Positions 1 to 59,118 of a DNA stretch of 59,118 nt are shown here, piece after piece; the stretch's first letter is position 1, and each line of letters opens with the position of its first letter. Under the pieces are notes generated by a model. That model did not search any database. It was not told the DNA's origin and worked only from the letters and a program-made list of their open reading frames with translations. The stretch covers positions 1 through 59,118 of the forward strand of contig MNVC01000014.1 of assembly GCA_001871435.1 (NCBI GenBank). The letters run 5' to 3'. Position numbers and translations under genes: made by a program. This stretch comes from Candidatus Magasanikbacteria bacterium CG1_02_32_51. Its GTDB lineage: Bacteria > Patescibacteriota > Patescibacteriia > Magasanikbacterales > UBA922.

Positions 1-99
1 TCAAAAATGATTCATCAACAAAACTTTCCCTAATTCAATTGGCAACGATCATTTCATGACCATATTATAAAAAAGGAAAAAGAACTTGACATTATATAA
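1..99 (+). pseudogene. 3' remnant of a REP-associated tyrosine transposase (RAYT), with in-frame stop
   Basis: Frame 1 reads SKMIHQQNFP*FNWQRSFHDHIIKKEKELDII*, matching SKIIHQQCLLRFAWQRSFHDHIIKNEKEYD of the RAYT at 1400-1972; internal TAA; 5' part lies outside the window. Confidence 0.8.
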
Positions 100-114
100 C
101 GTATATGTTATTAT
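86..114 (+). promoter_or_regulatory. sigma70 promoter for the HTH gene, overlapping a small inverted repeat
   Basis: TTGACA-17 bp-TATTAT; ataac-gtatat-gttat inverted repeat in the spacer suggests an autoregulatory operator. Confidence 0.6.
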
Positions 115-122
115 ATATACAT

Positions 123-395
123 ATGAAATCATATCAAACACTCAAAAAAAGTCTTTTGAAAGACAAAGAAATCAAAAAAGTTTATGATGATCTTGAACCT
201 GAATTTAGGTTATCTCAGATGATTATTGCCAAGAGGATTGAAAAAGGAATGTCTCAGGCAGATTTGGCCAAAAAAATAGGTACCAAGCAACCTGCTGTAG
301 CTAGATTAGAATCTGGTACTTATAACCCTAGTGTGACTTTGTTAAAGAAGACTGCTAGAGCCTTAGGTTCTTCTTTGTATATTTCTTTTGAATAA
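123..395 (+). CDS. XRE-family HTH protein (HigA-like antitoxin), no adjacent toxin
   Basis: SQADLAKKIGTKQPAVARLESGTYNPS is an HTH_3 signature; ATG at 123 chosen because it follows the promoter. Confidence 0.85.
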   Translation: MKSYQTLKKSLLKDKEIKKVYDDLEPEFRLSQMIIAKRIEKGMSQADLAKKIGTKQPAVARLESGTYNPSVTLLKKTARALGSSLYISFE

Positions 396-468
396 ATTTT
401 ATTTTGTGTTTTTTATCCACCATTTTGGTGGGTTTTTTGTTTGAAAAAAAATTGGTTAGTCTGCAATG

Positions 469-509
469 GTAGGGATCCACCATGGGTGGACAAATAGACC
501 TGTCCCTAC
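469..509. repeat. Degenerate GTAG REP palindrome interrupted by a 15-bp micro-palindrome
   Basis: gtaggga[tccaccatgggtgga]caaatagacctgtccctac compared with the intact copies at 1291 and 1698. Confidence 0.75.
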
Positions 510-575
510 GGATGTGGTAGAAAATATAGGCATTTTTGATTGACTTATACACTTTTTGTGATATAATAAAAACAT

Positions 576-869
576 ATGAAACTATCTAAAAAAGATTTGC
601 AAAAAATAATAAAGATACTAAAACAACATGAAGTAAAAAGTGCTGGTCTTTTTGGTTCATATGCTAGAGGTGAAGCCACCAAGAAAAGTGATATAGATTT
701 TTTGATAGAATTCAACAACAAAAATACCAAAAGTTTGTTGGATATTGTGGCATTGAAACTTGATTTGGAAGACAATCTGAAAAAAAAATGTGATATAGTC
801 ACCAAACGTGGACTTCATTTTCGCATTAGACCTTATGTAAAAAAAGATTTGATAAAATTGTATGACTAA
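576..869 (+). CDS. Minimal nucleotidyltransferase (MNT) antitoxin
   Basis: [22 protein letters not shown] motif; overlaps the downstream HEPN gene; TTGACT-16-TATAAT at 540-567. Confidence 0.9.
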
Positions 870-1206
870 AAAAAATCCTCTTATTTATATTGAACATATT
901 TTGGATAGTATAGCTAAAGTAGAAGAATATCTAAAAGATTTGAAAAAAACTGAATTTTTGAAATCTACTCAAAAACAAGATGCTATTGTCAGAAGAATAG
1001 AAATAATAGGTGAAGCTGTAAAAAATATTCCAAAAAGTCTTAGAGACAAATATCCCAAAATAGAATGGAGGAAGATTGCTGGTATGAGAGATATTTTGAT
1101 ACATGAATATTTCAATGTAGAATTGAATGAAGCTTGGATTGTTGCCAAAATAGAATTACCAAAATTAGCTAGAGAATTATACAAAATTTTGGAACAGCTA
1201 CAGTAA
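862..1206 (+). CDS. HEPN/DUF86 RNase toxin (HepT-like)
   Basis: IEIIGEA..IP and [15 protein letters not shown] (Rx4H) motifs; paired with MNT. Confidence 0.9.
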
Positions 1207-1290
1207 TTTTGGTATTTTATTGATTTTGTTATGAAACCATTTGTTAGTAATGGTTTTTTTATTTTACAAAAGATTGGTTATAATGCAATG

Positions 1291-1318
1291 GTAGGGACAG
1301 GTCGCGACCTGTCCCTAC
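1291..1318. repeat. REP-like perfect 28-bp palindrome beginning with GTAG
   Basis: gtagggacaggtcgcgacctgtccctac, upstream of the RAYT. Confidence 0.9.
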
Positions 1319-1399
1319 GGACATTGCAAAAATAATCATTGTATAAATTTGAAATAATACCGAAATTAAGAGATAATTGTATATATTTTATACAATAAA

Positions 1400-1972
1400 A
1401 TGCTTGACAAAAAACAACGCAAGCACAACCGTCTGATAAATTTTGATTACCAAACAAATGGATTGTATTTTGTTACGATTTGTACCAGAAATCGCGAGCA
1501 TCTGTTTGGTGGTGTCTATCACGATTTCATGTGTGTAAACAGAATTGGTTCAGTTGTATACAGACAATGGGAATGGTTATTTGTACAATATCCATACATA
1601 ATAAATCACGGTTTTATCGTCATGCCCAATCATGTACATGGGATTATTGAGATTGATAGGTCATTGATTGGTGACAAAGAATGGTTAGTCAAACACGGTA
1701 GGGACAGGTCTAGACCTGTCCCTACGGATGTTGCAAACAAACTTGATATTGAAATAAATATCAAACCAACAAAAATTTTATCATTATCAAATATAATCGG
1801 TGCATTCAAAACAACCTCGTCAAAAATAATCCACCAACAATGTTTGCTACGATTTGCCTGGCAAAGATCATTTCATGACCATATCATAAAAAATGAAAAA
1901 GAATATGACCAAATATATAAATATGTCCGTATGAACCCAGTGTTATGGAATAGAGATAGAAATAATATTTGA
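1400..1972 (+). mobile_element. REP-associated tyrosine transposase (RAYT / Y1 HUH family)
   Basis: YFVTICT, VMPNHVHGII (HUH) and WQRSFHDHII..Y..NP motifs; flanked by and containing REP palindromes. Confidence 0.9.
1698..1725. repeat. REP palindrome embedded in the RAYT coding sequence
   Basis: gtagggacaggtctagacctgtccctac, a perfect palindrome translated as GRDRSRPVPT. Confidence 0.9.
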
Positions 1973-2114
1973 GCATTTCTGTTACTTATCATTTTTGTGT
2001 ATTAAAAGAAACAAAAACATAGTACAATTTATACACAGTCAAGTTATTAACATTTGTTTGAAATGGGTGTATAATAGGTTTGTATCTCAATTTGTTATTA
2101 AAAATAATAAAGAT

Positions 2115-2717
2115 ATGATATATATTGAATTAGAAAATGGCTTAATTAAGCAAAAACCTGTATTTTCACTTCGTGATATTGAAAATGCTGGTTTTAAGGT
2201 TTATCCCTACCAATTGAATTTGTGGACTAAAAAAGGCTATCTCAAAAAATTAAAGGGTGGTTTTTATATATTTAGCAAAGCTAAGATTTCTAATGAAATT
2301 ATAGCTAATTATTTACGACAACCTTCGTACATATCTCTTGAGTATGCTTTGTATTTGTACAACTATACTGTTGATATACCTTTTCAAATAACTTCTGTAA
2401 CTACAAGGAATACGGCTAGAATACAAGTAGAAAATAATATTTTTATTTATTATCATGTGAAACCTAGTGTGTTCAATGGTTTTGTAAATAATAATAATTT
2501 TTTTCTGGCCACAGCAGAAAAAGCTTTGGTTGATCTGTTTTATTTGTATCCAAAAAAATTTAATAATAATGAAGATTTTTTTGAAGCACGTTTTCATGAA
2601 GAAATGATGAAAGAGAAATTGGATTGGGTTGGATTGTTTGACATTGCTAAATTGTATAATAATCAAAGTTTAGTAAGAAGATTGGAATCTTTTAAAAAAT
2701 ATATTTTTAATCAATAA
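2115..2717 (+). CDS. AbiEi-like antitoxin / transcriptional regulator (type IV TA)
   Basis: LKKLKGGFYIF, PSYISLEYAL, ITSVT and ATAEKALVDLFY motifs; directly upstream of AbiEii; ATG at 2115 preferred. Confidence 0.85.
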   Translation: MIYIELENGLIKQKPVFSLRDIENAGFKVYPYQLNLWTKKGYLKKLKGGFYIFSKAKISNEIIANYLRQPSYISLEYALYLYNYTVDIPFQITSVTTRNTARIQVENNIFIYYHVKPSVFNGFVNNNNFFLATAEKALVDLFYLYPKKFNNNEDFFEARFHEEMMKEKLDWVGLFDIAKLYNNQSLVRRLESFKKYIFNQ

Positions 2718-2720
2718 TTT

Positions 2721-3503
2721 ATGTTGAGCTTGGAACAAATTTTATTTTTTGCCAAACAACAAGGCTTGAAAGAAAGTAGTGAAAAACAGGCTATGGTTGA
2801 ATATTTGCAGACTTTGATATTGCAGTTGTTAGTCAAATATAAAGGATCAGATAAAATAAGCTTTATTGGTGGTACCAGTCTTCGTTTTTTTTATAATTTA
2901 CCTAGATTTTCGGAAGATTTGGATTTTGATAATTTTGGTTTATCAGAACAAGAATTTGACGAAATAATAAAAGAATTAGTCAAGGATTTAGTTTTGCGTG
3001 GTTTTGTAATAGATTCTCTTGTTAAGTTCAAAGGTGCTTATCATTGTTATTTACGTTTTTCAAATTTGTTGTATCAAAATAATTTGTCTACTCATGTTGA
3101 TGAAAAAATATTAGTAAAAATTGACACTACAAAGCAAGATTTTATTTTTAAGCCAGAAAGAAAATTTTTTAATCGTTATGGTATTACTGAAGAAATACAA
3201 GTAAACCCTATAGATATTTTGATGGCCCAAAAAACTATGGCACTTTTGGGTAGAAAAAGAGCCAAAGGAAGAGATTTTTTTGATTTTGTATTTTTGGATG
3301 GGATAACTAAGCCAAATTTAGAATATTTGAAAAAAGAATTAGGTATTGATTCTTTGGAGAAACTAAAGGTTTTAATTATAGAAAGATGTTCAATTTTGAA
3401 TTTTGATGATTTGGCAAAAGACGTAGAACCTTTTTTATTTAATTTTGATGATGTTGCCAAAGTAAGAAAATTCAGGCAATATATAACAGGCTGGAACGTA
3501 TAA
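2721..3503 (+). CDS. AbiEii/AbiGii nucleotidyltransferase toxin
   Basis: FIGGTSLRFFYNLPRFSEDLDF and K..ALLGR...RDFFD motifs. Confidence 0.9.
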   Translation: MLSLEQILFFAKQQGLKESSEKQAMVEYLQTLILQLLVKYKGSDKISFIGGTSLRFFYNLPRFSEDLDFDNFGLSEQEFDEIIKELVKDLVLRGFVIDSLVKFKGAYHCYLRFSNLLYQNNLSTHVDEKILVKIDTTKQDFIFKPERKFFNRYGITEEIQVNPIDILMAQKTMALLGRKRAKGRDFFDFVFLDGITKPNLEYLKKELGIDSLEKLKVLIIERCSILNFDDLAKDVEPFLFNFDDVAKVRKFRQYITGWNV

Positions 3504-3520
3504 CATTAATTTTAACACTC

Positions 3521-3538
3521 CTACCTGCCGGCAGGTAG
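3521..3538. repeat. Perfect 18-bp GC-rich palindrome
   Basis: ctacctgccggcaggtag; a degenerate relative lies at 47536-47555. Confidence 0.7.
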
Positions 3539-3593
3539 AAATAAAATCATGAATATTGTAGAATAGTCTTGTCTGGCAAATGAAAAATAGGAT

Positions 3594-3736
3594 TCGTCAT
3601 TTCGAGTGAAGTGAATGAGGTACGAACGAACGTAGTCGAGAAATCTCCTTTCATTTAGTAAATAAATAGATAGACAATGAGAGGAGATCCCTCGACTCCA
3701 TCCCGTACTTCGTCGGGACTACGCTCGGGATGACGA
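3594..3736. repeat. GTCAT...ATGAC REP-doublet-like inverted repeat unit
   Basis: tcgtcatttcgag...tcgagaaatctcct / ggagatccctcga...ctcgggatgacga; GC-rich island in AT-rich DNA. Confidence 0.7.
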
Positions 3737-3858
3737 TTTGGCTAGAATATTATTTTTTAACGTTTGTCTATGTCTGTTAGTTAAGACCTTTGTAGAAATA
3801 AGAATTATTGGATAAGAAATAAAAAAATAAAGTATAATAAATCAATAAATTTCGTTTT

Positions 3859-5871
3859 ATGCAAAAAACTCTAGAAAAAATTCTAAAAATAGTCATTGGT
3901 ATTACTTTTTTTGTACCTATTTTGGTTTTACCTACAGCCTATATTTTTCCTTTTATTGTACCCAAGATTATTTATTTTCGGTCTCTAGTTTTGGTGATGC
4001 TTGACCTCTATCTTGTATTACTTTTTAGTAATTTCCAGAAATATAGACCGAGATTTTCGTGGGTCAATATTGCTGTTTTATTATTTTTTATTTCATTTAC
4101 TATTTCTACTTTTGTGGGTGTGGATTGGTACAAGAGTTTTTGGGACAATCATGAGAGAATGCTTGGTCTTTTTACTATATTTCATTATGTAGTTTATTAT
4201 TTTATCATTACAACTGTAGTGCGTGATTGGTCTGAGTGGAAGTGGCTGATGCGTACATTTTTGTTGGCTGGATCTCTAGTTATGTTTATTGGTGTGTTGC
4301 AGAGATATGTCAATCCAGAATTACTTTTGAATAGGGGAGGGACTAGAGTTTCTTCCACACTTGGTAACGCTATTTATCTTAGTGGCTATGGATTGTTTTT
4401 ATTTTTTGTAGGATCACTATTGGCTGTCAAAGAAAAATTAAAAGCCAGGAATATTAAATTTTTGTCTGTGGAAGCTAGTTGGTTTTGGCTAGAAATTTTA
4501 GCTTCTTTGCTTGGACTTTGGGGTGTATTTTTGGGTAGTACTCGTGGAGCTTTAGTAGCCTTGATTGTTAGCTTGTTTGTTTTGTTAGCTATATACTTTT
4601 TTACTCTGAAAGGACAAAAGAAATTAAAACAGATTACAATGATTATTGTTTTGGTGGGTACTGTCCTTCTTGGTGTTTTGTATATGAACAGATCGGATGC
4701 TTTTGTGAGTAACTTACCAGCTTTTGGACGTCTTTTGAATACTAGTTTTTCACAAAAAGACACTAGAGTAATGGCTTGGGGAGTAGCGCTCGATGCTTGG
4801 ACAGAAAAACCTATTTTTGGTTGGGGACCAAACAACTACTACTATGCTTTCAACAAATATTATCGTGCGGAATTTTTGGAATATGGTTTTGGTGAAACTT
4901 GGTTTGATAATGCTCATAGTGTCATTATGAATACTTTGGCTGTACAGGGTATTGTTGGTTTACTTTTGTATATCAATATTTTTGTGTTAGCTACCATTTA
5001 TTTGTTGAAAAGATATAGAGAAGGTAAAGTGGATATTCATATTTTGGCCTTTGGTATAGCTTTTATCTGGGCACATTTTATTAGTGTGGCGACTGTTTTT
5101 GATAATCCTACTTCTTATCTTTATTTTTTCTTTTTTCTCGCTCTAGTTTCTGGTTTTACTGAGAAATCAAAACAAGAAAATACAACTAAGAGTAATAGGG
5201 AAGTCTCTATGCCTTGGGCGGTATTTGTTTCTTTGTTGATGCTTCTTTTCATCTATAGTACTGATGTCAATTCAGCACGAGCCAACAAATCAGCTCTTTT
5301 GGCTATTAGGGATTTGAATGCTGGAAAGGATTATACCAAAGACTACAAAGATGCTACCTCTATTCCTTCACCACATGTTGATGATATTAGGAATGACACT
5401 GCCCGTATCTTTAGTGATATTGTCTCTCAGATATTAAAGGATCCAAAAGTAAAAGAAAAAGATAAATGGCAAATACTTGAACCTTTTTATAATCAAGCTG
5501 TAGGAAATTTGAACAAAAATATTGAATTACATCCAAATGATATTAGAGTAAGTTTACAATTGGCTCAAATACAAATTTATGGGGCTGTAGCAAAACAAGA
5601 TGTCAATCTTTTACTTGAAGCAGAAAAGACACTAGAAGGCACTTTGCTTTTGTCACCAAAAAGACAACAGATACAGTATATGTTGGCTGGTGTCAAACAA
5701 AATTTGCAAAAAACTGACGAAGCTATCAAGCTTTTGCGAGATAGTATTGATAATGACCCAAATATTCCTAATGGTTGGCAACAATTGGAAAGTTTGTATA
5801 ATGGATTGGGAGATATTGAAAAAGCCAAGGCGTTGCGGGCGGAGGCGTTGGAAAAGGGGATTACTTTTTAG
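3859..5871 (+). CDS. O-antigen ligase/polymerase-family membrane protein with C-terminal TPR-like region
   Basis: Many TM helices; STLGN, STRGA, KPIFGWGPNNY and FDNAHS motifs; helical-repeat tail. Confidence 0.85.
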   Translation: MQKTLEKILKIVIGITFFVPILVLPTAYIFPFIVPKIIYFRSLVLVMLDLYLVLLFSNFQKYRPRFSWVNIAVLLFFISFTISTFVGVDWYKSFWDNHERMLGLFTIFHYVVYYFIITTVVRDWSEWKWLMRTFLLAGSLVMFIGVLQRYVNPELLLNRGGTRVSSTLGNAIYLSGYGLFLFFVGSLLAVKEKLKARNIKFLSVEASWFWLEILASLLGLWGVFLGSTRGALVALIVSLFVLLAIYFFTLKGQKKLKQITMIIVLVGTVLLGVLYMNRSDAFVSNLPAFGRLLNTSFSQKDTRVMAWGVALDAWTEKPIFGWGPNNYYYAFNKYYRAEFLEYGFGETWFDNAHSVIMNTLAVQGIVGLLLYINIFVLATIYLLKRYREGKVDIHILAFGIAFIWAHFISVATVFDNPTSYLYFFFFLALVSGFTEKSKQENTTKSNREVSMPWAVFVSLLMLLFIYSTDVNSARANKSALLAIRDLNAGKDYTKDYKDATSIPSPHVDDIRNDTARIFSDIVSQILKDPKVKEKDKWQILEPFYNQAVGNLNKNIELHPNDIRVSLQLAQIQIYGAVAKQDVNLLLEAEKTLEGTLLLSPKRQQIQYMLAGVKQNLQKTDEAIKLLRDSIDNDPNIPNGWQQLESLYNGLGDIEKAKALRAEALEKGITF

Positions 5872-5918
5872 TAAGATTTATTTTGTGAATAGGTATACTC
5901 TATTTTTTTGAAATGAAT

Positions 5919-6391
5919 CATTGTCTCATTGTGCCATTGTGCCATTGACTTTTTTTACATTATTTTTTATGATAAAGAAGTTTTTGAGTTTAAAAGATAT
6001 TGACTGTTATTTCTTGTCCTATAATCTTAGTAATTATGTTTGGAATATTGTTATACAGTGGAATTACTTTGAAAAGAATAGTCTTGGTTCACAATTTGCT
6101 CGGGCAATTGATTCAATATCATCAAATATAGCAGAAGGATTTGGTAGATATAATAAAAAAGATAAGGTAAAATTTTATAGATACTCCATGGGTTCACTTT
6201 ACGAATGTTTGGACTGGAATCAAAAATCTATGAAAAGAGATTTGATAACAAAAGAAGATTATAATTTTATTTTTGAAAATTTACAAAAAATTAAACCAGA
6301 GATTTATTCACTGATAAATTATACTAACTTAAAATTAAAATTTTAACATCTTAGTAAAGTCACAATGGGTCAGTGACACAATGAAACAATT
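5919..6391. mobile_element. Cassette: inverted 8-mer arrays enclosing a four-helix-bundle gene
   Basis: Left arm cattgtct cattgtgc cattgtgc cattgact (5919-5950); right arm tcacaatg ggtcagtg acacaatg aaacaatt (6360-6391). Confidence 0.65.
5969..6346 (+). CDS. Four helix bundle protein (23S rRNA IVP / TIGR02436-like)
   Basis: LGSQFARAIDSISSNIAEGFGRYNKKDKVKFYRYSMGSLYE signature. Confidence 0.9.
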   Translation: MIKKFLSLKDIDCYFLSYNLSNYVWNIVIQWNYFEKNSLGSQFARAIDSISSNIAEGFGRYNKKDKVKFYRYSMGSLYECLDWNQKSMKRDLITKEDYNFIFENLQKIKPEIYSLINYTNLKLKF

Positions 6392-6438
6392 TATTATGGG
6401 TATATTTATTATGTATATTAACACTAAGTGATTTTTTT

Positions 6439-7455
6439 ATGAATAAAAAAGCATTGATTACAGGCATCACTGGCCAAGACGGCTCATATTTGGCTGAATT
6501 TTTGTTGGACAAAGGATATGAAGTACACGGTATTATGAGACGTTCTAGTAGTTTCAATACTGAAAGAATTGATCACTTATATCGTGATCGACATGGTAAG
6601 GATGTGAAGTTATTTTTACATTACGGAGATTTGACAGATAGCAGTAATATTAGTCGTATTTTGGATGAAGTAGTGCCTGATGAAATTTACAATCTTGGTG
6701 CTCAGAGTCATGTGCGTGTTAGTTTTGATTTGCCTGAATATACGGCTGATGCTGATGGGCTAGGAACACTGCGTTTGTTAGATGCTATTCGTGACAAGGG
6801 GATGAAAGTGAAGTTTTATCAAGCTGGTAGCTCAGAAATGTTTGGTAAGGTATTGGAAACTCCCCAAAAAGAAACTACACCTTTTTATCCACGTAGTCCT
6901 TATGGCTGTGCCAAAGTCTATGCCCATAACATCTCAGTCAATTATCGTGAGAGTTATAATATGTTTGTGTGTAACGGCATACTTTTCAATCACGAATCTC
7001 CTCGTCGTGGTGGTACTTTTGTGACCAAGAAAATTGTTGATGCTTTCAAAAATATCAAAGAAGGAAAACAAGAGAAATTATATTTGGGAAATCTAGAAGC
7101 CAAACGCGATTGGGGCTATGCCAAAGATTATGTGGAAGCTATGTGGCTTATGCTTCAGCAACCAGAACCAGATGATTATGTGGTAGCCACAGGTGAAACT
7201 CACAGTGTTCGCGAGTTTGTGGAAGAGGCTGCCCCGTACTTTGGTTTTGATATAGAATGGCAAGGTAATGGACTAAAAGAAAAAGGTATAGATAAGAAGA
7301 CTGGTAAAACTTTGATTGAGATAGATGAAAAATATTTTCGTCCAGCTGAAGTGGATATATTATTGGGAGATGCTACCAAAGCCAAAGAAAAATTAGGTTG
7401 GGAACCAAAGACAAGATTCAAAGAGTTGGTGAAGATAATGTGTGAGGAAGAATAG
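6439..7455 (+). CDS. gmd: GDP-mannose 4,6-dehydratase
   Basis: [41 protein letters not shown]. Confidence 0.97.
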
Positions 7456-7528
7456 TTTTTTGGTGTTTGTTGATATTTGTTTTATTTTGTTATAGACAAG
7501 GATAGAGGTAAGATGAAAATAATTTAGG

Positions 7529-7647
7529 AATTTTAAATTTTGAATTTTAAAACAATTTTTAATGACTCAATTTTTAATATAGTTTAAAAATTAGTTCATT
7601 TATAAATTTGAAATTGTTTTAAAATTCAAAATTCAAAATTCAAAATT
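7529..7647. repeat. Empty inverted 7-mer (aattttg) array cassette
   Basis: Right arm 7612-7647 is the exact reverse complement of the 36-bp left arm of the gene-bearing cassette at 34281-34316. Confidence 0.85.
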
Positions 7648-7651
7648 CTTT

Positions 7652-8608
7652 ATGGACTATTCTTCAAAAATATACATCGCCGGTCATAATGGTATGGTTG
7701 GATCAGCGATATTTCGTTTACTCAAGAAACAAGGTTATACAAATCTGTTGACACGTACACATCAGGAGTTGGATCTATTAGACGCCAAAGCTGTGGCAGA
7801 TTTTTTTGTATCAGAAAAACCAGAATATGTTATTTTGGCGGCTGCTAAAGTTGGGGGAATTCTGGCTAATAATATTTACCCGGCAGATTTTTTGTATCAA
7901 AATTTGCAAATTCAAAGTAATGTTATTCATAATGCTTATTTGTCTGGAGTAAAGAAATTATTGTTTTTGGGTTCGTCTTGCATCTATCCAAAAGATTGTC
8001 CGCAACCAATAAAAGAAGAATATTTGTTGACAGGATTACTTGAGCCAACTAATGAAGCCTATGCTATTGCTAAAATTGTTGGTATAAAGATGTGTCAAAG
8101 TTATAATAGACAGTATGGGACTAATTTTATAGCCGTCATGCCGACTAATCTTTATGGGCCAAATGATAATTTTGATTTGGAGAATTCTCATGTTTTACCG
8201 GCTTTACTTCGTAAATTTCATGAAGCAAAAGTAAATAATTTGTTAGAAGTAGAAGTCTGGGGAACAGGCAGACCTAGAAGAGAATTTTTACACGTGGATG
8301 ATATGGCGAAAGCTTGTCTTTTTGTCTTACAAAATTTTGATCCTAGTAAAGAAGAAAATGAAAACGGAGAAATATTTTTTAATATTGGTACTGGGATTGA
8401 TTTGACTATTTTAGAATTAGCAGAAATGATCAGGAGTGTGGTTGGTTTTGAAGGTAAAATTGTCTTTGACAGTAGTAAGCCAGATGGAACGATGCAAAAA
8501 CTTTTGGATGTATCAAAAATAAATAATTTAGGTTGGAAAGATGAAATTGGTCTGAAAGAGGGGGTAAAGCAGATATATGAGTGGTATTTGAACTCTATTG
8601 ACACCTAG
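7652..8608 (+). CDS. fcl: GDP-L-fucose synthase
   Basis: IAGHNGMVGSA, AAAKVGGILAN, LGSSCIYPK, EPTNEAYAIAK. Confidence 0.96.
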   Translation: MDYSSKIYIAGHNGMVGSAIFRLLKKQGYTNLLTRTHQELDLLDAKAVADFFVSEKPEYVILAAAKVGGILANNIYPADFLYQNLQIQSNVIHNAYLSGVKKLLFLGSSCIYPKDCPQPIKEEYLLTGLLEPTNEAYAIAKIVGIKMCQSYNRQYGTNFIAVMPTNLYGPNDNFDLENSHVLPALLRKFHEAKVNNLLEVEVWGTGRPRREFLHVDDMAKACLFVLQNFDPSKEENENGEIFFNIGTGIDLTILELAEMIRSVVGFEGKIVFDSSKPDGTMQKLLDVSKINNLGWKDEIGLKEGVKQIYEWYLNSIDT

Positions 8609-8670
8609 TGATACTATATGTTAAAATTGTTTTAGTTGTTGAATCACTACGTTTGTTATAATTAATTTTT

Positions 8671-8733
8671 CAACTACAACAACTACAACAACTACAACAA
8701 CTACAACAACTACAACAACTACAACATTTACAA
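8671..8733 (+). repeat. (CAACTACAA)6 nonamer tandem repeat plus one degenerate unit; short inverted arm at 8627-8641
   Basis: Direct reading; lies between a TTGACA-18-TAAAAT promoter (8598-8627) and the HTH gene. Confidence 0.9.
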
Positions 8734-8746
8734 CATCTAGAACATT

Positions 8747-8992
8747 ATGTCTGAAATCAAACCTAACGAAGTATATACAACTGTTGAAGCTCAAGATCTG
8801 CTTAAAGTGAGTGCAAGTACCATGAAGCGTCTACTCAAAAAAGGTCTTATTAGAGCTAATAAGATTGGTAAACAATACCGTTTTTTGGGTCATGAACTAC
8901 TCAAAATGTTGTCTCCGGAAATTGATGTAAAAGCAACTGATCTTTATCAAAAAGTAAAAATAGAGACTATTAAAAAAACTAAAAGTTGGTAA
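8747..8992 (+). CDS. Excisionase-like (HTH_17) DNA-binding protein
   Basis: VYTTVEAQDLLKVSASTMKRLLKKGLIRANKIGKQYRF. Confidence 0.85.
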   Translation: MSEIKPNEVYTTVEAQDLLKVSASTMKRLLKKGLIRANKIGKQYRFLGHELLKMLSPEIDVKATDLYQKVKIETIKKTKSW

Positions 8993-9032
8993 AATATAAT
9001 CAAATAAAAATTTTCAATATATCATAAATTTT

Positions 9033-10145
9033 ATGAATAATAATAACTTTTGGCATGGAAAAAGGGTATTAATCACTGGTGGCGATGGTTTTGTTGCTTC
9101 TAATTTAGCAATTAAATTGTCGCAAGAAGGTGCTGTGGTGGTTTTAATTATGCGCCATCATCGTCCAATTTTAACTATTGATTTAGTTGGTGCTAGTGAT
9201 GAAGTAAAGTCAGCAATATATATTGAACAAACAAATTTATTGGATTTAAGCGCATTAAGAAGAATTTGTGATCGTCATCAAGTTGATACGATTTTTCATC
9301 TGGCAGCCTCTGTTATAGTGTCTGATGCTGCAAATTCACCATATTCTACTATTGAGAATAATATTATAGGAACACTTAATATTTTAGAAGTAGCTAGAAT
9401 TAATAAAATATCTCGTGTTTTATCAGTTTCTACTGATAAATCATATGGTGACCATTTGAATGATACTTCAGAGCCTTTGCCATATAAAGAAAATTATGCT
9501 TTACGTGGTTTGGATGTGTATAGTTCATCAAAAGTATGTTCTGATATGTTAGCTCAAACGTATTCGTATCAGTATAAAGTGCCAGTTTTGGTGGCTAGAG
9601 CTTGCAATATTTATGGAGTAGGAGATCTAAACTTTTCTCGCTTAATTCCAAAAACTATTATGTGTCTTTTGTCAAAAAAATCACCAATTATTAATGCTGG
9701 TAATAGTTCTGTGTTGCGTGAATATATTTATGTTAGTGATGTAGTTGATGCATACTTATTACTTATGGAAAAAGTAGGTGATTATTATGGTAAAAATAAT
9801 TGTAATATGCCAAAAAATGGTAAAGAAACATATGGTTGGGCCTCATTTAATGTTGGTACCTGTGCTAAGCTTGACCATAATAATGAGAAAAAATTAGATA
9901 ACGTTAAGAGTGTCGTTGAGGTAATTGGATTATTGCAAAATAGAATTGAAAATATTGATTCAGTAGAAAGGGAAAAAGCTTTAAATTTTATTGAGATTCC
10001 AGATCAATATTTGGATTCTACTAAGATAAATAACCTTGGTTTTAAATCAAAGGTATCTTTTGAAGAAGGTTTGGAGAAAACAGTTAAGTGGTATCAAGAT
10101 AATTATGATTATTTAATTCGTTTAGCTCATAAATATATCCAATAG
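9033..10145 (+). CDS. NAD-dependent epimerase/dehydratase (CDP-glucose 4,6-dehydratase-like)
   Basis: FWHGKRVLITGGDGFV, STDKSY, YSSSK, GDLNFSRLIP. Confidence 0.85.
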   Translation: MNNNNFWHGKRVLITGGDGFVASNLAIKLSQEGAVVVLIMRHHRPILTIDLVGASDEVKSAIYIEQTNLLDLSALRRICDRHQVDTIFHLAASVIVSDAANSPYSTIENNIIGTLNILEVARINKISRVLSVSTDKSYGDHLNDTSEPLPYKENYALRGLDVYSSSKVCSDMLAQTYSYQYKVPVLVARACNIYGVGDLNFSRLIPKTIMCLLSKKSPIINAGNSSVLREYIYVSDVVDAYLLLMEKVGDYYGKNNCNMPKNGKETYGWASFNVGTCAKLDHNNEKKLDNVKSVVEVIGLLQNRIENIDSVEREKALNFIEIPDQYLDSTKINNLGFKSKVSFEEGLEKTVKWYQDNYDYLIRLAHKYIQ

Positions 10146-10169
10146 GTTATTTTAGTTATTTGTTTTTTT

Positions 10170-11801
10170 ATGTCAAATGGTATAAAAAAAAATGTAGTTG
10201 CGGTTATACCAGCTTCGGGTAAGCCGACTAATAAGATTCAGATTGGTACTGATACTCCAGACACAATGCTTCCTATAAATGGTAAGCCAGTGATTGGTTA
10301 TATTTTTGATGATTTGCTAGGGCGTGGTATTACTCAGATGGTGGTTGTCTTAAATAGTAATGACCGTCATACTGAAAAATATTTGAAGCAAAAATTTTCT
10401 ACAAAATGTAATTTTAATATTATTTATAATCATGAAGTTTTTAAAGGAATTGGATATTCAATTTATCTTGGCGTTTCGCAGGTGGATGAAAATAAAAGTA
10501 TTCTAGTGTATCTTGGTGATACCATATACAGAGGTAGTTTAAATTTTACAAATGATTTTGTAGTAGTTTCTGATAAATACGAAGTTAGTAATAAGTGGTG
10601 TTTTATTGAAAAAAGGGGAGAGTCTTTTATTTATTACAATAAACCTAAAGATTATTTAGGTGGTGGCAAAGTATTGGTGGGTTTGTATTTTTTTAAGGAC
10701 GGCAAAAAAATTATAAATACTTGTCGGGAATTATCTATTTCCAAGAAAAAAATTGAATTATTTAATATTTTAAAAAAATATGATGGATCATATAGACTGA
10801 TAAAAAATGGTAAGTGGTACGATTGTGGTAATATTGAAAATTATTACAGAGCTAAAATAGATTTTTTGAAATTACGAAGTTTTAACTCTCTTAAATATAA
10901 TGATTTGTATGGTTATATAACTAAAATTAGTAAAAAAAAAGATAAATTAATTGATGAAATAAATTGGTACAAAAATATTCCTCAGGATTTACAGATTTTC
11001 TCACCGCGCTTAATTAATAGCGAAATTGGTCTTGATAAAGTTTCTTATTCTTTAGAATATTACGGTTATCAGTCTTTGGCAGATTATTATGTTTATAATA
11101 ATTTTGATAAAAAAATTTGGTATCTGATAATTGATAGAATTTTTTTAATTACTAATTTATTCAAAAAACATTATTCTAAAGTTTCAAAAAAATATTATTA
11201 CCAGATGTATTTAGAAAAAACTAAACAACGTTTAACTGAACTAAGTAAAAATATTTATTGGCGAAACTTATTAAACAGAAAAAATATTACAATAAATAGT
11301 CAGTGTTTAAATGGTTGGCCATACTATGTTGATAAAATAAAAGATATTGTGCCAATTTTTTGTCGTAAAAAAGAAATGGGATTTTTACACGGTGATTTAT
11401 GTTTGAGTAATATTTTATTTGATCCGACTAATAAAATTTTTAAATTTATTGATCCACGCGGAAGCTTTGGTAGTTCCTCTCTTTTTGGAGATATTAAGTA
11501 TGATATTGCAAAACTTAGACACAGTTTTTCTTCTTATTATGATTTTATTGTAAGTGATCTTTTTGTTTTAGAAGAGAAAGGTGAAAATTTTGAATTAAAA
11601 ATTTTTACTGAACCGCTACATGGTAATGTTAAAAAATATTTTGATATTTCTTTAAAAAAATACGGTTATGATCTTAAAGAGATTAAATTAATTGAGGCAC
11701 TTTTATTTTTATCGATGATACCTCTACATAGTGATAATAAAATAAGACAGAAAGCCATGTTTCTTGTGGGTATTAAGTTATTAAATAGTATAAATATATG
11801 A
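10170..11801 (+). CDS. Nucleotidyltransferase-like domain fused to an APH/choline-kinase-like phosphotransferase
   Basis: N-terminal VIPASG/MLPINGKP..WYDCG; C-terminal HGDLCLSNILF..FIDPRG..YDIAKL. Confidence 0.8.
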   Translation: MSNGIKKNVVAVIPASGKPTNKIQIGTDTPDTMLPINGKPVIGYIFDDLLGRGITQMVVVLNSNDRHTEKYLKQKFSTKCNFNIIYNHEVFKGIGYSIYLGVSQVDENKSILVYLGDTIYRGSLNFTNDFVVVSDKYEVSNKWCFIEKRGESFIYYNKPKDYLGGGKVLVGLYFFKDGKKIINTCRELSISKKKIELFNILKKYDGSYRLIKNGKWYDCGNIENYYRAKIDFLKLRSFNSLKYNDLYGYITKISKKKDKLIDEINWYKNIPQDLQIFSPRLINSEIGLDKVSYSLEYYGYQSLADYYVYNNFDKKIWYLIIDRIFLITNLFKKHYSKVSKKYYYQMYLEKTKQRLTELSKNIYWRNLLNRKNITINSQCLNGWPYYVDKIKDIVPIFCRKKEMGFLHGDLCLSNILFDPTNKIFKFIDPRGSFGSSSLFGDIKYDIAKLRHSFSSYYDFIVSDLFVLEEKGENFELKIFTEPLHGNVKKYFDISLKKYGYDLKEIKLIEALLFLSMIPLHSDNKIRQKAMFLVGIKLLNSINI

Positions 11802-12880
11802 GAATAGTTATTGATTTGGACGGTGTGATTGCAGAACTTAAAAAAAATGGTCAGGATTATACTGATTTAAGAGTTAATGTTGGGGTAGTAGAAAAGATTA
11901 ATCAGTTAAAAAATTCTGGACATTATATTATTTTACAAACCGCACGTCATATGAAAACATGTGGAGGAAATCAAGGACAAGTTTTGGCAAAAATAGGTCA
12001 AAAAACACTTGACTGGTTAAAAAAAAATAATATCATGTATGACGAAATATATTTTGGTAAGCCATATGCTGATTTATATATTGACGATTTGGCTTATAAG
12101 TTTACTGGTTGGGATAATATATCTACCGAAGAATTAAATGAAGACATTGTTAACATTATTATTCCTATGGCTGGAGCTGGGTTGCGTTTTTTAAATACTG
12201 GTTTTAATAAACCAAAACCATTAATTGATGTTTTTGGACAGCCTATGATTAGTTGGGCAATGAAATCTTTTGATTTTTTGGATAAGATAAGCAAATATAA
12301 TTTGTTTTTTATTATTTTAGCTCAACATGATAAGGAGTTTGGTTTGGAAAATGAATTAAAAAAAATATTTGGAAAAAATTCTAAAGTAATAAAAATAGAT
12401 CAGATCACTCGTGGACAAGCTGAAACTTGTTTAGCAGCTAAAAATTATATAAATAATTATAATAAGCTTTTTATTTATAATTGTGACACTTATTCTACAT
12501 CAAAAATTTGGGAGATGGTGACTAATGAAAATCCTGATGGAATTTTATCGTGCTTCCAATCTACTGATCCAAAATATAGTTTTGCCAAAAATGATGAATA
12601 TGGCTATGTGTCTGAAACTGCTGAAAAGAAAGTAATTTCAAATTTAGCCACTAGTGGTATGTACTATTTTAAAAGAGGAGCTGATTTTGTTTCGGCAGTG
12701 GAAACAATGATAACAAATATACAAATGAGTAAAGGTGAATTTTACGTTGCACCTTGTTACAACGAGTTATTAAAATCTGGAAAAAAAATTAAGACTATTT
12801 TAGTGGATAAAAATCATGTTTTAGGGACGCCAGAAGAGTTGAAAGAGTTTATTAAAAACTATTCAGCTAAAATAGTATAA
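11798..12880 (+). CDS. HAD-like capsule-biosynthesis phosphatase fused to an NTP-transferase
   Basis: IDLDGVI..TAR..YFGKPYADLYIDD followed by IPMAGAGLRF..PKPLI..EKK.IS..LGTPEEL. Confidence 0.8.
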   Translation: MRIVIDLDGVIAELKKNGQDYTDLRVNVGVVEKINQLKNSGHYIILQTARHMKTCGGNQGQVLAKIGQKTLDWLKKNNIMYDEIYFGKPYADLYIDDLAYKFTGWDNISTEELNEDIVNIIIPMAGAGLRFLNTGFNKPKPLIDVFGQPMISWAMKSFDFLDKISKYNLFFIILAQHDKEFGLENELKKIFGKNSKVIKIDQITRGQAETCLAAKNYINNYNKLFIYNCDTYSTSKIWEMVTNENPDGILSCFQSTDPKYSFAKNDEYGYVSETAEKKVISNLATSGMYYFKRGADFVSAVETMITNIQMSKGEFYVAPCYNELLKSGKKIKTILVDKNHVLGTPEELKEFIKNYSAKIV

Positions 12881-14430
12881 TGATGCAACATAATATGTTA
12901 GACAATTCTTTGACTAATAAAACATTAAAAAATATTTCTTATAACATGATTGGTTTTTTCTTACCCATGTTTTTTTTGCTGGTTATTACTCCAAAGATAA
13001 TTACCAACTTAGGAACAAAAAATTATGGTGTTTATATGTATGTGTTGGCAGTTAGTAGTTTAATGGGTTTGTTCGATTTTGGACTAGGGCATACACTAAT
13101 TAAATATATTGCTGAATACAAAGAAAAAAATGATCACGAAAGAATAAAAAAATTGATTTCCACGTTTAATATAATTTTATTTCTTTTAGGATTTTTTGGC
13201 TTAATTATTTATGTTGTAATGGGTTTTTTTGCAACGTATTTTTTTTTAAGTATGAATGATGCTGGACATTATTATATTTGGTTATTTTTTATTTCAGGAT
13301 TAACATTTTTTATTAGTACTCTTAGTACAACTTATACAATTGTTCCTGTTGCTTTGCAAAGATTTGATATAAGTACTAAAATAGGTTTGATTAATTTATT
13401 TCTTTCAAATATATCTATTCTAATTTTAGTACTTTTCCATTTTGGATTAAGGGCTATTTTTATTTCCCAATTGTTTTTTGCTGTTTTGCTTTTTTTTGAG
13501 TATAGATTTTTTTCGCAGCGATTACTGCCAGAAGCAAAACTTAATTACAAATGGCATAAAAATGAGATTACCACTGTGTTTAAATTTAGTTTAGCTACTT
13601 ATATAAGTAACGCTGCTAATTCTGCTTTGACATACCTTGATAGGTTGTTAATACCAATTTATCTTGGACCAACTGCGTTGTCATATTATAGTGTACCTGG
13701 TAATATAAATACAAAGACTCCAAATTTAATAAATAATGTTTCAGCTGTCATGTTTCCGATGATAAGTAGTTTGAATAGTATAAAAAATATAGATAAGATA
13801 AAAAATATTTATTGTAGGGTGTTTAATTTAATTACAGTTATTACTTTTGCTATTTCAATTTCAATCATTTTGTTTGCAAATAAAATTTTGTTGTACTGGC
13901 TGAATGCTGATTTTGCAGAGAAGTCAACTGGAATTTTAATAATTTTGTCAGTCACATATTATTTTCTATCTTTAGCTGGTGTGTTGAATAGTTTTTTAAT
14001 GGGTTTAAGTAAAACAGGTTTTTTGTTAAAAACTTCTGTTATTATGACTATAATAAACGTTATTTTATTAGTAGTATTTTTGCCTTTTTGGGGCATAGAA
14101 GGTGCTGCTTATGCGTATCTTATTTCGGTTTTACCTGTAATATACATGTTTTATTATACTGAGAAAAAATATTTAAATCTAACTGGTCGTTGGAAATTTT
14201 ATTTAAAGTTATACTTTAAGTTATTTATAGTCTTATCTTTTTTTAGTATAATTGTTGTATACTTGATATTACCATTTGTAAATAATTTACAGTCAGTTGT
14301 CATTGCTGGCCCACTGTCTGTATTGTTATTTATTTTTTTGTATGGTATATTTGGTTTCTTTGAAAAAGAAGATATCGATCTATTAAATAAATATTTTAAA
14401 TTAGTTCTTAAAAAAATAAAATTAATATGA
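12880..14430 (+). CDS. Wzx-type polysaccharide flippase
   Basis: About 14 TM helices; DFGLG, YLDRLLI and WGIEGAAYA motifs. Confidence 0.85.
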   Translation: MMQHNMLDNSLTNKTLKNISYNMIGFFLPMFFLLVITPKIITNLGTKNYGVYMYVLAVSSLMGLFDFGLGHTLIKYIAEYKEKNDHERIKKLISTFNIILFLLGFFGLIIYVVMGFFATYFFLSMNDAGHYYIWLFFISGLTFFISTLSTTYTIVPVALQRFDISTKIGLINLFLSNISILILVLFHFGLRAIFISQLFFAVLLFFEYRFFSQRLLPEAKLNYKWHKNEITTVFKFSLATYISNAANSALTYLDRLLIPIYLGPTALSYYSVPGNINTKTPNLINNVSAVMFPMISSLNSIKNIDKIKNIYCRVFNLITVITFAISISIILFANKILLYWLNADFAEKSTGILIILSVTYYFLSLAGVLNSFLMGLSKTGFLLKTSVIMTIINVILLVVFLPFWGIEGAAYAYLISVLPVIYMFYYTEKKYLNLTGRWKFYLKLYFKLFIVLSFFSIIVVYLILPFVNNLQSVVIAGPLSVLLFIFLYGIFGFFEKEDIDLLNKYFKLVLKKIKLI

Positions 14431-15044
14431 TTAAAAAAATTTTAAAAAAATTTATAAGTGGAAATACAAGAGGGAAGATGCGTGAGATGGAAAAGGTTGT
14501 CAGATGGTATTTAAGCGGTAAGAGTGTGAGTACTCCCGGTTTGATAAAGCAAAGAACTTTGAAAAAAATTGGGATTAAACATAATATAAGAATATTTGTT
14601 GAGACTGGTACGGCAGGTGGTGGAACAGTTGATGCCTTAAAAAAATATTTTACCAAAGTTTATTCTATTGAAATTGATGATAGATTATTCAATAATGCAA
14701 AGAATAAATTTTTTAATGATAAAAATGTTGAGATTTTACACGGTGATAGTGGTGTTGTTTTGACAAAATTAATGCAACAAATAAATGAACCAGCACTATT
14801 TTGGCTTGATGGTCATTATTCTGGTGAGAATACTGGCAGAGGTTCTTTGGAAACACCTATTATGAGTGAATTAAATGCTATTTTTGAACATAATATAAAA
14901 AATCATATTATATTGATAGATGACGCCAGGTGTTTTGATGGTACAAATGATTACCCAAAAATAGAAGAGTTAAAAGATTTCATAAAGCAAAAAAATCCTA
15001 ATTTCAACATAGAAATTAAGAATGATATTTTAATTATTAAATAA
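14427..15044 (+). CDS. Putative SAM-dependent methyltransferase
   Basis: FVETGT, SIEID, HGDS, FWLDGHYS, LIDDAR. Confidence 0.65.
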   Translation: MIKKILKKFISGNTRGKMREMEKVVRWYLSGKSVSTPGLIKQRTLKKIGIKHNIRIFVETGTAGGGTVDALKKYFTKVYSIEIDDRLFNNAKNKFFNDKNVEILHGDSGVVLTKLMQQINEPALFWLDGHYSGENTGRGSLETPIMSELNAIFEHNIKNHIILIDDARCFDGTNDYPKIEELKDFIKQKNPNFNIEIKNDILIIK

Positions 15045-15060
15045 ATTTGTCTAATTTTTT

Positions 15061-16005
15061 ATGAGGCAGCTAAAACAAATAATTTTGAATTTAAAGTTTT
15101 TTCTATTGGATTATTGGGATCTTGAAATTGGAGATAAAAAATTATCACCTCCCACAAGTCGAGAGAAAGAGTTGATTGAGGAATTTCGTCGAAAAATGAA
15201 AGTATTACAACATTCTGCTTCTGCTGGGAACTCTTGGGCTGATTTTATTACAAAAATGAAACTATATTCAAAATATTTTGATCCAAGAAATTTCTTGCAT
15301 TGGGAAGTTATTAAATTAACTATGACAATGGCGGATTGTCCTCCTAATGCACTAGAAGAAATGGCGAGTTCTAGTTATTGGGAAAAAAGTTTCAAACAGG
15401 CCGTAATTGATCACCCTCTAGGAAATCATCCTGCGCATCCTATATTGAGTAATAGTAGTGGCACATCATTGGTCCATGCCTGGCATTTATATAATTTAAA
15501 AAAAGAAACAGGAATAAATTTTGAAGAATTAGATTTGATTGTTGAATTTGGTGGTGGTTATGGTAATATGTTAAAGCTTATCAGGAATTTGGGGTTTAAG
15601 GGTAACTATGTTATTTATGATTTATCAGCGTTTTCTTTGTTGCAGAATTTTTATTTACAAAATATTGGTTTTAAAACAACTTTCAATAAGTTTTCAGATA
15701 ATGAAACAGATCAGAATATCTTAATTGATAATCTGGATGATTTTGAAAATATTCTTAAAAATATAACCAGAAAGCAGAACCTATTTATAGCTACTTGGTC
15801 CATATCAGAAACTCCTTTGGAATTAAGAAAAATATTTTTTGATAAAGCAGGACAATATAATTATTACCTATTTGGGTATCAGGAAGAATTTGATGAAATT
15901 AATAATGTTAAATATTTTGTAGATTTTTCAGCTAATAATAAAAATATCCAGTGGATTGATAGGATAAACCATTGGCAAGGTCATTATTTATTTGGTAAAA
16001 AATAA
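15061..16005 (+). CDS. Putative sugar O-methyltransferase
   Basis: IVEFGGGYG, IYDL..LQ, FIATWSISE. Confidence 0.75.
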   Translation: MRQLKQIILNLKFFLLDYWDLEIGDKKLSPPTSREKELIEEFRRKMKVLQHSASAGNSWADFITKMKLYSKYFDPRNFLHWEVIKLTMTMADCPPNALEEMASSSYWEKSFKQAVIDHPLGNHPAHPILSNSSGTSLVHAWHLYNLKKETGINFEELDLIVEFGGGYGNMLKLIRNLGFKGNYVIYDLSAFSLLQNFYLQNIGFKTTFNKFSDNETDQNILIDNLDDFENILKNITRKQNLFIATWSISETPLELRKIFFDKAGQYNYYLFGYQEEFDEINNVKYFVDFSANNKNIQWIDRINHWQGHYLFGKK

Positions 16006-16010
16006 AACAT

Positions 16011-16952
16011 ATGGATATAGGATTAAATAAATACAAGAAAATTATAAATTCTCAATGGGGGGAAGATGGTATTTTAGAAGAGATTTTTAAGCGAATTGGA
16101 ACCAAAAATAAGATATGTGTGGAGTTTGGGGCTGGTAATGGTAAGGAGCTAAGCAATATTTGGTATCTTATTAAAGATTTGGGTTGGCATGGTTTATTAA
16201 TGGAACCAAACGAAAAAAATTTTAATAAATGGGAAGAGTTAAAAAAAGAATCGGATAATTTTAAGGTACTTAAAAAATTTGTTTCAATAGATGGTGAAAA
16301 TTGTTTGGATAGTATCTTAGAGAATAACAATATCGACAAAGATTTAGATTTACTCTCTATTGATATTGATTCTAATGATTATCATATTTTTGAAAGTTTG
16401 AAAAAATATGATCCACGAGTTGTTATTATAGAACACAACCCTACTATTCCACCCGAATTTGAAGCAGTACAAGCTCCCAACGAAGAGGAAAATTATGGGG
16501 CGTCAGCAAAATCATTGGTAAAATTAGCAAACAAAAAAGGTTATAAATTGGTAGCGGCGACACATACTAATTGTATATTTGTTCACCAAAAATATTTCGT
16601 GGATTTGAATATACAAGAGCCAAAATTAGAAGACGTATTTGATAGATCAGCAATATCATACCTGGTATCAGCAGTGAATGGTAGTACATATTTAGCTTGT
16701 AGTAATGATTACCCTAGTTTTACCTATCTCTACGATTCATATAACCTATACGCGAAAAAAGGATCGTTACATACATTGTCTTGTGGTTTGTCAATAAATA
16801 AGAATAATTCTAAGACACTATCAAGACAATTCAAACCGGTCAAAATATTTTGGAATAGGCAGGAGAATACGGTGAATTTATTGCATTTTATAATTAACAT
16901 TTTTAATAATTTAATAAAATTAATTAGAAAAAAATATGGAAAAAGGAAATAA
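16011..16952 (+). CDS. FkbM-like methyltransferase
   Basis: SQWGEDGIL, VEFGA, LLSIDIDSNDY, YGAS. Confidence 0.75.
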   Translation: MDIGLNKYKKIINSQWGEDGILEEIFKRIGTKNKICVEFGAGNGKELSNIWYLIKDLGWHGLLMEPNEKNFNKWEELKKESDNFKVLKKFVSIDGENCLDSILENNNIDKDLDLLSIDIDSNDYHIFESLKKYDPRVVIIEHNPTIPPEFEAVQAPNEEENYGASAKSLVKLANKKGYKLVAATHTNCIFVHQKYFVDLNIQEPKLEDVFDRSAISYLVSAVNGSTYLACSNDYPSFTYLYDSYNLYAKKGSLHTLSCGLSINKNNSKTLSRQFKPVKIFWNRQENTVNLLHFIINIFNNLIKLIRKKYGKRK

Positions 16953-17916
16953 AACCGCATTAGTGTGTGGGGCAGGTGGTTTCATTGGTAGTCATTTGGT
17001 AAAGAAATTAAAAAAAGAAGGTTTCTGGGTTAGGGGTGTGGATTTAAAATATCCAGAATATTCTTCTACAGAGGCTGATGAATTCATAATTGGTGATTTG
17101 CGTGATCCATTGTTAGTGTCAAAAGTTATAGACATGCCTTTTGATGAAGTTTATCAATTGGCTGCAGATATGGGTGGGGCTGGATATATCTTTTCAGGAT
17201 TACATGATGCTGATGTAATGCATAATTCAGCTATGTGTAATTTAAATGTCGTGTATCAAAGTAGTAAAGTTTCAGTAAAAAAAATATTTTATTCATCATC
17301 AGCTTGTATTTATCCTGAGTATAATCAAACTGATCCAAACAATCCCAAGTGTTCAGAATCTTCTGCTTATCCAGCTGCGCCGGATAGTGAATATGGTTGG
17401 GAAAAGTTATTTAGCGAAAGAATGTATCTATCATATAAAAGAAATTATGGCTTGGAAGTTAGGATAGCTCGTTTTCATAATATCTTTGGTCCAGAGGGAG
17501 CTTGGAACAATGGTAAAGAAAAATCTCCTGCTGCTATTTGTCGGAAGGTTGCAGAAAAACAAGATGGTGAAGAAATCGAGATTTGGGGAGATGGTGAACA
17601 AACTAGGTCGTTTTTATATATTGATGAATGTTTAGAAGCTGTGAGGAGATTTATGGACTCAGAATTTGCTGGACCAATTAACATTGGTTCAGAAGAAATT
17701 ATTTCTATAAATGATTTAGCTCGTATGGTAATGTCTATTGCTGGAAAAGAGTTAACTATAAAACACATTGATGGTCCTCTGGGAGTTCGTGGTCGCAAAT
17801 CTGATAATGATTTAATTATGGATGTTCTAAAGTGGGCACCAAGCCTACCTTTGAAAGAGGGCATGGAAAAAACATTTAATTGGATTAATGAACAGGTAAC
17901 CAATACTAAAAAATAA
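16936..17916 (+). CDS. GDP-mannose 3',5'-epimerase-like NAD-dependent epimerase
   Basis: GAGGFIG, QLAADMGGAGY, SSACIYPE, AYPAAPDSEYGWEK, EKSPAAICRK. Confidence 0.85.
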   Translation: MEKGNKTALVCGAGGFIGSHLVKKLKKEGFWVRGVDLKYPEYSSTEADEFIIGDLRDPLLVSKVIDMPFDEVYQLAADMGGAGYIFSGLHDADVMHNSAMCNLNVVYQSSKVSVKKIFYSSSACIYPEYNQTDPNNPKCSESSAYPAAPDSEYGWEKLFSERMYLSYKRNYGLEVRIARFHNIFGPEGAWNNGKEKSPAAICRKVAEKQDGEEIEIWGDGEQTRSFLYIDECLEAVRRFMDSEFAGPINIGSEEIISINDLARMVMSIAGKELTIKHIDGPLGVRGRKSDNDLIMDVLKWAPSLPLKEGMEKTFNWINEQVTNTKK

Positions 17917-17925
17917 TAATCCACT

Positions 17926-18837
17926 ATGTTAGTTGTCAAGTTAACGGGAGGTTTAGGTAATCAGATGTTCCAGTATGCTATTGGACGATATTTGGCTATC
18001 AAAAACAACCAGGTTTTAAAACTCGATATAAGGGGTTATTCTGGTAACGTAGCTGATCCAATGAGGGGCATTAGAGAATATGGTTTGAATAACTTTAATA
18101 TCAAATCCGAGATTGCAAATGATATTGATTTGATGCAATTTGATTCGTACTTTAAAAATAATCTGATTAATAAAATCATTCGTAAAATATTTACATTCTA
18201 CCATGGTAATTATTTTAAAAGAAGATATATATTGGAACCGATAACAAATTATTTTAAATTTGATAAGAATTTATTAAATATCAATATTGTTGGTGATATT
18301 TATCTAGAAGGATATTGGCAATCAGAAAAATATTTTTTAGGTATTGAAGAAGTTATTAGACATGACTTGACTGTAAAAGATGAACCTAGCGACTTTAATA
18401 AAGTAATTATTGACCAGATGAGTAATACAGAATCTGTCAGTATTCATATTAGACATGGTGATAATGCTAATGCCTCTGCAAAAAAACATGGTGTATTGTC
18501 TTTAGATTATTATCATAAGGCAATAAAAGAATTAAGTAAAAAAGTGTACAACCCTGTTTTTTATGTTTTTTCCGATGATCCTGAGTGGGCAAAGAATAAT
18601 CTTAAAATTAACTACAAAACAGTTTATATATCGCACAACAGTGATCAAAAGAATTATGAGGATTTACGTTTGATGACAAATTGTCATTATCACATTATTG
18701 GTAATAGCACCTTTAGTTGGTGGGGTGCTTGGTTGTCACCATACAAAGATAAAATTATTTTTGCTCCAAAGGTATATCATGTTGATAAGGACATCTCTAA
18801 TTCTGATTTTTTTCCGAACGATTGGTTTTTGATTTGA
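17926..18837 (+). CDS. Alpha-1,2-fucosyltransferase family (GT11)
   Basis: GGLGNQMFQYA, GYWQSEKYF, HIRHGD, NSTFSWWGAWL. Confidence 0.92.
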   Translation: MLVVKLTGGLGNQMFQYAIGRYLAIKNNQVLKLDIRGYSGNVADPMRGIREYGLNNFNIKSEIANDIDLMQFDSYFKNNLINKIIRKIFTFYHGNYFKRRYILEPITNYFKFDKNLLNINIVGDIYLEGYWQSEKYFLGIEEVIRHDLTVKDEPSDFNKVIIDQMSNTESVSIHIRHGDNANASAKKHGVLSLDYYHKAIKELSKKVYNPVFYVFSDDPEWAKNNLKINYKTVYISHNSDQKNYEDLRLMTNCHYHIIGNSTFSWWGAWLSPYKDKIIFAPKVYHVDKDISNSDFFPNDWFLI

Positions 18838-18952
18838 ATTAACTTCCTTGTAGTTTTATCTATTTATAGAGGTATTATATGTCTGTGATTGTTGGTTATT
18901 TGATTATTATAATAAGTGAGGTTACTTGTAATATTATGTATAAAATATAAAT

Positions 18953-19894
18953 ATGTTTTTAAATAAAAAAGCATTAAAAAAATTTATAAAAACAATCTTT
19001 TGGAGTTTTGGTTACAGAATTGATAGAGTTCCTTTTGTAAAAAAGTCTAAAGATGAATTGCTAAACTCTTTGGTTGGTAAGTATCACATTTTTTTAACTG
19101 GTGATTCTCAACTACCACTCTACTTGCGTAATCCGATGTATTCTACTAATCTACCAAGATTGGTCAAGGTTCTTAATCAAAAATATCAAGATCTAATTAT
19201 GATTGATGTTGGTGCTAATGTTGGTGATACGGTTGCTCTAACAAAAAGTGTGTGTGATATACCTATTGTGTGTATTGAGGGTGGGCAAGATTATTTTAAT
19301 ATACTAAAAAAGAATATAGTACAATTTAAAAACATATATGCTTTTCAGTATTTTTTTGGGGATAAAAATGGTAGTATTGGATCTAAATTAGTAAAGAATA
19401 ACGAAACTGCTAGAATTATAAATAGTGATCCTAGGGATAAAGGCACTGCTATCCAGGTGATTACTTTAGATAATTTTTTGGAATTAAATAGTAAATTTAA
19501 AAATGCTAAAATTTTAAAAATAGATACAGATGGTTATGATCTTAAGATACTTCGAGGTGGTATAAATTATATTGGAGAAACAAAACCTGTTTTATTTTTT
19601 GAGTATGATACTGTATATTTTTTAGAACAAAAAGATAGTGGAATTGATATGTTTAAAAGATTAGAGAGTTTAGGATATTCAGATATCATCTTTTATGATA
19701 ATGGAGGAAAAATAATAATATCTTGTAAGTTGGGTGACCATCTCCTTCTTCGGCAGTTGGATAATTATATTGACAAAGATTTTCGCACACCTTTTCCATA
19801 TTACGATGTGGCAGTCTTTCACGAAGAAGATACTGATATTGCTGATTTATTTGTTAAAAATGAAATGATGTTTTTTTACAATAATTATGAATAA
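18953..19894 (+). CDS. FkbM family methyltransferase
   Basis: IDVGANVGD, LKIDTDGYD, KPVLFFE. Confidence 0.88.
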   Translation: MFLNKKALKKFIKTIFWSFGYRIDRVPFVKKSKDELLNSLVGKYHIFLTGDSQLPLYLRNPMYSTNLPRLVKVLNQKYQDLIMIDVGANVGDTVALTKSVCDIPIVCIEGGQDYFNILKKNIVQFKNIYAFQYFFGDKNGSIGSKLVKNNETARIINSDPRDKGTAIQVITLDNFLELNSKFKNAKILKIDTDGYDLKILRGGINYIGETKPVLFFEYDTVYFLEQKDSGIDMFKRLESLGYSDIIFYDNGGKIIISCKLGDHLLLRQLDNYIDKDFRTPFPYYDVAVFHEEDTDIADLFVKNEMMFFYNNYE

Positions 19895-20780
19895 ACACTT
19901 GAGTAATTTTATATTCAAAATTTATAGAATAATAGGCCGATTGTTAATTAAATATTCTTTTAATAGTCGTCCATCCTCATTACCATTTATAACTGGTGAC
20001 GGTTTTAGAAACATTGCCGATTATATTTTTGATGATACATTAAAAAATGTAGTTCCAGAAAAAGTCAAAGAAGGACAAATAATTTTTGTTGGTGACAGTA
20101 ATATCAAAAGATATTTTAGAGAAATACATAATTTGATTAAAGTAAAGTATATTATTATAACCCATAATGGAGATGAATTTGTTGATAAAGATATTATCAA
20201 AATGATGGATGAAAAGATAATACATTGGTATGGTATTAATATTGACATTTGTAATGATCTTGTTACACCACTTCCTATTGGTATAGGTAATAAACATTTT
20301 TTTGTTACTGGTATACCTCTAATCTTTAAAAGAGTTATATTAAAAAATTATTTTAAAAAAAATAAAATATTTTATTTATTTACTGTTGCAACAAATCGTA
20401 CAGAAAGAGAGAATGCTTTAGAGTGTTTAAAAAAAAATTATTTTGCTGAAACTATTGATAAAATGATAAATTTCAATGAATACCTTCATCTTTCATCGAA
20501 GTATAAATTTATTGCTTCGCCTCCTGGGAGCTGTGTTGAGGGTCATCGAACATGGGAGGCAATTTACACAAAATCTATACCAATTGTGAAAAGATCTATT
20601 ACTACTGAATACTTTGAAAAAATTGGGTTGCCGATTTGGGTGATTAACGATTGGTCTGAAATAGACCAATTCGACGAAACTGGCTTAGCAAAAAAATATG
20701 ATGAAATTATGACCTCATCAGATTTAACTGCTATATATATAGATTATTGGTTTGATAAAATTTATAAATCAAAATTATAA
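19887..20780 (+). CDS. Hypothetical glycan-modifying protein (exostosin/GT47-like C-terminus)
   Basis: ITHNGD, KFIASPPG..EGHRTWEA..SIPIV. Confidence 0.55.
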   Translation: MNKHLSNFIFKIYRIIGRLLIKYSFNSRPSSLPFITGDGFRNIADYIFDDTLKNVVPEKVKEGQIIFVGDSNIKRYFREIHNLIKVKYIIITHNGDEFVDKDIIKMMDEKIIHWYGINIDICNDLVTPLPIGIGNKHFFVTGIPLIFKRVILKNYFKKNKIFYLFTVATNRTERENALECLKKNYFAETIDKMINFNEYLHLSSKYKFIASPPGSCVEGHRTWEAIYTKSIPIVKRSITTEYFEKIGLPIWVINDWSEIDQFDETGLAKKYDEIMTSSDLTAIYIDYWFDKIYKSKL

Positions 20781-20784
20781 TTGT

Positions 20785-21951
20785 ATGTTCAATAAATTAT
20801 CAATAATTATCCCATGCTATAACTCAGAGAAGACTCTTTCAGAAGCAGTTAGCTCTATCTATCGTCAAAATATTCTTATTGATTTTGAAATTATTTTAGT
20901 TGATGATTATTCTTTAGACAGAACAAAAAAAATAATGGTTGAATTATCAGATCGATATTATCAGATAAAATGTTTTTTTCATGAAAAGAATTTAGGTGGT
21001 GGTGCTGCTAGGAATACCGGTGTTAAATTTAGTGATGGAGATTGTATATTTTGTTTGGACAGTGATGATGTTCTTGGTGATAATTCGTTGTCTAGAATGA
21101 TTTCTTTTTTGGATGAAAAAAAGTGTGATGGTGTTTTATTTGAGAAAAATATTTATTTTAAAAGAAAAATAAATAATGTTATTTCTGTTGTTAACAATAA
21201 ATTTTCAAATAAAGCCGTGATTATTGATGATTTATTTGATGAAAAAAAAACTTTTTTAACTTTAGTTAATTTTTTATATACTAGAAAGGCTTATTTAGAA
21301 GTTGGTGGTTATCCAGAACATCATGATTTTGATACTCAACATTTTGGTTATAAATTTCTTTCAAAAGATTTAGAGGCGTTTGTTTGTCAGGGCGCTATAT
21401 ATTACCAACGTATCAATAATTATAAATCGTATTTTCAACGTGTTTATGAAAAAGGTGAAATGTCTTTAAATATGTACTATATTTATGAAGACATTATCGA
21501 TAGATTTTCTAGCGGTGTTATTTCAGAAATTTATGATTATGATATTTTTGGTAAGAATAAATTATGTGTCGATGAGTTGGGTGCCCATATTAATGCACTA
21601 TATCTAAATAATAAATTAAACTTTTTTAAAAGAAAGAATGGTACTTATGTGGACAGGAATGAGTGGACAGACCTTTTCGTTCAGGCTATAAAATCATACA
21701 AAGAAGGGAAATATGCTGAGTCAATAGATATCTATAAAAAGATTGCTTTTTTGCATGGTTGTGGTAAAATCATGGTTATGAATTTGGTTAGAAATTATTT
21801 AGCATTATCAAATATTTACGACATAAATGTTGTTGAAAAAGTAGCTATAAAAACGCTCGAAGAGATGAAAATAAAAAAACAAAAAATCAAAAATTTGTAT
21901 CCATTTTTAGTAAAAATATTTAATTTTTTTAAAAAGTATTATGATAAATAA
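20785..21951 (+). CDS. Glycosyltransferase family 2
   Basis: SIIIPCYN, VDDYS.D, GAARNTG, CLDSDD. Confidence 0.9.
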   Translation: MFNKLSIIIPCYNSEKTLSEAVSSIYRQNILIDFEIILVDDYSLDRTKKIMVELSDRYYQIKCFFHEKNLGGGAARNTGVKFSDGDCIFCLDSDDVLGDNSLSRMISFLDEKKCDGVLFEKNIYFKRKINNVISVVNNKFSNKAVIIDDLFDEKKTFLTLVNFLYTRKAYLEVGGYPEHHDFDTQHFGYKFLSKDLEAFVCQGAIYYQRINNYKSYFQRVYEKGEMSLNMYYIYEDIIDRFSSGVISEIYDYDIFGKNKLCVDELGAHINALYLNNKLNFFKRKNGTYVDRNEWTDLFVQAIKSYKEGKYAESIDIYKKIAFLHGCGKIMVMNLVRNYLALSNIYDINVVEKVAIKTLEEMKIKKQKIKNLYPFLVKIFNFFKKYYDK

Positions 21952-22723
21952 GAAAAAGATACGTAGTTATATTGCTAGAATACCCTTTGCTGTGAAAATA
22001 TATTTTTTGGTTATATCCATAATAAATTTTCCAAGATTTGTTATTGATTATTGGAGGTTCAAAAAAAAATCAAAAAATGAACGCTTTCCTTCTTTGAGAT
22101 TGAGGGATCTTTATCCATGTTTGACGGATAGAACTATCGATACACCTATTGAACCACACTATACTTACCATCCAGCTTGGGCTGCTAGAGTGGTATCCAA
22201 AATTAAGCCTGAGTTTCATGTTGATATTTCATCTTTCATACATTTTTCTACTATAGTTTCTGCATTTGTCCCTGTTAAATTTTATGATTATCGACCGGTA
22301 AAATTGAATTTATCTGGTTTGCAAAGTGAAAAAGGTGACCTAATGGCACTACCATTTGGGGATAGTTCTCTTCAGTCCATTTCGTGTATGCATACGATTG
22401 AGCATATTGGGTTGGGGCGTTATGGTGATATACTAGATTACGATGGTGATCTAAAGGCTATAGGGGAGTTGAAAAGGGTTGTGGCAACGGGTGGATCTCT
22501 AATATTTGTTGTGCCAATGAGTGGAAAACCTAGAATAGAGTACAATGCTCACAGACTGTATTCATATGACCAAGTATCGTCAATGTTTTCTGACATGGAG
22601 TTAAGGGAGTTTTCGTTAATTCCTGATAATCATAAAGAAACTGGTATGATTTATAATGCGACTAAAGAAATGGCTGATTTACAAAATATGGGTTGTGGAT
22701 GTTTTTGGTTTGTTAAAAAATAA
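21941..22723 (+). CDS. DUF268-like SAM-dependent methyltransferase
   Basis: SCMHTIEHIGLGRYGD, NAHRLY. Confidence 0.8.
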   Translation: MINKKKIRSYIARIPFAVKIYFLVISIINFPRFVIDYWRFKKKSKNERFPSLRLRDLYPCLTDRTIDTPIEPHYTYHPAWAARVVSKIKPEFHVDISSFIHFSTIVSAFVPVKFYDYRPVKLNLSGLQSEKGDLMALPFGDSSLQSISCMHTIEHIGLGRYGDILDYDGDLKAIGELKRVVATGGSLIFVVPMSGKPRIEYNAHRLYSYDQVSSMFSDMELREFSLIPDNHKETGMIYNATKEMADLQNMGCGCFWFVKK

Positions 22724-22724
22724 T

Positions 22725-23633
22725 ATGTCAATGTATAAAGTACCAATTTTATTATTACTCTTTAATCGTATTGAAACGGCCCAAAAGGTTTTTTCTAAAG
22801 TCAGATTAGTAAAACCAGAAAGATTATTTATTGCTGTAGATGGTCCACGAGAAGGTGTGGCAGATGATGTATACAATTGTCAATCTGTTAGAGACATTGT
22901 AAATCAAATTGATTGGCCGTGTGAGGTAAAGACATTATTTCAAGAAAAGAATAAGGGTCTTCTGTATGGTCCAGCTGAAGCTATAACCTGGTTTTTTAGT
23001 TATGTCGAAGAGGGGGTAATTTTGGAAGATGATTGTGTACCATCAGATTCATTTTTTAAATTTTGTGAAATATTACTTGAAAAATATAGATTTGACGAAA
23101 GGGTGATGCATATTGGTGGAAGTAATTTTAATCAAGGTAGAAGATTTGGTGACAGCAGTTATTATTTTTCAAAATTTAATTTACTTTGGGGATGGGCAAG
23201 TTGGCGTAGGGCTTGGAAATATTATGATACTGAAATGAAGAACTTTCCAGAGTTTAAAAGAACTCACATGATTGACGGCGTATGGTTTGATAAAAAACGT
23301 GGGCGATCTTTTAATAAAATATTTGAAAAAATATACAATAAAAAAGTTATGGTTTGGGATTATATCTGGACATATACTGTTTGGTCCCAAAATGGTCTAT
23401 CAGCCTTACCAAATGTTAATCTAATTTCAAATATTGGATCTGGACCTTTTGCAACAAACACAAAAGATGAGAGTGATCTGATGTTTCAGGATGTCTCAGA
23501 AATCTCGGAGTACAGTCACCCAAGTTTTGTGTTGTCTAATAATCTTGTAGATGAATTTATTTACAATCGTATTTTTAAAACTAATATTTTTAAAATAGTA
23601 AAAAATCGTCTTTATAAATTATTAAAACGTTAG
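22725..23633 (+). CDS. GT-A nucleotide-diphospho-sugar transferase
   Basis: PILLLLFNR, DGPR, ILEDDC, WGWASWRRAW, NLISNIG. Confidence 0.85.
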   Translation: MSMYKVPILLLLFNRIETAQKVFSKVRLVKPERLFIAVDGPREGVADDVYNCQSVRDIVNQIDWPCEVKTLFQEKNKGLLYGPAEAITWFFSYVEEGVILEDDCVPSDSFFKFCEILLEKYRFDERVMHIGGSNFNQGRRFGDSSYYFSKFNLLWGWASWRRAWKYYDTEMKNFPEFKRTHMIDGVWFDKKRGRSFNKIFEKIYNKKVMVWDYIWTYTVWSQNGLSALPNVNLISNIGSGPFATNTKDESDLMFQDVSEISEYSHPSFVLSNNLVDEFIYNRIFKTNIFKIVKNRLYKLLKR

Positions 23634-23636
23634 TCT

Positions 23637-24725
23637 ATGTCAATAATAAATTTAATAAGACGGTATAGGTATGATAGGGCGGATTTCCGTTTACAGCTTG
23701 GTATGGTAATAAATCGTTATCGTGTAAATATCATCAAATTTTTTTGTAGCATAGTTTCGTCTATAAACAATAGCTTTTTTACATTTCATTTTAGGCCTAT
23801 TAATTCGGAAGATTATAATTTATGGTCCGATCCTGTGTATAGTACACCTTTGATGGCATTAATAATGCAAGGACCGTTAAAAAAAGAAAATAATTTTACT
23901 TTAGAGTCTATAAGAATCTATAAAAAGATATTCCCTAATACGCACATAATTGTTTCTACTTGGGAAGATGAAAAAGAGAAGTATATAGAACAAATAAAAG
24001 AAGAGGGTGTATTTGTTGTTTTAAATAAGAAACCTCTTGTTAGTGGTTTTGGTAATGTAAATTTTCAAATAATATCTACAATTAATGGCCTTTATAAGGC
24101 AAAAGAGCTGGGTGTTGAATATGTATACAAGACAAGGTGCGACCAAAGGATTAACGGTATAAATTTAAATGAATACTTTGTAAATTTGTTAAATTATTTC
24201 CCATCAGCCGGTGGCTTTAAACAAAAAAAAAGGATTATAGCATCCAGTTATATTTCTTTAAAGTTTGTACCTTATTTGTTGACTGATATGTTTCAATTTG
24301 GCAATGTTGATGACATGATTAATTATTGGAGTTGTGAGTTGGATAGTAGATCTAAATCTAATAGATTGATAAAGTCTATTCGGGATTTGCTTGACGTTAA
24401 GATGTCAGAGGTTTTGCTTTGTTCTTCATATTTGGAGAAAATTGGGAGAAAAAATAAGTGGACAATAGAAGATTCATGGCATGCTTTTGCGGACCATTTT
24501 TTAATTGTTGATCGTCATATTATCGATCAATTTTTTTATAAATATGACTATTATAATGAATTTGGTGGACATATTTATAGAAATATTACTAATAATCAAT
24601 ATATTACTTTTTTGGATTGGTTTAATTTGTATACAAATTTTTCAAATAAAAAAAATAATAAATTAGAATCAGTTATTGATTTACCAACTAGAAGTACTAT
24701 AATTAACAAAAACTATGAATATTAA
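23637..24725 (+). CDS. WavE-family polysaccharide synthesis protein
   Basis: IMQGP, IVSTW, NVNFQIISTINGL, KTRCDQ, DMFQFG. Confidence 0.75.
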   Translation: MSIINLIRRYRYDRADFRLQLGMVINRYRVNIIKFFCSIVSSINNSFFTFHFRPINSEDYNLWSDPVYSTPLMALIMQGPLKKENNFTLESIRIYKKIFPNTHIIVSTWEDEKEKYIEQIKEEGVFVVLNKKPLVSGFGNVNFQIISTINGLYKAKELGVEYVYKTRCDQRINGINLNEYFVNLLNYFPSAGGFKQKKRIIASSYISLKFVPYLLTDMFQFGNVDDMINYWSCELDSRSKSNRLIKSIRDLLDVKMSEVLLCSSYLEKIGRKNKWTIEDSWHAFADHFLIVDRHIIDQFFYKYDYYNEFGGHIYRNITNNQYITFLDWFNLYTNFSNKKNNKLESVIDLPTRSTIINKNYEY

Positions 24726-25635
24726 TTCTCCAATCACAAATACATCAAATGTTTCAATAATTAAGAAAATTCCCACAAAAGAATTAATCTATTATTATAA
24801 AAAAGATTTAAATATTGATGTTACAAAATATTACTCAAACTTACAAGAAATATATGTGTGTATTTGTGAAGAGACTGGATATAAATTTTATTACCCATTA
24901 GATCTGGGTGGTGATAGTGATTTTTATGGCCATTTTAGAAAATATCCTTGGTATTACATGCCGTGGAAATGGGAACATAAAGAGGCCATCAGGTATGTAA
25001 AAAAAGGAATGTCAGTTTTAGAAATTGGTTGTGCAGAAGGGGATTTTTTAAGTAGGGTAAAAAATATTAAAGATGTTAAAGCTACTGGTTTAGAATTGAG
25101 TCATGACGCTGCTATTGTTTCTCGTAAAAAAAATATTGAAGTATATGAAGAATTAATTGAGGTTCATGCCACAAAAAATTTAGAAAAATATGACATAGTA
25201 GTGATGTTTCAGGTTTTGGAGCATATTAGTAATATTCGTGAGTTTATATTATCTTGTTTATCAGTATTAAAACCAGGAGGTTTTTTGCTTATTAGTGTGC
25301 CAAATAATGATTCTTTTATTAAATTAGATGAAAAACCTGTTTTAAACGCCCCACCGCATCATCTTGGTCTTTGGAATGTTAGGTCTCTAATTAGTTTTAG
25401 TTCAATCTTTAATCTTGAAATTGTTAGTCTTCTTTTTGAACCAATGCAAAAGTATCATTTACCATATTTTTATCAAATTTTATATGGTAATAGTATAAAA
25501 AATATTTTTGGAAATGTAGTTGGAAAAATTTTGAATAAAATTTTAAGAAGTATATTCGTTTTTTTTGTTAGCTTTATTAGAGATTATATAACTGGACATA
25601 CTATAATGGGGGTGTATAAGAAGAAAAAGTTATGA
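24715..25635 (+). CDS. Class I SAM-dependent methyltransferase
   Basis: VLEIGCAEG, FQVLEH, LKPGG..ISVPN, PPHH. Confidence 0.88.
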   Translation: MNINSPITNTSNVSIIKKIPTKELIYYYKKDLNIDVTKYYSNLQEIYVCICEETGYKFYYPLDLGGDSDFYGHFRKYPWYYMPWKWEHKEAIRYVKKGMSVLEIGCAEGDFLSRVKNIKDVKATGLELSHDAAIVSRKKNIEVYEELIEVHATKNLEKYDIVVMFQVLEHISNIREFILSCLSVLKPGGFLLISVPNNDSFIKLDEKPVLNAPPHHLGLWNVRSLISFSSIFNLEIVSLLFEPMQKYHLPYFYQILYGNSIKNIFGNVVGKILNKILRSIFVFFVSFIRDYITGHTIMGVYKKKKL

Positions 25636-26816
25636 AAATTCTCCAGATTTCTCCAACCGATAATGTAATAGGTGGAGCTACAGGATTGGCCATGGATTTG
25701 AAATCATGTTTAGAAAAAAATAATATTCAGTCACCAATGTTTGTGGGTAAAAAATTTTCAGATTTGATTGATATCAAAGAAATTCCAAAAAATATCTTTA
25801 ATAAAGCTGTCAGTTTTTTACTTGCAAGTGATCTAGATTATTTTCAGTCAGATATTATATTAAGTTCCAAAGATTTTTATGAAGCAAATTTAGTGCATTG
25901 TCATAATTTACATGGTTGGTACTTTAAATTAGAAACACTAAGAAAAATTGCTCAGTTAAAACCAGTTGTTTGGACATTGCATGATATGTGGGCAATAACA
26001 CCACATTGCAGTCATAGTTTTAGCGATAAACAAAAAGATGGTTTTTATTTGTGTTCAAATAAGAATATTTACCCAGGGATTCTTTGGCACAATGAACGTT
26101 ACCTAATGAAAAAAAAGAGGTTTATCTATGAGAATAATAAGTTTAATATTGTAGTTCCTTCTTTGTGGCTTAAGGAAAAAGTTGAAAAAAGTGTTTTAAA
26201 AGATCAAAAAATTACATTAATAAATAATGGTGTTGATGTTGACATATTTAAAAAATATAATACAAAAGACGTACGTCGGGAGTTTAATTTGCCATTTGAA
26301 AAGAAGATAGTTTTAGTTATGTCTTTTGCCGGTAAGGATAACCCTTTTAAGGGTTGGTCATATGTGGAGAAGATTATTGAGCGTTTTATAAATAATAAAG
26401 ATGTTACTTTTGTTTGTATAGGTGATGGCTTAGATTCCGAAAGGGTAAAATATTTACCATTGACCAGAGATAGAAATGTAATGTCTAAATATTATTCTTT
26501 GGCAAATGTCTTGCTTTATACTTCATTAGCAGAAAATTTTCCACTGGTTATACTCGAAGCAATGAGTTGTGGTTTACCAATTGTTAGTTTTGATGTGGGA
26601 GGTATTGGCGAGGTTTTAATTGATAGAGTCAACGGATATTTAGCAGATTATAAATCATTGAGTGATTTAGAAAATGGTCTCATGTTTATTTTGAATATGC
26701 CTTTAATGAGATTAGATAAGATGGTAAATAATTCTGAAGAGGTAATTAGAGAGAAGTATACTTTGCAAATTATGACTCAGAAATATATAGATCTGTATAA
26801 ATCTTGTCTTAATTAA
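25632..26816 (+). CDS. Glycosyltransferase family 4 (WcaC-like)
   Basis: HCHNLHG, WTLHDMW, ENFPLVILEAMSCGLP. Confidence 0.9.
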   Translation: MKILQISPTDNVIGGATGLAMDLKSCLEKNNIQSPMFVGKKFSDLIDIKEIPKNIFNKAVSFLLASDLDYFQSDIILSSKDFYEANLVHCHNLHGWYFKLETLRKIAQLKPVVWTLHDMWAITPHCSHSFSDKQKDGFYLCSNKNIYPGILWHNERYLMKKKRFIYENNKFNIVVPSLWLKEKVEKSVLKDQKITLINNGVDVDIFKKYNTKDVRREFNLPFEKKIVLVMSFAGKDNPFKGWSYVEKIIERFINNKDVTFVCIGDGLDSERVKYLPLTRDRNVMSKYYSLANVLLYTSLAENFPLVILEAMSCGLPIVSFDVGGIGEVLIDRVNGYLADYKSLSDLENGLMFILNMPLMRLDKMVNNSEEVIREKYTLQIMTQKYIDLYKSCLN

Positions 26817-26822
26817 TCTTGT

Positions 26823-27656
26823 ATGATTTTTGATAAATTATCAGGTGGTTTGGGAAATCAAATGTTCCAATATGCTGCAGGCTATAGTTTGTCACTTAAT
26901 AATAGAATACCCTTAAATTTGGATTTGTCTTCATTTGAACATAAAAAAACCGGTATCACACATAGATATTTTCTTTTGAATAAATTTAATATTGATAGAA
27001 ATATTTTAATAAATCATATGGAAAAAATTAGTGGTTATAGAAAATTTTTATCTAAATTTATTACAAAGTTTTTTGGAGAAAATTTTTATTACAATATTAC
27101 ATTTTTAAGTAGCAAGTATCTTGATGGCTACTTCCAAAGTGAAAAATATTTCAAAAATATTGAAGACATCCTTAGAAAAGAATTTACCTTGAAAAATGAA
27201 ATGAGTGTGGTTGCTAGACAAGTAGAAAGTAAAATTTCTAATAGTATCAATTCTGTTTCTTTACATATTCGTCGTGGGGATTATGTACTTGATAATAAGA
27301 CTAACTCATATCACGGTATTTGTGATTTGGATTATTACAAAAAAGCTGTGGAATATTTCAAAAATAAATTAGGTGAGTTGAATATTTTTGTTTTTTCTGA
27401 TGATATAGTTTGGGTTAAAGAAAATTTGAGATTTGAAAACCTGTACTTTGTTTCTAGTCCTGATATAAAAGACTATGAAGAATTGATTCTCATGAGTAGA
27501 TGTAAGCATAATATTATTGCCAATAGTAGCTTTAGTTGGTGGGGGGCTTGGTTGAATGCTAACAAAAATAAGACAGTGATAACACCAAAAAAATGGTTTC
27601 AAAAATATAATATCAATCAAAAACATATTGTACCTAAATCTTGGATAAGATTATGA
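26823..27656 (+). CDS. Alpha-1,2-fucosyltransferase family (GT11)
   Basis: GGLGNQMFQYA, HIRRGDY, NSSFSWWGAWL. Confidence 0.92.
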   Translation: MIFDKLSGGLGNQMFQYAAGYSLSLNNRIPLNLDLSSFEHKKTGITHRYFLLNKFNIDRNILINHMEKISGYRKFLSKFITKFFGENFYYNITFLSSKYLDGYFQSEKYFKNIEDILRKEFTLKNEMSVVARQVESKISNSINSVSLHIRRGDYVLDNKTNSYHGICDLDYYKKAVEYFKNKLGELNIFVFSDDIVWVKENLRFENLYFVSSPDIKDYEELILMSRCKHNIIANSSFSWWGAWLNANKNKTVITPKKWFQKYNINQKHIVPKSWIRL

Positions 27657-27788
27657 TAGAAGTAGTCAAACCAAAAAATAGTATTGACATGGATATTTGT
27701 AGTCGTACTAGATATACTGTTGAAGAAATTTATAGTGATTCGTTACGAGACTTAATAATAGGATTTTAGTTTTTATTTCGCATTGTAT

Positions 27789-28565
27789 ATGAAAGTTTTG
27801 ATTTTAGCTGGCGGGCAGGGAACTCGTTTGGGTGAACTCGGAAAACAGATTGCCAAGCCCATGATCAAGGTATGTGGTAAGCCTGTTTTGGAATACCAAA
27901 TAGAATTATTGTCTAGATATGATTTTAGTAATATAGTATTAGTGGTAGGACATTTACAAGAACAAATTATGGAATATTTTGGTAACGGGGATAAATGGGG
28001 TGTTAAAATTCAATATGATAACCAGAATATTGAGATGGGAACAGCTGGAAGAATAAAAAATTTACAAGTTGATTTAGAAGACGATTTTTTTGTGCTTTAT
28101 GGTGATTTGATGTTTAATGTTAATTTGGTAAAAATGTTGAAGGCACATAATCAATACAAATTAACCTTTGGTAATCAATTGTTGGGTACTCTACTTGTTC
28201 AACCCACTAATCATCCACATGATTGTGATTTGCTGGAAGTGAATGATGGTGGTGTGATTAATAAGATTTTTTCTAAACCACATCCTGTTGGCAGGACATG
28301 TCGAAATTTGAATAATGCAGCTATTTACATATTCACTCCTCAAATTTTTAGAACAATTGAGTCTAATCGTGCATTAGACTTTGGTAGAGATATTTTTCCC
28401 ACGATTGTTGAAGAAAGAAAGGGAATATTATGTGCATATAAAAGTGATGAATATTTGCAGGATATGGGCACACCTGAGCGTTTGAAAGAGGTTGAGTTAG
28501 ATGTTATGTCAGGACGATATGAAAAAGGCATGTTGTGTGTCGAAGAGAAAGATTTTTTGAATTAA
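27789..28565 (+). CDS. hddC: Heptose-1-phosphate guanylyltransferase-like nucleotidyltransferase
   Basis: ILAGGQGTRL..KPM, HPHDCDL, DMGTPERL; clustered with hddA and gmhA. Confidence 0.7.
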   Translation: MKVLILAGGQGTRLGELGKQIAKPMIKVCGKPVLEYQIELLSRYDFSNIVLVVGHLQEQIMEYFGNGDKWGVKIQYDNQNIEMGTAGRIKNLQVDLEDDFFVLYGDLMFNVNLVKMLKAHNQYKLTFGNQLLGTLLVQPTNHPHDCDLLEVNDGGVINKIFSKPHPVGRTCRNLNNAAIYIFTPQIFRTIESNRALDFGRDIFPTIVEERKGILCAYKSDEYLQDMGTPERLKEVELDVMSGRYEKGMLCVEEKDFLN

Positions 28566-28580
28566 ATATTAGTGATTTGT

Positions 28581-29282
28581 ATGAATAAAAAAATTGGAGT
28601 AGCTTTTGATTTGGAAGGTACAGTGATAGATGTGGAAGAATGTCACCATCTAGCACATCTTAAAATTGCCAAACAATTAGGGCTTAATTTATCAGTGTCG
28701 GATGCTATCGAAAAGATAGAACACTTCATAGGTGGTCCAGACATTTTGATTATGGAAGAAATTTTAGTATTGAGTGGTAAATCTGGTAATTCAGAACAGT
28801 TGCTTCAAGAAGACAATAAACTATATAAAGAATTTTTATCTACTGCAGTAATTAAAACTAGAGAAGGTTTTAGGGAGTGTTTGGAAGAGCTTAAAAAAAA
28901 TGAGATTGCGCTATCTGTTGGTTCTTTGTCCTCTAAAGATGAAGCTACTTATTTGATGAGGTGTTCAGGTTTAAATAAATTAATTCCTTCTGCTAACATT
29001 GTATATCGTGAAAGTGTAAAACATCTTAAGCCAGCGCAGGATGTATTTCTGGAAACAGCTCAAAGAATGGGGATTGATTTAGCAAATCAAATTGTTTTTG
29101 AAGACTCACCACGAGGTGTTATGTCAGCGGTGAATGCGGGTTCAAAAATGGTGATTGGTATGCCGGTTTATAACTGGCCTGCCACCAGGAATGCTTTACA
29201 AATTGCAGGTGCAAAGTATATATTTGGGAGCTGGAAAGAAGTAAATATATATGCTATTATAAAAGAGTTAAATAGCCTATGA
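28581..29282 (+). CDS. HAD-superfamily phosphatase (beta-PGM-like)
   Basis: FDLEGTVID, KPAQD, VFEDSPRG. Confidence 0.8.
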   Translation: MNKKIGVAFDLEGTVIDVEECHHLAHLKIAKQLGLNLSVSDAIEKIEHFIGGPDILIMEEILVLSGKSGNSEQLLQEDNKLYKEFLSTAVIKTREGFRECLEELKKNEIALSVGSLSSKDEATYLMRCSGLNKLIPSANIVYRESVKHLKPAQDVFLETAQRMGIDLANQIVFEDSPRGVMSAVNAGSKMVIGMPVYNWPATRNALQIAGAKYIFGSWKEVNIYAIIKELNSL

Positions 29283-30277
29283 TTATAGTAAAAGCCCCTT
29301 TGCGAATTACATTTGTTGGTGATGCAACCGATTTGCCTGGTTTTTGTAGTGTCTACCCTGGTCAATTGATTTCGACTACCATAAATAAATATGTTTATAT
29401 TGCTATTAATAATAGCTATCAGTTAAAAAAGTATATTATTAAATATAATATTACTGAGGAAGTGGAATTGGTTAGTGATATCAAGCATGACAGATTTAGG
29501 ACAATGCTGTCTGATTTGGGTATTAATGGTGGTATTGAAATTGGGGTATTTTCTGATTTGCCTGGTAATACTGGTCTAGGATCGTCGTCTGCTTTTTCTG
29601 TAGCCTTAATAAAGGCTTTATATAAACATCTAGGTAAAGATATTGATTCCCGAGGGGTGGCTGAAGAAGCATCAAGACTAGAGATTGATTTATTAAAAGA
29701 ACCTATCGGTAAACAGGATCAATATGCGACTGCGTTTGGAGGTTTTAATCATTTGCAGTTTAATCTAGATGGTAGTGTAGATGTTTTTCCACTTAAAATA
29801 GATTCCAATAAGATTAAAAAATTAGAGGACTATTCAATGTTATTTTTTACTGGTATTACTCGTCACGCCTCTAGTATACTGACAGAGCAAGTGAAAAAAA
29901 TAAAAGAAAATTTTGATACTTATAAAAATATGGCAGATTCTGTAACAGAATTTGAGAAAGCTTTGTTGGATGAAAATATGAATAAAATTGGGGAAATGAT
30001 AGACAGAGAGTGGCAGTGGAAAAAAACTTTAGCATCCAATGTGAGTAATGATTTGATAGACAAATTACATCAAATAGCTAAAAATGCTGGTGTTTTGGGA
30101 GGACGATTGATTGGAGCTGGTTCTGGTGGTTGCTTGTATTGTGTTGTGGAACCAAGTAAAAGAGATATTGTTTCGCAAGCTTTAATGGCACAGGCCAAAA
30201 TAGAAGGTCTGTTAGATTTTGCAGAAGTGCCAATAAAATTTGTTACTAAAGGATCGGATTTAATTTTTAATGAATAA
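29279..30277 (+). CDS. hddA: GHMP kinase, heptose-7-phosphate kinase-like
   Basis: APLRITF, PGNTGLGSSSA, IGKQDQY, GAGSGG. Confidence 0.8.
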   Translation: MIIVKAPLRITFVGDATDLPGFCSVYPGQLISTTINKYVYIAINNSYQLKKYIIKYNITEEVELVSDIKHDRFRTMLSDLGINGGIEIGVFSDLPGNTGLGSSSAFSVALIKALYKHLGKDIDSRGVAEEASRLEIDLLKEPIGKQDQYATAFGGFNHLQFNLDGSVDVFPLKIDSNKIKKLEDYSMLFFTGITRHASSILTEQVKKIKENFDTYKNMADSVTEFEKALLDENMNKIGEMIDREWQWKKTLASNVSNDLIDKLHQIAKNAGVLGGRLIGAGSGGCLYCVVEPSKRDIVSQALMAQAKIEGLLDFAEVPIKFVTKGSDLIFNE

Positions 30278-30280
30278 TAT

Positions 30281-30868
30281 ATGGAAGAAGATTTGAAATT
30301 AGTTGAACATTCTCATGATTATTTTGATCGTCTAAAAAAAGCCTTAGATGATTTTGACCATTCTGGATTGCATCGATTAATCAAAAAAATTGAACCATTG
30401 CGCGGTACAGAAAAAACTATTATTGTGGCTGGTAATGGTGGTAGTTCTTCTACCTGTTCTCATATGGTTACTGATATTGCTAAAACTATTTTAGGTAAGA
30501 ATGCTAAAGAAAAAGGAAATCGTTTTAGAATAATGTCACTAAATGATAATACACCTATTGTGACTGCCTGGGCTAACGATGAAGGGTATGAACATATTTT
30601 TTCTCAGCAGTTAAAAAATATGGGTCGATCTGGAGATTTATTGATTGTTCTTACTGGTAGTGGTCAATCTCCTAATATTATTGAGCTTGTTAAAATGGCA
30701 AAAACTATGGGAATATATAGTTTTGGTATTTCTGGATTTGATGGGGGTCTATTGAAGGAGTTGTGTGATGATTATTTACTTGCTGTTTCGAACGACTATG
30801 GAATTATTGAAGATTTTCATATGATAGTAGTTCATTTGATTACTGATTGGTTTAAAAAGATGGCATAA
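30281..30868 (+). CDS. gmhA: Phosphoheptose isomerase (SIS domain)
   Basis: AGNGGSS, TAWAND.GY, GSGQSPN, GFDGG, IEDFH. Confidence 0.88.
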   Translation: MEEDLKLVEHSHDYFDRLKKALDDFDHSGLHRLIKKIEPLRGTEKTIIVAGNGGSSSTCSHMVTDIAKTILGKNAKEKGNRFRIMSLNDNTPIVTAWANDEGYEHIFSQQLKNMGRSGDLLIVLTGSGQSPNIIELVKMAKTMGIYSFGISGFDGGLLKELCDDYLLAVSNDYGIIEDFHMIVVHLITDWFKKMA

Positions 30869-30871
30869 AAT

Positions 30872-31660
30872 ATGGCTATAAAAATTAGTATAATAATGTT
30901 GACTTATAATCGGGCGCATTATTTGCCTATGGCGATTGATAGTGTTTTTAGTCAATCTTTTTCAGATTGGGAATTAATTGTTGTTGATGGAGGGTCGACA
31001 GATGATACTGAAAATTTGATTAAAAATTATCAAGATAAGGATAGTAGAATTGTTTATATTAGAAAAGACAAGGTACTCGGCATTTCTAAATGCCGTAACG
31101 TAGGTTTGAATCTGGCCAAAGGTGAATATATCGCAGTGCTGGACAGTGATGATATTTGGTGTGATAAAGAAAAATTAGCTAAGCAATTAGATTTTTTGCT
31201 GAAAAATAGTGATTGTTTTTTGGTTGGTGGTGGAGTAATTGTAATAGATGAACATGGTGTGGAGAAGAGTCGGTATTTACATGCCATAACAGATGAAGAA
31301 ATTAAGAAACAAATTTTATTACGAAATCAGTTTGCTCATTCAGCAGTTTTGTATCGGAGAGACAAAGCTCAGGCAGTTGGTGGTTATGCTTTGGACGTAA
31401 AAATTGGAGAAGAGTATGATTTGTGGTTGCGTATGGGTCGCTTTGGCACATTTTATAATCTCAAAGATTATGTTGTAAATTATAGAATCCATAATCAAGG
31501 TGCCTGTGTGGTTGATAGATTGGGTGGGGCACTAGACACTCTTAAAATTATAAAAAAATATCGTCATAATTATCCAAATTATTTTTTAGCTTGGATAAAA
31601 GCTATTTTAAGAATGGGATATTATTTATGGCTTAAATTCACTGATCGATTCAGATTTTGA
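30872..31660 (+). CDS. Glycosyltransferase family 2
   Basis: ISIIMLTYNR, VDGGSTD, LDSDD, EEYDLWLR. Confidence 0.92.
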   Translation: MAIKISIIMLTYNRAHYLPMAIDSVFSQSFSDWELIVVDGGSTDDTENLIKNYQDKDSRIVYIRKDKVLGISKCRNVGLNLAKGEYIAVLDSDDIWCDKEKLAKQLDFLLKNSDCFLVGGGVIVIDEHGVEKSRYLHAITDEEIKKQILLRNQFAHSAVLYRRDKAQAVGGYALDVKIGEEYDLWLRMGRFGTFYNLKDYVVNYRIHNQGACVVDRLGGALDTLKIIKKYRHNYPNYFLAWIKAILRMGYYLWLKFTDRFRF

Positions 31661-31663
31661 GTT

Positions 31664-32755
31664 ATGAAAATCCTTTATCTCATAACAAAATCCGAAGCCG
31701 GTGGAGCACAAACTCACGTATTAGAACTTTGTAATTATTTTGTTAAACAAAACGAAGTAGTTGTGATGGCTAATGGCATTGGTTGGTTAAAATATAAATG
31801 TGAAGATTTAAAAATAAGTTATGTAGAAAATCAATATTTTTCCAATAGTAGTAATCCTATTAGAATTTGGAAAGCTATCAAAGAAATAAAAAAAATAGCA
31901 AAAGATTTTCAACCAGACATTGTTCATTGTCATAGTTCGGCCGCAGCTTTTTTTACTAGATTGGCAATACAAGGTAAATACAAAACAATATATACTGCCC
32001 ATGGTTGGGGGTTCAACATTGGTATGAATTCTATTGTGAGATTTTTGGTTTTGTTGACAGAAAAGTTTAATGCTAAATATACAGACAAGTACATTTGTGT
32101 TTCAAAATTTGTAAAAAAATTAGGAATGAAATATAAATTAGCAAAGGAAGATAAATTTGTAGTAATTTATAATGGAATCAATAAGACAACAGACAACAGA
32201 CAACAGACAACAGACAATTCAAAAATTAGACTTATGTTTGTGGGTCGTTTGGCTGAGCCAAAAAGACCAGAGATGATTATTGAAGTGATTGGTAATTTTG
32301 AAAAGGAAATTCAAGATAAGATACAGCTGACAATTATAGGAGATGGGAAGAAAAAAGAATTTTTACAAAATTTAGCTAAAGAAAAAAAAGTAGATGTTAT
32401 TTTTGCTGGAAATTTGGAACGTAATAAAGTAATTGATGAACTAGTAAAAAGTGACATCTTTGTTTTTGTCTCAGCGTGGGAGGGTTTTCCTTATACTATT
32501 CTTGAAGCTATGTCAGTTGGTTTGCCAGTTATAGCTAGTAACGTTGGAGGGATATCAGAAGTAGTGGATAATACAGTGGGACGTCTGGTGGAAAATGGGT
32601 CTATCCAAATAGCTCAAGCTTTGTTAGAATTGATAAACAATCCTGAATTGAGGTGGAAGCTAGGTAAAAATGGACGAAAACTGATAGAGAATAAGTTTAG
32701 CCTAGAAAAAATGTTGAAAGAAACAGAAAAAATTTATAAAGAAGTTTTAAGTTAA
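31664..32755 (+). CDS. Glycosyltransferase family 4
   Basis: GGAQTHV, HCHSS, YTAHGW, EGFPYTILEAMSVGLP. Confidence 0.92.
   Translation: MKILYLITKSEAGGAQTHVLELCNYFVKQNEVVVMANGIGWLKYKCEDLKISYVENQYFSNSSNPIRIWKAIKEIKKIAKDFQPDIVHCHSSAAAFFTRLAIQGKYKTIYTAHGWGFNIGMNSIVRFLVLLTEKFNAKYTDKYICVSKFVKKLGMKYKLAKEDKFVVIYNGINKTTDNRQQTTDNSKIRLMFVGRLAEPKRPEMIIEVIGNFEKEIQDKIQLTIIGDGKKKEFLQNLAKEKKVDVIFAGNLERNKVIDELVKSDIFVFVSAWEGFPYTILEAMSVGLPVIASNVGGISEVVDNTVGRLVENGSIQIAQALLELINNPELRWKLGKNGRKLIENKFSLEKMLKETEKIYKEVLS
32184..32217 (+). repeat. (AGACAAC)4.9 heptamer tandem repeat inside the GT4 CDS
   Basis: Encodes KTTDNRQQTTDN in the inter-domain linker. Confidence 0.9.
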
Positions 32756-32891
32756 AAGTTTGTAAAGTTCTTAAAGTTTATAAAGTAACTTTTGTTAAAT
32801 TACTAAGCAGTTCAATTATCCAATAAACCAATTAACTAATTATCTACATTTTTTTAAATAAAATTTACATGATTTATTATAATCATGGTTA

Positions 32892-34274
32892 ATGAAAAAA
32901 CCTATGAAACTCCTCTATATTGGTGCCGGATATGTTGGTACTTGTTCAGCAGCTGTCTCTGCCTCAAGTGGGCATGATGTTTTGGTGTATGACATTGATG
33001 AAAAGAAGATAAGTATGTTGTCTTCAGGTGACCGTGACCAGATAGAAGCTTGTCTTTTCGAAGAAGGTCTTAGTGATTTGTTGGTTCGTAATCAAGAAAG
33101 AATAAAATTTACTTTGGATTATCGCAAAGTTGTAGATTTTTTGGATACCTGTGATGCTATTTTCATGTGTTTGCCAACTCCGGAAATTGGAGAAACAGGG
33201 GAGAGTGATCTTAGATATTACAATGAGGCGGCACAGCAATTGGCAGAAAATTTGGCCAAGAGAACTGCTGGAACACAAGAAAAATATATTGTTATAATCA
33301 ACAAAAGTACTGTACCGATAGATATGGTGGATAAGACCTCTGAGATTTTGGAAAGTATGGGTGTCAAGAATTTTGGGGTGGTTTCTAATCCAGAATTTTT
33401 GGTAGAAGGTAAAGCCATTCAAGCATCTATCAAGCCTGATAGAATTGTGGTTGGTGCTTGGACTCAAAAAGATTTTGAAATAATGAGAAAAGTCTATGAA
33501 CGATTCTACAATTCACCTCAGACAAAATATATTGAGATAAATCCCAAAGAAGCGGCAGCAAGTAAACTTCTTGCCAATTATATACTTTTCAATAAATTGG
33601 CTGTGTGTTTCGACGTGGTTGGTCGTACTTGCGAGAGTTTTGAAAATCTTCAATTTGAAAATGTTCGCAATGCTTTGGTCGCAGATCCACGTATTGGAAG
33701 TTGGGGGCTGTACAATAGCCTTTATGCTGGAGGAAGTTGTCTTATCAAAGACGCTCGTTCGCTTTCTCATCAACTCAAATATAAAAATCAAAATACTACA
33801 CTAGTTGATGAGGTTTATTTATCAAACAAAAGACAACTTAATAATTTTTTGAGTAGAATTGATCAAATAATAGATTCTAATTGGTCGAATAAGAAAGTCA
33901 CAATTTTAGGTACAGCATTCAAGCGTGATACCAATGATATTCGCAATTCAGCTAGTATAGAAATTATGAAATATTTGGAAAATAAAAGTATTTCACAAAT
34001 AAATATTTATGATCCAGCTGGGATGGATAATTTCAAAAAAATGTTTGGAGAATCAGAAAAAGTGAAGTATCATCATCACGAATTTGAAGCAATCAAGAAT
34101 TCTGATATAATAATCATAGCTACTGATTGGCCACAGTTTCGTGGTTTGGCTGATGTCATTATTTCTGAGCTTTCTAGCAAACCTTTGATTGCTGATGGGC
34201 GTCGTATGCTCCAACATCGTTATCAGGATTTGAAAGACGCGGGGTTTAAGGTGATTGCAGTAGGAAGTAGATAG
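32892..34274 (+). CDS. ugd: UDP-glucose/GDP-mannose 6-dehydrogenase
   Basis: IGAGYVG, NKSTVP, SNPEFL.EG, GGSCLIKD, AFK..TNDIR. Confidence 0.9.
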   Translation: MKKPMKLLYIGAGYVGTCSAAVSASSGHDVLVYDIDEKKISMLSSGDRDQIEACLFEEGLSDLLVRNQERIKFTLDYRKVVDFLDTCDAIFMCLPTPEIGETGESDLRYYNEAAQQLAENLAKRTAGTQEKYIVIINKSTVPIDMVDKTSEILESMGVKNFGVVSNPEFLVEGKAIQASIKPDRIVVGAWTQKDFEIMRKVYERFYNSPQTKYIEINPKEAAASKLLANYILFNKLAVCFDVVGRTCESFENLQFENVRNALVADPRIGSWGLYNSLYAGGSCLIKDARSLSHQLKYKNQNTTLVDEVYLSNKRQLNNFLSRIDQIIDSNWSNKKVTILGTAFKRDTNDIRNSASIEIMKYLENKSISQINIYDPAGMDNFKKMFGESEKVKYHHHEFEAIKNSDIIIIATDWPQFRGLADVIISELSSKPLIADGRRMLQHRYQDLKDAGFKVIAVGSR

Positions 34275-34280
34275 ATGAAA

Positions 34281-34744
34281 AATTTTGAATTTTGAATTTT
34301 GAATTTTAAAACAATTTTATAATTTTTTAATTTTAAATGGAGGCTATGAATTATGATTTAGAAGAAAGAACGTTGAAGTTTAGTAAAGAAGTTTTAATTT
34401 TTTTATCTGGATTAACAAGTAGTCCAATAAATAATCCAATTATTTCTCAGTTAGTTCGTTCTGCAACTAGTGTTGGTGCAAATTATAGAGAAGCAAATGC
34501 GGCTAGTTCTAAAAAAGATTTCAAAAATAAAATATCAATATCAAGAAAAGAAGCTAATGAAACAAAGTATTGGATAGAATTATTAGGTAATATAGAGTAT
34601 GATAAAGAAGAGTTGCGTAAATTTTGGCAAGAAGCTCATGAATTATCATTAATTTTTGGGAAAATATTTCATAGTTTAACTAGTTAATTCAAAATTTTGT
34701 AATTAGTTAATTGTTTTAAAATTTAAAATTCGAAATTCAAAATT
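34281..34744. mobile_element. Cassette: 36-bp inverted 7-mer arrays enclosing a four-helix-bundle gene
   Basis: Left aattttgaattttgaattttgaattttaaaacaatt (34281-34316); right aattgttttaaaatttaaaattcgaaattcaaaatt (34709-34744); 2 mismatches. Confidence 0.75.
34337..34687 (+). CDS. Four helix bundle protein (TIGR02436-like)
   Basis: YDLEERT..F, QLVRSATSVGANYREA, SKKDF..K..I.RKEANETKYW. Confidence 0.92.
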   Translation: MEAMNYDLEERTLKFSKEVLIFLSGLTSSPINNPIISQLVRSATSVGANYREANAASSKKDFKNKISISRKEANETKYWIELLGNIEYDKEELRKFWQEAHELSLIFGKIFHSLTS

Positions 34745-34759
34745 ATAAATATATTTATT

Positions 34760-35770
34760 ATGTCCAAATATCTCATCACCGGCGGTGCTGGCTACATCGG
34801 TAGTCATGTCGTCAAACAACTTATTGAAAAGAAAAATGATATTGTCATTGTGGATAATCTTTCTACTGGTTTTCAAAAAACAGTAAATACTTTGAAAAAA
34901 TACGCTTTGACAAAAAAAGTAAAATTGGGTTTTTACAAATTAGATTTGGCTGATAGTAAAAAATTGGAAACAGTATTTGCCAAAGAAAATGTCCAAGGTG
35001 TGATACATTTTGCAGCCAGTATCGTCGTATCTGAATCAGTGCGCGATCCACTAAAATATTATAGTAACAACACTGGTAATACAATCAATCTTCTCAAAGC
35101 TTGTTTGAAATACAAAGTCAATAAATTTATTTTTAGTTCTACAGCTGCGGTTTATGGTGATCCAGACCCAAAGACTATTCCTCTAAAAGAAAGTGGAATT
35201 ACTATTCCAATAAGTCCCTATGGTTCTAGTAAATTATTTAATGAAAAAATTATTCAAGACGTAGCTTTTGCTAATACAAATTTCAAGTATGTAATTTTGC
35301 GTTATTTCAATGTGGCTGGGGCTAGTGTAGATGGAATGTTAGGACAATCTACCAAAGATGCGACACACTTAATCAAAATTGCTTTGGAAACAACTCTTGG
35401 AAAACGTGAAAAAATGTTTATCAATGGTACAGATTATAATACTCCAGATGGTACCTGTATTCGTGATTATATTTATGTTGATGATTTGGCCTCTGCTCAT
35501 ATCAAATCTTTGTATTATCTAAACAAAAACAAAGGTGGAATTTTCAACTGTGGTTATGGTAAAGGTTTTTCGGTTAAAGACGTAATTAGTATGATGAAGA
35601 AAGTGAGTGGTAATGATTTCAAAGTAGAAACAACCAAAAGACGTGAGGGTGATCCAGCGATTGTCATTGCTGATAATAGTAAAATAGTTAATGAAATGGA
35701 CTGGAAACCGAAGTATGATGATTTGAAGATTATGTGTGAGACAGCGCTGGCTTGGGAGAAAAAGTTGTAA
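34760..35770 (+). CDS. galE: UDP-glucose 4-epimerase
   Basis: ITGGAGYIGSH, HFAA..V.ESV, SPYGSSK, LRYFNVAG, DGTCIRDYI. Confidence 0.95.
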   Translation: MSKYLITGGAGYIGSHVVKQLIEKKNDIVIVDNLSTGFQKTVNTLKKYALTKKVKLGFYKLDLADSKKLETVFAKENVQGVIHFAASIVVSESVRDPLKYYSNNTGNTINLLKACLKYKVNKFIFSSTAAVYGDPDPKTIPLKESGITIPISPYGSSKLFNEKIIQDVAFANTNFKYVILRYFNVAGASVDGMLGQSTKDATHLIKIALETTLGKREKMFINGTDYNTPDGTCIRDYIYVDDLASAHIKSLYYLNKNKGGIFNCGYGKGFSVKDVISMMKKVSGNDFKVETTKRREGDPAIVIADNSKIVNEMDWKPKYDDLKIMCETALAWEKKL

Positions 35771-35773
35771 ACT

Positions 35774-35843
35774 CACGTAACACGTAGCACATAACTCGTA
35801 ACGATTTTGTTACATGATATGTGTTATGTGATATGGGTTGTGA
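35774..35843. repeat. Empty inverted 7-mer (cacgtaa-type) array pair
   Basis: cacgtaa cacgtag cacataa ctcgtaa / gttacat gatatgt gttatgt gatatgg gttgtga. Confidence 0.75.
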
Positions 35844-35900
35844 TTTCGGTGTTTTATTTTTTTGTGTTATAATCAAAATATTATAAATTAAATAAAATTT

Positions 35901-36128
35901 ATGAATCTTAATAAAAAAAAGATTTTCTGGTTGGATATAATATTTTTTGTGGTACTGCTACTTGTTGGCGGTTATTTTTTTTATAAGAGTGCTCCGCCTG
36001 CTACAGCACCGGAAGATGATGGTGGCGTCGTGACTAGCACTGGAAAAGTTGATGTTAGTACTGGTACAGTGAGTACAAGTTTGCCAGAAGGTGTGACTGT
36101 GGAGGATTTGAGCGATGTTGAGCGTTAG
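35901..36128 (+). CDS. Small membrane-anchored hypothetical protein, possibly truncated
   Basis: N-terminal TM helix followed by a T/S/V-rich segment. Confidence 0.55.
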   Translation: MNLNKKKIFWLDIIFFVVLLLVGGYFFYKSAPPATAPEDDGGVVTSTGKVDVSTGTVSTSLPEGVTVEDLSDVER

Positions 36129-36292
36129 TTAATAGCATAAGTATTTTATTTATAGGTTTGTATTCTCAAAAATAACTAAATTGTTTTCTATTATTAAGTG
36201 TGGTACTATATTTACATTATATAAACATGTTTTTTAAAAAATTGTATTTTTTATAATACATATTCAAAAAAGATAGAAATAAAAGTTACATT

Positions 36293-38233
36293 ATGGATAT
36301 TACACAACAAATTCTAAATAAAATCTTCAAAAACCCCGAGCAGGATTTACTAATGTTTGACGACCCACTTTCTAAATTAGACATTTATGAAAAAGATGAG
36401 GGTAAATATTATGTAAAGTCTATATCAAAAATGGAGGAGGAAAAATTAGTTTACACTGAAAAGACTGGTAAGTCTGCTCCTGAAGAAATTGTTCGTCAAC
36501 TTTATTTATTGGAACTTACAAAGAAATATAAATATCCAAAAGCACATATAGAACTTGAAAAGATAGTGCAGTTTGGTCGTGAAAAGAACGATAATAAACG
36601 TGCTGATATTGTTGTCTACACTGATGAGACTTGGCAAACAATAAAAATGATTATTGAAGTTAAAGCACCTAATGCAGAAAACGATATTCAACAGTTGAAG
36701 TCATACCTGAACGCTGAGGGTTCACCAATTGGTGTTGCCCTTAATGGTAAATATCAGTTGATACTATTCCGCCCATACCCAAAAGATTTTGATACCCTAG
36801 ACCAAATACCTGCATACGGTGAAGATGTTGCCGATGTTCTCCAAAAGAGAAAGACACTTAAAGACCTGCACGAGCAAGACCTTAAAATTATTATCAAAAC
36901 CCTTGAAGAGTTGGTGCTCGCTAATTCAGGTTTTGATAGTTTTGATGAGATATTCAAACTTATTTACGCAAAACTTTACGACGAAAAAGAGGCTATTTCT
37001 CGTAATGGTGAGGAACTCTATTTTAGAAAAAGCCCAACTGGTAAGCCTGAAGACACAATGAAAGTAATCAACGACCTTTTTGAGGACGCTAAAAAGGAAT
37101 GGCCTGAGATATTCGAAAAGACTGACAAAATAAAACTATCACCCGAGCATCTCTCTATTTGTGTTGGTGAATTACAAGATGTCCGCTTGTTTGGTTCTAA
37201 TCTCCGCATCATTGATGAGGCTTTTGAATATTTACTCCCTGATGTAGCAAAGGGTAAGAAAGGTCAATACTTTACACCTCGTATTGTGATTGATATGTGC
37301 GTGCAAATGATGAACCCAAAGAAAAAGGAGTATGTCATAGACACTGCTTGTGGCAGCGCTGGGTTCTTGGTACACGCAATGCAATATGTTGCGAAAAATG
37401 AGAATCTCTCAAAAACAGGAATGAAAGACTATGCAATGCGATACCTTTTCGGTATAGACTTTGACGAGAAATCAACGAAAATTAGTCGTGCGATTATGGT
37501 TATTGCTGGCGATGGTAAAAGTCATATTTATAAAACTACTTCACTTGATACAAAGGAATGGCCTGAGCGTTTTAAGGCAGAACTAAGAGACTATGACTTG
37601 GTACAAGAGTACGATGATTACATAAAAACTAACGATAACAAAGAAAACTTAAAGGAGTTGAAATTTGATGTATTGCTTGCAAATCCTCCATTTGCAGGTG
37701 AAGTAAAGGAAAAACATTTACTGTCTCAGTATGTACTTGGTAAGAATGCTAAGGGTAAGATGCAAAAGTCAGTAGACAGACACTTGCTTTTCATTGAAAA
37801 AAATCTTGATTTCGTAAAAGTAGGAGGTAGACTTGCAGTCGTACTCCCACAAGGTATTTTCAACAACACCAGTGAGGAATATGTCCGTAAATATATAATG
37901 CAAAAGGCTCGTATCTTGGCAGTTGTAGGACTACACGGTAATTCATTTAAGCCACACACAGGCACAAAGACATCTGTTATTTTCTTGCAGAAGTGGAATG
38001 AAAACGAAGTAGATGCTGGCGGAAGTCCAACAGTAAAGGACTATCCTATTTTCTTTGCTACGCAGAAGCAATCATTCAAAGATAACAGTGGTGACTATAT
38101 TTTTGAAAAGGAAGCAGATGGCAGTATCGTAAAAGATACAGACGGTAACCCTAAATACCTTTGCGACTTGGACGAAATCGCAGATGCGTTTGTCGCTTGG
38201 GGTAAAGAACAGAAGTTAGACTTCTTAAATTAA
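36293..38233 (+). CDS. Restriction-modification protein: HsdR_N-like nuclease domain fused to an N6-adenine methyltransferase
   Basis: PEEIVRQ..RADIVVY..IIEVK (PD-D/ExK); GQYFTPR, DTACGSAGFL, LANPPF. Confidence 0.9.
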   Translation: MDITQQILNKIFKNPEQDLLMFDDPLSKLDIYEKDEGKYYVKSISKMEEEKLVYTEKTGKSAPEEIVRQLYLLELTKKYKYPKAHIELEKIVQFGREKNDNKRADIVVYTDETWQTIKMIIEVKAPNAENDIQQLKSYLNAEGSPIGVALNGKYQLILFRPYPKDFDTLDQIPAYGEDVADVLQKRKTLKDLHEQDLKIIIKTLEELVLANSGFDSFDEIFKLIYAKLYDEKEAISRNGEELYFRKSPTGKPEDTMKVINDLFEDAKKEWPEIFEKTDKIKLSPEHLSICVGELQDVRLFGSNLRIIDEAFEYLLPDVAKGKKGQYFTPRIVIDMCVQMMNPKKKEYVIDTACGSAGFLVHAMQYVAKNENLSKTGMKDYAMRYLFGIDFDEKSTKISRAIMVIAGDGKSHIYKTTSLDTKEWPERFKAELRDYDLVQEYDDYIKTNDNKENLKELKFDVLLANPPFAGEVKEKHLLSQYVLGKNAKGKMQKSVDRHLLFIEKNLDFVKVGGRLAVVLPQGIFNNTSEEYVRKYIMQKARILAVVGLHGNSFKPHTGTKTSVIFLQKWNENEVDAGGSPTVKDYPIFFATQKQSFKDNSGDYIFEKEADGSIVKDTDGNPKYLCDLDEIADAFVAWGKEQKLDFLN

Positions 38234-38237
38234 CTAT

Positions 38238-39656
38238 ATGTCTTGGCAAACAATAGTAAAGGATAATAATTTAGACGCATCAGTAACTTTTTTTAGTGAG
38301 CTTGTTGAAAGACTTGATGCAGAATATTATAAACCAGAATATCTTAATATAGATAAATTACTTGCAAAAGGCTTACCCCTTGGTGATATATCTAAGACAT
38401 TTGATTTACAATCTAATGGTTCTTTTAAACAAATATTCACAATATTGAATGACGGAAATGATAAAAATATACCATATATCAGGTCTGGCAATGTTGGAAA
38501 CTTTTTCATAAAAAAAAATGACCTATCTTTTATTTCCTCTGAAGCACACAATAAGTTAAAAAAAACACATACAAAATTGGGAGATATTTTAATGGCTAGA
38601 AAAGGTAAAATTGGAGGGGCAACAATAATTACTAAAGATGATGGAAACTATAACTCAAATGACAATGTTACTAACATTAAAATAATTGAAGGGATTAACC
38701 CATTTTATGTAACTACATTTTTAAATTGCAAATATGGACTAAATCAGGTTTTTAGACAAGCAACAGGAAATGTACAGCCTTGGCTTAGTATGAAACAAGT
38801 TAGAGGTCTAAAGATAGTATTACCAAACGAATTACTACAATTAAAAATTGAAGAAATAATTAAAAAAGCCAATCTTGCAAATAAAAAATCAGAACAAGAG
38901 TACAAAAGTGCTGAGTTAATTTTTCTTAAGGAAATTGGTCTTGATAAACATATAGCAAGTAAGTTAAGTGTATCTGTAAGAAATCTTTCGGAGTGTCTAC
39001 GAGATGACCGTTTTGATGCAGAATACTGGCAACCTGAATATGATGCAATGGAAAAAGCAGTTTCAAAAGTAATACAAAAAGAACTTGGCGAGATAGTTTC
39101 AGTATTAAAAGGTGTAGAGGTTGGAAGTGAAGCATACGACCCTGAGGGCAAACCTTTTATCCGAGTATCTGATTTTTCTATTTATGGCATTGAAGATGTA
39201 GAAAAGAAAATATCACCTGAACTTTACGAAGAGCTAAAAGATAAATACACCCCTAAAAAGGGAGATGTTCTTTTTACAAAAGACGGAACTATTGGACTTT
39301 CTTACGCTTTACACGAGGAAAAAGTTGGCATACTGAGTGGTGCTTTTTTAAGACTAAAACCAACTATCAAAATCAACACTGATTACTTAGCGTTGGTATT
39401 AAACTCGCTTTATTGTAAAACTCAAATTGAAAGAATGTCTGGTGGCGCTATAATTGCTCATTTAAAACCAGATAGTGCAAAGAAAATAAAGATACCCTTG
39501 CTATCAGATGCAAAACAGGCAGAAATTGCAGAGAAAGTATCTACGGCATTTAGAATGCGGAAGGAGGTAAAAGAACTCCTAGAAAAAGCAAAACGAGCCG
39601 TAGAAATCTTTGTTGAGCGAGATGAAAAAGAAGCTTTGAGTTATTTAATATCTTAA
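38238..39656 (+). CDS. HsdS-like specificity subunit with two TRDs
   Basis: Repeated RLDAEYYKPEY / RFDAEYWQPEY; GDILMARKG / GDVLFTKDGTIG. Confidence 0.88.
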   Translation: MSWQTIVKDNNLDASVTFFSELVERLDAEYYKPEYLNIDKLLAKGLPLGDISKTFDLQSNGSFKQIFTILNDGNDKNIPYIRSGNVGNFFIKKNDLSFISSEAHNKLKKTHTKLGDILMARKGKIGGATIITKDDGNYNSNDNVTNIKIIEGINPFYVTTFLNCKYGLNQVFRQATGNVQPWLSMKQVRGLKIVLPNELLQLKIEEIIKKANLANKKSEQEYKSAELIFLKEIGLDKHIASKLSVSVRNLSECLRDDRFDAEYWQPEYDAMEKAVSKVIQKELGEIVSVLKGVEVGSEAYDPEGKPFIRVSDFSIYGIEDVEKKISPELYEELKDKYTPKKGDVLFTKDGTIGLSYALHEEKVGILSGAFLRLKPTIKINTDYLALVLNSLYCKTQIERMSGGAIIAHLKPDSAKKIKIPLLSDAKQAEIAEKVSTAFRMRKEVKELLEKAKRAVEIFVERDEKEALSYLIS

Positions 39657-39658
39657 AT

Positions 39659-40009
39659 ATGAACAAAAAGAAAGAACCTTGGCAAATTGTAGCCGCTCGA
39701 TATTGTGTAGAAAATTCTGAAAAAGGTTTTGAAGAAAAAAATTTAAAGAGCTATATTCAATCTATTTATTCTGTAAGCGATGGGCATGTCAGTCAATTTA
39801 TAGAAGAAGATCTTCAGTTTCCTCTTGGTAGTAAATATCCCAGAAAGGAAAGAGGTGGATTTTGGATTCCATCGCTAGATTTGGTTTCAAAGGTAACTGA
39901 TTATGACGAGCTTAAAGAAGCACGTGAGAATTCAAAAAATGCATTTTGTTTATCAATTATTGCAATCATAATTTCAGCTCTAACATTAATTATTCAGCTT
40001 TTACAATAA
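39659..40009 (+). CDS. Hypothetical protein with C-terminal TM helix
   Basis: ORF starts 2 nt after the S subunit; hydrophobic tail. Confidence 0.6.
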   Translation: MNKKKEPWQIVAARYCVENSEKGFEEKNLKSYIQSIYSVSDGHVSQFIEEDLQFPLGSKYPRKERGGFWIPSLDLVSKVTDYDELKEARENSKNAFCLSIIAIIISALTLIIQLLQ

Positions 40010-40234
40010 ACTATTTATAAATAGCTGTATTGTAATTAAATAAAATTGTCAGGCTGGTAATTTCATAGATATGTATCCTATGGGCTTTAACAAAAATTGG
40101 TACCCAAATAGTATCTTTGCTTTTTAGTTATTTATCTTTTTCCTCAATAATAAGCCCAAAAAATTAGCTTGAAGCTATCTTATTTTTGGAGTATAATACG
40201 AGCTATAGTTATTTATCTAAAAAATGAGTTTTTT

Positions 40235-41671
40235 ATGGAAAAACAAACCAAAATTGTCTGTACTATTGGACCTTCTTGCGAAGATGTAGATACATTGGAA
40301 AAGATGGTTAAGGCGGGGATGAATATCGCTAGACTAAACTTCTCTCACGGCACTTACGAAAATCACAAAATGCTTATTGCCAATATTCGTAAAGTAGAAG
40401 AAAAGACTGGTGAACCAATTGCTATTTTACAAGATTTGCAAGGACCAAAAATTAGAATCGGCAAAGTCGCTAATGAAGGTGTGGCTTTGTTGGCTGGTGA
40501 AGAAGTAATATTTTCTACCGATCCTAAAGATACTAATTATATTCCTTTGGGTTATCCTGAGTTGCATAATTTTGTGAAGCAAGGAGAAATAATGTTGCTT
40601 GATGATGGTAAAATGCAAGTAAAAATAGAAAGAGTAGTTGATAAAAAAATAATTACCAAAGTCATCGTGCCAGGCATACTTACTTCCAACAAAGGTATAA
40701 ATATTCCCCAAACCGATTTGTCAGGTCTAGTTGTTTTGACTGAAAAAGATAAACAAGATGTACGTTTTGGTATTGAAGCTGGAGTAGATATGGTAGCTTT
40801 GTCTTTTGTTATGAGACCAGACGATATTATTGATTTGCGTTATGAGATTGCAAAATGTGAAAAAGAATTAAACAAACCAGAACATTATCCAATACGTCTA
40901 ATTGCCAAAATAGAAAAAGCTGAAGCTGTAAAAAGAATAAAAGAAATATTGGATGTGGCTGATGGTATTATGGTAGCTAGAGGAGATTTGGGTATAGAGA
41001 TTCCTGCTGAAGAAGTACCTATTGTTCAGAAAAAATTGATAGATGTTGCGTTAGAACATGCCAAACCAGTAATTGTGGCTACACAAATGTTGGACTCTAT
41101 GCAAAACAATCCACGTCCGACACGAGCTGAAGTTTCTGATGTTGCTAATGCTGTGACTGATCATACTGATGCTGTGATGCTTTCCAATGAAACTGCTAGT
41201 GGTAAATATCCAGTAGAAGCTGTCACTATGATGACTAAGATTATCAAAGAAACAGAGAAGTCCGAATATACCAAATTATTTTTTCATCAACCAAAAGACA
41301 AAGTAAATAGGATTGATGATACTATTAGTGGTTTATCTAGACTTGTTGCGGAAGATGTAGGTGCCAATCTTATTTTGGCCGCTTCTTTGTCTGGTGAAAC
41401 TGGTCGTCTAATTTCTCGTTATCGTCCCAAATTTCCTATTGCTGTGGCTACTAGTAGCAAATTGGTTTTGCACCAGCTAAATCTTTCTTGGGGAGTTTTC
41501 CCATTTGAGATTGTTGAGTGTCAAAGTATTGAAGAGTTGGTAGAAAGATCTATGACTCATCTGAAAGAAAAAAAAGTTATCAAAAATGGTGATAGAATTA
41601 TTGTCGTTGCTGGTGAACCTGTAGGTCATGCTGGCCATGTAAATTTACTTGAAGTGAGAGAAGTGAAGTAA
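40235..41671 (+). CDS. pyk: Pyruvate kinase
   Basis: TKIVCTIGP, RLNFSHG, MVARGDLG.E, ATQMLDSM. Confidence 0.97.
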   Translation: MEKQTKIVCTIGPSCEDVDTLEKMVKAGMNIARLNFSHGTYENHKMLIANIRKVEEKTGEPIAILQDLQGPKIRIGKVANEGVALLAGEEVIFSTDPKDTNYIPLGYPELHNFVKQGEIMLLDDGKMQVKIERVVDKKIITKVIVPGILTSNKGINIPQTDLSGLVVLTEKDKQDVRFGIEAGVDMVALSFVMRPDDIIDLRYEIAKCEKELNKPEHYPIRLIAKIEKAEAVKRIKEILDVADGIMVARGDLGIEIPAEEVPIVQKKLIDVALEHAKPVIVATQMLDSMQNNPRPTRAEVSDVANAVTDHTDAVMLSNETASGKYPVEAVTMMTKIIKETEKSEYTKLFFHQPKDKVNRIDDTISGLSRLVAEDVGANLILAASLSGETGRLISRYRPKFPIAVATSSKLVLHQLNLSWGVFPFEIVECQSIEELVERSMTHLKEKKVIKNGDRIIVVAGEPVGHAGHVNLLEVREVK

Positions 41672-42080
41672 AAGGCTCGAAAGGCCTAAGATGCTTGAAA
41701 TGCCAGAAAGGTCTAAAAGCTATGAGTAATAATTTCAAATTTCAAAATCCAAATTTCAAATCAATTACAAATGACTTAATTCCAAAATTTTATATTTGAA
41801 ATTAGGATTTGATTTGAAATTTGGGCTTTGTAATTTGTCATTTAATACTACTATTTTTGTATATTTCCAAAGGTTCATTAAATGAGTGTCAGTGTTATTT
41901 TGAATTAGTTAAAGAATTAGATTTTATAAATCAAAAACAATTTGACTATATAGAAAACAAGTGTGGTGAAGTTGGTTTCTTACTTTTTAAATTAATCAAA
42001 TCCTTGGAAAATTCAAAAGCCTAATTGAGCTCGTCAAGAGCCTTTTGAGCTTTTCAAGCTTTTTAGGCCTTTCAGGCTTT
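41671..42080. mobile_element. Cassette: inverted 9-mer arrays around a broken four-helix-bundle gene, with a nested empty 7-mer cassette
   Basis: aaaggctcg aaaggccta agatgcttg aaatgccag aaaggtcta (41671-41715) / aagagcctt ttgagcttt tcaagcttt ttaggcctt tcaggcttt (42036-42080); inner aatttca/tgaaatt arrays at 41731-41843. Confidence 0.7.
41722..42024 (+). pseudogene. Disrupted four helix bundle gene
   Basis: ATG at 41722 (MSNNFKFQN...) stops inside the nested repeat; C-terminal half FLYISKGSLNECQCYFELVKELDFI...LIKSL is retained. Confidence 0.8.
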
Positions 42081-42136
42081 TTCCAATTTTGTTATTTTAA
42101 CAAAAATGTGTTATAATATTTTCAACTAACTTTAAC

Positions 42137-42223
42137 GTCATTCTGTCCCGATTTATCGGGATCAGAATCTTTTTCAAAAAAATTTTATATTTTTGAAAGA
42201 CCCTGAACTAAATTCAGGGTGAC
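42137..42223. repeat. GTCA..TGAC REP-doublet-like pair; first hairpin loop carries tcccgatttatcggga
   Basis: gtcattctg[tcccgatttatcggga]tcagaatct ... agaccctgaactaaattcagggtgac. Confidence 0.7.
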
Positions 42224-42240
42224 AATTAACTAAATTTCTT

Positions 42241-45200
42241 ATGAAAAAAGACCGCGAAAAATCTTTCGGTCTCGCGGGTAAGGAGAGGAAAGAAAAACAA
42301 AAAATAGACGCTACCAAAAAAGAAAAGCGTATTTTGTGGTTTGATGAAATAAATATAAAAGACATTCCTCTAGTTGGTGGCAAAAATGCGAGTCTTGGAG
42401 AAATGTATAACAATCTTACTGAAAAAGGTATCAGTGTGCCAAATGGTTTTGCGGTAACTTCTTTTAGTTATTGGGAATTTTTGGAAAAAAGTGGTTTGAA
42501 GAAAAAAATAAAAGAAGCAGTCAAAAATTTGGATATTAATGATATCAAAAATTTATCACAAGTGGGTGCAAAAGTTCGTCATCTTATTTTGGAAGCCAAG
42601 TTTCCAGCTGAATTGTCCAAAGAAATTGAAGAATCTTATAACAAATTATCCAAATTACAAAATCTCCAAAATGTTTCTGTGGCTGTACGTTCTTCAGCTA
42701 CTGCTGAAGATTTACCAGATGCTAGTTTTGCTGGACAACAAGAGACTTATTTGAATGTTGTTGGCAAAAAAGATTTACAATTGGCTGTGAAGAAATGTGT
42801 CGCTTCACTATTTACTGATCGGGCTATTTCTTATCGTGAAACAAAAGGATTTGATCATCTTGAAATTGCTTTGTCGGTGACTGTGCAGATTATGGTTGGT
42901 TCAGAATCTGGTGCTAGTGGTGTAATGTTTACACTTGATACTGAATCAGGTTTTGCTGGCGTAGTGCTTATCAATGCTTCTTATGGTCTTGGTGAATACG
43001 TTGTCAAAGGACGTGTGACCCCAGATCAATATTATGTTTTCAAAGAAGGTTTAAAATTAGGCAAGAAGTCAGTGATTAGCAAAATTTTGGGTACCAAAGA
43101 AGTCAAATTAGTTTATGGTAAAGTAGGTACAAAGCAAATGATCGTACCAAAAGCTCAACAAGACAAATTTGCTATTAGTGAAGATGATGTTTTACAGCTT
43201 GCCAAATGGGGTGTACAAATAGAAGATTATTATGGCAGACATCAAGATATTGAATGGGCAAAGGATGGTAAAACTGGCAAATTGTATATTGTTCAAGCTC
43301 GTCCCGAAACTGTCAAAGCCAACAATGACAAAGCAATCATTGAAACATATATTTTAAATAAAAAAGGCCAAGTAATACTCACAGGTACTTCGGTTGGTCA
43401 AAAGATTGGGGCTGGTAAAGTTCGAGTTATTGACAATCCAAAACAAATGAAGCTTTTCAAAAAAGGTGAAGTTTTGGTAACTAGAATTACTGATCCAGAT
43501 TGGGAACCTATTATGCGTATTGCTTCAGCTATTGTGACCGAGCAAGGTGGTAAGACTTCTCATGCTGCGATTGTTTCTCGTGAACTTGGTGTACCTTGTA
43601 TTGTAGGTGCCAAGAATGCTCGCAAAGTTCTCAAAACTGGAGAGCAAGTTACAATAAGTTGTACAGGTGGAGATGAGGGTTTTATCTACAAAGATATTCT
43701 TCCTTTTGAAGTACAAAAGACTCCTATCAAACAAGTAAGCAAAACCAATACCAAAATAATGATGAATGTTGGTGATCCTGATCATGCTTTTTCATTGTCA
43801 TTTTTGCCAAACGATGGTGTTGGATTGGCTCGTGAAGAATTTATTTTTAGTAATTTTATTCGTATTCATCCACTGGCTCTTATCAACTATGACAAATTGA
43901 AAGATAAAAAAGCCAAACAACAAATTGCGGAAATTACTCGTGGTTACACTAAAAAAACTGACTATGCTGTGGATAAGTTATCTGAAGGTATTGCTCGTAT
44001 TGCTACTTCATTTTATCCAAAAGATGTTATTGTTCGTCTGTCAGATTTCAAAACCAATGAATATGCTACTTTGATTGGTGGAAAAGAATTTGAACCAAAA
44101 GAAGAAAATCCTATGCTTGGTTGGCGTGGAGCAAGTAGATATTATTCCAAAGAATACAAACCTGGTTTCAAACTTGAGTGTGAAGCAATCAAAAAAGTGC
44201 GTGAAGAATGGGGACTAAAAAATCTGATTGTCATGATTCCATTTTGTCGTACTCCTGAAGAAGGTCAAAAAGTTTTGGATACTATGAAAGAGTTTGGATT
44301 AGAAAGAGGCAAAGAAGGTCTGCAAGTTTATGTTATGTGTGAAATACCATCCAATGTTATTTTGGCTGAAGATTTTGCCAAATTGTTTGATGGTTTTAGT
44401 ATTGGTTCCAATGATCTTACCCAATTGACTCTAGGAATTGATCGGGATTCTGCACTTGTCAGTCATATCTATAGTGAAAAAAATCAGGCTGTGGTGAAAC
44501 TCATTCAAGATGTCATTAGGACTGCTCATAAATACAAACGTAAAGTTGGTATCTGTGGACAAGCTCCTAGTGATTATCCAGAGTTTGCGGAGATGCTTGT
44601 GCGTGAAGGAATTGATAGTATTTCTCTAAATCCTGATACTGTTATCTCTACTCGAGAACGTATTGCTTTTACTGAAAAAACTTTAGGTAGAAAAGGTCAC
44701 AAAACACACAAGACTTATCTTGGCTTGGTGACTTTGCTTGGTATTATTTCAGCCTTTACTATGACCCTTGGCGCTGGTTGCAATCTCTCTACCAACGTTA
44801 GTAACATTGCTAACCCTGTAGTACAAGAAGCTACCCCAGCCAAAATTCGTCAAAATGCTGAACAAAAGATGCAAGAATCACAACAACAAGACAAAACCAA
44901 GCTGACGCAAACTCTAAATGTTTCAGATTTTGCTAATTTTAGTATCAAGTATCCTCAAGATTGGATGGTGAATTATTGGAATGGTGGTGTTACTATCCTC
45001 AATACAGAAACCAAAGAATATTTGAGTATTTTCAAACAATTGGCTAGTCATCCAGTTGTTGATAATCAAAAAGAAAAGATCACTATTTCAGGCAAAGAAG
45101 CTTTTAAATATAGTCAAAATACTAATGTAGATATTACAGGGAAACCTATAACTATTGTCGAAATAAAAATTAGCGATTATATATTAGAAATGAATAGTAA

Positions 45201-45405
45201 TGTAGATAGTTTGATTGATTTTTTAAGTTCAATTGCTTTTGTTGATTCTACTAGTACAGCTGGTGGTGTTCCTAGTAAGCCTTTGTGTGTTCAGATGATA
45301 ACTTATGCCAAAGAGAATGCCGAAGCTTCTTGTAAAGCTTTTCCAACACCTTGTGAAGTGCCAGCAGGTTGGAGCGTTTGTGATACAACTAGCTTGCCAA
45401 TTTAG
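42241..45405 (+). CDS. ppsA: Phosphoenolpyruvate synthase with a C-terminal membrane/extracytoplasmic extension
   Basis: VGGKNASLGEM, RSSATAED, TSHAAIVSRE, FSIGSNDLTQ, ICGQAPSD; about 230 extra residues after the usual end. Confidence 0.95.
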   Translation: MKKDREKSFGLAGKERKEKQKIDATKKEKRILWFDEINIKDIPLVGGKNASLGEMYNNLTEKGISVPNGFAVTSFSYWEFLEKSGLKKKIKEAVKNLDINDIKNLSQVGAKVRHLILEAKFPAELSKEIEESYNKLSKLQNLQNVSVAVRSSATAEDLPDASFAGQQETYLNVVGKKDLQLAVKKCVASLFTDRAISYRETKGFDHLEIALSVTVQIMVGSESGASGVMFTLDTESGFAGVVLINASYGLGEYVVKGRVTPDQYYVFKEGLKLGKKSVISKILGTKEVKLVYGKVGTKQMIVPKAQQDKFAISEDDVLQLAKWGVQIEDYYGRHQDIEWAKDGKTGKLYIVQARPETVKANNDKAIIETYILNKKGQVILTGTSVGQKIGAGKVRVIDNPKQMKLFKKGEVLVTRITDPDWEPIMRIASAIVTEQGGKTSHAAIVSRELGVPCIVGAKNARKVLKTGEQVTISCTGGDEGFIYKDILPFEVQKTPIKQVSKTNTKIMMNVGDPDHAFSLSFLPNDGVGLAREEFIFSNFIRIHPLALINYDKLKDKKAKQQIAEITRGYTKKTDYAVDKLSEGIARIATSFYPKDVIVRLSDFKTNEYATLIGGKEFEPKEENPMLGWRGASRYYSKEYKPGFKLECEAIKKVREEWGLKNLIVMIPFCRTPEEGQKVLDTMKEFGLERGKEGLQVYVMCEIPSNVILAEDFAKLFDGFSIGSNDLTQLTLGIDRDSALVSHIYSEKNQAVVKLIQDVIRTAHKYKRKVGICGQAPSDYPEFAEMLVREGIDSISLNPDTVISTRERIAFTEKTLGRKGHKTHKTYLGLVTLLGIISAFTMTLGAGCNLSTNVSNIANPVVQEATPAKIRQNAEQKMQESQQQDKTKLTQTLNVSDFANFSIKYPQDWMVNYWNGGVTILNTETKEYLSIFKQLASHPVVDNQKEKITISGKEAFKYSQNTNVDITGKPITIVEIKISDYILEMNSNVDSLIDFLSSIAFVDSTSTAGGVPSKPLCVQMITYAKENAEASCKAFPTPCEVPAGWSVCDTTSLPI

Positions 45406-45422
45406 TAATTATTATAAAATAT

Positions 45423-45460
45423 AAAACAGCCCATTTCGTGAAAGGCAGGGTTGTTTTTTA
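45423..45460. terminator. Degenerate intrinsic terminator; direct repeat of 46041-46080
   Basis: aaaacagcccatttcgtgaaaggcagggttgtttttta. Confidence 0.6.
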
Positions 45461-45467
45461 GTTAAAC

Positions 45468-45519
45468 TTGACAAAATGTTAATAAAGTACTAATGTAAGA
45501 ATGTAATATATTCTTACAT
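45468..45519 (+). promoter_or_regulatory. TA promoter with operator palindrome
   Basis: TTGACA-17-TAATGT followed by atgtaagaat-gtaatat-attcttacat, a perfect 10-bp inverted repeat. Confidence 0.7.
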
Positions 45520-45529
45520 AATAAAAATT

Positions 45530-45772
45530 ATGATTACTATCGTCAAAGCTACATCCAAAGGACAAATCACTATACCTGCTTCTTGGAGGAAGCGTTTTGT
45601 TACCAATAGATATTTGGTAGAAATAAAAAATTCTCATTTAGAGATCAAACCATTTGATCTAGACAAACTAACAGAAAAACAAGAATATACAGTCTTTGAT
45701 GCTATTCGTGATAATGATGGCAAGGGAATCAAAGCTAGTGATTTACAAAAGATTTTGAAGAAAACTTATTAA
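45530..45772 (+). CDS. AbrB/MazE/SpoVT-type antitoxin
   Basis: VKATSKGQITIPASWRK. Confidence 0.85.
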   Translation: MITIVKATSKGQITIPASWRKRFVTNRYLVEIKNSHLEIKPFDLDKLTEKQEYTVFDAIRDNDGKGIKASDLQKILKKTY

Positions 45773-45782
45773 TAATTTTTCT

Positions 45783-46037
45783 ATGGATAAAATAGAAAAA
45801 TTATTGCGAAAGATAAATCAGAAAAGTAGAGAACAATTGCTTACTATTATTACTAGATTATTAGCAGGAGAAAGACATGGTCTTAATATAAAAAGATTAA
45901 TAGGTACAGATTTTTGTCGTCTACGTTCGGGACGATTTAGAATTATTTTTCATTATGAAGGAAAAAATAGAGAAATAATAATAGATAGTATTAAATTACG
46001 AGATGAAAATACTTATAATGAAAATACTTATAAATAA
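45783..46037 (+). CDS. RelE/ParE-family toxin
   Basis: IKRLIG..FCRLRSGRFRIIF; downstream of the AbrB gene; 15-bp tandem duplication at its 3' end (46003-46032). Confidence 0.8.
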   Translation: MDKIEKLLRKINQKSREQLLTIITRLLAGERHGLNIKRLIGTDFCRLRSGRFRIIFHYEGKNREIIIDSIKLRDENTYNENTYK

Positions 46038-46040
46038 AAA

Positions 46041-46080
46041 AATAACCCCGCTTTTCGTGAAAGGCGGGGTTGTTTTTTTA
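46041..46080. terminator. Bidirectional intrinsic terminator between the TA and tRNA loci
   Basis: aataaccccgcttttcgtgaaaggcggggttgttttttt. Confidence 0.8.
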
Positions 46081-46142
46081 GCGGATCGGACGAGGCTCGA
46101 ACTCGCAACTTTCCCGACTGAGTCGGGATGCTCTAACCAGTT
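46081..46142 (-). pseudogene. tRNA-Asp-derived 3' fragment with the anticodon arm replaced by tcccgactcagtcggga
   Basis: Near-identical to the tRNA at 46188-46248 except the 17-nt arm and one acceptor-stem base; 5' acceptor strand missing. Confidence 0.85.
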
Positions 46143-46184
46143 TTTGTCCAATTTTTGGTCTGAAAATAAAAAAGATAGATTACT

Positions 46185-46261
46185 TGGCGGACCGGACGAG
46201 GCTCGAACTCGCAACTTCTGCCGTGACAGGGCAGTGCTCTAACCAGTTGAACTACCGGTCC
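46185..46261 (-). tRNA. tRNA-Asp (GTC)
   Basis: ggaccggtagttcaactggttagagcactgccctGTCacggcagaagttgcgagttcgagcctcgtccggtccgCCA; full cloverleaf with encoded CCA. Confidence 0.97.
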
Positions 46262-46279
46262 GCTAAATTATCTATCAAA

Positions 46280-46525
46280 TTACCATTTTGTTCTATATAC
46301 CAAAGAACGTACTTTTTTTTTTGCTTTTTTAAGTTTTGTTTCCAAATTACAGGCTTCTTTGTTTGAATGGCATTCTATATATCCTATAAGTAACCAAGGT
46401 TCACCTTTCTTAGTATATTGCTCTTGTCCGAGGTTATGTTCGTTCAACCTTCTTTTTAAATCATTTGTTTTACCTATATAGTATTTGTTAATTTTTTTAC
46501 TATATAAGTAATATACCCTCCACAT
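46280..46525 (-). CDS. GIY-YIG nuclease family protein, probably frameshifted in an A10 run near its end
   Basis: VYYLYS..KYYIGKTNDLKRRLNEHN..YTK..PW..A..LE. Confidence 0.88.
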   Translation of the reverse strand: MWRVYYLYSKKINKYYIGKTNDLKRRLNEHNLGQEQYTKKGEPWLLIGYIECHSNKEACNLETKLKKAKKKVRSLVYRTKW

Positions 46526-46543
46526 ATTATTTTATATTAGGAT

Positions 46544-46603
46544 TCGAACTCGCAACTTTCCCGACTGAGTCGGGATGCTCTAACCAGTTGAACTACCGGT
46601 CCG
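46544..46603 (-). pseudogene. tRNA-Asp-derived 5' fragment with the same anticodon-arm replacement, running into the GIY-YIG leader
   Basis: ggaccggtagttcaactggttagagca-tcccgactcagtcggga-aagttgcgagttcga; 3' acceptor strand missing. Confidence 0.85.
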
Positions 46604-46638
46604 TAAATTTATAATATTTTTAGCTTTGAACTTTTTTG

Positions 46639-46690
46639 AACCAGTTGTCCGCCAAAGGCGGATCCGCCTTTGGCGGAAACTACCGGTCCG
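46639..46690 (-). pseudogene. tRNA-Asp 5' fragment with a 30-bp palindrome inserted in the D arm
   Basis: aaccagttg[tccgccaaaggcggatccgcctttggcgga]aactaccggtccg. Confidence 0.8.
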
Positions 46691-46732
46691 TAAATTTATA
46701 TTGTTTGAAATAGAGAAATCTATTTTTGAGAA

Positions 46733-46800
46733 AGATCCTGATCCCGATAAAATCTGGACAGGATGACAAATACTGCCATTTCGGACTTAATCCAGAATCT
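46733..46800. repeat. GTCA..TGAC REP-like pair with a tcccga-type loop
   Basis: agatcctga[tcccgataaaatctgga]caggatgac ... gccatttcggacttaatccagaatct. Confidence 0.6.
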
Positions 46801-46814
46801 TTTCTAAACAAAAA

Positions 46815-46943
46815 TTATTTAGCTACAGTTGCTTCTTTAGCTTTTTTGATAGCTACACGTTTTTGTTTTTTTCTGTCCCTAGTAATCTTTGCTTTGTCAC
46901 GTGCAATTTTGATTTGAGCATTGATTTTTTTTCTCATTCCCAT
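46815..46943 (-). CDS. 42-aa highly basic small protein (absent from the ORF track)
   Basis: MGMRKKINAQIKIARDKAKITRDRKKQKRVAIKKAKEATVAK*; own TTGACA-17-TATTAT promoter at 47002-46974. Confidence 0.7.
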   Translation of the reverse strand: MGMRKKINAQIKIARDKAKITRDRKKQKRVAIKKAKEATVAK

Positions 46944-47014
46944 ATAATTTGGTTATTTTTTAATACGGATAATATAATACCTTTTTTTGAGACAAATGTC
47001 AATATACAAGTCTG

Positions 47015-47500
47015 TTAGTAAACAAAATAGCCTAGTTTTTCTTTGATGTCTTTGAGTCGAGCATAAAAACCAGCACTGTGGATAGAATTCAGCCCTAGTT
47101 TTTGATAATCATAATGGTGTGTCCATTCATGTAGGAGAGTATCCAAAAAGGTCTTAGGGGCCAAAATTTGACCTCTAACAGCTGTCCTATTACTAATATA
47201 GATGTACTTATTACCAGGCTTGTAATAGCCATATCGTTTCATAGCTACTTTGCCATTGCGCTTTTTGTGGTATTGTTTGGTTTCGGAAATTTTTAGATTT
47301 ACAATATCTATTTTGGCTAGGTCAGCTAACTCATCTAGTAGTCCATCCCCGAGTGTTTGTCTTTCTTCTTCAATCTTACTTTTGAGGAGTAGAGAAGTAA
47401 GACGGCGTGCTTCATCTGAGATAGGGATTTTTATTGTAGTGGTGCTATTGCTTTTTTCGTAGTTGGTTTGTTTAAATAGTCGAAAGTTCATAAAGTTCAT
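47015..47500 (-). CDS. Hypothetical protein with HExxH zinc-binding motif (SprT-like)
   Basis: YGYY..IYI..TFLDTLLHEWTHH..H...F; the longer start in the track runs through repeat DNA. Confidence 0.7.
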   Translation of the reverse strand: MNFMNFRLFKQTNYEKSNSTTTIKIPISDEARRLTSLLLKSKIEEERQTLGDGLLDELADLAKIDIVNLKISETKQYHKKRNGKVAMKRYGYYKPGNKYIYISNRTAVRGQILAPKTFLDTLLHEWTHHYDYQKLGLNSIHSAGFYARLKDIKEKLGYFVY

Positions 47501-47520
47501 AAAGTCAAAAGTCTTTATAT

Positions 47521-47657
47521 AATAACAAATTTCAACTTGTCTGCCAACAGGCAGGAGCTCAAATGTCAAACCAAAATTAAATGATTAAGTATCAAAAGTT
47601 TTGAAATTGTTAATTTGTAATTGATTTGTCATTTGTATTTTGTTATTTGAAATTTGT
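47521..47657. repeat. Empty inverted 7-mer (caaatgt/atttgaa) cassette with an inserted ctgcc..ggcagg palindrome
   Basis: Arms resemble those at 53256-53310/53659-53710 and 41731-41843. Confidence 0.7.
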
Positions 47658-47721
47658 TGTTATTTTGGTAATTACATTTTTAGTAAGTTGACTTATTATA
47701 GTATACAGTTATTGTAGAAAA

Positions 47722-47812
47722 CAAAAAAGACCCTTTTAGTGTTTGACGCGACATGAGGAGCAAAGGAGGGGGAGCTCCAGCCAACGCCAAACACTAAAAA
47801 AGTCTTTTACAT
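47722..47812 (-). ncRNA. Candidate ~90-nt small RNA (long stem, C-rich loop, U-tail)
   Basis: TTGACA-17-TATCAT promoter with extended TG (47847-47819); stem of about 20 bp aaaagactttttagtgtttggcg/cgtcaaacactaaaagggtctttt; no convincing ORF. Confidence 0.5.
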
Positions 47813-47959
47813 TTGTAAATGATATCATATTTTGGGTTTTTTGTCAAGAATATTATATGTGTGGTAGTAATCTAAATTATTTTTTTAATAAAATTATTAT
47901 TAACAAAGTGGTGTCTGAAAGACTTGTTTATGTATACTCGATAATCTAGTTTCTTATAA

Positions 47960-47992
47960 TAAAAAAATTCCCACATAAGTAGGAATTTTTTT
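47960..47992 (-). terminator. Intrinsic terminator after rplT
   Basis: aaaaaaattccc-acataagt-aggaattttttt hairpin with A/T tails. Confidence 0.65.
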
Positions 47993-48005
47993 TATTATAA
48001 AAATA

Positions 48006-48350
48006 TTATTTTACTTCTTCAAAGATTTTTGTAAATACTGCAGGATGATTTTCAGCGATTTGGGCTAGTATTTTTCTATCAATTAAGACATTGTTTTTCT
48101 TTAGTGAATTGATAAAAACACTGTATGAAGTTCCTAACGCACGAACAGCCGCATTGATTTTTACTTGCCACAGACGGCGTGTTTCTCTTTTTTTGGTTTT
48201 TCTATCGCAGTAAGCATGAGCACCAGCTTTGGTATCAGCAGTTTGAGCTAGTTTTATAAGATTTTTTCTACCAGCTTGAAAACCTTTAGTTCTTTTCATT
48301 AGAGCCTTACGGCGCTTGACGTGTTGTACACCTCGTTTTACTCTTGGCAT
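48006..48350 (-). CDS. rplT: 50S ribosomal protein L20
   Basis: MPRVKRG..R+LWQVKINAAVR..DRKILA. Confidence 0.97.
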   Translation of the reverse strand: MPRVKRGVQHVKRRKALMKRTKGFQAGRKNLIKLAQTADTKAGAHAYCDRKTKKRETRRLWQVKINAAVRALGTSYSVFINSLKKNNVLIDRKILAQIAENHPAVFTKIFEEVK

Positions 48351-48377
48351 ATTTTTTATTGATTACAATTATTTTAT

Positions 48378-48584
48378 TTAGGAATATGGCAAAGCTTTGA
48401 TAACTATCTTTTGCAATGGCAAAGATACTGTGTTGTCAGAGCGTTTGTTACGTTTGGTATTGCCTGATTCACGAGAGTTGAAATGATCTTGGCCATCATG
48501 TCTTTTTAGGACTTTGATGCCTTTTTTGGATCTTTTGACTATGAATCTTTTGGTAGTACCTTTATGTGTCTTCATTTTTGGCAT
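48378..48584 (-). CDS. rpmI: 50S ribosomal protein L35
   Basis: MPKMKTHKGTTKRF; lies between infC and rplT. Confidence 0.93.
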   Translation of the reverse strand: MPKMKTHKGTTKRFIVKRSKKGIKVLKRHDGQDHFNSRESGNTKRNKRSDNTVSLPLQKIVIKALPYS

Positions 48585-48619
48585 ATTTTTGATAATTTTA
48601 TAAAGTTTTAAGCTTCGTG

Positions 48620-48648
48620 ATTATAGACTATTTTTGACCTTTAGTCAA
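48620..48648 (-). promoter_or_regulatory. sigma70 promoter for rpmI-rplT
   Basis: TTGACT-17-TATAAT. Confidence 0.7.
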
Positions 48649-48721
48649 GGGGAAATGTGTGTATAGGTTATAAAGTAAATTTAACAGATATAATTGAATA
48701 AAACTGAGAGTATATAGACAA

Positions 48722-48810
48722 CATTGCTCCATTGTCATATTGTCCTATTGTGGTTTTTCTTTCAAAATTATTGGCAATACAGCAATAGGTCAGTGGGGCA
48801 ATGGGTCAAT
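48722..48810. repeat. Empty inverted 8-mer (cattgtnn) cassette between infC and rpmI
   Basis: cattgctc cattgtca tattgtcc tattgtgg / cagcaata ggtcagtg gggcaatg ggtcaat; same family as 5919-6391. Confidence 0.8.
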
Positions 48811-48818
48811 TTTAAAAT

Positions 48819-49367
48819 CTATTTTTTAACTATAACGGCTATAATGCTCTTTCCTTGTCTGCCAATTTCTTGTTCAAATCTAGTTTCAATAGTTTTTTGA
48901 ATGTTTTGAATCATTTTTTTTATTATTTCAATTCCTATTTCTGGACGGGCATTTTCACGTCCTTTCATATTTAGCTCAATTTTTACTTTGTCGCCTCTGT
49001 TTAGGAATTTTTCTGCTTGTTTTTGTTTGATGACTAAATCATGTTCACTAATACGAGCAGAAAGACGTAAACCTTTAGTTTCATTTACTTTAGAATGAGC
49101 TTTTTGTTTGCGAGCTTCTTTTTCTTTTTGATATTTGAATTCTGTAAAATCTATCAATTTAGCCACTGGAGGAGTACTTTTAGGGTTGATTTCTACCAAA
49201 TCTAGTTCTTTGTTCATAGCTAAATCTAGGGCTTCTCTTTTGGAGAGAATTCCTATTTTTTTACCTTCCTCATCCAAAACTATCAATTCTTCAGCTTCAA
49301 TTTCAGAATTTTTTTTGTATTTCGGAATTAGTGGTTTTTCTGGTCTTTTTCTTCTTGAGATACGCAT
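48819..49367 (-). CDS. infC: Translation initiation factor IF-3
   Basis: LDLVEINP..PPVAKLID..KY, FL.RGDKVK..GRE. Confidence 0.95.
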   Translation of the reverse strand: MRISRRKRPEKPLIPKYKKNSEIEAEELIVLDEEGKKIGILSKREALDLAMNKELDLVEINPKSTPPVAKLIDFTEFKYQKEKEARKQKAHSKVNETKGLRLSARISEHDLVIKQKQAEKFLNRGDKVKIELNMKGRENARPEIGIEIIKKMIQNIQKTIETRFEQEIGRQGKSIIAVIVKK

Positions 49368-49374
49368 AACGTAG

Positions 49375-49441
49375 TTGAAAGTTATAAAGTTAAAAGTTCA
49401 TAAAGTACTTTTGACTTTACGAACTTTACGAACTTTTGACT
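49375..49441. repeat. Empty inverted aaagtt-type (7/9-nt) array pair between ssrA and infC
   Basis: aaagttataaagttaaaagttcataaagt / acttttgactttacgaactttacgaacttttgact; single arms also at 32749-32793 and 47482-47516. Confidence 0.8.
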
Positions 49442-49448
49442 AATTTTG

Positions 49449-49853
49449 TGGAGATGCCGGGAATTGAACCCGGGTCTAGATGGGTTATCCCCATATTCTA
49501 CATGTATAGCTAATTTGGTATTTTGTTGGTAGCTAGAAAATTAGCAAAACCACTACCAACTATTCTGAATTGTTGTCAATTGAAACTGTCAGAAAGCCAT
49601 TTCAATTTACGCTCAATGGGGGTTGACACCGCAGATCTCAATATTGAGTATCTCGAGATGCGATGGTAGATGAGCTTATTAAGCTACTACAGATGCGAAT
49701 GATGGCATACTGAAAGCAGAAGCTACAGCAGTTCTCACTCGACTTACTAAGTTTACACTTAGGGATTCTACGCCGGTATTTACGAGGAAAGCGTAGCTCC
49801 TCGACATGCTTATGAAGGGTAACTAGGTCCAACTATCGAACCCTGTCATCCCC
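49449..49853 (-). ncRNA. ssrA: tmRNA
   Basis: 5' GGGGATGACAGGGTTCGA, 3' GGGTTCAATTCCCGGCATCTCCA with G3:U acceptor stem; internal tag frame ends GCT TAA TAA; adjacent to smpB. Confidence 0.95.
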
Positions 49854-50016
49854 CTTTTTTTGTCAAATGACAATTTTTAGATTACAAAGTTTTTGTAATT
49901 TAAATGGTTATCATTTTATTAAACGCTGAAAAATAAAATAGAGATACAATTGAGATAATTTTTGTTTAAAAAAGTAAAATTACAATGAAACAATGGAACA
50001 ATATAACAATGGTTTT

Positions 50017-50463
50017 TTAATAGTCACCCTTGAGGGCACGGTGCATATCACGGCTTTCTTGGCGTTCTTTTAGGATACGTTTTTTATCAAATTGTTTTTT
50101 GCCATGACCAATACCAATTTCTACCTTTATTTTACGGCCTTTAGTATATACTGACAGGGGTAGTATTGTCAAGCCTTTTTCTTGTATTTTTCCTGTTAAA
50201 TAAGCTATTTGTTTCTTGTTTAATAATATTTTACGACTTCTTTCTGGTTCATAATCCTTGATAGTAGCATATTTATATTTGGAAATATGAGTATTTAATA
50301 GATAGGCTGCCCCATCATGAATAGTTACAAAGCTACCAGTAAGCTTGATTTGTTTGCTTCTTATAGCCTTTACTTCTGATCCGGTCAATACCAAACCAGC
50401 CTCAAAGGTTTCAAGGATTTCATAATCAAATCTGGCTTTTTTGTTGATGGCGTAGGTGGGCAT
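50017..50463 (-). CDS. smpB: SsrA-binding protein
   Basis: NKKARFDYEILETFEAGLVLTGSEVKAIR..R.RKILL..GKKQFDKK. Confidence 0.97.
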   Translation of the reverse strand: MPTYAINKKARFDYEILETFEAGLVLTGSEVKAIRSKQIKLTGSFVTIHDGAAYLLNTHISKYKYATIKDYEPERSRKILLNKKQIAYLTGKIQEKGLTILPLSVYTKGRKIKVEIGIGHGKKQFDKKRILKERQESRDMHRALKGDY

Positions 50464-50529
50464 AGTATTGCATTTATTGAAGTACTCTAATGCTAGATGT
50501 AAGATTAAAGTGTGTGATAAGTGCTTTTA

Positions 50530-50596
50530 TATTGTTACATTGTTAAATTGTTATTTTGTTATTGCTCAATTTAGCCATATAACAATTTAACAATTG
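50530..50596. repeat. Empty inverted 8-mer (attgttan) array pair
   Basis: tattgtta cattgtta aattgtta ttttgtta / aacaattt aacaattg; a further single arm at 49981-50012. Confidence 0.75.
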
Positions 50597-50777
50597 CTAA
50601 AATTAGAAAACAATCTTCTAAAATAATGAACTCTATAGGATATTTCGTGTTTATCATAAGCTATTTAGCACTTTTTTGCAAGATTTAGTGAATTGTTGTA
50701 TAATGTTTTTAGTTTTTAGGCAAAATTTTTTGTTTAAATATATTTTGTTTATAATTAACATTTTATTTACTTTAGGG

Positions 50778-50850
50778 CAACAGTTGACAGCCTATAGACT
50801 TGTGATTTTTAGGTGAGCCTGTTGTCTGTAGTCCATAGTCTGTAGACTAG
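50778..50850. repeat. Empty inverted 7-mer (ctgtagt-type) array pair
   Basis: caacagt tgacagc ctataga / ctgttgt ctgtagt ccatagt ctgtaga. Confidence 0.65.
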
Positions 50851-50856
50851 AAATAT

Positions 50857-51297
50857 ATGTCTGATAAAAAGAAAAAAATAGATTTTGTTTTGTTAGTTTT
50901 TGGTTCTATAGCACTTTTTGTGATTATTGCTGTTTTTATAATTTTATATTTACTTTTTAACAAGGATAACAAATCAAAAAACAATTCTCTTATAAAACAA
51001 AATGTTGATTTGAATCCAACAATTACACTTCAAGAATTATCTGATAATTATAAAAAAGATATTGAAACACAAATAAATTTTATAAAAAATACTGACAAAG
51101 ATATTGCTACTCTTTCTCAAGATCTAGAAAATAATATGCTCAAGATTCATGTACCAACAGAAGAAAGAGAAAAATTTTTGAATGTGACTTTGCAATTGGT
51201 ACGTATGCAAAAACAAGGTTTGGAAATAGATCCTAAGGCTAGTAAAGATAAAATTTTGGAATTACTAAATAGTTTATTAAATTATGAAGAAAAATAA
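50857..51297 (+). CDS. Hypothetical membrane-anchored protein
   Basis: N-terminal TM helix and helical soluble domain; overlaps the next gene. Confidence 0.75.
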   Translation: MSDKKKKIDFVLLVFGSIALFVIIAVFIILYLLFNKDNKSKNNSLIKQNVDLNPTITLQELSDNYKKDIETQINFIKNTDKDIATLSQDLENNMLKIHVPTEEREKFLNVTLQLVRMQKQGLEIDPKASKDKILELLNSLLNYEEK

Positions 51298-52096
51298 ACC
51301 GGTTTTTGTTGCCATTTTTTCTGTTTTCATTTTGCCATTGGTTTTGTTGATAGTTAATTTTTTCCCAGGATTTGAAATTAATACTCATATAGTAGTCACG
51401 CCGGATGGTGGATTATTAAATATTAAACTGTTTTATATTTTGATGTTAATAATGAATGCTTACTTTATTTTTATTGCTTTTAGATACAATTTGGACAAAT
51501 CAGAAATTGCTCTCAACTTTATGACTTCTTGGTCGTTTATTGTACTTGTGCTTTTGGTAGAGAATGTTTGGATACGTTATGTATTTATTATATTTTCTAT
51601 GCTGGTATTTTTCTTTATTGCTTATTGGTCTAGACCTAAGACCAGCCAATCTGTTTATGTCAAAGAAAAACCTTTACGTCGGATGATGATGATGCTTTAT
51701 GTTTTCAATACTTATGCTTTTTTGATTGGTGCTTATTCTTTTCATATTTATTTTACCAATTTTTCCTTTGTTTTCATAAGTGTGGTATCATCTATATATA
51801 GTGCTTTTGCAGCTTATATGATTTGGAGTTTGTATTTCAAATCAGAATTCAAAAAACTGGTAGTTTGGTCAATTATTTTTGCGACAATTATTTTTGAATT
51901 GATGTGGGTGATGGTATATTTACCTTTTGGTTATTTGGCTTTGGGATTTTTGACTGTTTGGATTTGGTATTTGTTACAACTCTTTGTGCGTTTTCATTTG
52001 AATAAAGAAGATATTATTTGGAAACAACAAATCAATTTTTTATTAGTTAATTTAATTTTATATATTTTAGTACTTTATATTATTAGATGGGTATGA
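51284..52096 (+). CDS. Polytopic membrane protein of unknown function
   Basis: About 9 hydrophobic segments. Confidence 0.8.
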   Translation: MKKNKPVFVAIFSVFILPLVLLIVNFFPGFEINTHIVVTPDGGLLNIKLFYILMLIMNAYFIFIAFRYNLDKSEIALNFMTSWSFIVLVLLVENVWIRYVFIIFSMLVFFFIAYWSRPKTSQSVYVKEKPLRRMMMMLYVFNTYAFLIGAYSFHIYFTNFSFVFISVVSSIYSAFAAYMIWSLYFKSEFKKLVVWSIIFATIIFELMWVMVYLPFGYLALGFLTVWIWYLLQLFVRFHLNKEDIIWKQQINFLLVNLILYILVLYIIRWV

Positions 52097-53184
52097 TGAA
52101 AATGCAGTCACCACATTTACCAGAAAGAGCTTGCTCAGTGCAAGGACATAATTTTTGGCAAAATATTCGTTTTACAATTTACGTTGTTGTTATTGCTTTG
52201 TTAGCTGGAATAACTGGCTCTTTAGTTGTCTCTGCTTGGTTTGAACCAGATTTTTATTCTACCCAAAAGATATTGTTGGTAAATAGAATTATTGGTAATA
52301 CCACAGACCAAATTGCTACTTGGAGTAAGACACCAAGTCCTTTGGCAGCCAAGAGATTGGAATATAGTACTATAAATATTTTTGACAAGAGTTTGCAAGT
52401 TGCAAAGAATTTTTATTCCAGAGAAGCTTTTTTAGGTAGAGTTGCTATGCTTAGCTCTAGTGGTTGGGGGATAATTTATTATCCAGAATTTAGTCAAGCA
52501 AAATTGTTAAATTGGTTGGCTTTGGATAATCAAGGTTTGGAATACAAAATAGAAAATACTATTTTTGATGCTGAGAGAGGAATGCTCTATGTCAAATTTG
52601 CTGGTAATAATTTTCGCGTAATGTCTTTTCCTAATTGGAATAATTTTACCAATGGAACCAAAGTTTGGGTGTCAGATTATAATGTTTGGAAAGAGAGACA
52701 ACTTGGTGATACAATTGTTGTTATCAAAAATCCTCACATAATTACTGAACAATATAGTCGTTTGCACTTGGAACCAGAAACAGCTCAGGGTGGTATAGTG
52801 ATGACTGAAGAAGGTCAATTTGTGGGTTTTGTGGATATAGATGGTATGTTGCAGACTGCGTGGTTTGCTGACTATCAGTTACCAAATTTGTTGGAAAAAG
52901 GTGAATTTATAAAAAATAATATTGATTGGAGTGGTTATTTTGTAGAGCGTCATGGTGCAAGTGAAGTCGTTGGTGCACCTGGTAGTGGTTTTTTTATAGT
53001 AAATTCTGGCAAAGTCATTACAGATCTCAAAAAAGGTGATATAATTACGAGCGTCAATGGTAGTGAAATTGATCCACACAATCTTTGGAAGACTATACTT
53101 GCTAATGTTGGTGATTTCAATTTGACTGTTTGGAGAAATGGAATAGAAGTAGATTTGAAAATTCACCTAATATCTCAGCCATAG
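52087..53184 (+). CDS. Degenerate HtrA-like (trypsin fold plus PDZ) membrane protein
   Basis: TM anchor, MLSSSGWGII, GGIVMTEEGQFVG and LKKGDIITSVNG..TVWRNG (PDZ); catalytic GNSGG absent. Confidence 0.65.
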   Translation: MGMMKMQSPHLPERACSVQGHNFWQNIRFTIYVVVIALLAGITGSLVVSAWFEPDFYSTQKILLVNRIIGNTTDQIATWSKTPSPLAAKRLEYSTINIFDKSLQVAKNFYSREAFLGRVAMLSSSGWGIIYYPEFSQAKLLNWLALDNQGLEYKIENTIFDAERGMLYVKFAGNNFRVMSFPNWNNFTNGTKVWVSDYNVWKERQLGDTIVVIKNPHIITEQYSRLHLEPETAQGGIVMTEEGQFVGFVDIDGMLQTAWFADYQLPNLLEKGEFIKNNIDWSGYFVERHGASEVVGAPGSGFFIVNSGKVITDLKKGDIITSVNGSEIDPHNLWKTILANVGDFNLTVWRNGIEVDLKIHLISQP

Positions 53185-53238
53185 TCTGATCCGCCTTGGG
53201 CGGATAATTAATAATTTCTAATAAAATTATAAATAAAT

Positions 53239-53658
53239 ATGGAGGGGGATACAATAATTACAAATGACAAAATCCAAATTACAAATCAAAATCAAAATAC
53301 CAATGTCAAAGTTTACGACTTAGTTGAGAGAACAGGAAAATTTGGTGAAGATATAATAGTCTTTCTGAAGACTTTGGTAAGAGATGTTATAAATAACAGG
53401 TTGATAGACCAAATAATTAGATCAGCTACTAGTATAGGTGCAAATTATATGGAAGCAGACGGTGCTGAATCAAAAAAAGATTTTATACACAAAATGGCAA
53501 TATGCAAAAAAGAAGCAAAAGAAACAGAACATTGGCTTAAAATGTTGGCCAAAGCAAATGATAGTAGAATAGACGAATGTAGGAAATTGTGGAAAGAAGT
53601 ACATGAGTTGACATTAATATTTTCAAGTATTTTAAATAAAAGTAAAAATAAGAAATAA
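53239..53658 (+). CDS. Four helix bundle protein (TIGR02436-like); N-terminus translated through the left repeat arm
   Basis: YDLVERT..F, QIIRSATSIGANYMEA, SKKDF..K..ICKKEAKETEHW. Confidence 0.92.
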   Translation: MEGDTIITNDKIQITNQNQNTNVKVYDLVERTGKFGEDIIVFLKTLVRDVINNRLIDQIIRSATSIGANYMEADGAESKKDFIHKMAICKKEAKETEHWLKMLAKANDSRIDECRKLWKEVHELTLIFSSILNKSKNKK

Positions 53659-53710
53659 TTTTGCATTTATTATTTGAAATTGATTTGACATTTGAACTTT
53701 GAAATTTGGT
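53256..53710. mobile_element. Cassette: inverted 7-mer arrays around a four-helix-bundle gene
   Basis: aattaca aatgaca aaatcca aattaca aatcaaa ... aatgtca / atttgaaattgatttgacatttgaactttgaaatttgg. Confidence 0.7.
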
Positions 53711-53789
53711 TTTATACACTGAGATAACATAGATTTTTTAAAAATATATTAATCAATTTACTAATAAACTAATTAACAAATAACACAAT

Positions 53790-54395
53790 ATGTTCAACAC
53801 TCACAATTCGCTAGAACTTCTTCGTCATCGTTTCAAATTGATTTTTTTGGTTGGTATATTGGTAGCCATTTTATCTATTGGTTTTACTTTTATTTTTCCA
53901 CTAGAGTATAGAGCTGATGCTCAGGTATTGATTATTTCCAAGTCCAATTCTGGGGTTGATCCATATACTTTGGTTCGTTCAGCTGAGCGTGTGGGTGATA
54001 ACGTTATTCAGGTTATGAAGACTGACGATTTCTATCAAAAAGTAAAAGCCCAAACAAACTATGATATAGATTGGACATATTTTGAAAGTAAAGGTGAAAG
54101 ACAAAAACGTAAATTATGGCAAAAGACTCTAGTACCTTCAGTTGTCTATGGTACAGGGGTTTTGAATATTTCTACTTTTAGTACCAATTCAGACAAGGCT
54201 GTAAAGTTGGCCGCAGCATCTGCTGATGCCCTAGTTAGTCAAGGTTGGCAATATGTGGGTGGTGATGTTACTATGAAAGTTGTCAATAATCCCATAGCCA
54301 CAAAATGGCCAATGCGACCAAATCTGGTTATGAATGCTTTGTTAGGATTTGTAGTAGGTACTTTGTTGATGGGTTTGTTGGTGGTGAGGAAGTAA
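53790..54395 (+). CDS. Wzz/CpsC-like chain-length determinant family protein
   Basis: Two TM helices, EYRADAQVLI, RPNLVMNALLGFVVG. Confidence 0.75.
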   Translation: MFNTHNSLELLRHRFKLIFLVGILVAILSIGFTFIFPLEYRADAQVLIISKSNSGVDPYTLVRSAERVGDNVIQVMKTDDFYQKVKAQTNYDIDWTYFESKGERQKRKLWQKTLVPSVVYGTGVLNISTFSTNSDKAVKLAAASADALVSQGWQYVGGDVTMKVVNNPIATKWPMRPNLVMNALLGFVVGTLLMGLLVVRK

Positions 54396-54496
54396 CACTA
54401 ATCCTCCTTTGTTCTTATTTTATAGAACTACGGCGGACAAGTTTCACTGATTTTTATATGGTTAATTATAATTTTATCTTTTAAATAAAAATAATT

Positions 54497-54814
54497 ATGG
54501 ACAACGAAGATAAACAGGTAGCTACAGATCTTGGCAAAAAATTTGCCATAATTTTGGCACAATTGAATATTACTGATGAAACTAGACAGGCTATACTAGA
54601 TATAGTTCCAAGTTTAAATATGGCACAAATAGCCGAAATGGTAGATTTGTTTGAAAGAAAATATTTGGAAGCAGCTACAGGAGAGTTGGATGAAAAAATG
54701 AAACAAGATTTGGAAAAAATAAAAATTGGTATGAATCAGAAAAATGCAGAAATAAATGAAAGTACCATGTCAAAATTAGATGATTTGGAAAAAGAGGTTG
54801 GTAATTTGAATTAA
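54497..54814 (+). CDS. Hypothetical helical protein
   Basis: Clean ORF with coding-like composition. Confidence 0.7.
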   Translation: MDNEDKQVATDLGKKFAIILAQLNITDETRQAILDIVPSLNMAQIAEMVDLFERKYLEAATGELDEKMKQDLEKIKIGMNQKNAEINESTMSKLDDLEKEVGNLN

Positions 54815-54820
54815 ATTTTT

Positions 54821-55024
54821 ATGCCACCAAAAAAAACTATTAAGAAACAAAAAGAAATGAGTCCTGTCAGACAACAGGAAATTTTTGTTTTGTTAGATAG
54901 GATTGAAAAGATGTTTGACAAAATTACCGTAGCTTTGAAGACTGTTGATAATGATACTCGTAGGGTTTTGAAAAAAGACGAAATAAAAAACATTTTAGAA
55001 AACATTCATAATATTAAATATTAA
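54821..55024 (+). CDS. Hypothetical small protein
   Basis: Tightly packed between its neighbours (6 and 5 nt gaps). Confidence 0.65.
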   Translation: MPPKKTIKKQKEMSPVRQQEIFVLLDRIEKMFDKITVALKTVDNDTRRVLKKDEIKNILENIHNIKY

Positions 55025-55029
55025 AGTAT

Positions 55030-58000
55030 ATGTCTGAGCCAACAAGAGGAAGAGGGGAAGAGTTTAGCCCTGAATTAGCCAAAGAAAGATTTGTAGAGTT
55101 GCATGACAATTTTTCTAAGAAATTCAAAGAATTGTCAACCAAAAGTGAACAGGTGACAAGACTTTCTTCAAGAGTTTTGGATTTATTAAAGAATGTATCA
55201 GATGATTTTGTTGAAAAATTAAAAAATAAAGTAGATTTGGCAAACACTTTGCAAGATATAACTTATGAATTGAATAATATTGTAGATTATCTTAAAACAG
55301 AAGGGGAAAACATAAATGTGGCTGATGTTGAACAAAAATTAGATTTTTTTGGAACAAATTTAGAATTGGCATTTAAGAATATTGAAAAAGAAAATATAGA
55401 GCATTTTGATGGTGATAAATTAGATTTTTTTGGAGGTAAATATTCAGGAAAATGTCTAAAAGGATCAGATGGAGAATTGATACCAGATGGTATTGGCAAA
55501 CTTGAGTTTGGTGACAATGTTGTGATAAATGTGTTTTGTGATAATGGTAGGTTTGTGACTGGAAATATTGAGAATGCCTCAATAGATAAATTTGATAGTA
55601 ATTTTGCAGGGTTTGTATATAAGGGTGGTGTAAATATTACTAAAGATGGTTGGATGCCAACTGGTGGCTCTTTGAAGAAAGATAACGAGACTCTGTTTGT
55701 TGAATTTAAAGATGGTAAGTTGTTTGATATAAAAAATGTTTATAATCAAAAATTAGAAAATGGAAATATTTATTCTGGAGGTTACAAAAAAGTTGGTGAT
55801 AAATTTGTATTTGATGGACCAAGTGGTCGTATGATAGTAGGAGATACCAAATTTTCAGGCGAATGGGAAGAAGGCAAATTTGTGGGTGGTAAAGTAGAAA
55901 ATTACAAATTGTTAGGTGTTTCATATACTGGAGGGTGTTTTATTGATAAAGACACTGGTGAATTGGTTATACACGGTGAAGGTGTTTTACAACAAGTTGA
56001 TGGTGCAAAAATAAATAGAACTTGGGAAAATGTTTTATTGTCTGATTATATAGCCAAATCATCAAGTAGTGATGAGGAAGAAGAGGTTGACTTAGATGAA
56101 GATCAAGAAGAACAAGAGACAGTAGAAGAGAGGGTGGTAGAAACTCCGAAGAAAAAAGGTTTTTTCCAAAGATTGTTCAACAAAGAAGATAGACAGGAAA
56201 TAAAAGAAAATATCAAAGTAGCGGGAAAAAATATGATCAAGCCTTTGCTTAATATGGCTTATAAAACAGCTACTTCTGTTTTTGGTGTGAAATTGGTTAC
56301 AGATTCTCTTGGTCTTTTGGTTGGCAAAGGTGACTATGCCAAGATGTGGAAAAATAAAAAAGAACGTGAGGAAATCAGAGAATCTTTTAGAGAAGCCTTC
56401 CAAGAAATATTATCAGAAAATTCTGAAACCGCACCAGTAGTAGAAGAAGCACCTGAGAGTGCTGTTCCTAGAGAAATTTTAGAAAAATTTGCTAAAGTGA
56501 ACGCAAAAATTGATGCTTCACAGGCTTCAGCCGAAGACAAAGCAAAATTGAAAACCCAATTGCATGAGATATTAGAGCAAGATGGTACGGCAAGAAAAGA
56601 AAACTATACTAGTGTCAAGGAAAAAGTAGCCAAAATTATTGAGACTTATACTGACAACAAACTTTCTTTGGTGACTGTTCTCAAAGATGCTTTGAATACT
56701 GTCGGTGTGGCTACAGGCTTGTTTGCTTTGCGTGGTATAGCTTATGCTGGGACTTCTGTAGTCGAAAGATTGAGAACACATAAAATAGAAAACAAAAAGA
56801 AAGATCTAGAAGGCAAAGAAAGTGAAAAAGAAAGTGCTATGAAAGATTTACTCCAAAATTCTATAGCAGAAACTTGGCGTGGTCTGACTTTTCAAGGTAT
56901 TAAGAAAGATGGAAATACATTATTTGAAACTTTTCGTGGTAACAGGAAAGATGGAAATACATCCAAACAAAGGGTTTTTGATTTTATCAAATCAGTTGGT
57001 ACAGTACTTCGTGGTTTAGGAATTTATGGTGTTGCTGTTGGAGATGGTATACCTGAAGCATTTGCTAGACTCAAAGATAATTTGGAGGTACATGATTTGG
57101 CTAGTACTGTTGGACATAATTTTGTAGACAATTTTGAAAGAGTTTTTAGTATTTTTGGTAGTAAAGATGAATCAAAAACAGAATTAGTAGAACAACGTGA
57201 AAAAGCCAAAACTCTTGCCAAGGGTATGGGCTTGGGTGCCAAAGCTTCTCCGGTTGAACAATTAGGTGGAGATCATACTAAAGTGAATCCTTTGAAAAAT
57301 GCTGTAGAAGTAATAAAACCTGAACCACAAATATTTTCTCTCACAGTCACCAAAGGTGGTAGTGCTTGGGGTACATTAGACAAGACTTTGACTAGTGATA
57401 GCGCGCCACAAGAATTCAAAAATATGTTTGCAGGTGACAAACAGGCGTTTGCACAGTGGCGTGAGAAGCAACTCTTAGATAATGGTTATAAGAAAGTGGA
57501 TGGGCACTGGGGTCATCCAATCACTGTACATGCAGGTGCCGAGATGAAAATTTCCAAAGGTGATGATGGACAGTGGCATGCTAAATATGATGAGAGTGTC
57601 AAAGGTAAGACTGAGAGTGGTAGGGTGTATGATACTATCCATAAAAACAATACTTTGCATTTTCAACAAACACAACAGGGTGAAATACCTGAGTCTAACC
57701 ATCCTATAAATACCGACGAAACTGCCAATATTGATACAAAACATAATATCTCTGATCAAGTACAAGATAGTAAAGGAGGTACTTATGTCTCAGAGGGTGT
57801 GACTGGTGGTACTAAGCCAAATCCTTATGAGAGTATGGATTCTAGTCAGGCAATAGATAGTACTACTCAAAACAATGTGGAGACAGTAGTTGCTACAGAT
57901 ACGAAAAGCAGTGTACCTGAAGCTACTGAGGTAGTAAATGACACAAAAGGAAGTATTCCAGAGACTCAGTCTGATAATAATGTAGTACAAGATAAAGTAG

Positions 58001-58758
58001 GGATTACAAAGATCAAAGAAGAAGTCGTCGTACCACAAAAAGGAGCTACAAAAGTTGTAGAACCTGTAACAGAGCCTGTAGAAACTACAAAACCAAGTGT
58101 AGAGGTGGGTATAAATGAAGGTCATACTCAAGTGGCGATAAATAGAGATGCGAAGGGTAATTATCAGATAGAAGTCACTGGGGACAAACTTAGTACACCA
58201 AAGGGTGAATTGATAAAAAAATATTTCCATCCTGAAGAGCAAGGACATGCTAGAGGAAAGGGAATTTTAGGTGACAAGGAACTCATGGAGCTAAGAAAAC
58301 TAAAAGTTTATGATGATGCGTATAGCAAGATGGTAGACAGCGGACAAAGCAATATTGGTGAAGCCAAGGCTCTCAAGTTGGAGATAAGAAAAATTTTGGA
58401 TACTCAAGCCAAACGTCTTGGTGAGGAAGGTGTACCTCAAGATTTCTTTGCTACAGATATGCTAAAGCGTTATGATTACAGAGTAGATACTATACTTGAA
58501 ACACCTCATGTAGACAATGCAACGACAACTATTCATGTAGCTGATAAAGAAATCATGATACCAATGAATCTATTTCCAGAAGAGATTATGGAAAAGTATG
58601 CACAAATGGTTACTAAATTAGCATTACAATTTGACAATTTGCCAGCAAGTCCGGCTAGAGATAATATTATAGAAGAATTTTCAAAAGCTCTCAAAGCAGG
58701 ACCTTCAGAACTGGAAAAGTTTGCTAAGCATTATGGAGTTTCCAAGAGTAGTAAATAG
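55030..58758 (+). CDS. Large hypothetical protein (MORN-like repeats, acidic linker, hydrophobic hairpins, LysM-like motif, T/E/V-rich stalk)
   Basis: YSG..G.G.L repeats at about aa 130-330; FSLTVTKGGSAWGTL; low-complexity C-terminal half. Confidence 0.75.
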   Translation: MSEPTRGRGEEFSPELAKERFVELHDNFSKKFKELSTKSEQVTRLSSRVLDLLKNVSDDFVEKLKNKVDLANTLQDITYELNNIVDYLKTEGENINVADVEQKLDFFGTNLELAFKNIEKENIEHFDGDKLDFFGGKYSGKCLKGSDGELIPDGIGKLEFGDNVVINVFCDNGRFVTGNIENASIDKFDSNFAGFVYKGGVNITKDGWMPTGGSLKKDNETLFVEFKDGKLFDIKNVYNQKLENGNIYSGGYKKVGDKFVFDGPSGRMIVGDTKFSGEWEEGKFVGGKVENYKLLGVSYTGGCFIDKDTGELVIHGEGVLQQVDGAKINRTWENVLLSDYIAKSSSSDEEEEVDLDEDQEEQETVEERVVETPKKKGFFQRLFNKEDRQEIKENIKVAGKNMIKPLLNMAYKTATSVFGVKLVTDSLGLLVGKGDYAKMWKNKKEREEIRESFREAFQEILSENSETAPVVEEAPESAVPREILEKFAKVNAKIDASQASAEDKAKLKTQLHEILEQDGTARKENYTSVKEKVAKIIETYTDNKLSLVTVLKDALNTVGVATGLFALRGIAYAGTSVVERLRTHKIENKKKDLEGKESEKESAMKDLLQNSIAETWRGLTFQGIKKDGNTLFETFRGNRKDGNTSKQRVFDFIKSVGTVLRGLGIYGVAVGDGIPEAFARLKDNLEVHDLASTVGHNFVDNFERVFSIFGSKDESKTELVEQREKAKTLAKGMGLGAKASPVEQLGGDHTKVNPLKNAVEVIKPEPQIFSLTVTKGGSAWGTLDKTLTSDSAPQEFKNMFAGDKQAFAQWREKQLLDNGYKKVDGHWGHPITVHAGAEMKISKGDDGQWHAKYDESVKGKTESGRVYDTIHKNNTLHFQQTQQGEIPESNHPINTDETANIDTKHNISDQVQDSKGGTYVSEGVTGGTKPNPYESMDSSQAIDSTTQNNVETVVATDTKSSVPEATEVVNDTKGSIPETQSDNNVVQDKVGITKIKEEVVVPQKGATKVVEPVTEPVETTKPSVEVGINEGHTQVAINRDAKGNYQIEVTGDKLSTPKGELIKKYFHPEEQGHARGKGILGDKELMELRKLKVYDDAYSKMVDSGQSNIGEAKALKLEIRKILDTQAKRLGEEGVPQDFFATDMLKRYDYRVDTILETPHVDNATTTIHVADKEIMIPMNLFPEEIMEKYAQMVTKLALQFDNLPASPARDNIIEEFSKALKAGPSELEKFAKHYGVSKSSK

Positions 58759-58788
58759 AAATTTTGGCAAATATAATTTATTTAGAAG

Positions 58789-58815
58789 AAATCTCCCTAA
58801 GGTAGGGAGATTTTT
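58789..58815 (+). terminator. Intrinsic terminator
   Basis: aaatctcccta-agg-tagggagattttt. Confidence 0.75.
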
Positions 58816-58968
58816 GTTTGCTGTGGATATGTATTAGAGTCTATATAGACAGAATATGACCCTGAATAAGATGAGATACATCGTAGACACTTTTACCCTA
58901 CCAAGTAGATGCCGTAAGGCATCCAAAGTGGTAGAATAAAGGTGGTTAATTATATATCTCATTTAACT

Positions 58969-59118
58969 ATGGTCTACGAAAATTATTGGAAAAATAGGAA
59001 CAAAGGATTAATGGATAAATATACACGCTGGCGAAAGATTGCTAAAGGGTTGAAACTTAGTAAAGAGGCTCTCTGTAGATTAGAATGGATTATCTTTTAT
59101 GAAACTACAGCAGGGAAA
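58969..59118 (+). mobile_element. 5' end of a probable IS481-like transposase, truncated by the window edge
   Basis: MVYENYWKNRNKGLMDKYTRWRKIAKGLKLSKEALCRLEWIIFYETTAG resembles N-termini of CPR integrase-core transposases; only 50 codons visible. Confidence 0.5.

Follow-up and report, generated by a model that had tools for sequence, protein, structure and literature searches.

Cassettes resembling rRNA intervening sequences, with gene-less hairpins, in the operon spacers of a Magasanikbacteria genome

The 23S rRNA intervening sequence of Coxiella, as described in PMC4990558, is closed by a 28-bp terminal stem and carries three tandem heptamers just upstream of its S23p ORF; the heptamer copy number differs among strains, and RNase III cuts where the first repeat begins. 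This published anatomy bears out the connection with such sequences that the initial annotation of the present locus had drawn. According to PMC11270868, insertions in both the 16S and the 23S rRNA of CPR bacteria contain PF05635 ORFs, and PMC4990558 cites Lin 2006 for the ring-shaped pentamer that the family forms. The reverse transcriptases of diversity-generating retroelements are accompanied by Avd-like domains (PMC8934634). Tandem heptamers in prokaryotic intergenic DNA have been described separately, in the SPADE survey (PMC6344855) and as the GGGAATC repeats of Xanthomonas and Nostoc (PMC4692102), the latter including 70 and 75 convergent, inverted repeat pairs in two Xanthomonas genomes. 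No origin or function for the heptamers is given in the available text of either paper, PMC6344855 stating that there is 'no clear clue', and the term 'S23' has no occurrence in that of PMC4692102.

The window analysed here comprises 59,118 nucleotides of contig MNVC01000014.1 from Candidatus Magasanikbacteria bacterium CG1_02_32_51, a tiny bacterium of groundwater. It contains four loci of the PF05635/TIGR02436 family and, as had been claimed for every four-helix-bundle gene in it, all four are flanked by inverted arrays of degenerate units with periods of 7-9 nt. The unit sequence varies from copy to copy, and the arm pairs rank among the longest inverted repeats found in the window by an inverted-repeat search. 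Three ORFs (5969-6346, 34337-34687 and 53239-53658) score 81-83 bits against a TIGR02436 cut-off of 24 bits. All cassette features lie on the plus strand. The 5' arm of cassette 1 (5911-5947) consists of about four degenerate CATTGTG-type units; its partner in the minimum free energy (MFE) fold is the 3' arm (6356-6391), of CACAATG-type units, and the pair 5911-5946/6356-6391 is an inverted repeat of 36 nt with 75% identity. The enclosed gene encodes 125 residues from its ATG (PF05635 E 8.7e-23, TIGR02436 81 bits). There is also an alternative TTG start at 5921, from which translation would run through the arm. In cassette 2 the 5' arm (34268-34338), made of TTTTGAA units and a sub-terminal segment, matches its inverted partner (34687-34757) over 71 nt at 79%; in the MFE fold 52 pairs join the two arms, and the duplex z is -10.7. 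The gene of this cassette encodes 116 residues (PF05635 E 6e-18) and matches PDB entry 2rld with E 3.4e-16. The 5' arm of cassette 3 (53254-53310, AAATYCAAA units) lies within codons 1-24 of the annotated ORF, whose 139-residue product (PF05635 E 6e-17) matches the family from residue 30; its 3' arm (53659-53715) precedes a Wzz-like gene, and the two form an inverted repeat of 57 nt at 70%.

The fourth locus is a broken cassette. Its outer 5' arm (41670-41711, AAAGGCYYG-type 9-nt units) follows pyk and its outer 3' arm (42041-42082) precedes ppsA, the two matching over 42 nt at 79% with a duplex z of -8.4. Between them a C-terminal gene remnant (41854-42024) covers model positions ~57-109, and both PF05635 and TIGR02436 match the fragment 41854-42009 with their C-terminal halves. 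This arm family also borders intact genes in three related genomes (loci L014, L033 and L046 in G006, G004 and G001). The checked gene orders are Wzy_C, cassette 1, gmd, an empty hairpin and an fcl-like gene; ugd, cassette 2 and a galE-like gene; and pyk, the broken cassette and ppsA, while gene-less hairpins lie between smpB, tmRNA, infC and rplT. The neighbour labels given earlier need one correction: the gmd/fcl gap is occupied by the empty hairpin, the cassette at 5919 being upstream of gmd.

The same arm architecture had been noted without a gene at eight sites. Each of the eight forms a hairpin when folded, with z between -2.1 and -9.9, and six have a match to cassette arms above all shuffles. 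The hairpin at 7528-7648 (TTTTGAA/TTTTAAA units; 36 nt, 92%), in the gmd/fcl-like gap, has arm and sub-terminal sequence in common with cassette 2 (score 62 of 72 to its arms), and its type is present in dozens of copies in every genome of the genus. The hairpin following the galE-like gene (35774-35843; CACGTAA/CACATAA units, z -4.9) has an arm that scores 40 against a cassette arm of a relative (L039), where the shuffled maximum is 28. An inner hairpin (41731-41842; AAATTTCAAA units, 42 nt, 81%, z -6.1) is nested within the broken cassette, at the expected place of the N-terminal part of the gene, and scores 54 against the arms of cassette 3; a composite hairpin (47521-47657; z -3.9/-5.1), in which AAATTTCAAA/ACAAAT units enclose an inner GC hairpin, scores 60 against the same arms (shuffled maximum 42). 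The hairpin in the tmRNA/infC gap (49375-49441, AAGTTCATAAAG units) matches the arms of the C29-type cassette family, and the weakest of the eight (50778-50850, CTGTAGTC units; z -2.1 on the plus and -3.7 on the minus strand) matches cassette arms of L045 and G000:C4. The hairpin downstream of infC on the minus strand (48722-48810; CATTGTC units, z -5.1 on the plus strand) is no more similar to the arms of cassette 1 than the shuffled control, and for that upstream of smpB (50530-50596; TTGTTA/CATTGTT units, z -4.1) no cassette partner above control was found among the arms. A single array of ACAATG units (49976-50006) pairs with 50527-50557 across smpB (31 nt, 87%). Since full and empty elements have arm and sub-terminal sequence in common up to the start codon, the empty ones appear to be derivatives.

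Profile search of the whole 837-kb genome gave 11 PF05635 loci, nine full and two fragmentary, all between ORFs. Both arms are visible by eye at ten; the C4 copy is 5'-truncated and its upstream arm is absent. The flank inverted-repeat score exceeds 32, the 95th percentile for 221 small ORFs of the genome treated with the same geometry (median 21), at 8 of the 11 loci, with two others at 31 and 27 and C4 at 17. RNA folds give arm-arm pairing in all ten cassettes tested (11-55 pairs), with arm-duplex z values of -4.0 to -11.8 against shuffled arms. Elsewhere, matched flanks were compared with mismatched flanks. The matched score lay above the 95th percentile at 56 of 67 loci in 16 related genomes; it did so at 65 of 78 loci from many phyla (40 above the 99th; GC 0.28-0.66), drawn from 80 loci that represent one protein subfamily, picked by a single peptide pattern, and are mutually non-independent. 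These loci come from Patescibacteria, Bacteroidota, Acidobacteriota, Clostridia, Proteobacteria, Planctomycetota, Chloroflexota and two archaeal MAGs, and where the repeat units are clear, 34 of 39 are heptamers. The observation is thus confirmed as real and extends far beyond the window.

The arms evolve as pairs. At one orthologous Flavobacterium locus, arm pairing within species scores 46, 35, 49 and 43, whereas arms crossed between diverged orthologs pair poorly (15-33); between two clades the left arms have only 14-33 of 120 points in common, at a protein identity of 61-70%. Because the arms diverge between orthologous cassettes yet remain complementary, pairing is evidently under constraint, and at the level of sequence these comparisons demonstrate compensatory evolution. 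The earlier notion of a family of gene-bearing and empty elements with pairing arms is thereby supported, and neither of the observations that were to refute it was made: four-helix genes elsewhere do have inverted periodic arms above background, and orthologous sites are polymorphic. No excess of G-U over A-C was found among sense-strand arm mismatches (32 against 51 in the diverse loci, 67 against 51 in relatives, 99 against 102 in total), so that a purely sense-RNA signature is missing and pairing in DNA, or in both strands, fits equally well.

Both neighbours are co-directional at all 11 genome loci (baseline 414 of 622), at 30 of 32 fully callable diverse loci and at 24 of 27 in relatives, although replication-strand bias could account for part of this. 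Orthologous gaps prove to be polymorphic: some hold a full cassette, others the same arms and no gene or arms of another family, and in Flavobacterium a gap can hold an ordinary hairpin instead. Across phyla, the more alike two proteins are, the more alike their arms tend to be (Mantel r 0.32; 0 of 2000 permutations), arms being shared in 54% of the closest 13 protein pairs and ~2% of the remaining pairs, and one subfamily with related arms occupies four non-homologous sites in four genomes. The correlation and the non-homologous sites together indicate that the arms travel with the gene.

We consider it probable that these are stem-closed cassettes of intervening-sequence type in operon spacers, accompanied by gene-less remnants. 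Each would comprise a small ORF (PF05635 or PF13366) closed by a 25-70-bp stem, with inverted arrays of 7-9-nt units as arms. Lying in the spacer of two co-directional genes and in their orientation, it would be included in the operon mRNA by read-through. We infer that pairing takes place in RNA rather than DNA: the arms would pair within the transcript, looping out the cargo, and RNase III, for which the genome has a gene (profile match at C33:8007-8660, 223 bits), would be expected to cut the long stem in the mRNA as it does in the 23S rRNA intervening sequence, parting the flanking cistrons and freeing a stem-ended cargo RNA. Slippage would turn over the units while the complementarity of both arms is retained, and gene-less hairpins of the same arm families would be ORF-less derivatives. 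Arms and gene would be inherited and moved together, across phyla too; recombination between arrays and a co-occurring PD-(D/E)XK nuclease are candidate means of spread at the DNA level.

That nuclease is central to an alternative that is possible but less probable, in which the elements are mobile as DNA in the manner of transposase/MITE or RAYT/REPIN systems. Here the arms would be terminal inverted repeats folding in single-stranded DNA or cruciforms, GxxExxY the candidate trans-acting nuclease mobilising all arm-bearing units, the four-helix protein a putative accessory nucleic-acid binder, and the gene-less hairpins miniature passengers. The earlier statement that no transposase is attached needs a rider in this respect, for a gene encoding a GxxExxY protein (PF13366), of PD-(D/E)XK nuclease fold, lies elsewhere in the genome with the same arm build. 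Among relatives, 22 of 28 GxxExxY genes show this build, as do 18 of 29 from the Flavobacterium genomes. GxxExxY genes are restricted to genomes that also carry four-helix genes: among genomes that come from kin and are therefore non-independent, the numbers with both, four-helix only, GxxExxY only and neither are 11, 6, 0 and 14 in the CPR set and 15, 4, 0 and 7 in the Flavobacterium set. The six CPR and four Flavobacterium genomes with four-helix cassettes and no GxxExxY gene argue against the nuclease as mobiliser. Several observations suit such a system: one family of arms accounts for dozens of gene-less hairpins in a genome, the same cassette type lies at non-homologous sites, sense-strand wobble bias is lacking, and the depth of arm words in metagenome contigs is high (~3000x against ~38x for flanks, other organisms included). 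Arrays of period 6-11 number 12-22 per 100 kb in carriers of the CPR family against 2-4 in three of four non-carriers, but in Flavobacterium only one of four carriers exceeds background, and the contrast is not clearly reproduced. Neither a target-site duplication nor a clean empty site was found at any compared gap, the copies within a genome are old, with differing arms, unlike recently transposed copies, and 94-100% co-orientation with neighbours is not expected of a DNA transposon. IS200/RAYT-like remnants in the genome have hairpins of their own, which are non-periodic.

It is unlikely that the hairpins instead serve the host. On this view slippage-prone arrays would build long intergenic stem-loops by which operon mRNAs are stabilised, punctuated or attenuated; the four-helix protein would be a trans-acting stem binder or regulator, with its gene inside the stem for autoregulation, and mobility would be limited to ordinary recombination. 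The sites between housekeeping genes (gmd/fcl, tmRNA/infC, around smpB, and around infA and rpsG on other contigs) are in keeping with this, as are the 134 of 182 arrays that fall in the non-coding 19% of the genome, the presence in every compared gap within the genus of some array, of differing families, and the family's pentameric ring (five chains in 2rld), which would suit the binding of a repeated ligand. In Flavobacterium, moreover, the cassette replaces the whole spacer including its ordinary hairpin, so that the hairpin may simply serve the host. Against this, occurrence is uneven, entire genera within the family being without cassettes. One and the same combination of arms and gene recurs at non-homologous sites and in different phyla, and copies lie on cyanobacterial plasmids, which points to selfish spread and not to a host function inherited vertically. 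The build is also shared by a second, unrelated cargo. No arm hairpin within 34000-53900 fits an intrinsic terminator: this interval has 8 terminator-like sites (8.5 expected), none of them at an arm.

That AT-rich, low-complexity spacers merely appear periodic and inverted, as a GC of ~32% and the 281 shuffled against 830 real arrays given by TRF at score 30 might suggest, is highly improbable and is refuted by the controls, with 182 arrays against 20 in shuffled sequence at score 40, matched flanks far exceeding mismatched ones, a build that persists at GC 0.5-0.66 (for example L092, L122, L138 and L151) and compensatory change in the arms.

How, then, do the cassettes compare with known systems? 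Avd, a pentameric nucleic-acid-binding ring, belongs to the same fold superfamily as the four-helix cargo. In contrast to diversity-generating retroelements, the cassettes are without a template/variable repeat pair, and the genome (91% complete) has no reverse transcriptase (PF00078) match. With MITEs and REPINs and their transposases (RAYT-REP) they have in common inverted arms, an intergenic location and many non-coding copies beside fewer gene-bearing ones, but they lack a target duplication, their arms are copy-specific arrays of short units rather than one conserved palindrome, and their cargo is not a known transposase. The rRNA intervening sequences with S23p/PF05635, of Coxiella, Leptospira and others, resemble them in cargo family, in the terminal inverted repeats closing a long stem and in the tandem heptamers beside the ORF. 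They are also part of a host transcript and are cut by RNase III (PMC4990558), both of which we propose for the cassettes; the cutting is known for the former and only inferred for the latter. The defining location of an intervening sequence is inside rRNA, whereas the cassettes occupy spacers between protein-coding operon genes, have many gene-less copies and include a second cargo family. Finally, published intergenic heptamer repeats are like the arms in being arrays of short, mostly 7-nt units in intergenic DNA, often in inverted pairs; they are transcribed, as the arms would be. The cassette arrays are tied to PF05635 and PF13366. We found no paper making a general connection between intergenic heptamer arrays and cassettes of intervening-sequence type, and such an origin may explain the puzzling heptamer repeats between bacterial genes.

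The proteins encoded at 5969-6346, 34337-34687 and 53239-53658 of the window (cassettes 1, 2 and 3) belong to the four-helix-bundle family PF05635/TIGR02436, scoring 62-81 bits and 81-83 bits, respectively, in profile searches for which the curated cut-offs are 33.8 and 24 bits, and a window four-helix protein matches by sequence the five-chain structure PDB 2rld (E 3.4e-16). A fourth gene, between pyk and ppsA, is broken; its frame (41818-42024, family match 41854-42009) retains the C-terminal half and scores 36 bits on TIGR02436. All four loci lie, as the initial annotation had it, between two inverted arrays (arms) of degenerate 7-9-nt units, and these arm pairs rank among the window's longest inverted repeats. 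The broken cassette (41670-42082) is nested, its outer arms (41670-41711 and 42041-42082) enclosing the gene remnant together with a gene-less hairpin (41731-41842) of another unit family. The cargo of all three numbered cassettes is PF05635 only. PADLOC profiles gave 0 defence families for these proteins, and a search of phage records with one four-helix protein gave no match.

Across the source genome (837 kb in 48 contigs, 91% complete, ~32% GC) there are 11 PF05635 loci, 10 of them with both arms, and the unit sequence is private to each copy. The remaining locus, on contig C4, is 5'-truncated, has a downstream array only and lies between reading frames named by eye as nusG-like and rplK-like. 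When flanks were scored for inverted repeats, with 221 small ORFs from this genome for comparison, eight of the 11 loci exceeded the 95th percentile, and the top ranks were held mostly by four-helix genes. RNA minimum-free-energy folds pair arm with arm in 10/10 cassettes, through 11-55 pairs. The copy at C37:6163-6489 has a single in-frame TGA near its start, at a position where other copies keep tryptophan, which makes it a recent pseudogene or else a gene that starts further downstream; the genome gives no other sign of TGA recoding.

Periodic arrays are not confined to these genes. TRF reports 182 arrays in the genome (period 6-11, score at least 40), compared with 20 in locally shuffled sequence, and by a crude ORF map 134 of them fall in the non-coding 19%. 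An inverted partner is found within 150 nt for 51 arrays and within 700 nt for 67, the corresponding number for shuffled arrays being 10. Arm pairs also bracket a helix-turn-helix ORF, a GxxExxY ORF and, among housekeeping genes, smpB within the window and infA and rpsG outside it. The eight gene-less window sites to which the initial annotation had attributed the same architecture all fold as hairpins, 50778-50850 being the weakest, and for six of the eight the similarity to the arms of some gene-bearing cassette is higher than in any of 20 shuffles. In alignment, full and gene-less forms have the arm and the sub-terminal sequence in common, up to the start codon. Rfam at its gathering cut-off finds only tmRNA and tRNA in the window; the hairpins fall under no known RNA family.

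Other repeats and inserts occur in the same DNA. Tandem CAACAACTA units follow an fcl-like gene at 8606-8740, with a short inverted partner upstream only, so that this array is nearly one-armed. Dispersed, non-periodic intergenic hairpins of GAAAGAYCCTGA...TCAGGRTGAC type lie at 42180-42225 and 46720-46775 and elsewhere in the genome at C4:4742-5023, C12:7339-7562 and C23:5194-5316. A perfect, GC-rich palindrome of 28 nt, a repeat type unlike the periodic arms, occurs twice (1291-1318 and 1698-1725) and brackets part of the ORF at 1400-1972. A 646-aa fused HSDR_N / N6-methylase / Eco57I-type restriction-modification protein is encoded at 36293-38233, just after the gene-less hairpin at 35774-35843. 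On the minus strand, an 81-aa GIY-YIG ORF (46280-46525) is placed between tRNA-Asp (46185-46261) and a pair of incomplete tRNA-like copies (~46084-46140 and ~46541-46600), as though a gene for a small nuclease had been inserted at a tRNA gene and the tRNA ends duplicated.

How far does the association of gene and arms extend? The nearest protein relatives in named records are from Doudnabacteria, Nomurabacteria, Daviesbacteria and other Patescibacteria, which together with the genome's size suggests a CPR/Patescibacteria bacterium as source. PF05635 is patchy in 30 relatives, with 8-12 copies in all six other congeneric genomes and 0-7 in other genera of the family. Sixty loci from these relatives, less two with flanks too short, were combined with nine from the source genome, and in 56 of the 67 the matched flanks scored higher than 95% of mismatched pairs (median 43 vs 20); the 99th percentile is unusable in this test because overlapping and orthologous loci inflate the mismatched upper tail. 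A more diverse set was drawn with one genome per species. An alignment of 27 sequences offered no conserved stretch for a pattern search, and a peptide pattern from eight close proteins was used instead, so that the 80 loci obtained represent one protein subfamily. They come from Patescibacteria, Bacteroidota, Acidobacteriota, Clostridia, Gamma- and Deltaproteobacteria, Planctomycetota, Chloroflexota, Kiritimatiellota, Fibrobacter and two archaeal MAGs. Among the 78 usable loci, with flank GC of 0.28-0.66, matched flanks scored above the mismatched 95th percentile in 65 and above the 99th in 40. The expectation that four-helix genes elsewhere would carry inverted arms above background is borne out in both sets, and we conclude that the inverted-arm cassettes are real, strongly non-random and phylum-wide.

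Where periodicity is clear among the diverse loci, 34 of 39 units are heptamers. AG occurs within 32 of the 39 consensus units (20.6 expected; 0/2000 shuffles reach 32), an excess that serves as a lead and not as a test, since the loci are kin. The upstream arm, read on the sense strand, has many G and few C. PF05635 also occurs in 29 cyanobacterial plasmid records: on a Nostoc plasmid the gene lies between four heptamers upstream and seven, inverted, downstream, a Calothrix copy has a weaker arm pair, and two copies on PCC 7120 plasmids have a downstream array only, beside an ISL3 transposase gene. Array density is suggestively raised in carriers of PF05635 within the CPR family, a non-carrier (G008) having 11 per 100 kb as measured in 45 kb only. 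In Flavobacterium the contrast is not clear, the densities per 100 kb being 1, 1, 3 and 2.8 for non-carriers and 16, 4, 3.7 and 4 for carriers, with 0-6 in shuffled sequence.

All 11 loci of the source genome lie between long protein-coding ORFs, the window neighbours including gmd, ugd, a galE-like gene, pyk and ppsA. Both neighbours are co-directional in 11/11 loci, where the baseline is 414 of 622 genes. The same orientation is found in relatives (upstream neighbour 34 co-directional and 2 opposed; downstream 42 and 1) and among the diverse loci (37 and 5; 45 and 1), of which 30 of the 32 callable on both sides have both neighbours co-directional.

Comparison of orthologous gaps shows turnover in what these spacers contain. 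In the Wzy_C-gmd gap the source genome has a cassette with CATTGTG arms, G004 has one with GTCCATAAA arms, a different four-helix gene and an extra hairpin, and G006 and G005 have gene-less hairpins of two other unit families. In G002 (L074, G002:C121:20990-21640) the first ~ten codons of a CATTGTG-type gene are followed by an unrelated 117-aa ORF, DUF559-like by eye and bracketed by its own C-rich palindromes; a similar palindrome-bracketed insert occurs at the Flavobacterium site described below (G048, L198). The ugd-galE gap holds a full TTTTGAA cassette in the source genome, the same arms with the gene missing in G004, a 40-nt spacer of another unit family in G006 and a hairpin of ATACGAA units in G001. 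Presence/absence polymorphism, which the initial annotation had looked to as a check, is therefore seen at both gaps as full, gene-less and differently armed alleles.

One Flavobacterium site has the cassette in seven genomes and lacks it in at least eight. The cassette-free alleles are 80-205-nt gaps with an ordinary non-periodic hairpin, and the whole spacer differs. The claim that no clear target duplication is attached agrees with every allele compared, filled, gene-less or ordinary-hairpin: no target-site duplication was found at the genus gaps or in Flavobacterium, the whole spacer being replaced. In four orthologous Flavobacterium cassettes the arms pair within a species (scores 46, 35, 49 and 43) and only poorly between two clades (15-33), the left arms having 14-33 of 120 points common to both clades at a protein identity of 61-70%. 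These arms have undergone compensatory change between arms together with homogenisation across units.

Does each protein recognise its own arms? Arm similarity tracks protein similarity across phyla (Mantel r 0.32, 0/2000 permutations), and one subfamily with related arms occupies four non-homologous sites in four genomes. Conservation of units at ~55-60% protein identity was considered as proof of protein-specific recognition and rejected as such. The Flavobacterium orthologues, at 61-70% identity with different units, indicate that co-inheritance suffices for the similarity of arm and protein. A count of arm mismatches on the sense strand, intended to separate pairing in sense RNA from pairing in DNA, gave 99 G-U and 102 A-C for diverse loci and relatives pooled; there is no wobble bias and no signal either way, which leaves room for arm pairing in DNA.

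A second cargo is found within the same build. The single GxxExxY gene of the source genome (C28:58284-58670, in a bracketed region at 58238-58700, outside the window; TIGR04256 133 bits, PF13366 E 3.5e-40) likewise lies between inverted arms, and this arrangement holds for 22 of 28 GxxExxY genes in relatives and 18 of 29 in the Flavobacterium set, with looser units of ~9-10 nt. GxxExxY is confined to PF05635-bearing genomes in both the CPR set (both families 11, four-helix only 6, GxxExxY only 0, neither 14) and the Flavobacterium set (15, 4, 0 and 7, respectively), these genomes being kin and not independent. The protein shows, by eye, a D...ExK pattern, which we take to be typical of the PD-(D/E)XK fold. 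The cassettes thus comprise two cargo families and many gene-less derivatives. That no transposase is attached was correct for the window, whose elements encode PF05635 only and no transposase or recombinase; the statement needs qualifying, since sister cassettes carry cargo of predicted PD-(D/E)XK fold (PF13366). This co-occurring nuclease-fold protein is the obvious candidate for spreading the units as DNA.

DNA runs containing window sequence are labelled as groundwater and aquifer metagenomes, and four were examined at the level of contigs; a search for RNA runs covering 33700-35400 found none. The TTTTGAA arm words of cassette 2 (34270-34326) reach a summed contig depth of ~800-3000 in runs X1, X2 and X4, compared with 10-40 for the flanking genes, and contigs stop at the arms, implying that this arm family is highly repeated in these communities and breaks assemblies. 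Some contig joints skip ~340-410 bases between the arms of cassette 2; they may stem from gene-less copies at other places or in another organism's DNA, and were not counted as alleles of this site.

We consider IVS-type processing, by analogy with rRNA intervening sequences (IVSs), to be the most economical mechanism. Cassettes with classical IVS anatomy in operon spacers would be transcribed by read-through, the arms would then pair, and RNase III, for which the source genome encodes a gene, would cut the long stem, much as this enzyme removes a true IVS from its transcript with no re-ligation. If the stems are cut or paired in this way, they would influence how operon mRNAs are processed in very small genomes. 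A much broader reading, which we think doubtful, joins four-helix pentamers, GxxExxY proteins and short-unit arrays into one widespread self-propagating system: each protein lineage would read its own arm unit, with the AG core kept in heptamers that otherwise differ between lineages as common contact, the nuclease would move or copy arm-bounded units, the thousands of unexplained heptamer repeats between genes in bacteria and archaea, including cyanobacteria and xanthomonads, would be arms or their remnants, and rRNA IVSs would be the subset that landed in rRNA. With these cassettes, at least some of the hitherto unexplained heptamer repeats between genes have a concrete candidate origin. IVSs and the S23p proteins were recognised more than 30 years ago and, to our knowledge, their function has never been found; linking this puzzle with that of the heptamers, and with a nuclease-fold sister cargo, makes both testable. 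The questions raised are whether RNase III cuts operon stems, whether the pentamer binds its own heptamers and whether the PD-(D/E)XK protein acts on arms. In practice, arms break metagenome assemblies, and proteins annotated as 'four helix bundle protein' or 'GxxExxY protein' could be given a rule based on gene context.

What, then, do the cassettes most resemble? Within 34000-53900 the arms do not fit intrinsic terminators, a class with a short GC-rich stem and a T run: there are 8 terminator-like sites (8.5 expected), none at an arm. A diversity-generating retroelement with its Avd protein would have template/variable repeats and an adjacent reverse transcriptase, and PF00078 has 0 matches in this 91% complete genome. 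REP/RAYT (REPIN) elements differ in their single conserved palindrome family with a Y1 (HUH) transposase, the arm sequence here varying from copy to copy; the IS200/RAYT-type Y1 transposase-like remnants at C28:28897-29537 and C22:4824-5331, which look like HUH ORFs by eye, carry other, non-periodic hairpins of their own. From transposons and MITEs the window elements are set apart by having neither target-site duplication nor an encoded transposase or recombinase.

The heptamers and the protein family have each been described separately. A survey covering 7006 prokaryotic genomes ranks tandem heptamers first in abundance among intergenic periodic repeats and sees 'no clear clue' to their function (PMC6344855). 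In Xanthomonas and Nostoc they are G-rich, often in convergent pairs, and transcribed (PMC4692102, in which 'S23' occurs 0 times). A general link between PF05635 genes and inverted short-unit arrays is absent from the open-access literature searched. In CPR bacteria, 23S_rRNA_IVP ORFs are described within 16S and 23S insertions (PMC11270868). According to PMC4990558, the 23S rRNA IVS of Coxiella is 428 nt long with a 28-bp terminal stem and has three tandem heptamers and one degenerate unit just upstream of the S23p ORF; heptamer number differs between strains, in-vitro cleavage of the IVS by RNase III falls where the first repeat begins, and a Xanthomonas family member is a pentameric four-helix bundle (Lin 2006, as cited there). 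The cassettes are not IVS members proper because they lie outside rRNA helices, all 11 between protein-coding ORFs. They nevertheless have inverted repeats at their ends, which fold into a long closing stem in 10/10 cassettes folded, and tandem units, here of 7-9 nt, beside an S23p-type gene as in Coxiella. They are therefore best filed as a variant form of the IVS kind.

Follow-up and report, generated by a model that had tools for sequence, protein, structure and literature searches.

Probable gene-less and gene-bearing states of one palindromic PF05635 cassette at operon junctions of a Magasanikbacteria genome

Two intergenic loci in a 59,118-nt stretch of DNA (hereafter the window; contig MNVC01000014.1, or C39) from Candidatus Magasanikbacteria bacterium CG1_02_32_51 probably represent two states of one palindromic cassette, gene-less at 7520-7648 and gene-bearing at 34275-34757, and gene loss between arms that are kept for their recognition is the account that we favor as a whole. 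The filled state is made up of the arms, two sub-terminal segments, a ribosome-binding site and a PF05635 gene that is under selection and lies sense to the host operon. An initial annotation had interpreted the two loci as filled and empty versions of one element, and the comparisons described here support that interpretation. The genome (G000) comprises 837,160 nt (0.84 Mb) in 48 contigs, has 32% G+C and is rated 91% complete.

The gene-less copy lies between a GDP-mannose dehydratase gene (gmd, 6439-7455) and an fcl-like epimerase gene (7652-8608). Its left arm (7520-7557, + strand) begins with TAATTTAGG, continues in 7-nt units (AATTTTA/G) and ends in a core, TTAAAACAATT, at 7547-7557. The right arm (7612-7648, + strand) consists of the core complement, AATTGTTTTAA, and AAAATTC units, and stops 3 nt short of position 7652, where the fcl-like gene has its ATG. 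Arms of this type are built from 4-5 units of 7 nt (AATTTAG, GAATTTT, AAATTTT and others) closed by the core. The 54-nt loop between them (7558-7611, + strand) can pair with itself over most of its length (AATGAnnnAATTT / AAATTnnTTCATT) and has matches in the sub-terminal segments of gene-bearing copies. The stretches 7528-7563 and 7606-7641, 42 nt apart, show 92% complementarity, and as RNA the copy is predicted to fold at -36 kcal/mol (z -6.7). When 13 complete gene-less copies were aligned, similarity was lost outside TAATTTAGG...CCTAAATT(A), the flanks being A/T-rich and mutually unrelated; the limits of the element, first drawn at 7529 and 7647, were therefore moved to about 7520 and 7648.

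The gene-bearing cassette (+ strand) fills the whole gap between the stop codon of a UDP-glucose dehydrogenase gene (ugd, 34272-34274) and the start of a galE-like gene at 34760. Its left arm (34275-34316) begins directly after the ugd stop codon and is followed by a left sub-terminal segment (34317-34336) that differs at 1 nt of 24 from the left part of the loop in a gene-less copy on another contig (C21:7979-8087). The cargo gene, which encodes a four-helix-bundle protein and is here termed 4HB (34337-34687; 116 codons, PF05635/TIGR02436), precedes the right sub-terminal segment and right arm (34688-34757), with the core complement at 34709-34719. Measured as 34268-34338 and 34687-34757, the inverted arms are 71 nt each and 79% complementary. 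A Shine-Dalgarno-like GGAGG motif at 34338-34342 stands 3 nt 5′ of an ATG at 34346, which is the likelier start of the gene. The protein matched Pfam PF05635 (E 6e-18, 65.4 bits against a cut-off of 33.8), TIGR02436 (E 2e-23, 82.6 bits against a cut-off of 24) and PDB entry 2RLD (E 3e-16). Comparison with its homologue in G004, which is the congener closest to G000 by identity of four flanking proteins and has a contig (C1) syntenic with the window, gave a dN/dS of 0.108 (dS 0.86, 111 codons), indicating that the cargo gene is under purifying selection. The predicted fold of the filled copy is a panhandle whose outer stem runs for 36 bp without interruption (z -4.9). This copy was also recovered in the metagenome of a second study, where 1 of 437 nt differs. 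A search for RNA runs containing the locus found none. Joints spanning the ORF in metagenome contigs (32900-35800) were considered as polymorphism of this site and rejected, as they come from paralogous gene-less copies; one of them has the loop sequence of the C40 copy, and the contigs break in the arms.

The relation between the two loci was first noticed through their arms. The 36-mer AATTGTTTTAAAATTCAAAATTCAAAATTCAAAATT at 7612-7647 (+) recurs with 0 mismatches at 34281-34316 (-) and with 2 mismatches at 34709-34744 (+), as reported in the initial annotation, and neither match appeared among 100 dinucleotide-preserving shuffles. The core, likewise said to be conserved, occurs four times in the window, exactly at the four inner arm ends (shuffle mean 0.67, maximum 3); across the genome the counts are 16 for the core and 17 for its complement, where Markov models of orders 1-4 predict 1.9-5.2. 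A search for the 36-mer family found inverted pairs at about 16 other places in the genome, and the hairpin family was present in all six congeneric genomes searched. The loci might instead be independent A/T-rich microsatellites that arose by local slippage and are merely alike, as a genome of 32% G+C with 417 short arrays of period 6-10 would allow and as the capacity of (AAAATTC)n to grow by slippage would suggest. Both loci, however, share a non-periodic core and sub-terminal segments, and the copies form inverted pairs at a fixed distance. Taken together, the shuffles, core counts, inverted pairing and family alignment refute the microsatellite explanation, which we regard as having practically no probability. 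Arms, core and sub-terminal segments common to both loci, and the orthologous junctions described below, identify them instead as filled and empty forms of one element. Neither a frequency set by local composition nor a lack of inverted pairs elsewhere, either of which would have spoken against the original proposal, was found, since the family recurs as inverted pairs with non-periodic parts in common.

The 36/36 match itself has counterparts within the family. An arm census by regular expression gave 43 hits, of which three looked spurious by eye; two arms differed at a median of 7/36 positions, and 14 of 903 arm pairs were identical, so the match establishes family membership but is by itself no sign of a special pair. 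The 36 nt ending at 7557 in the left arm are identical to four other family arms, and the (AAAATTC)x3 variant is common to 7612, 34316 (reverse complement) and C23:22827. Since slippage that favors the most frequent unit could generate this variant, the identity is weak evidence of recent exchange. A second shared feature, the 9-mer agatgaaaa ahead of both left arms, is indeed present at 7513-7521 and 34272-34280, but it was not counted as part of the element because it is missing from the 12 further copies in the alignment, at 34272 overlaps the stop codon of ugd, at 7513 falls within a spacer alignable by eye with its counterpart in relatives, and occurs 55 times in the genome.

Members of the family were collected across the whole genome with blastn-short, using the gene-less copy as query. 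The search returned 27 AATTTTG-family loci with about 40 arms, which by our own sorting of the output comprise 16 gene-less hairpins with both arms (two without one core), one filled copy, four half-elements at contig ends where a multi-copy insertion sequence (IS) landed in or beside the loop, five solo right arms and one fragment. The roughly 16 gene-less copies measure 115-140 nt each. The multi-copy IS, which we take to be an IS481-like element, has ends unrelated to the hairpin arms, and 4 of its 11 ends abut loops or arms of this family; some cores also hold nested small GC hairpins. A strict scan for 11-mer inverted repeats missed most diverged cassettes, and pairing of arrays found with TRF was used instead. 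Within the 417 arrays this search yielded 59 inverted array pairs within 800 nt, and 45 short gene-less hairpins belonging to at least five families were compiled by hand. Families contain about 4 to 16 gene-less copies apiece, alongside one or two that are filled or one that has decayed.

The association of arms with 4HB genes extends through the genome. All 11 PF05635 matches (9 above the cut-off) are flanked by inverted periodic arms, and the nine intact 4HB genes and both fragments, which are all that the genome contains, sit between arms of at least eight different unit families: AGCAGAnTCAGC, AAAGTTCAT, AGATTAAT, GAGATAA, CATTGTG, AATTTTG, AATTACA/AAATCCA, AAAGGCC and others. All nine intact genes are oriented sense to both neighbors. 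The 4HB proteins are 64-84% identical where they share an arm family, 50% identical in the one pair with related arms, and 21-46% identical in other pairs; to judge from these alignments, the arm sequence is shown to change together with the protein.

Several such elements lie in the window. A second gene-bearing cassette with CATTGTG units at 5919-6390 (+ strand; arms 5920-5952 and 6356-6390, 4HB ORF ending at 6346) has its empty partner in a gene-less hairpin of the CATTGTG/CATTGTC family at 48720-48815 (unstranded). A third, with AATTACA/AAATCCA units and the inner end AAATCAA, occupies 53253-53715 (+ strand; 4HB ORF to 53658); its arms (about 53261-53313 and 53657-53708, + strand) are related to those of the 34275-34757 cassette, and its 4HB protein is 50% identical to the one encoded at 34337. 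A decayed cassette with AAAGGCC-type arms at 41670-42082 (+ strand; arms 41670-41714 and 42037-42081) keeps only the C-terminal ~68 codons of a 4HB ORF (HMM match 41854-41985). Nested in its 5′ part is a gene-less hairpin of the AATTTCA family (41731-41843, unstranded), the arms of which are 84% complementary to 53672-53715 and which is a gene-less partner of the AATTACA cassette. A further gene-less hairpin, of the 9-nt AAAGTTnAT family, abuts the tmRNA gene (49372-49445, unstranded), and at the tmRNA junction of G004 a hairpin of the AATTTTG family is found instead. An Rfam scan of the window found only tmRNA and one tRNA, with no family at the hairpins. On another contig, a 4HB fragment lies between arms at C37:7289-7393 and a stop interrupts an ORF at C37:6178. 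The same architecture also houses PD-(D/E)XK genes (PF13366/TIGR04256), both at the gmd-fcl junction of G005 and in G000 at C28:58305-58640, so the arms are not exclusive to 4HB genes and a strict protein-arm model is weakened.

The same arrangement was investigated across the class in an even draw of one genome per family (61 genomes, including G000). PF05635 was found in 46 of the 61, G000 among them, at up to 13 copies per megabase. The test for flanking arms started from 30 loci, or 28 after removal of the one belonging to G000 and one near a contig end, and used 280 control positions within the same loci. Arms scored above the 95th percentile of the controls at 26 of the 28 loci and above the 99th at 24. 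Most had a period of 7, with a unit sequence of its own at each locus, and among 18 genes between co-directional neighbors 17 were sense and 1 antisense.

Orthologous junctions were then compared between congeneric genomes. Where G000 has the AATTTTG hairpin between gmd and fcl, G006 has an AAAGTC-type hairpin, G004 and G002 have partial AAAGT arms with GC-rich palindromes, G005 has a 779-nt cassette with other arms around its PD-(D/E)XK gene, and G012, G036 and G018 have 29-54 nt without an element; no filled cassette of the AATTTTG type occurs at this site among the relatives compared. The ugd-galE junction, filled in G000 (488 nt), holds the same arm family and core without an ORF in G004 (168 nt), an ACGAAAT hairpin in G001 and G002, a solo arm in G006 and nothing in the 34 nt of G012. 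At the C40 site the copy is gene-less in G000 and filled in G001 (477 nt, related arms, a TAG inside the ORF). The C21 site holds an AATTTTG hairpin in G000 and G002, a filled AAAGTTAT cassette in G006, and gene-less AAAGTC hairpins of the same 9-nt family as that cassette in G004, G005 and G001. Downstream of pyk, G000 has intact AAAGGCC arms with a 68-codon ORF remnant and a nested hairpin, and in G004 the same arms enclose about 30 C-terminal codons. Upstream of gmd, the CATTGTG cassette of G000 is matched in G004 by a different filled 4HB cassette with CATAAAGTC arms. Thus the aligned genomes show that a junction in this genus may be filled, gene-less, partly deleted or held by another family, and three sites are occupied by a filled copy in one species and by a gene-less one in another.

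Homologous filled AATTTT(G/C) cassettes are present at other places in all five congeners examined; for the filled C13 site of G004, no orthologue was matched in the 91% complete G000. At the C19 site, the upstream gene has a conserved Leu-Ile-stop end, and in G000 and 3 of 5 congeners the outer TTAATTTAG of the element coincides with it. The nine junctions compared, with their A/T-rich flanks, revealed neither a target-site duplication at the element ends nor a clean unoccupied orthologous site in a close relative, and insertion as a unit is therefore inferred from the turnover of sites.

These comparisons bear on how the gene-less state arises. The initial annotation saw in the two loci evidence of cargo loss or of MITE-like derivatives. 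Truncated ORFs do lie between intact arms elsewhere. The loop of the window copy has no convincing relic of an ORF. Its score against the G000 ORF was reached by 22 of 500 shuffles, which is marginal, and its score against the G004 ORF by 264 of 500; the G004 loop was at chance level, with 408 and 425 of 500 shuffles reaching its scores against the two ORFs. With loops of this kind, the AATTTTG family could have changed in either direction. It is accordingly possible, if clearly less probable than the loss that we favor, that the hairpins are older, that the ribosome-binding site and 4HB ORF form a separate module entering loops, for example by gene conversion, and that the "empty" copy never held a gene. 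Such gain would fit the lack of convincing ORF relics and the excess of gene-less over filled copies, by about 16 to 1 in the AATTTTG family; different copies have nearly identical arms 36-70 bp long, between which conversion could go either way, and the loops are evidently open to insertion, given the IS481-like ends that abut them and the GC hairpins nested in cores. Decay in place is nevertheless visible in the 68 versus ~30 codons left downstream of pyk, in the fragment on C37 and in the stops within the ORFs of G001 and C37. The strict co-variation of ORF lineage with arm family in 11 cassettes, moreover, fits descent as a unit better than free movement of ORFs, and fits arm-specific homing equally well. 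From the truncated intermediates and the stops inside ORFs, we consider ORF loss in place the commoner route.

Loops also change in another way. AATTTTG hairpins are orthologous between G000 and G004 at two sites (C29 and C48). The C48 loop of one species matches the reverse complement of the other at 57 of 62 positions without gaps, versus 42 of 62 in the same orientation, and the C29 loop at 40 of 53 versus 33 of 53. At C29, the sequences read by eye show left arms that agree for about 40 nt and right arms with 1 difference. The alignments thus show a central segment that has flipped since the G000/G004 species split. Since loops are inverted between species and arms almost unchanged, the two arms recombine with each other as DNA, which explains why some copies, the one in the window among them, have chimeric arms. 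Given such flips, the near-universal sense orientation of the 4HB genes looks selected.

A role in host regulation was also weighed, in which the hairpins would be non-mobile terminators, attenuators or RNase III sites and the likeness of their arms a by-product. In favor of this, none of the 45 gene-less hairpins lies inside an ORF, many span the distance from a stop codon to a start codon, arms at orthologous sites are conserved between species while loops diverge, the predicted stems are strong, and the genome has an RNase III (rnc) gene. The gene context gives no further sign, as 33 of 43 gene-less hairpins lie between co-directional genes compared with 550 of 689 in the background, which is no enrichment. 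Six of the 43, on the other hand, lie between divergent genes; the stems are A/T-only rather than G+C-rich and followed by a T-run; and elements are nested inside one another. Stem mismatches on the sense strand had no G.U bias (60 G.U versus 58 A.C), which gives no support to selection on RNA pairing. Since a single junction also holds unrelated arm families across congeners, and nothing in more distant relatives, a purely regulatory origin appears improbable.

Repetitive extragenic palindromes (REPs) are short, G+C-rich, imperfect palindromes that flank a RAYT (Y1) gene. By analogy, IS200-like Y1 (HUH) transposases might mobilize the hairpins in trans as single strands, with the 4HB gene as a passenger. 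Three Y1_Tnp matches (C43:134-496, C28:29002-29346 and window 1760-1930) and the palindromic, dispersed nature of the hairpins, which they share with REP/BIME sequences, agree with this. The Y1 genes, however, are flanked by GC-rich palindromes of their own, GTAGGGACAGGTC... at 1291-1342 and 1674-1725 in the window and GTCCCTCTGGGAC near the gene on C28, that are unrelated to the A/T arrays of 7-nt units. Two or three enzymes would also have to recognize at least eight arm families, and the arm sequence follows the 4HB protein, not a transposase. We therefore rate this explanation as slightly more improbable even than regulation. A route by retro-element was dropped, since no reverse transcriptase (PF00078) was matched in the genome, which is rated 91% complete.

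The account that we prefer, gene loss with recognition of the arms, can be stated as a sequence of steps. Gene-less copies would arise mainly through loss of the ORF between the arms, might be refilled by arm-templated gene conversion from a filled copy, and could spread or persist as non-autonomous partners. The arms would be kept as the recognized part, most likely by the 4HB protein of the same family acting in trans from the filled copy, and cutting and joining would be left to host recombination or replication enzymes. Recognition by a cognate 4HB protein is preferred because the arm is the conserved part and tracks the protein. The transcript of each copy would plausibly form an extended stem, comparable to the one that RNase III cuts in a 23S rRNA intervening sequence (IVS). 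A bolder version, which we put forward tentatively and hold to be considerably less likely than the account just given, is that 4HB is the sequence-specific recognition factor of transposase-less mobile cassettes: a ring of subunits would read the 4-5 tandem 7-nt units of its own arm family and pair the arms, host enzymes would invert, excise, copy or insert the DNA, gene-less hairpins would be satellites served in trans by one filled copy, and the ORF-bearing IVS of rRNA would be the same element within an rRNA gene.

Among known systems, the ORF-bearing IVS of 23S rRNA comes closest. In Coxiella burnetii the IVS is described as a selfish element of unknown mobility that is excised by RNase III and carries a decaying, untranslated ORF (PMC4990558). 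The cassettes resemble it as units of ~430-490 nt with a single small S23p/PF05635 ORF and terminal repeats that form a stem, of 28 bp in Coxiella and of a predicted 36 uninterrupted bp here; the ORF here differs in being under purifying selection. Unlike an IVS, both copies in the window lie between protein genes in operons (gmd/fcl-like and ugd/galE-like) rather than in an rRNA helix, their arms are arrays of 7-9-nt units, and a genome holds many gene-less copies and several arm families. Insertions in rRNA genes of the same bacterial radiation (CPR) also occupy shared sites in ORF-containing and shorter ORF-less forms, with a scattered distribution across the host tree; some carry 23S_rRNA_IVP ORFs, most encode homing endonucleases, and, in the passages of that paper covered, they lie inside rRNA genes, with no 7-nt unit arrays or protein-gene junctions (PMC11270868). 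The gene-less copies also resemble, by description, the Correia elements of Neisseria: these are short, dispersed and intergenic, with inverted-repeat ends, a conserved core and no transposase of their own, are co-transcribed with neighbors, can bind RNase III and may be present in one genome but absent from a related one (PMC2649163). The gene-less copies were first proposed, as one possibility, to be MITE-like derivatives, and they do share with MITEs their short length, non-coding nature, terminal inverted repeats, many dispersed copies and presence/absence differences at orthologous sites. Their only full-length relative, however, encodes the 4HB protein and not a transposase, and the arms are tandem 7-nt arrays. 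Avd of diversity-generating retroelements (DGRs) is a PF05635-like four-helix bundle that serves as a nucleic-acid-handling accessory rather than an enzyme (PMC10053308). The cassettes differ from the DGR setting in the lack of a PF00078 match in the genome and of a template/variable repeat context.

A search of the full-text literature, subscription journals aside, found no description of PF05635 cassettes with repeat arms outside rRNA genes. To our knowledge, few unexplained small proteins of bacteria are as common as the PF05635 "rRNA intervening-sequence" proteins, and we know of only two contexts described for them, the IVS of rRNA and, as a more distant case, Avd of DGRs. A gene that comes with cognate repeat arms and many gene-less partners points to a self-contained cassette that turns over at operon junctions. 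If this is correct, what the 4HB protein binds, where the 7-nt arrays of small genomes come from and how the IVS of rRNA originated would all become testable; the annotation of streamlined CPR genomes is also concerned, as about 45 such hairpins fill intergenic space in only 0.84 Mb.

The window carries a weak Y1_Tnp (IS200-like) ORF (1400-1972), with GC-rich palindromes (GTAGGGACAGGTC...) at 1291-1342 and 1674-1725, on either side of its start. A 98-nt repeat is also present, positions 1-98 and 1820-1917 sharing 77% identity. Together these features constitute a REP/RAYT-like system, separate from the A/T hairpins, the palindromic elements whose arms are built of short A/T-rich units such as those of the 7-nt AATTTTG family. 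Small GC-rich hairpins of the …CCACCCAAGGCGGACAAG… type were found within A/T hairpin cores elsewhere in the source genome, G000 (contigs C28:19590-19610 and C36:7260-7290), and the cores of orthologous A/T hairpins in the congeneric genomes G004, G002, G005 and G006 likewise hold them. The elements thus insert into one another.

The G000 assembly is broken by a multi-copy IS located at contig ends, which we take to be IS481-like; it has inverted ends of ∼26 nt, an HTH at the N terminus and, at the C terminus, a tail resembling an integrase core. Copies were identified on C12 (8611-8872), C48 (9528-9789), C40 (11146-11410) and C20 (1-268), at the ends of C1, C6, C7, C14, C28 and C38, and as a remnant on C10 (25886-25962). 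Four of the 11 IS ends adjoin loops or arms of AATTTTG-family hairpins, elements whose combined length is well below 1% of the genome, suggesting that the IS prefers such palindromes.

Eight tandem copies of CAACTACAA (window 8653-8751) extend as far as the beginning of the small HTH_17 gene at 8747-8992, and the window contains no inverted counterpart of this array. At window 32755-32842, immediately 5′ of ugd, lie a solo array of AAAGTTnAT, a separate 9-nt unit family, and a CAATTAAC array, so that both ends of ugd carry repeat arrays. The perfect, spacer-free 535-nt inverted repeat at G000 C35:16339-17408 may reflect a fold-back in the assembly and not a genuine feature of the genome.

The interval from the galE-like gene to pyk (36293-40009) encodes a fused N6-methylase/HsdR-N protein, a specificity subunit and a small unknown ORF. 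The corresponding 4.4-kb segment of G004, the closest relative, does not align to it, indicating that the segment is variable. A HepT-like ribonuclease gene (PF01934; 862-1206) follows a small ORF, and the two (576-1206) are probably an MNT/HepT toxin-antitoxin pair.

Inverted periodic arms enclose PD-(D/E)XK nuclease-family genes (PF13366, TIGR04256 GxxExxY) at the G005 gmd-fcl junction (L004:717-1495) and at G000 C28:58305-58640, in the same arrangement as four-helix-bundle genes; they are thus a second cargo type of this architecture. Two four-helix-bundle ORFs contain in-frame stops between intact arms, a TGA at G000 C37:6178-6489 and a TAG in the G001 cassette at the C40 site, a junction that is gene-less in G000. 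Both are probably pseudogenes heading for the gene-less state.

What the first reader, a model, noticed from the sequence alone, without database searches (positions are those of the whole stretch)
46081..46700. tRNA-Asp surrounded by tRNA-like copies with a precisely swapped anticodon arm, bracketing a GIY-YIG nuclease
Seen, in minus-strand order: 5' tRNA fragment with D-arm insertion, 5' fragment with swapped arm, GIY-YIG, intact tRNA-Asp, 3' fragment with swapped arm. In both swapped copies the 17-nt anticodon arm ctgccctgtcacggcag is replaced by the identical 17-nt palindrome tcccgactcagtcggga, with the flanks unchanged. No integrase is present, so this is not an ordinary att duplication. 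Inference: a tRNA-targeting selfish unit in which the nuclease gene is co-transcribed within tRNA-like leaders that could be processed by RNase P, or in which altered copies act as cleavage-resistant targets, decoys or guides.
Basis: partly seen in the sequence, partly recalled or inferred. Interest (0 to 1): 0.8.

Follow-up and report, generated by a model that had tools for sequence, protein, structure and literature searches.

The report
Nuclease cassette nested in tRNA gene
A tiny nuclease gene and a working tRNA-Asp sit between the two halves of a disabled tRNA-Asp copy, and the same design recurs at many tRNA genes across these ultra-small groundwater bacteria, which points to an undescribed family of selfish cassettes that live inside tRNA genes.

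Summary
On the minus strand lie copy A, copy B, an 81-aa GIY-YIG gene, the genome's only detected tRNA-Asp, then copy C. B and C share an exact 46-nt core. In that core the 17-nt anticodon arm is replaced by TCCCGACTCAGTCGGGA.

It is not an artefact. Contigs of two runs from different studies tile it.

It is not unique. In this genome 5 of 7 small GIY-YIG genes abut tRNAs. In relatives 33 of 64 do, all on the tRNA's strand. Of 38 such loci, 28 carry partial copies of that same tRNA. GC hairpins sit at 40 of 80 fragment break points, against 60 of 2000 control windows.

Four congeners have a clean, empty tRNA-Asp site.

The nuclease genes show purifying selection (dN/dS 0.08-0.29). In 6 of 8 pairs they are younger than the flanking host genes.

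The pseudo-tRNA halves are about 96% conserved where third codon positions differ by 25%. The cassette's tRNA has a covarying 14-bp leader-trailer clamp.

Best reading: a mobile, homing-type GIY-YIG cassette family of CPR bacteria that targets tRNA genes, closest to phage SegB. The mechanism is inferred, not shown.

The parts
46639..46700 (-). Copy A. A 5' pseudo-tRNA-Asp fragment: leader (46700-46690), tRNA bases 1-12 (46689-46678), an inserted 30-nt palindrome, then bases 13-21 (46647-46639).
   Evidence: repeat family D2; inverted pair I5. In run X2 one contig joins the upstream flank to a copy without the palindrome (joint 46142/46678, shorter side 23 nt, placement ambiguous).
46648..46677 (.). 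A perfect 30-nt palindrome (TCCGCCAAAGGCGGA / TCCGCCTTTGGCGGA). It is a dispersed repeat of this genome.
   Evidence: I5; blastn matches at more than 20 places on 12 other contigs; contig depth of 2100-3900 over this stretch in three runs.
46544..46613 (-). Copy B (Psi5'): leader, tRNA bases 1-27, the palindrome in place of the 17-nt anticodon arm, then bases 45-59. It ends in the T loop, 18 nt before the nuclease ATG.
   Evidence: (D1, D3). Not called a tRNA.
46559..46575 (.). The 17-nt palindrome TCCCGACTCAGTCGGGA that replaces the anticodon arm in B.
   Evidence: The same hairpin type sits at the same place in the pseudo-tRNA copies of all 9 loci of the Asp / Ile(tat) / Val(tac) nuclease subclade.
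46280..46525 (-). Minimal GIY-YIG nuclease gene, 81 aa. It has the catalytic domain only and belongs to the UPF0213/SLX1-like branch.
   Evidence: PF01541, E 4.7e-16; invariant Y5, Y16, G18, R26, H30, E62; the profile's best PDB matches are 1zg2, 1ywl, then SLX1; dN/dS 0.08-0.29 in related pairs.
46185..46261 (-). Intact tRNA-Asp(GTC), the only tRNA-Asp detected in the assembly.
   Evidence: It is 77 of 77 identical to the tRNA-Asp at the empty site of congener G002.
46174..46276 (-). Leader-trailer clamp. Inverted repeats (46276-46255 and 46195-46174) extend the acceptor stem of the intact tRNA by about 14 bp.
   Evidence: I2: 22 nt, 86% complementary; 14 pairs, 92.9% paired in 6 genomes, 6 pairs with compensatory changes; slid controls give 36-46% paired; 12-14 of 14 positions pair in cassette tRNAs, against 2-7 of 14 in 16 other tRNA-Asp loci.
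46081..46142 (-). Copy C (Psi3'): tRNA bases 14-27, the same palindrome (46128-46112), then bases 45-75 with one acceptor mismatch and no CCA.
   Evidence: (D1, D4).
46035..46080 (.). A GC hairpin flanked by A and T runs. It is a likely two-way terminator that closes the unit.
   Evidence: I1: 22-nt arms, 91% complementary. Terminator-type Rfam look-alikes appear. The consensus scan did not call it.

Best explanation
The locus is one member of a large family of small cassettes in Candidate Phyla Radiation (CPR) bacteria that live inside tRNA genes. This genome is a Magasanikbacteria-type MAG.

Each cassette carries a minimal GIY-YIG nuclease of the UPF0213/SLX1-like branch, on the same strand as a tRNA gene. 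Partial copies of that same tRNA bracket it. GC-rich palindromic hairpins mark the break points of those copies.

In the tRNA-Asp lineage the full design is:
- a 5' half of a disabled tRNA-Asp, with a palindrome in place of the anticodon arm;
- the nuclease gene;
- a complete replacement tRNA-Asp held by a leader-trailer clamp;
- a 3' half of the disabled copy, with the same palindrome.

Inferred mechanism: the nuclease makes breaks in or at tRNA genes. Recombinational repair against a cassette-bearing copy then spreads the cassette to empty tRNA genes of related cells (homing). The tRNA-derived halves act as portable homology arms. Unequal repair also creates the partial duplications, as shown for phage SegB.

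The essential tRNA survives because the cassette carries or rebuilds a whole copy. The host then depends on that copy.

The hairpins travel with the nuclease lineage and are conserved, so they are probably working parts of the cassette. They could be a structure or binding site in DNA, or a fold in the co-transcript.

Shown: the anatomy, its recurrence, presence/absence among congeners, selection, and relative age. Inferred: cleavage of tRNA genes, homing, and the role of the hairpins.
For: ANATOMY AND READS.

RECURRENCE IN THE OWN GENOME.
- PF01541 finds 8 places: one 448-aa UvrC-like frame and 7 small genes.
- 5 of the 7 abut tRNAs: Asp, Thr, Phe, Pro and Cys.
- 6 of 32 tRNAs have local partial copies, and 5 of those 6 are the GIY-YIG neighbours.
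- My arithmetic: about 1.5% of the genome lies within 160 nt of a tRNA.

RELATIVES.
- 33 of 64 small GIY-YIG rows lie within 160 nt of a tRNA. That is 29 of 60 without the four loci picked by likeness to the window's protein. All 33 are on the tRNA's strand.
- 28 of 38 tRNA-adjacent loci hold same-strand partial copies of that tRNA; 11 have them on both sides.
- The neighbour tRNAs bear 23 different anticodons, plus one with a four-base reading.

TREE. Two clades split at SH-aLRT 96-97. In clade I, 1 of 24 rows is tRNA-adjacent. In clade II, 35 of 45 are.

PHYLUM.
- 176 of 301 genomes hold a profile match.
- In the 28 best loci, 11 of 30 rows are adjacent, 11 of 11 on the same strand, and 7 have partial copies.
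- L128, from another family, repeats the Asp design with different hairpin and clamp sequences.
- One Asp-specific nuclease clade is not rejected (p-AU 0.505).

CLOSEST HOMOLOGUES. All 4 (54-71% identity, Magasanikbacteria MAGs) sit upstream of tRNA-Asp with the same design.

MOBILITY.
- Four congeners have a clean, empty tRNA-Asp site in the same gene context.
- Occupied tRNAs differ between the seven congeners.
- The nuclease dS (0.24-0.75) is lower than that of every flanking host gene (0.82 to saturated) in 6 of 8 pairs.

CONSTRAINT.
- dN/dS is 0.08-0.29.
- In L064 against L065, likeness starts and stops at the outer tRNA ends. Psi5' is 55 of 57 identical and Psi3' 78 of 81. Third codon positions differ at 20 of 79, and the spacer is only 5 of 28 identical.

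HAIRPINS.
- 40 of 80 internal fragment ends have a GC hairpin within 30 nt, against 60 of 2000 random windows.
- The hairpin type follows the nuclease subclade across different tRNAs.

CLAMP. It covaries.

PRECEDENT. SegB cuts inside tRNA genes, drives recombination-dependent segmental amplification of segB plus tRNA-Tyr, and is enriched near tRNAs in phages (PMC13096335: abstract and sections 9 and 10 read).
Against: - No nuclease assay and no RNA data exist. No RNA holder was listed.
- The protein has no DNA-binding domain, so site-specific cutting is not expected of it alone. Its nearest solved relatives are SLX1-type structure-specific enzymes, not I-TevI.
- The intact tRNA in the cassette keeps the native anticodon arm. 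The swap therefore cannot by itself give self-immunity.
- 31 of 64 small GIY-YIG rows in relatives, and 19 of 30 in the phylum sample, are not within 160 nt of a tRNA.
- 10 of 38 adjacent loci show no partial copy.
- Some fragments keep the native arm: Pro on C32, and His on C16, which has no nuclease gene at all.
- One pair, L015/C3, has a nuclease dS (1.18) above its flank (0.57). In another pair, L026/L080, the nuclease gene and one flank are saturated and the other flank's dS is 3.02.
- The genes are short, about 80 codons, and the trees rest on 87-88 columns with many open forks.
- Empty sites in congeners could be precise losses by recombination between the repeats rather than never-occupied sites.
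- No excised, circular or empty-plus-filled form of this strain was seen in the contigs.
Confidence: 0.6

Rival explanations
1. RNA-level device. The two pseudo-tRNA halves with their palindromes, and the clamp on the intact tRNA, are folding and processing signals of one co-transcript. The halves pair and close the transcript. The clamp keeps the real tRNA from mispairing with its look-alike halves and gives a double-strand cleavage site. tRNA processing then releases and stabilises the nuclease mRNA. This could hold together with mobility.
For: - The tRNA and the nuclease gene share a strand in 33 of 33 relatives' loci, 11 of 11 phylum loci and all own loci.
- Gaps are often 0-3 nt. For example, 'cta' plus ATG follows directly after tRNA-Phe and after tRNA-Pro on C32.
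- The predicted fold of 46078-46604 pairs B with C through the acceptor strands and the two palindromes. The tRNA forms its own clamped domain (MFE -146 kcal/mol, z -4.82).
- The clamp covaries.
- Hairpin stems are conserved or change compensatorily while their loops vary.
- The halves are conserved far above neutral sites.
Against: - There are no RNA data.
- Palindromes and acceptor strands pair by construction, so the fold is not independent evidence.
- The clamp is seen only in the Asp lineage.
- B alone lacks what RNase P needs.
- In L064 and L065 the T arm of the 3' half is itself replaced by a hairpin.
- This reading does not explain the empty sites or the younger nuclease genes.
Confidence: 0.3
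2. Inert debris. The partial copies are neutral scars of local duplications near tRNA genes. The palindromes are REP-like elements, moved by another enzyme, that pile up in any dispensable DNA. The nuclease is a domesticated host gene with no part in this.
For: - Both palindromes are dispersed in the genome outside tRNAs.
- Y1 (IS200/RAYT-type) transposase genes exist on C43 and C28.
- A tRNA-His fragment plus palindrome occurs without any nuclease gene on C16. So does the G013 tRNA-Asp locus.
- The palindrome in copy A looks polymorphic between strains.
Against: - 5 of the 6 tRNAs with partial copies in this genome are the ones next to GIY-YIG genes.
- The pseudo halves, including hairpins that have no second copy in the locus, are about 96% identical. 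In the same pair third codon positions differ by 25% and the spacers are unalignable.
- The design recurs with different sequences in a distant family.
- The hairpin type tracks the nuclease subclade.
- The Y1 genes are flanked by other palindrome families.
Confidence: 0.1
3. Classical integrase-made att duplication of a genomic island at a tRNA gene, or an assembly artefact of repeated tRNA sequence.
For: Direct repeats of tRNA parts flanking inserted DNA are the hallmark of tRNA-targeting islands. The repeats here do break short-read contigs.
Against: - The insert is about 450 bp and codes only for the nuclease and a tRNA.
- There is no tyrosine recombinase on this contig, and none among the neighbouring ORFs.
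- Both 5' and 3' fragments occur, and they overlap.
- Contigs of two runs from different studies bridge every junction.
- The design recurs in dozens of independent assemblies.
Confidence: 0.03

Closest known systems
Phage T4/T6 SegB, a free-standing GIY-YIG homing endonuclease in the tRNA gene cluster. Sources: PMC2330249 (search listing and start of abstract seen); PMC13096335 (abstract and sections 9 and 10 read).
   Same: A GIY-YIG nuclease gene sits beside tRNA genes of many isotypes. SegB cuts inside tRNA genes. Recombination-dependent repair makes segmental duplications that contain the nuclease gene and a whole tRNA. SegB shows preferential inheritance of the tRNA region.
   Different: - SegB is a phage protein with a C-terminal part beyond the catalytic domain. 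The CPR proteins are 80-90 aa and belong to the UPF0213/SLX1-like branch.
- The window protein matches no PHROG and no cultured phage.
- Here the cassettes sit in cellular chromosomes, nested in a split pseudo-tRNA with conserved hairpin-swapped arms and a clamped replacement tRNA.
Free-standing GIY-YIG ORFs of fungal mitochondria that insert into a gene and bring a copy of its end, leaving the displaced end as a pseudo-fragment (Allomyces atp6). This is recalled, not seen here.
   Same: The host gene is kept whole by a duplicated piece carried with the nuclease gene. A displaced fragment remains beside it.
   Different: Those targets are protein genes in organelles. No hairpin-swapped halves or clamp are known there.
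tRNA-targeting integrative elements with att duplications. Prokaryotic tRNA gene fragments are discussed in 10.1101/2022.07.05.498093 (listing and start of abstract seen; 0 occurrences of GIY-YIG in that search).
   Same: Partial tRNA copies flank inserted DNA, and the functional tRNA is restored by element-borne sequence.
   Different: Here there is no integrase. The insert is about 450 bp. The fragments are of both halves and overlap. Break points lie in the anticodon arm, D loop and T loop rather than at the 3' end.
REP/RAYT palindromes of bacteria and GC clusters of yeast mitochondria (properties recalled).
   Same: Short GC-rich palindromes are dispersed through an AT-rich genome, mostly between genes.
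   Different: The Y1 transposase genes of this genome are flanked by other palindrome families. Here specific hairpin types co-occur with specific nuclease lineages inside pseudo-tRNAs.
Insertion sequences with homing endonucleases in rRNA genes of CPR bacteria (PMC11270868, passages read).
   Same: Same phylum. Stable-RNA genes serve as landing sites. GIY-YIG proteins occur there in insertions that are not introns. Insertions lie at the top or base of stem-loops.
   Different: That study concerns rRNA genes; the word tRNA does not occur in its main text. It judged GIY-YIG to be rare and outside spread by homing.
UPF0213 proteins (PDB 1zg2, 1ywl) and SLX1 structure-specific endonuclease.
   Same: These are the best sequence-profile matches to the cassette nucleases (E 6e-16, 2e-11 and 1.7e-6). 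They share the minimal GIY-YIG fold.
   Different: No tRNA association is known to me for them (recalled). A second clade in these same genomes resembles them more and is not tRNA-linked: 1 of 24 rows.

Membership tests
GIY-YIG nuclease superfamily (Pfam PF01541) | Catalytic domain match above the curated cut-off | tested here: met
   59.3 bits against a cut-off of 22.6, E 4.7e-16, covering residues 1-71.
GIY-YIG nuclease superfamily (Pfam PF01541) | Conserved catalytic set: Tyr of GIY, Tyr and Gly of YIG, Arg, His, Glu. The roles of these residues are recalled from I-TevI and UvrC work. | tested here: met
   Y5, Y16, G18, R26, H30 and E62 are invariant in 17 sequences.
UPF0213 / SLX1-like branch | Closest solved relatives by profile | tested here: met
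   1zg2 at 6.3e-16, 1ywl at 1.9e-11, SLX1 (7cq2) at 1.7e-6, I-TevI (1mk0) at only 1.2e-3.
Homing endonuclease of the I-TevI / Seg type | A DNA-binding domain joined to the catalytic domain | tested here: not met
   The protein is 81 aa and Pfam finds the catalytic domain only. NCBIfam's group I intron endonuclease model scores 18.9 bits against a cut-off of 56.
Homing endonuclease of the I-TevI / Seg type | Alleles with and without the gene at the same site in related genomes | tested here: met
   four congeners have an empty tRNA-Asp site in the same gene context. Different tRNAs are occupied in different congeners.
Homing endonuclease of the I-TevI / Seg type | The element is younger than its genomic surroundings (horizontal spread) | tested here: inconclusive
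   the nuclease dS is lower than all flanks in 6 of 8 pairs, higher in 1, and saturated in 1. The genes are short.
Homing endonuclease of the I-TevI / Seg type | Site-specific cleavage of the empty allele | not testable with these tools
   This needs an enzyme assay.
Integrase-mediated tRNA-site island | A recombinase gene within or beside the insert | tested here: not met
   PF00589 matches only on C48 and C38. The neighbouring ORFs are a toxin-antitoxin pair, a small basic ORF and a SprT-like ORF. Serine recombinases were not searched.
Functional tRNA (for the swapped copies) | Recognised by tRNA models and forming a complete cloverleaf | tested here: not met
   (E up to 10): only 46185-46261 is called. 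B lacks the 3' third and C the 5' 13 bases.
Group I intron with a homing endonuclease in a tRNA anticodon loop | An intron RNA fold around the ORF that interrupts a single tRNA | tested here: not met
   no intron family appears among the 30 matches up to E = 10. An uninterrupted tRNA lies beside the ORF.
REP/RAYT system (for the palindromes) | A Y1 transposase gene flanked by the same palindromes | tested here: not met
   Y1 genes are present, but other hairpin families flank them.

The most novel reading that the evidence does not exclude
The hairpin plus nuclease is a new kind of minimal mobile element that works through DNA shape rather than sequence.

An SLX1-like GIY-YIG enzyme without any DNA-binding domain would recognise extruded hairpins or cruciforms. 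Its own palindromes and the stem-loops of tRNA genes would both qualify. It would cut there, so tRNA genes of any identity become landing sites.

A split pseudo-tRNA with palindromic arms would then form the element's inverted-repeat ends. A clamped tRNA would be carried along as hostage and replacement.

A variant of this reading: the transcribed pseudo-tRNA half guides the enzyme to tRNA genes by base pairing.
Probability: 0.15. Interest if true: 0.9.

Novelty: new variant of a known kind. Interest (0 to 1): 0.72.

Why it matters
- CPR bacteria have tiny genomes with mostly single-copy tRNA genes. Yet in the sampled genomes up to five tRNA genes each carry a nuclease cassette that splits or duplicates them.
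- If these cassettes are mobile, tRNA genes are a main highway of gene flow and of genome instability in this large, uncultured part of the bacterial tree.
- An 80-aa nuclease would be one of the smallest homing-type agents known.
- The work extends the SegB-tRNA link from phages to cellular chromosomes.
- It gives a natural example of an essential gene captured by a selfish element.
- It offers testable RNA and DNA devices: a hairpin-for-arm swap and an acceptor clamp.
- It warns annotators that pseudo-tRNA halves and contig breaks around tRNAs in CPR genomes are systematic, not noise.

Tried and rejected
Assembly artefact: rejected (and recurrence).

Integrase att site: rejected.

Suppressor tRNA: the swapped arm would read UCA in the anticodon position. 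I considered a suppressor tRNA and dropped it. The copies are fragments, the loop has C at position 33, and no tRNA model calls them.

Group I intron: no Rfam match.

RAYT as mover of these palindromes: Y1 genes exist but carry other palindromes.

Phage vector:
- The viral contig scan gave only distant matches (39-54% over the N-terminal half), many in giant-virus bins. I did not analyse those loci.
- The cultured-phage collection gave no match.
- PHROGs gave no family for the window protein.

Expression: no RNA holder was listed, so nothing can be said about it.

Excised or circular forms: no joint across the 46-nt repeats was listed. Contigs drop rare forms, so this is no evidence either way. 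Other joints come from other loci or other organisms. For example, 46261/46852, with 12 other letters, is an empty-site relative.

Literature: searches found no paper on GIY-YIG genes with partial tRNA copies or hairpin-swapped pseudo-tRNAs in bacteria.

Not done: structure prediction, complex prediction, the protein atlas and the large protein searches were not used, because the family assignment was already clear. The association was not tested outside this phylum.

Rows dropped:
- One search set aside L032 (own genome) and one 320-aa frame (L030).
- Loci L035, L068 and L074 gave no profile row.
- The trees left out products under 60 aa: the two halves of the C43 gene and L036.
- One search left out L102 (the same place as L013) and L117 (own genome).
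- The E-value classes were set after seeing the data and are descriptive only.
Full report
WHAT IS THERE.

- Copy A holds an 11-nt leader and tRNA-Asp bases 1-12. Then comes a perfect 30-nt palindrome (46677-46648), then bases 13-21.
- Copy B holds the same leader, bases 1-27, the 17-nt palindrome TCCCGACTCAGTCGGGA in place of the 17-nt anticodon arm, and bases 45-59. It stops in the T loop.
- Eighteen bases later an 81-codon ORF starts (46525-46280). It is a GIY-YIG catalytic domain and nothing else (PF01541, E 4.7e-16).
- Eighteen bases after its stop lies the only tRNA-Asp that ARAGORN finds in the 837-kb, 48-contig assembly (Rfam 62.6 bits).
- Copy C follows after a 42-nt spacer: bases 14-27, the same palindrome, then bases 45-75 with one acceptor mismatch and no CCA. 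A terminator-like hairpin comes next.
- B and C share an exact 46-nt repeat. Neither is called a tRNA, even at E = 10.

IS IT REAL. In run X1, which may be the source sample, eight overlapping contigs without a single difference tile 45800-47000. Each bridges one repeat-to-unique junction. Run X2, from another study, shows the same order with a few substitutions. A high-depth joint from the tRNA's 5' end straight to the upstream small ORF, with 12 other letters, belongs to other organisms that have the empty arrangement.

THE PALINDROMES ARE NOT LOCAL INVENTIONS.
- The 30-nt palindrome of copy A occurs at more than 20 other places on 12 contigs. It reaches depths in the thousands in three metagenome runs.
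- The 17-nt one occurs, with at most one change in its centre, at four other intergenic places.
- The genome is 32% G+C. It holds 132 perfect GC-rich hairpins against 2 after shuffling.
- Two Y1 transposase genes exist, but other palindrome families flank them.

THE ARRANGEMENT IS A RULE, NOT AN ODDITY. In this genome PF01541 finds one UvrC-like frame and seven small genes. Five of the seven touch tRNA genes:
- Asp, in the window.
- Thr on C43. A 5' fragment of tRNA-Thr plus a hairpin lies upstream, and the gene has one in-frame TGA.
- Phe and Pro on C32. The two nuclease genes start 3 nt after the tRNAs. A pseudo-Phe has its arm replaced by a hairpin, and a 3' fragment of Pro lies behind a hairpin.
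- Cys on C3. A full-length pseudo-Cys has bases 27-54 replaced by a 24-nt palindrome.

Six of the 32 tRNAs have local partial copies, and five of those six are these.

In 40 relatives plus four named Magasanikbacteria MAGs, 33 of 64 small GIY-YIG rows lie within 160 nt of a tRNA. All 33 are on the tRNA's strand. Without the four loci chosen by likeness the count is 29 of 60. About 1.5% would be expected from tRNA density (my arithmetic).

Of 38 distinct tRNA-adjacent loci, 28 hold same-strand partial copies of that very tRNA, and 11 have them on both sides. The placement is orderly. A nuclease gene upstream of the tRNA has a 5' fragment just upstream of it. A nuclease gene downstream has a 3' fragment behind it. 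Fragment ends cluster at bases 22-28 or 34-36 and resume at 44-47 or 54-55, that is, around the anticodon arm.

Forty of 80 internal fragment ends have a GC hairpin within 30 nt, against 60 of 2000 random windows of the same loci.

TWO KINDS OF SMALL GIY-YIG. A tree of 69 rows, later 96, splits at SH-aLRT 96-97. One clade has 1 of 24 rows next to a tRNA. The other has 35 of 45, and 4 of its 10 exceptions lie at contig ends. Only 87-88 columns carry the tree and many forks are open.

Within the tRNA-linked clade, lineages follow tRNA identity (Asp 5, Ile-tat 3, Leu-caa 3, Glu 2). There are also switches between tRNAs. The hairpin type follows the nuclease lineage rather than the genome:
- All nine members of the Asp/Ile/Val subclade have TCCCGAY..RTCGGGA right after bases 22-27.
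- The Cys/Cys/Trp subclade has a CCCCGCC..GGCGGGG palindrome, with the tRNA resuming at 54-55.
- The sister pair L018 and C32-Pro shares AGGCTGACCAGCCT.

This genome alone uses five hairpin types at its five loci.

Across the phylum, 176 of 301 sampled genomes have a profile match. Of 30 rows in the 28 best loci, 11 are tRNA-adjacent, all on the same strand, and 7 have partial copies.

THE tRNA-ASP LINEAGE. The four closest homologues of the window's protein (54-71% identity, all Magasanikbacteria MAGs) each sit upstream of tRNA-Asp with the same design. That design is a 5' half with the TCCCGAC-type hairpin for the arm, the nuclease, an intact tRNA, and a 3' half starting near base 17 with the same hairpin.

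- G013, another genus, has the halves and the tRNA but no nuclease gene. One of its halves has compensatory changes in the hairpin stem.
- L128, from another family of the phylum, has the same design built from a different tRNA-Asp sequence, a different palindrome and a different clamp.
- A single Asp clade of nucleases is not rejected (p-AU 0.505).

- In six genomes 92.9% of cells pair and 6 of 14 pairs show changes on both sides. Slid controls pair at 36-46%.
- Sixteen other tRNA-Asp loci of relatives pair at 2-7 of 14 positions, against 12-14 in cassettes.
- Other tRNA lineages lack the clamp.

SIGNS OF MOBILITY.
- Four congeners (G002, G004, G005, G006) have the same gene context: SprT-like gene, small basic ORF, about 70 nt, tRNA-Asp, terminator. 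They have no nuclease and no fragments. G002's tRNA is 77 of 77 identical to the window's.
- The leader of the window's intact tRNA resembles that of L062's cassette tRNA, not the congeners' leader.
- Conversely, congeners carry nuclease genes at Ile-tat, Leu-caa, Gln, Ser-gga, Gly and Tyr, where this genome has none.
- In 6 of 8 pairs of loci that share flanking host genes, the nuclease gene's dS (0.24-0.75) is below that of every flank (0.82 to saturated). One pair is the reverse. In another pair the nuclease gene and one flank are saturated.
- L064 and L065 are syntenic, yet rplT differs at 61 of 114 third positions and the nuclease gene at 20 of 79.

SIGNS OF FUNCTION.
- dN/dS of the nuclease genes is 0.08-0.29, and the catalytic residues are invariant.
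- Between L064 and L065, likeness begins at base 1 of the 5' half and ends at the last base of the 3' half.
- In that pair the 5' half is 55 of 57 identical, the 5' UTR 22 of 22, the tRNA 75 of 75 and the 3' half 78 of 81. The spacer is 5 of 28 and the flanks 8 of 18 and 10 of 48.
- The 3' half includes hairpins that have no other copy in the locus.

The halves are therefore constrained, not decaying.

HOW IT MOST LIKELY WORKS. The closest known system is phage SegB. It is a GIY-YIG nuclease encoded among tRNA genes that cuts inside tRNA genes. Through recombination it produces segmental duplications holding its own gene and a whole tRNA. It is enriched near tRNAs of many isotypes (PMC13096335: abstract and sections 9 and 10).

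I read the CPR cassettes as the cellular, minimal counterpart.
1. Breaks at tRNA genes are repaired from a cassette-bearing copy.
2. The tRNA-derived halves serve as homology arms that fit any related genome.
3. The essential tRNA is kept by duplication.
4. Unequal repair leaves further fragments, such as copy A.

After insertion the only working tRNA-Asp lies inside the cassette. Recombination across the 46-nt repeat would leave a dead, hairpin-armed gene.

Three things stay open.
- The protein has no DNA-binding domain, and its nearest solved relatives are UPF0213 proteins and SLX1, a structure-specific enzyme. I-TevI is only a weak match.
- The intact tRNA keeps the native arm, so the swap alone cannot protect the cassette.
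- Conserved, lineage-specific hairpins ask for a role.

Two roles fit. They could be DNA shapes that the enzyme recognises. Or they could be RNA folds: the predicted fold of the whole unit pairs B with C through the acceptor strands and the palindromes and sets the clamped tRNA apart. That pairing follows by construction, and no RNA data exist.

WHAT IS NEW. Four literature searches found nothing on GIY-YIG genes with partial tRNA copies in bacteria. The CPR rRNA-insertion study mentions GIY-YIG but never tRNA in its main text. Supplements could not be read.

The kind is known: a GIY-YIG selfish gene at tRNA genes, and a target gene kept whole by duplication. The variant appears undescribed. 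It combines chromosomal 80-aa SLX1-like nucleases, a split pseudo-tRNA with palindromic arms under constraint, a clamped replacement tRNA, and spread over more than half of the sampled CPR genomes.

Noticed in passing
window 49446-49853 (-): A tmRNA gene (Rfam RF00023, 136.7 bits). ARAGORN did not report it.
   Followed up: no
window 47725-47810 (-): An ~85-nt GC-rich hairpin with a promoter-like TTGACA..TATGAT upstream and a T run behind it, lying between rplT and the SprT-like gene. Look-alikes stand at the same place in G004 (L042), G013 (L043), L064 and L065 (88% identical between the last two). No Rfam family matched. It is a candidate small RNA.
   Followed up: partly
window 45530-46037 (+): A convergent pair of small ORFs with weak MazE/AbrB-like (E 2.9e-4) and ParE-like (E 9e-3) matches. 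It is probably a toxin-antitoxin pair and ends at the shared terminator of the cassette.
   Followed up: no
own genome C43:134-496 and C28:29002-29346; window 1760-1930: Y1 (IS200/RAYT-type) transposase genes. The C43 copy is bounded by CCCTGTGG..CCACAGGG hairpins. The C28 copy has one in-frame TAG and is bounded by repeated GTCCCTCTGGGAC palindromes. A weak match lies in the window itself.
   Followed up: partly
own genome C16:749-941: A 5' fragment of tRNA-His (bases 1-54, native anticodon arm), then a variant of the 30-nt palindrome, 31 nt, then the intact tRNA-His. No nuclease gene is present.
   Followed up: partly
own genome C29:4486-4574; L091 (G036): tRNA-Ser with anticodon ACT, called by ARAGORN in two genomes. 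In G036 it sits in a tandem pair of tRNA-Ser plus nuclease units with near-identical nuclease genes.
   Followed up: no
L090 (G013:C6), tRNA at 1108-1182: ARAGORN calls a tRNA of unknown identity with a four-base anticodon reading (ttaa), 16 nt from a GIY-YIG gene.
   Followed up: no
own genome C3:1-200: The nuclease gene at tRNA-Cys is cut at its 5' end by the end of an ORF that reads like the C-terminus of an IS30-type transposase. This is my reading of the translation, made by eye from the DNA printed, and it was not searched.
   Followed up: no
window 46648-46677, run X2: One contig of run X2 (depth 9) joins the flank upstream of copy A to a tRNA 5' part without the 30-nt palindrome. Another contig (depth 5) has the palindrome. 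This is a possible presence/absence polymorphism of the palindrome or of the A/B duplication (shorter side only 23 nt).
   Followed up: partly
L033 (G039), 1846-1945: A run of N follows directly behind the intact tRNA-Pro of a cassette, then two tandem 3' pseudo-tRNA copies. The assembly is scaffolded or masked there.
   Followed up: no
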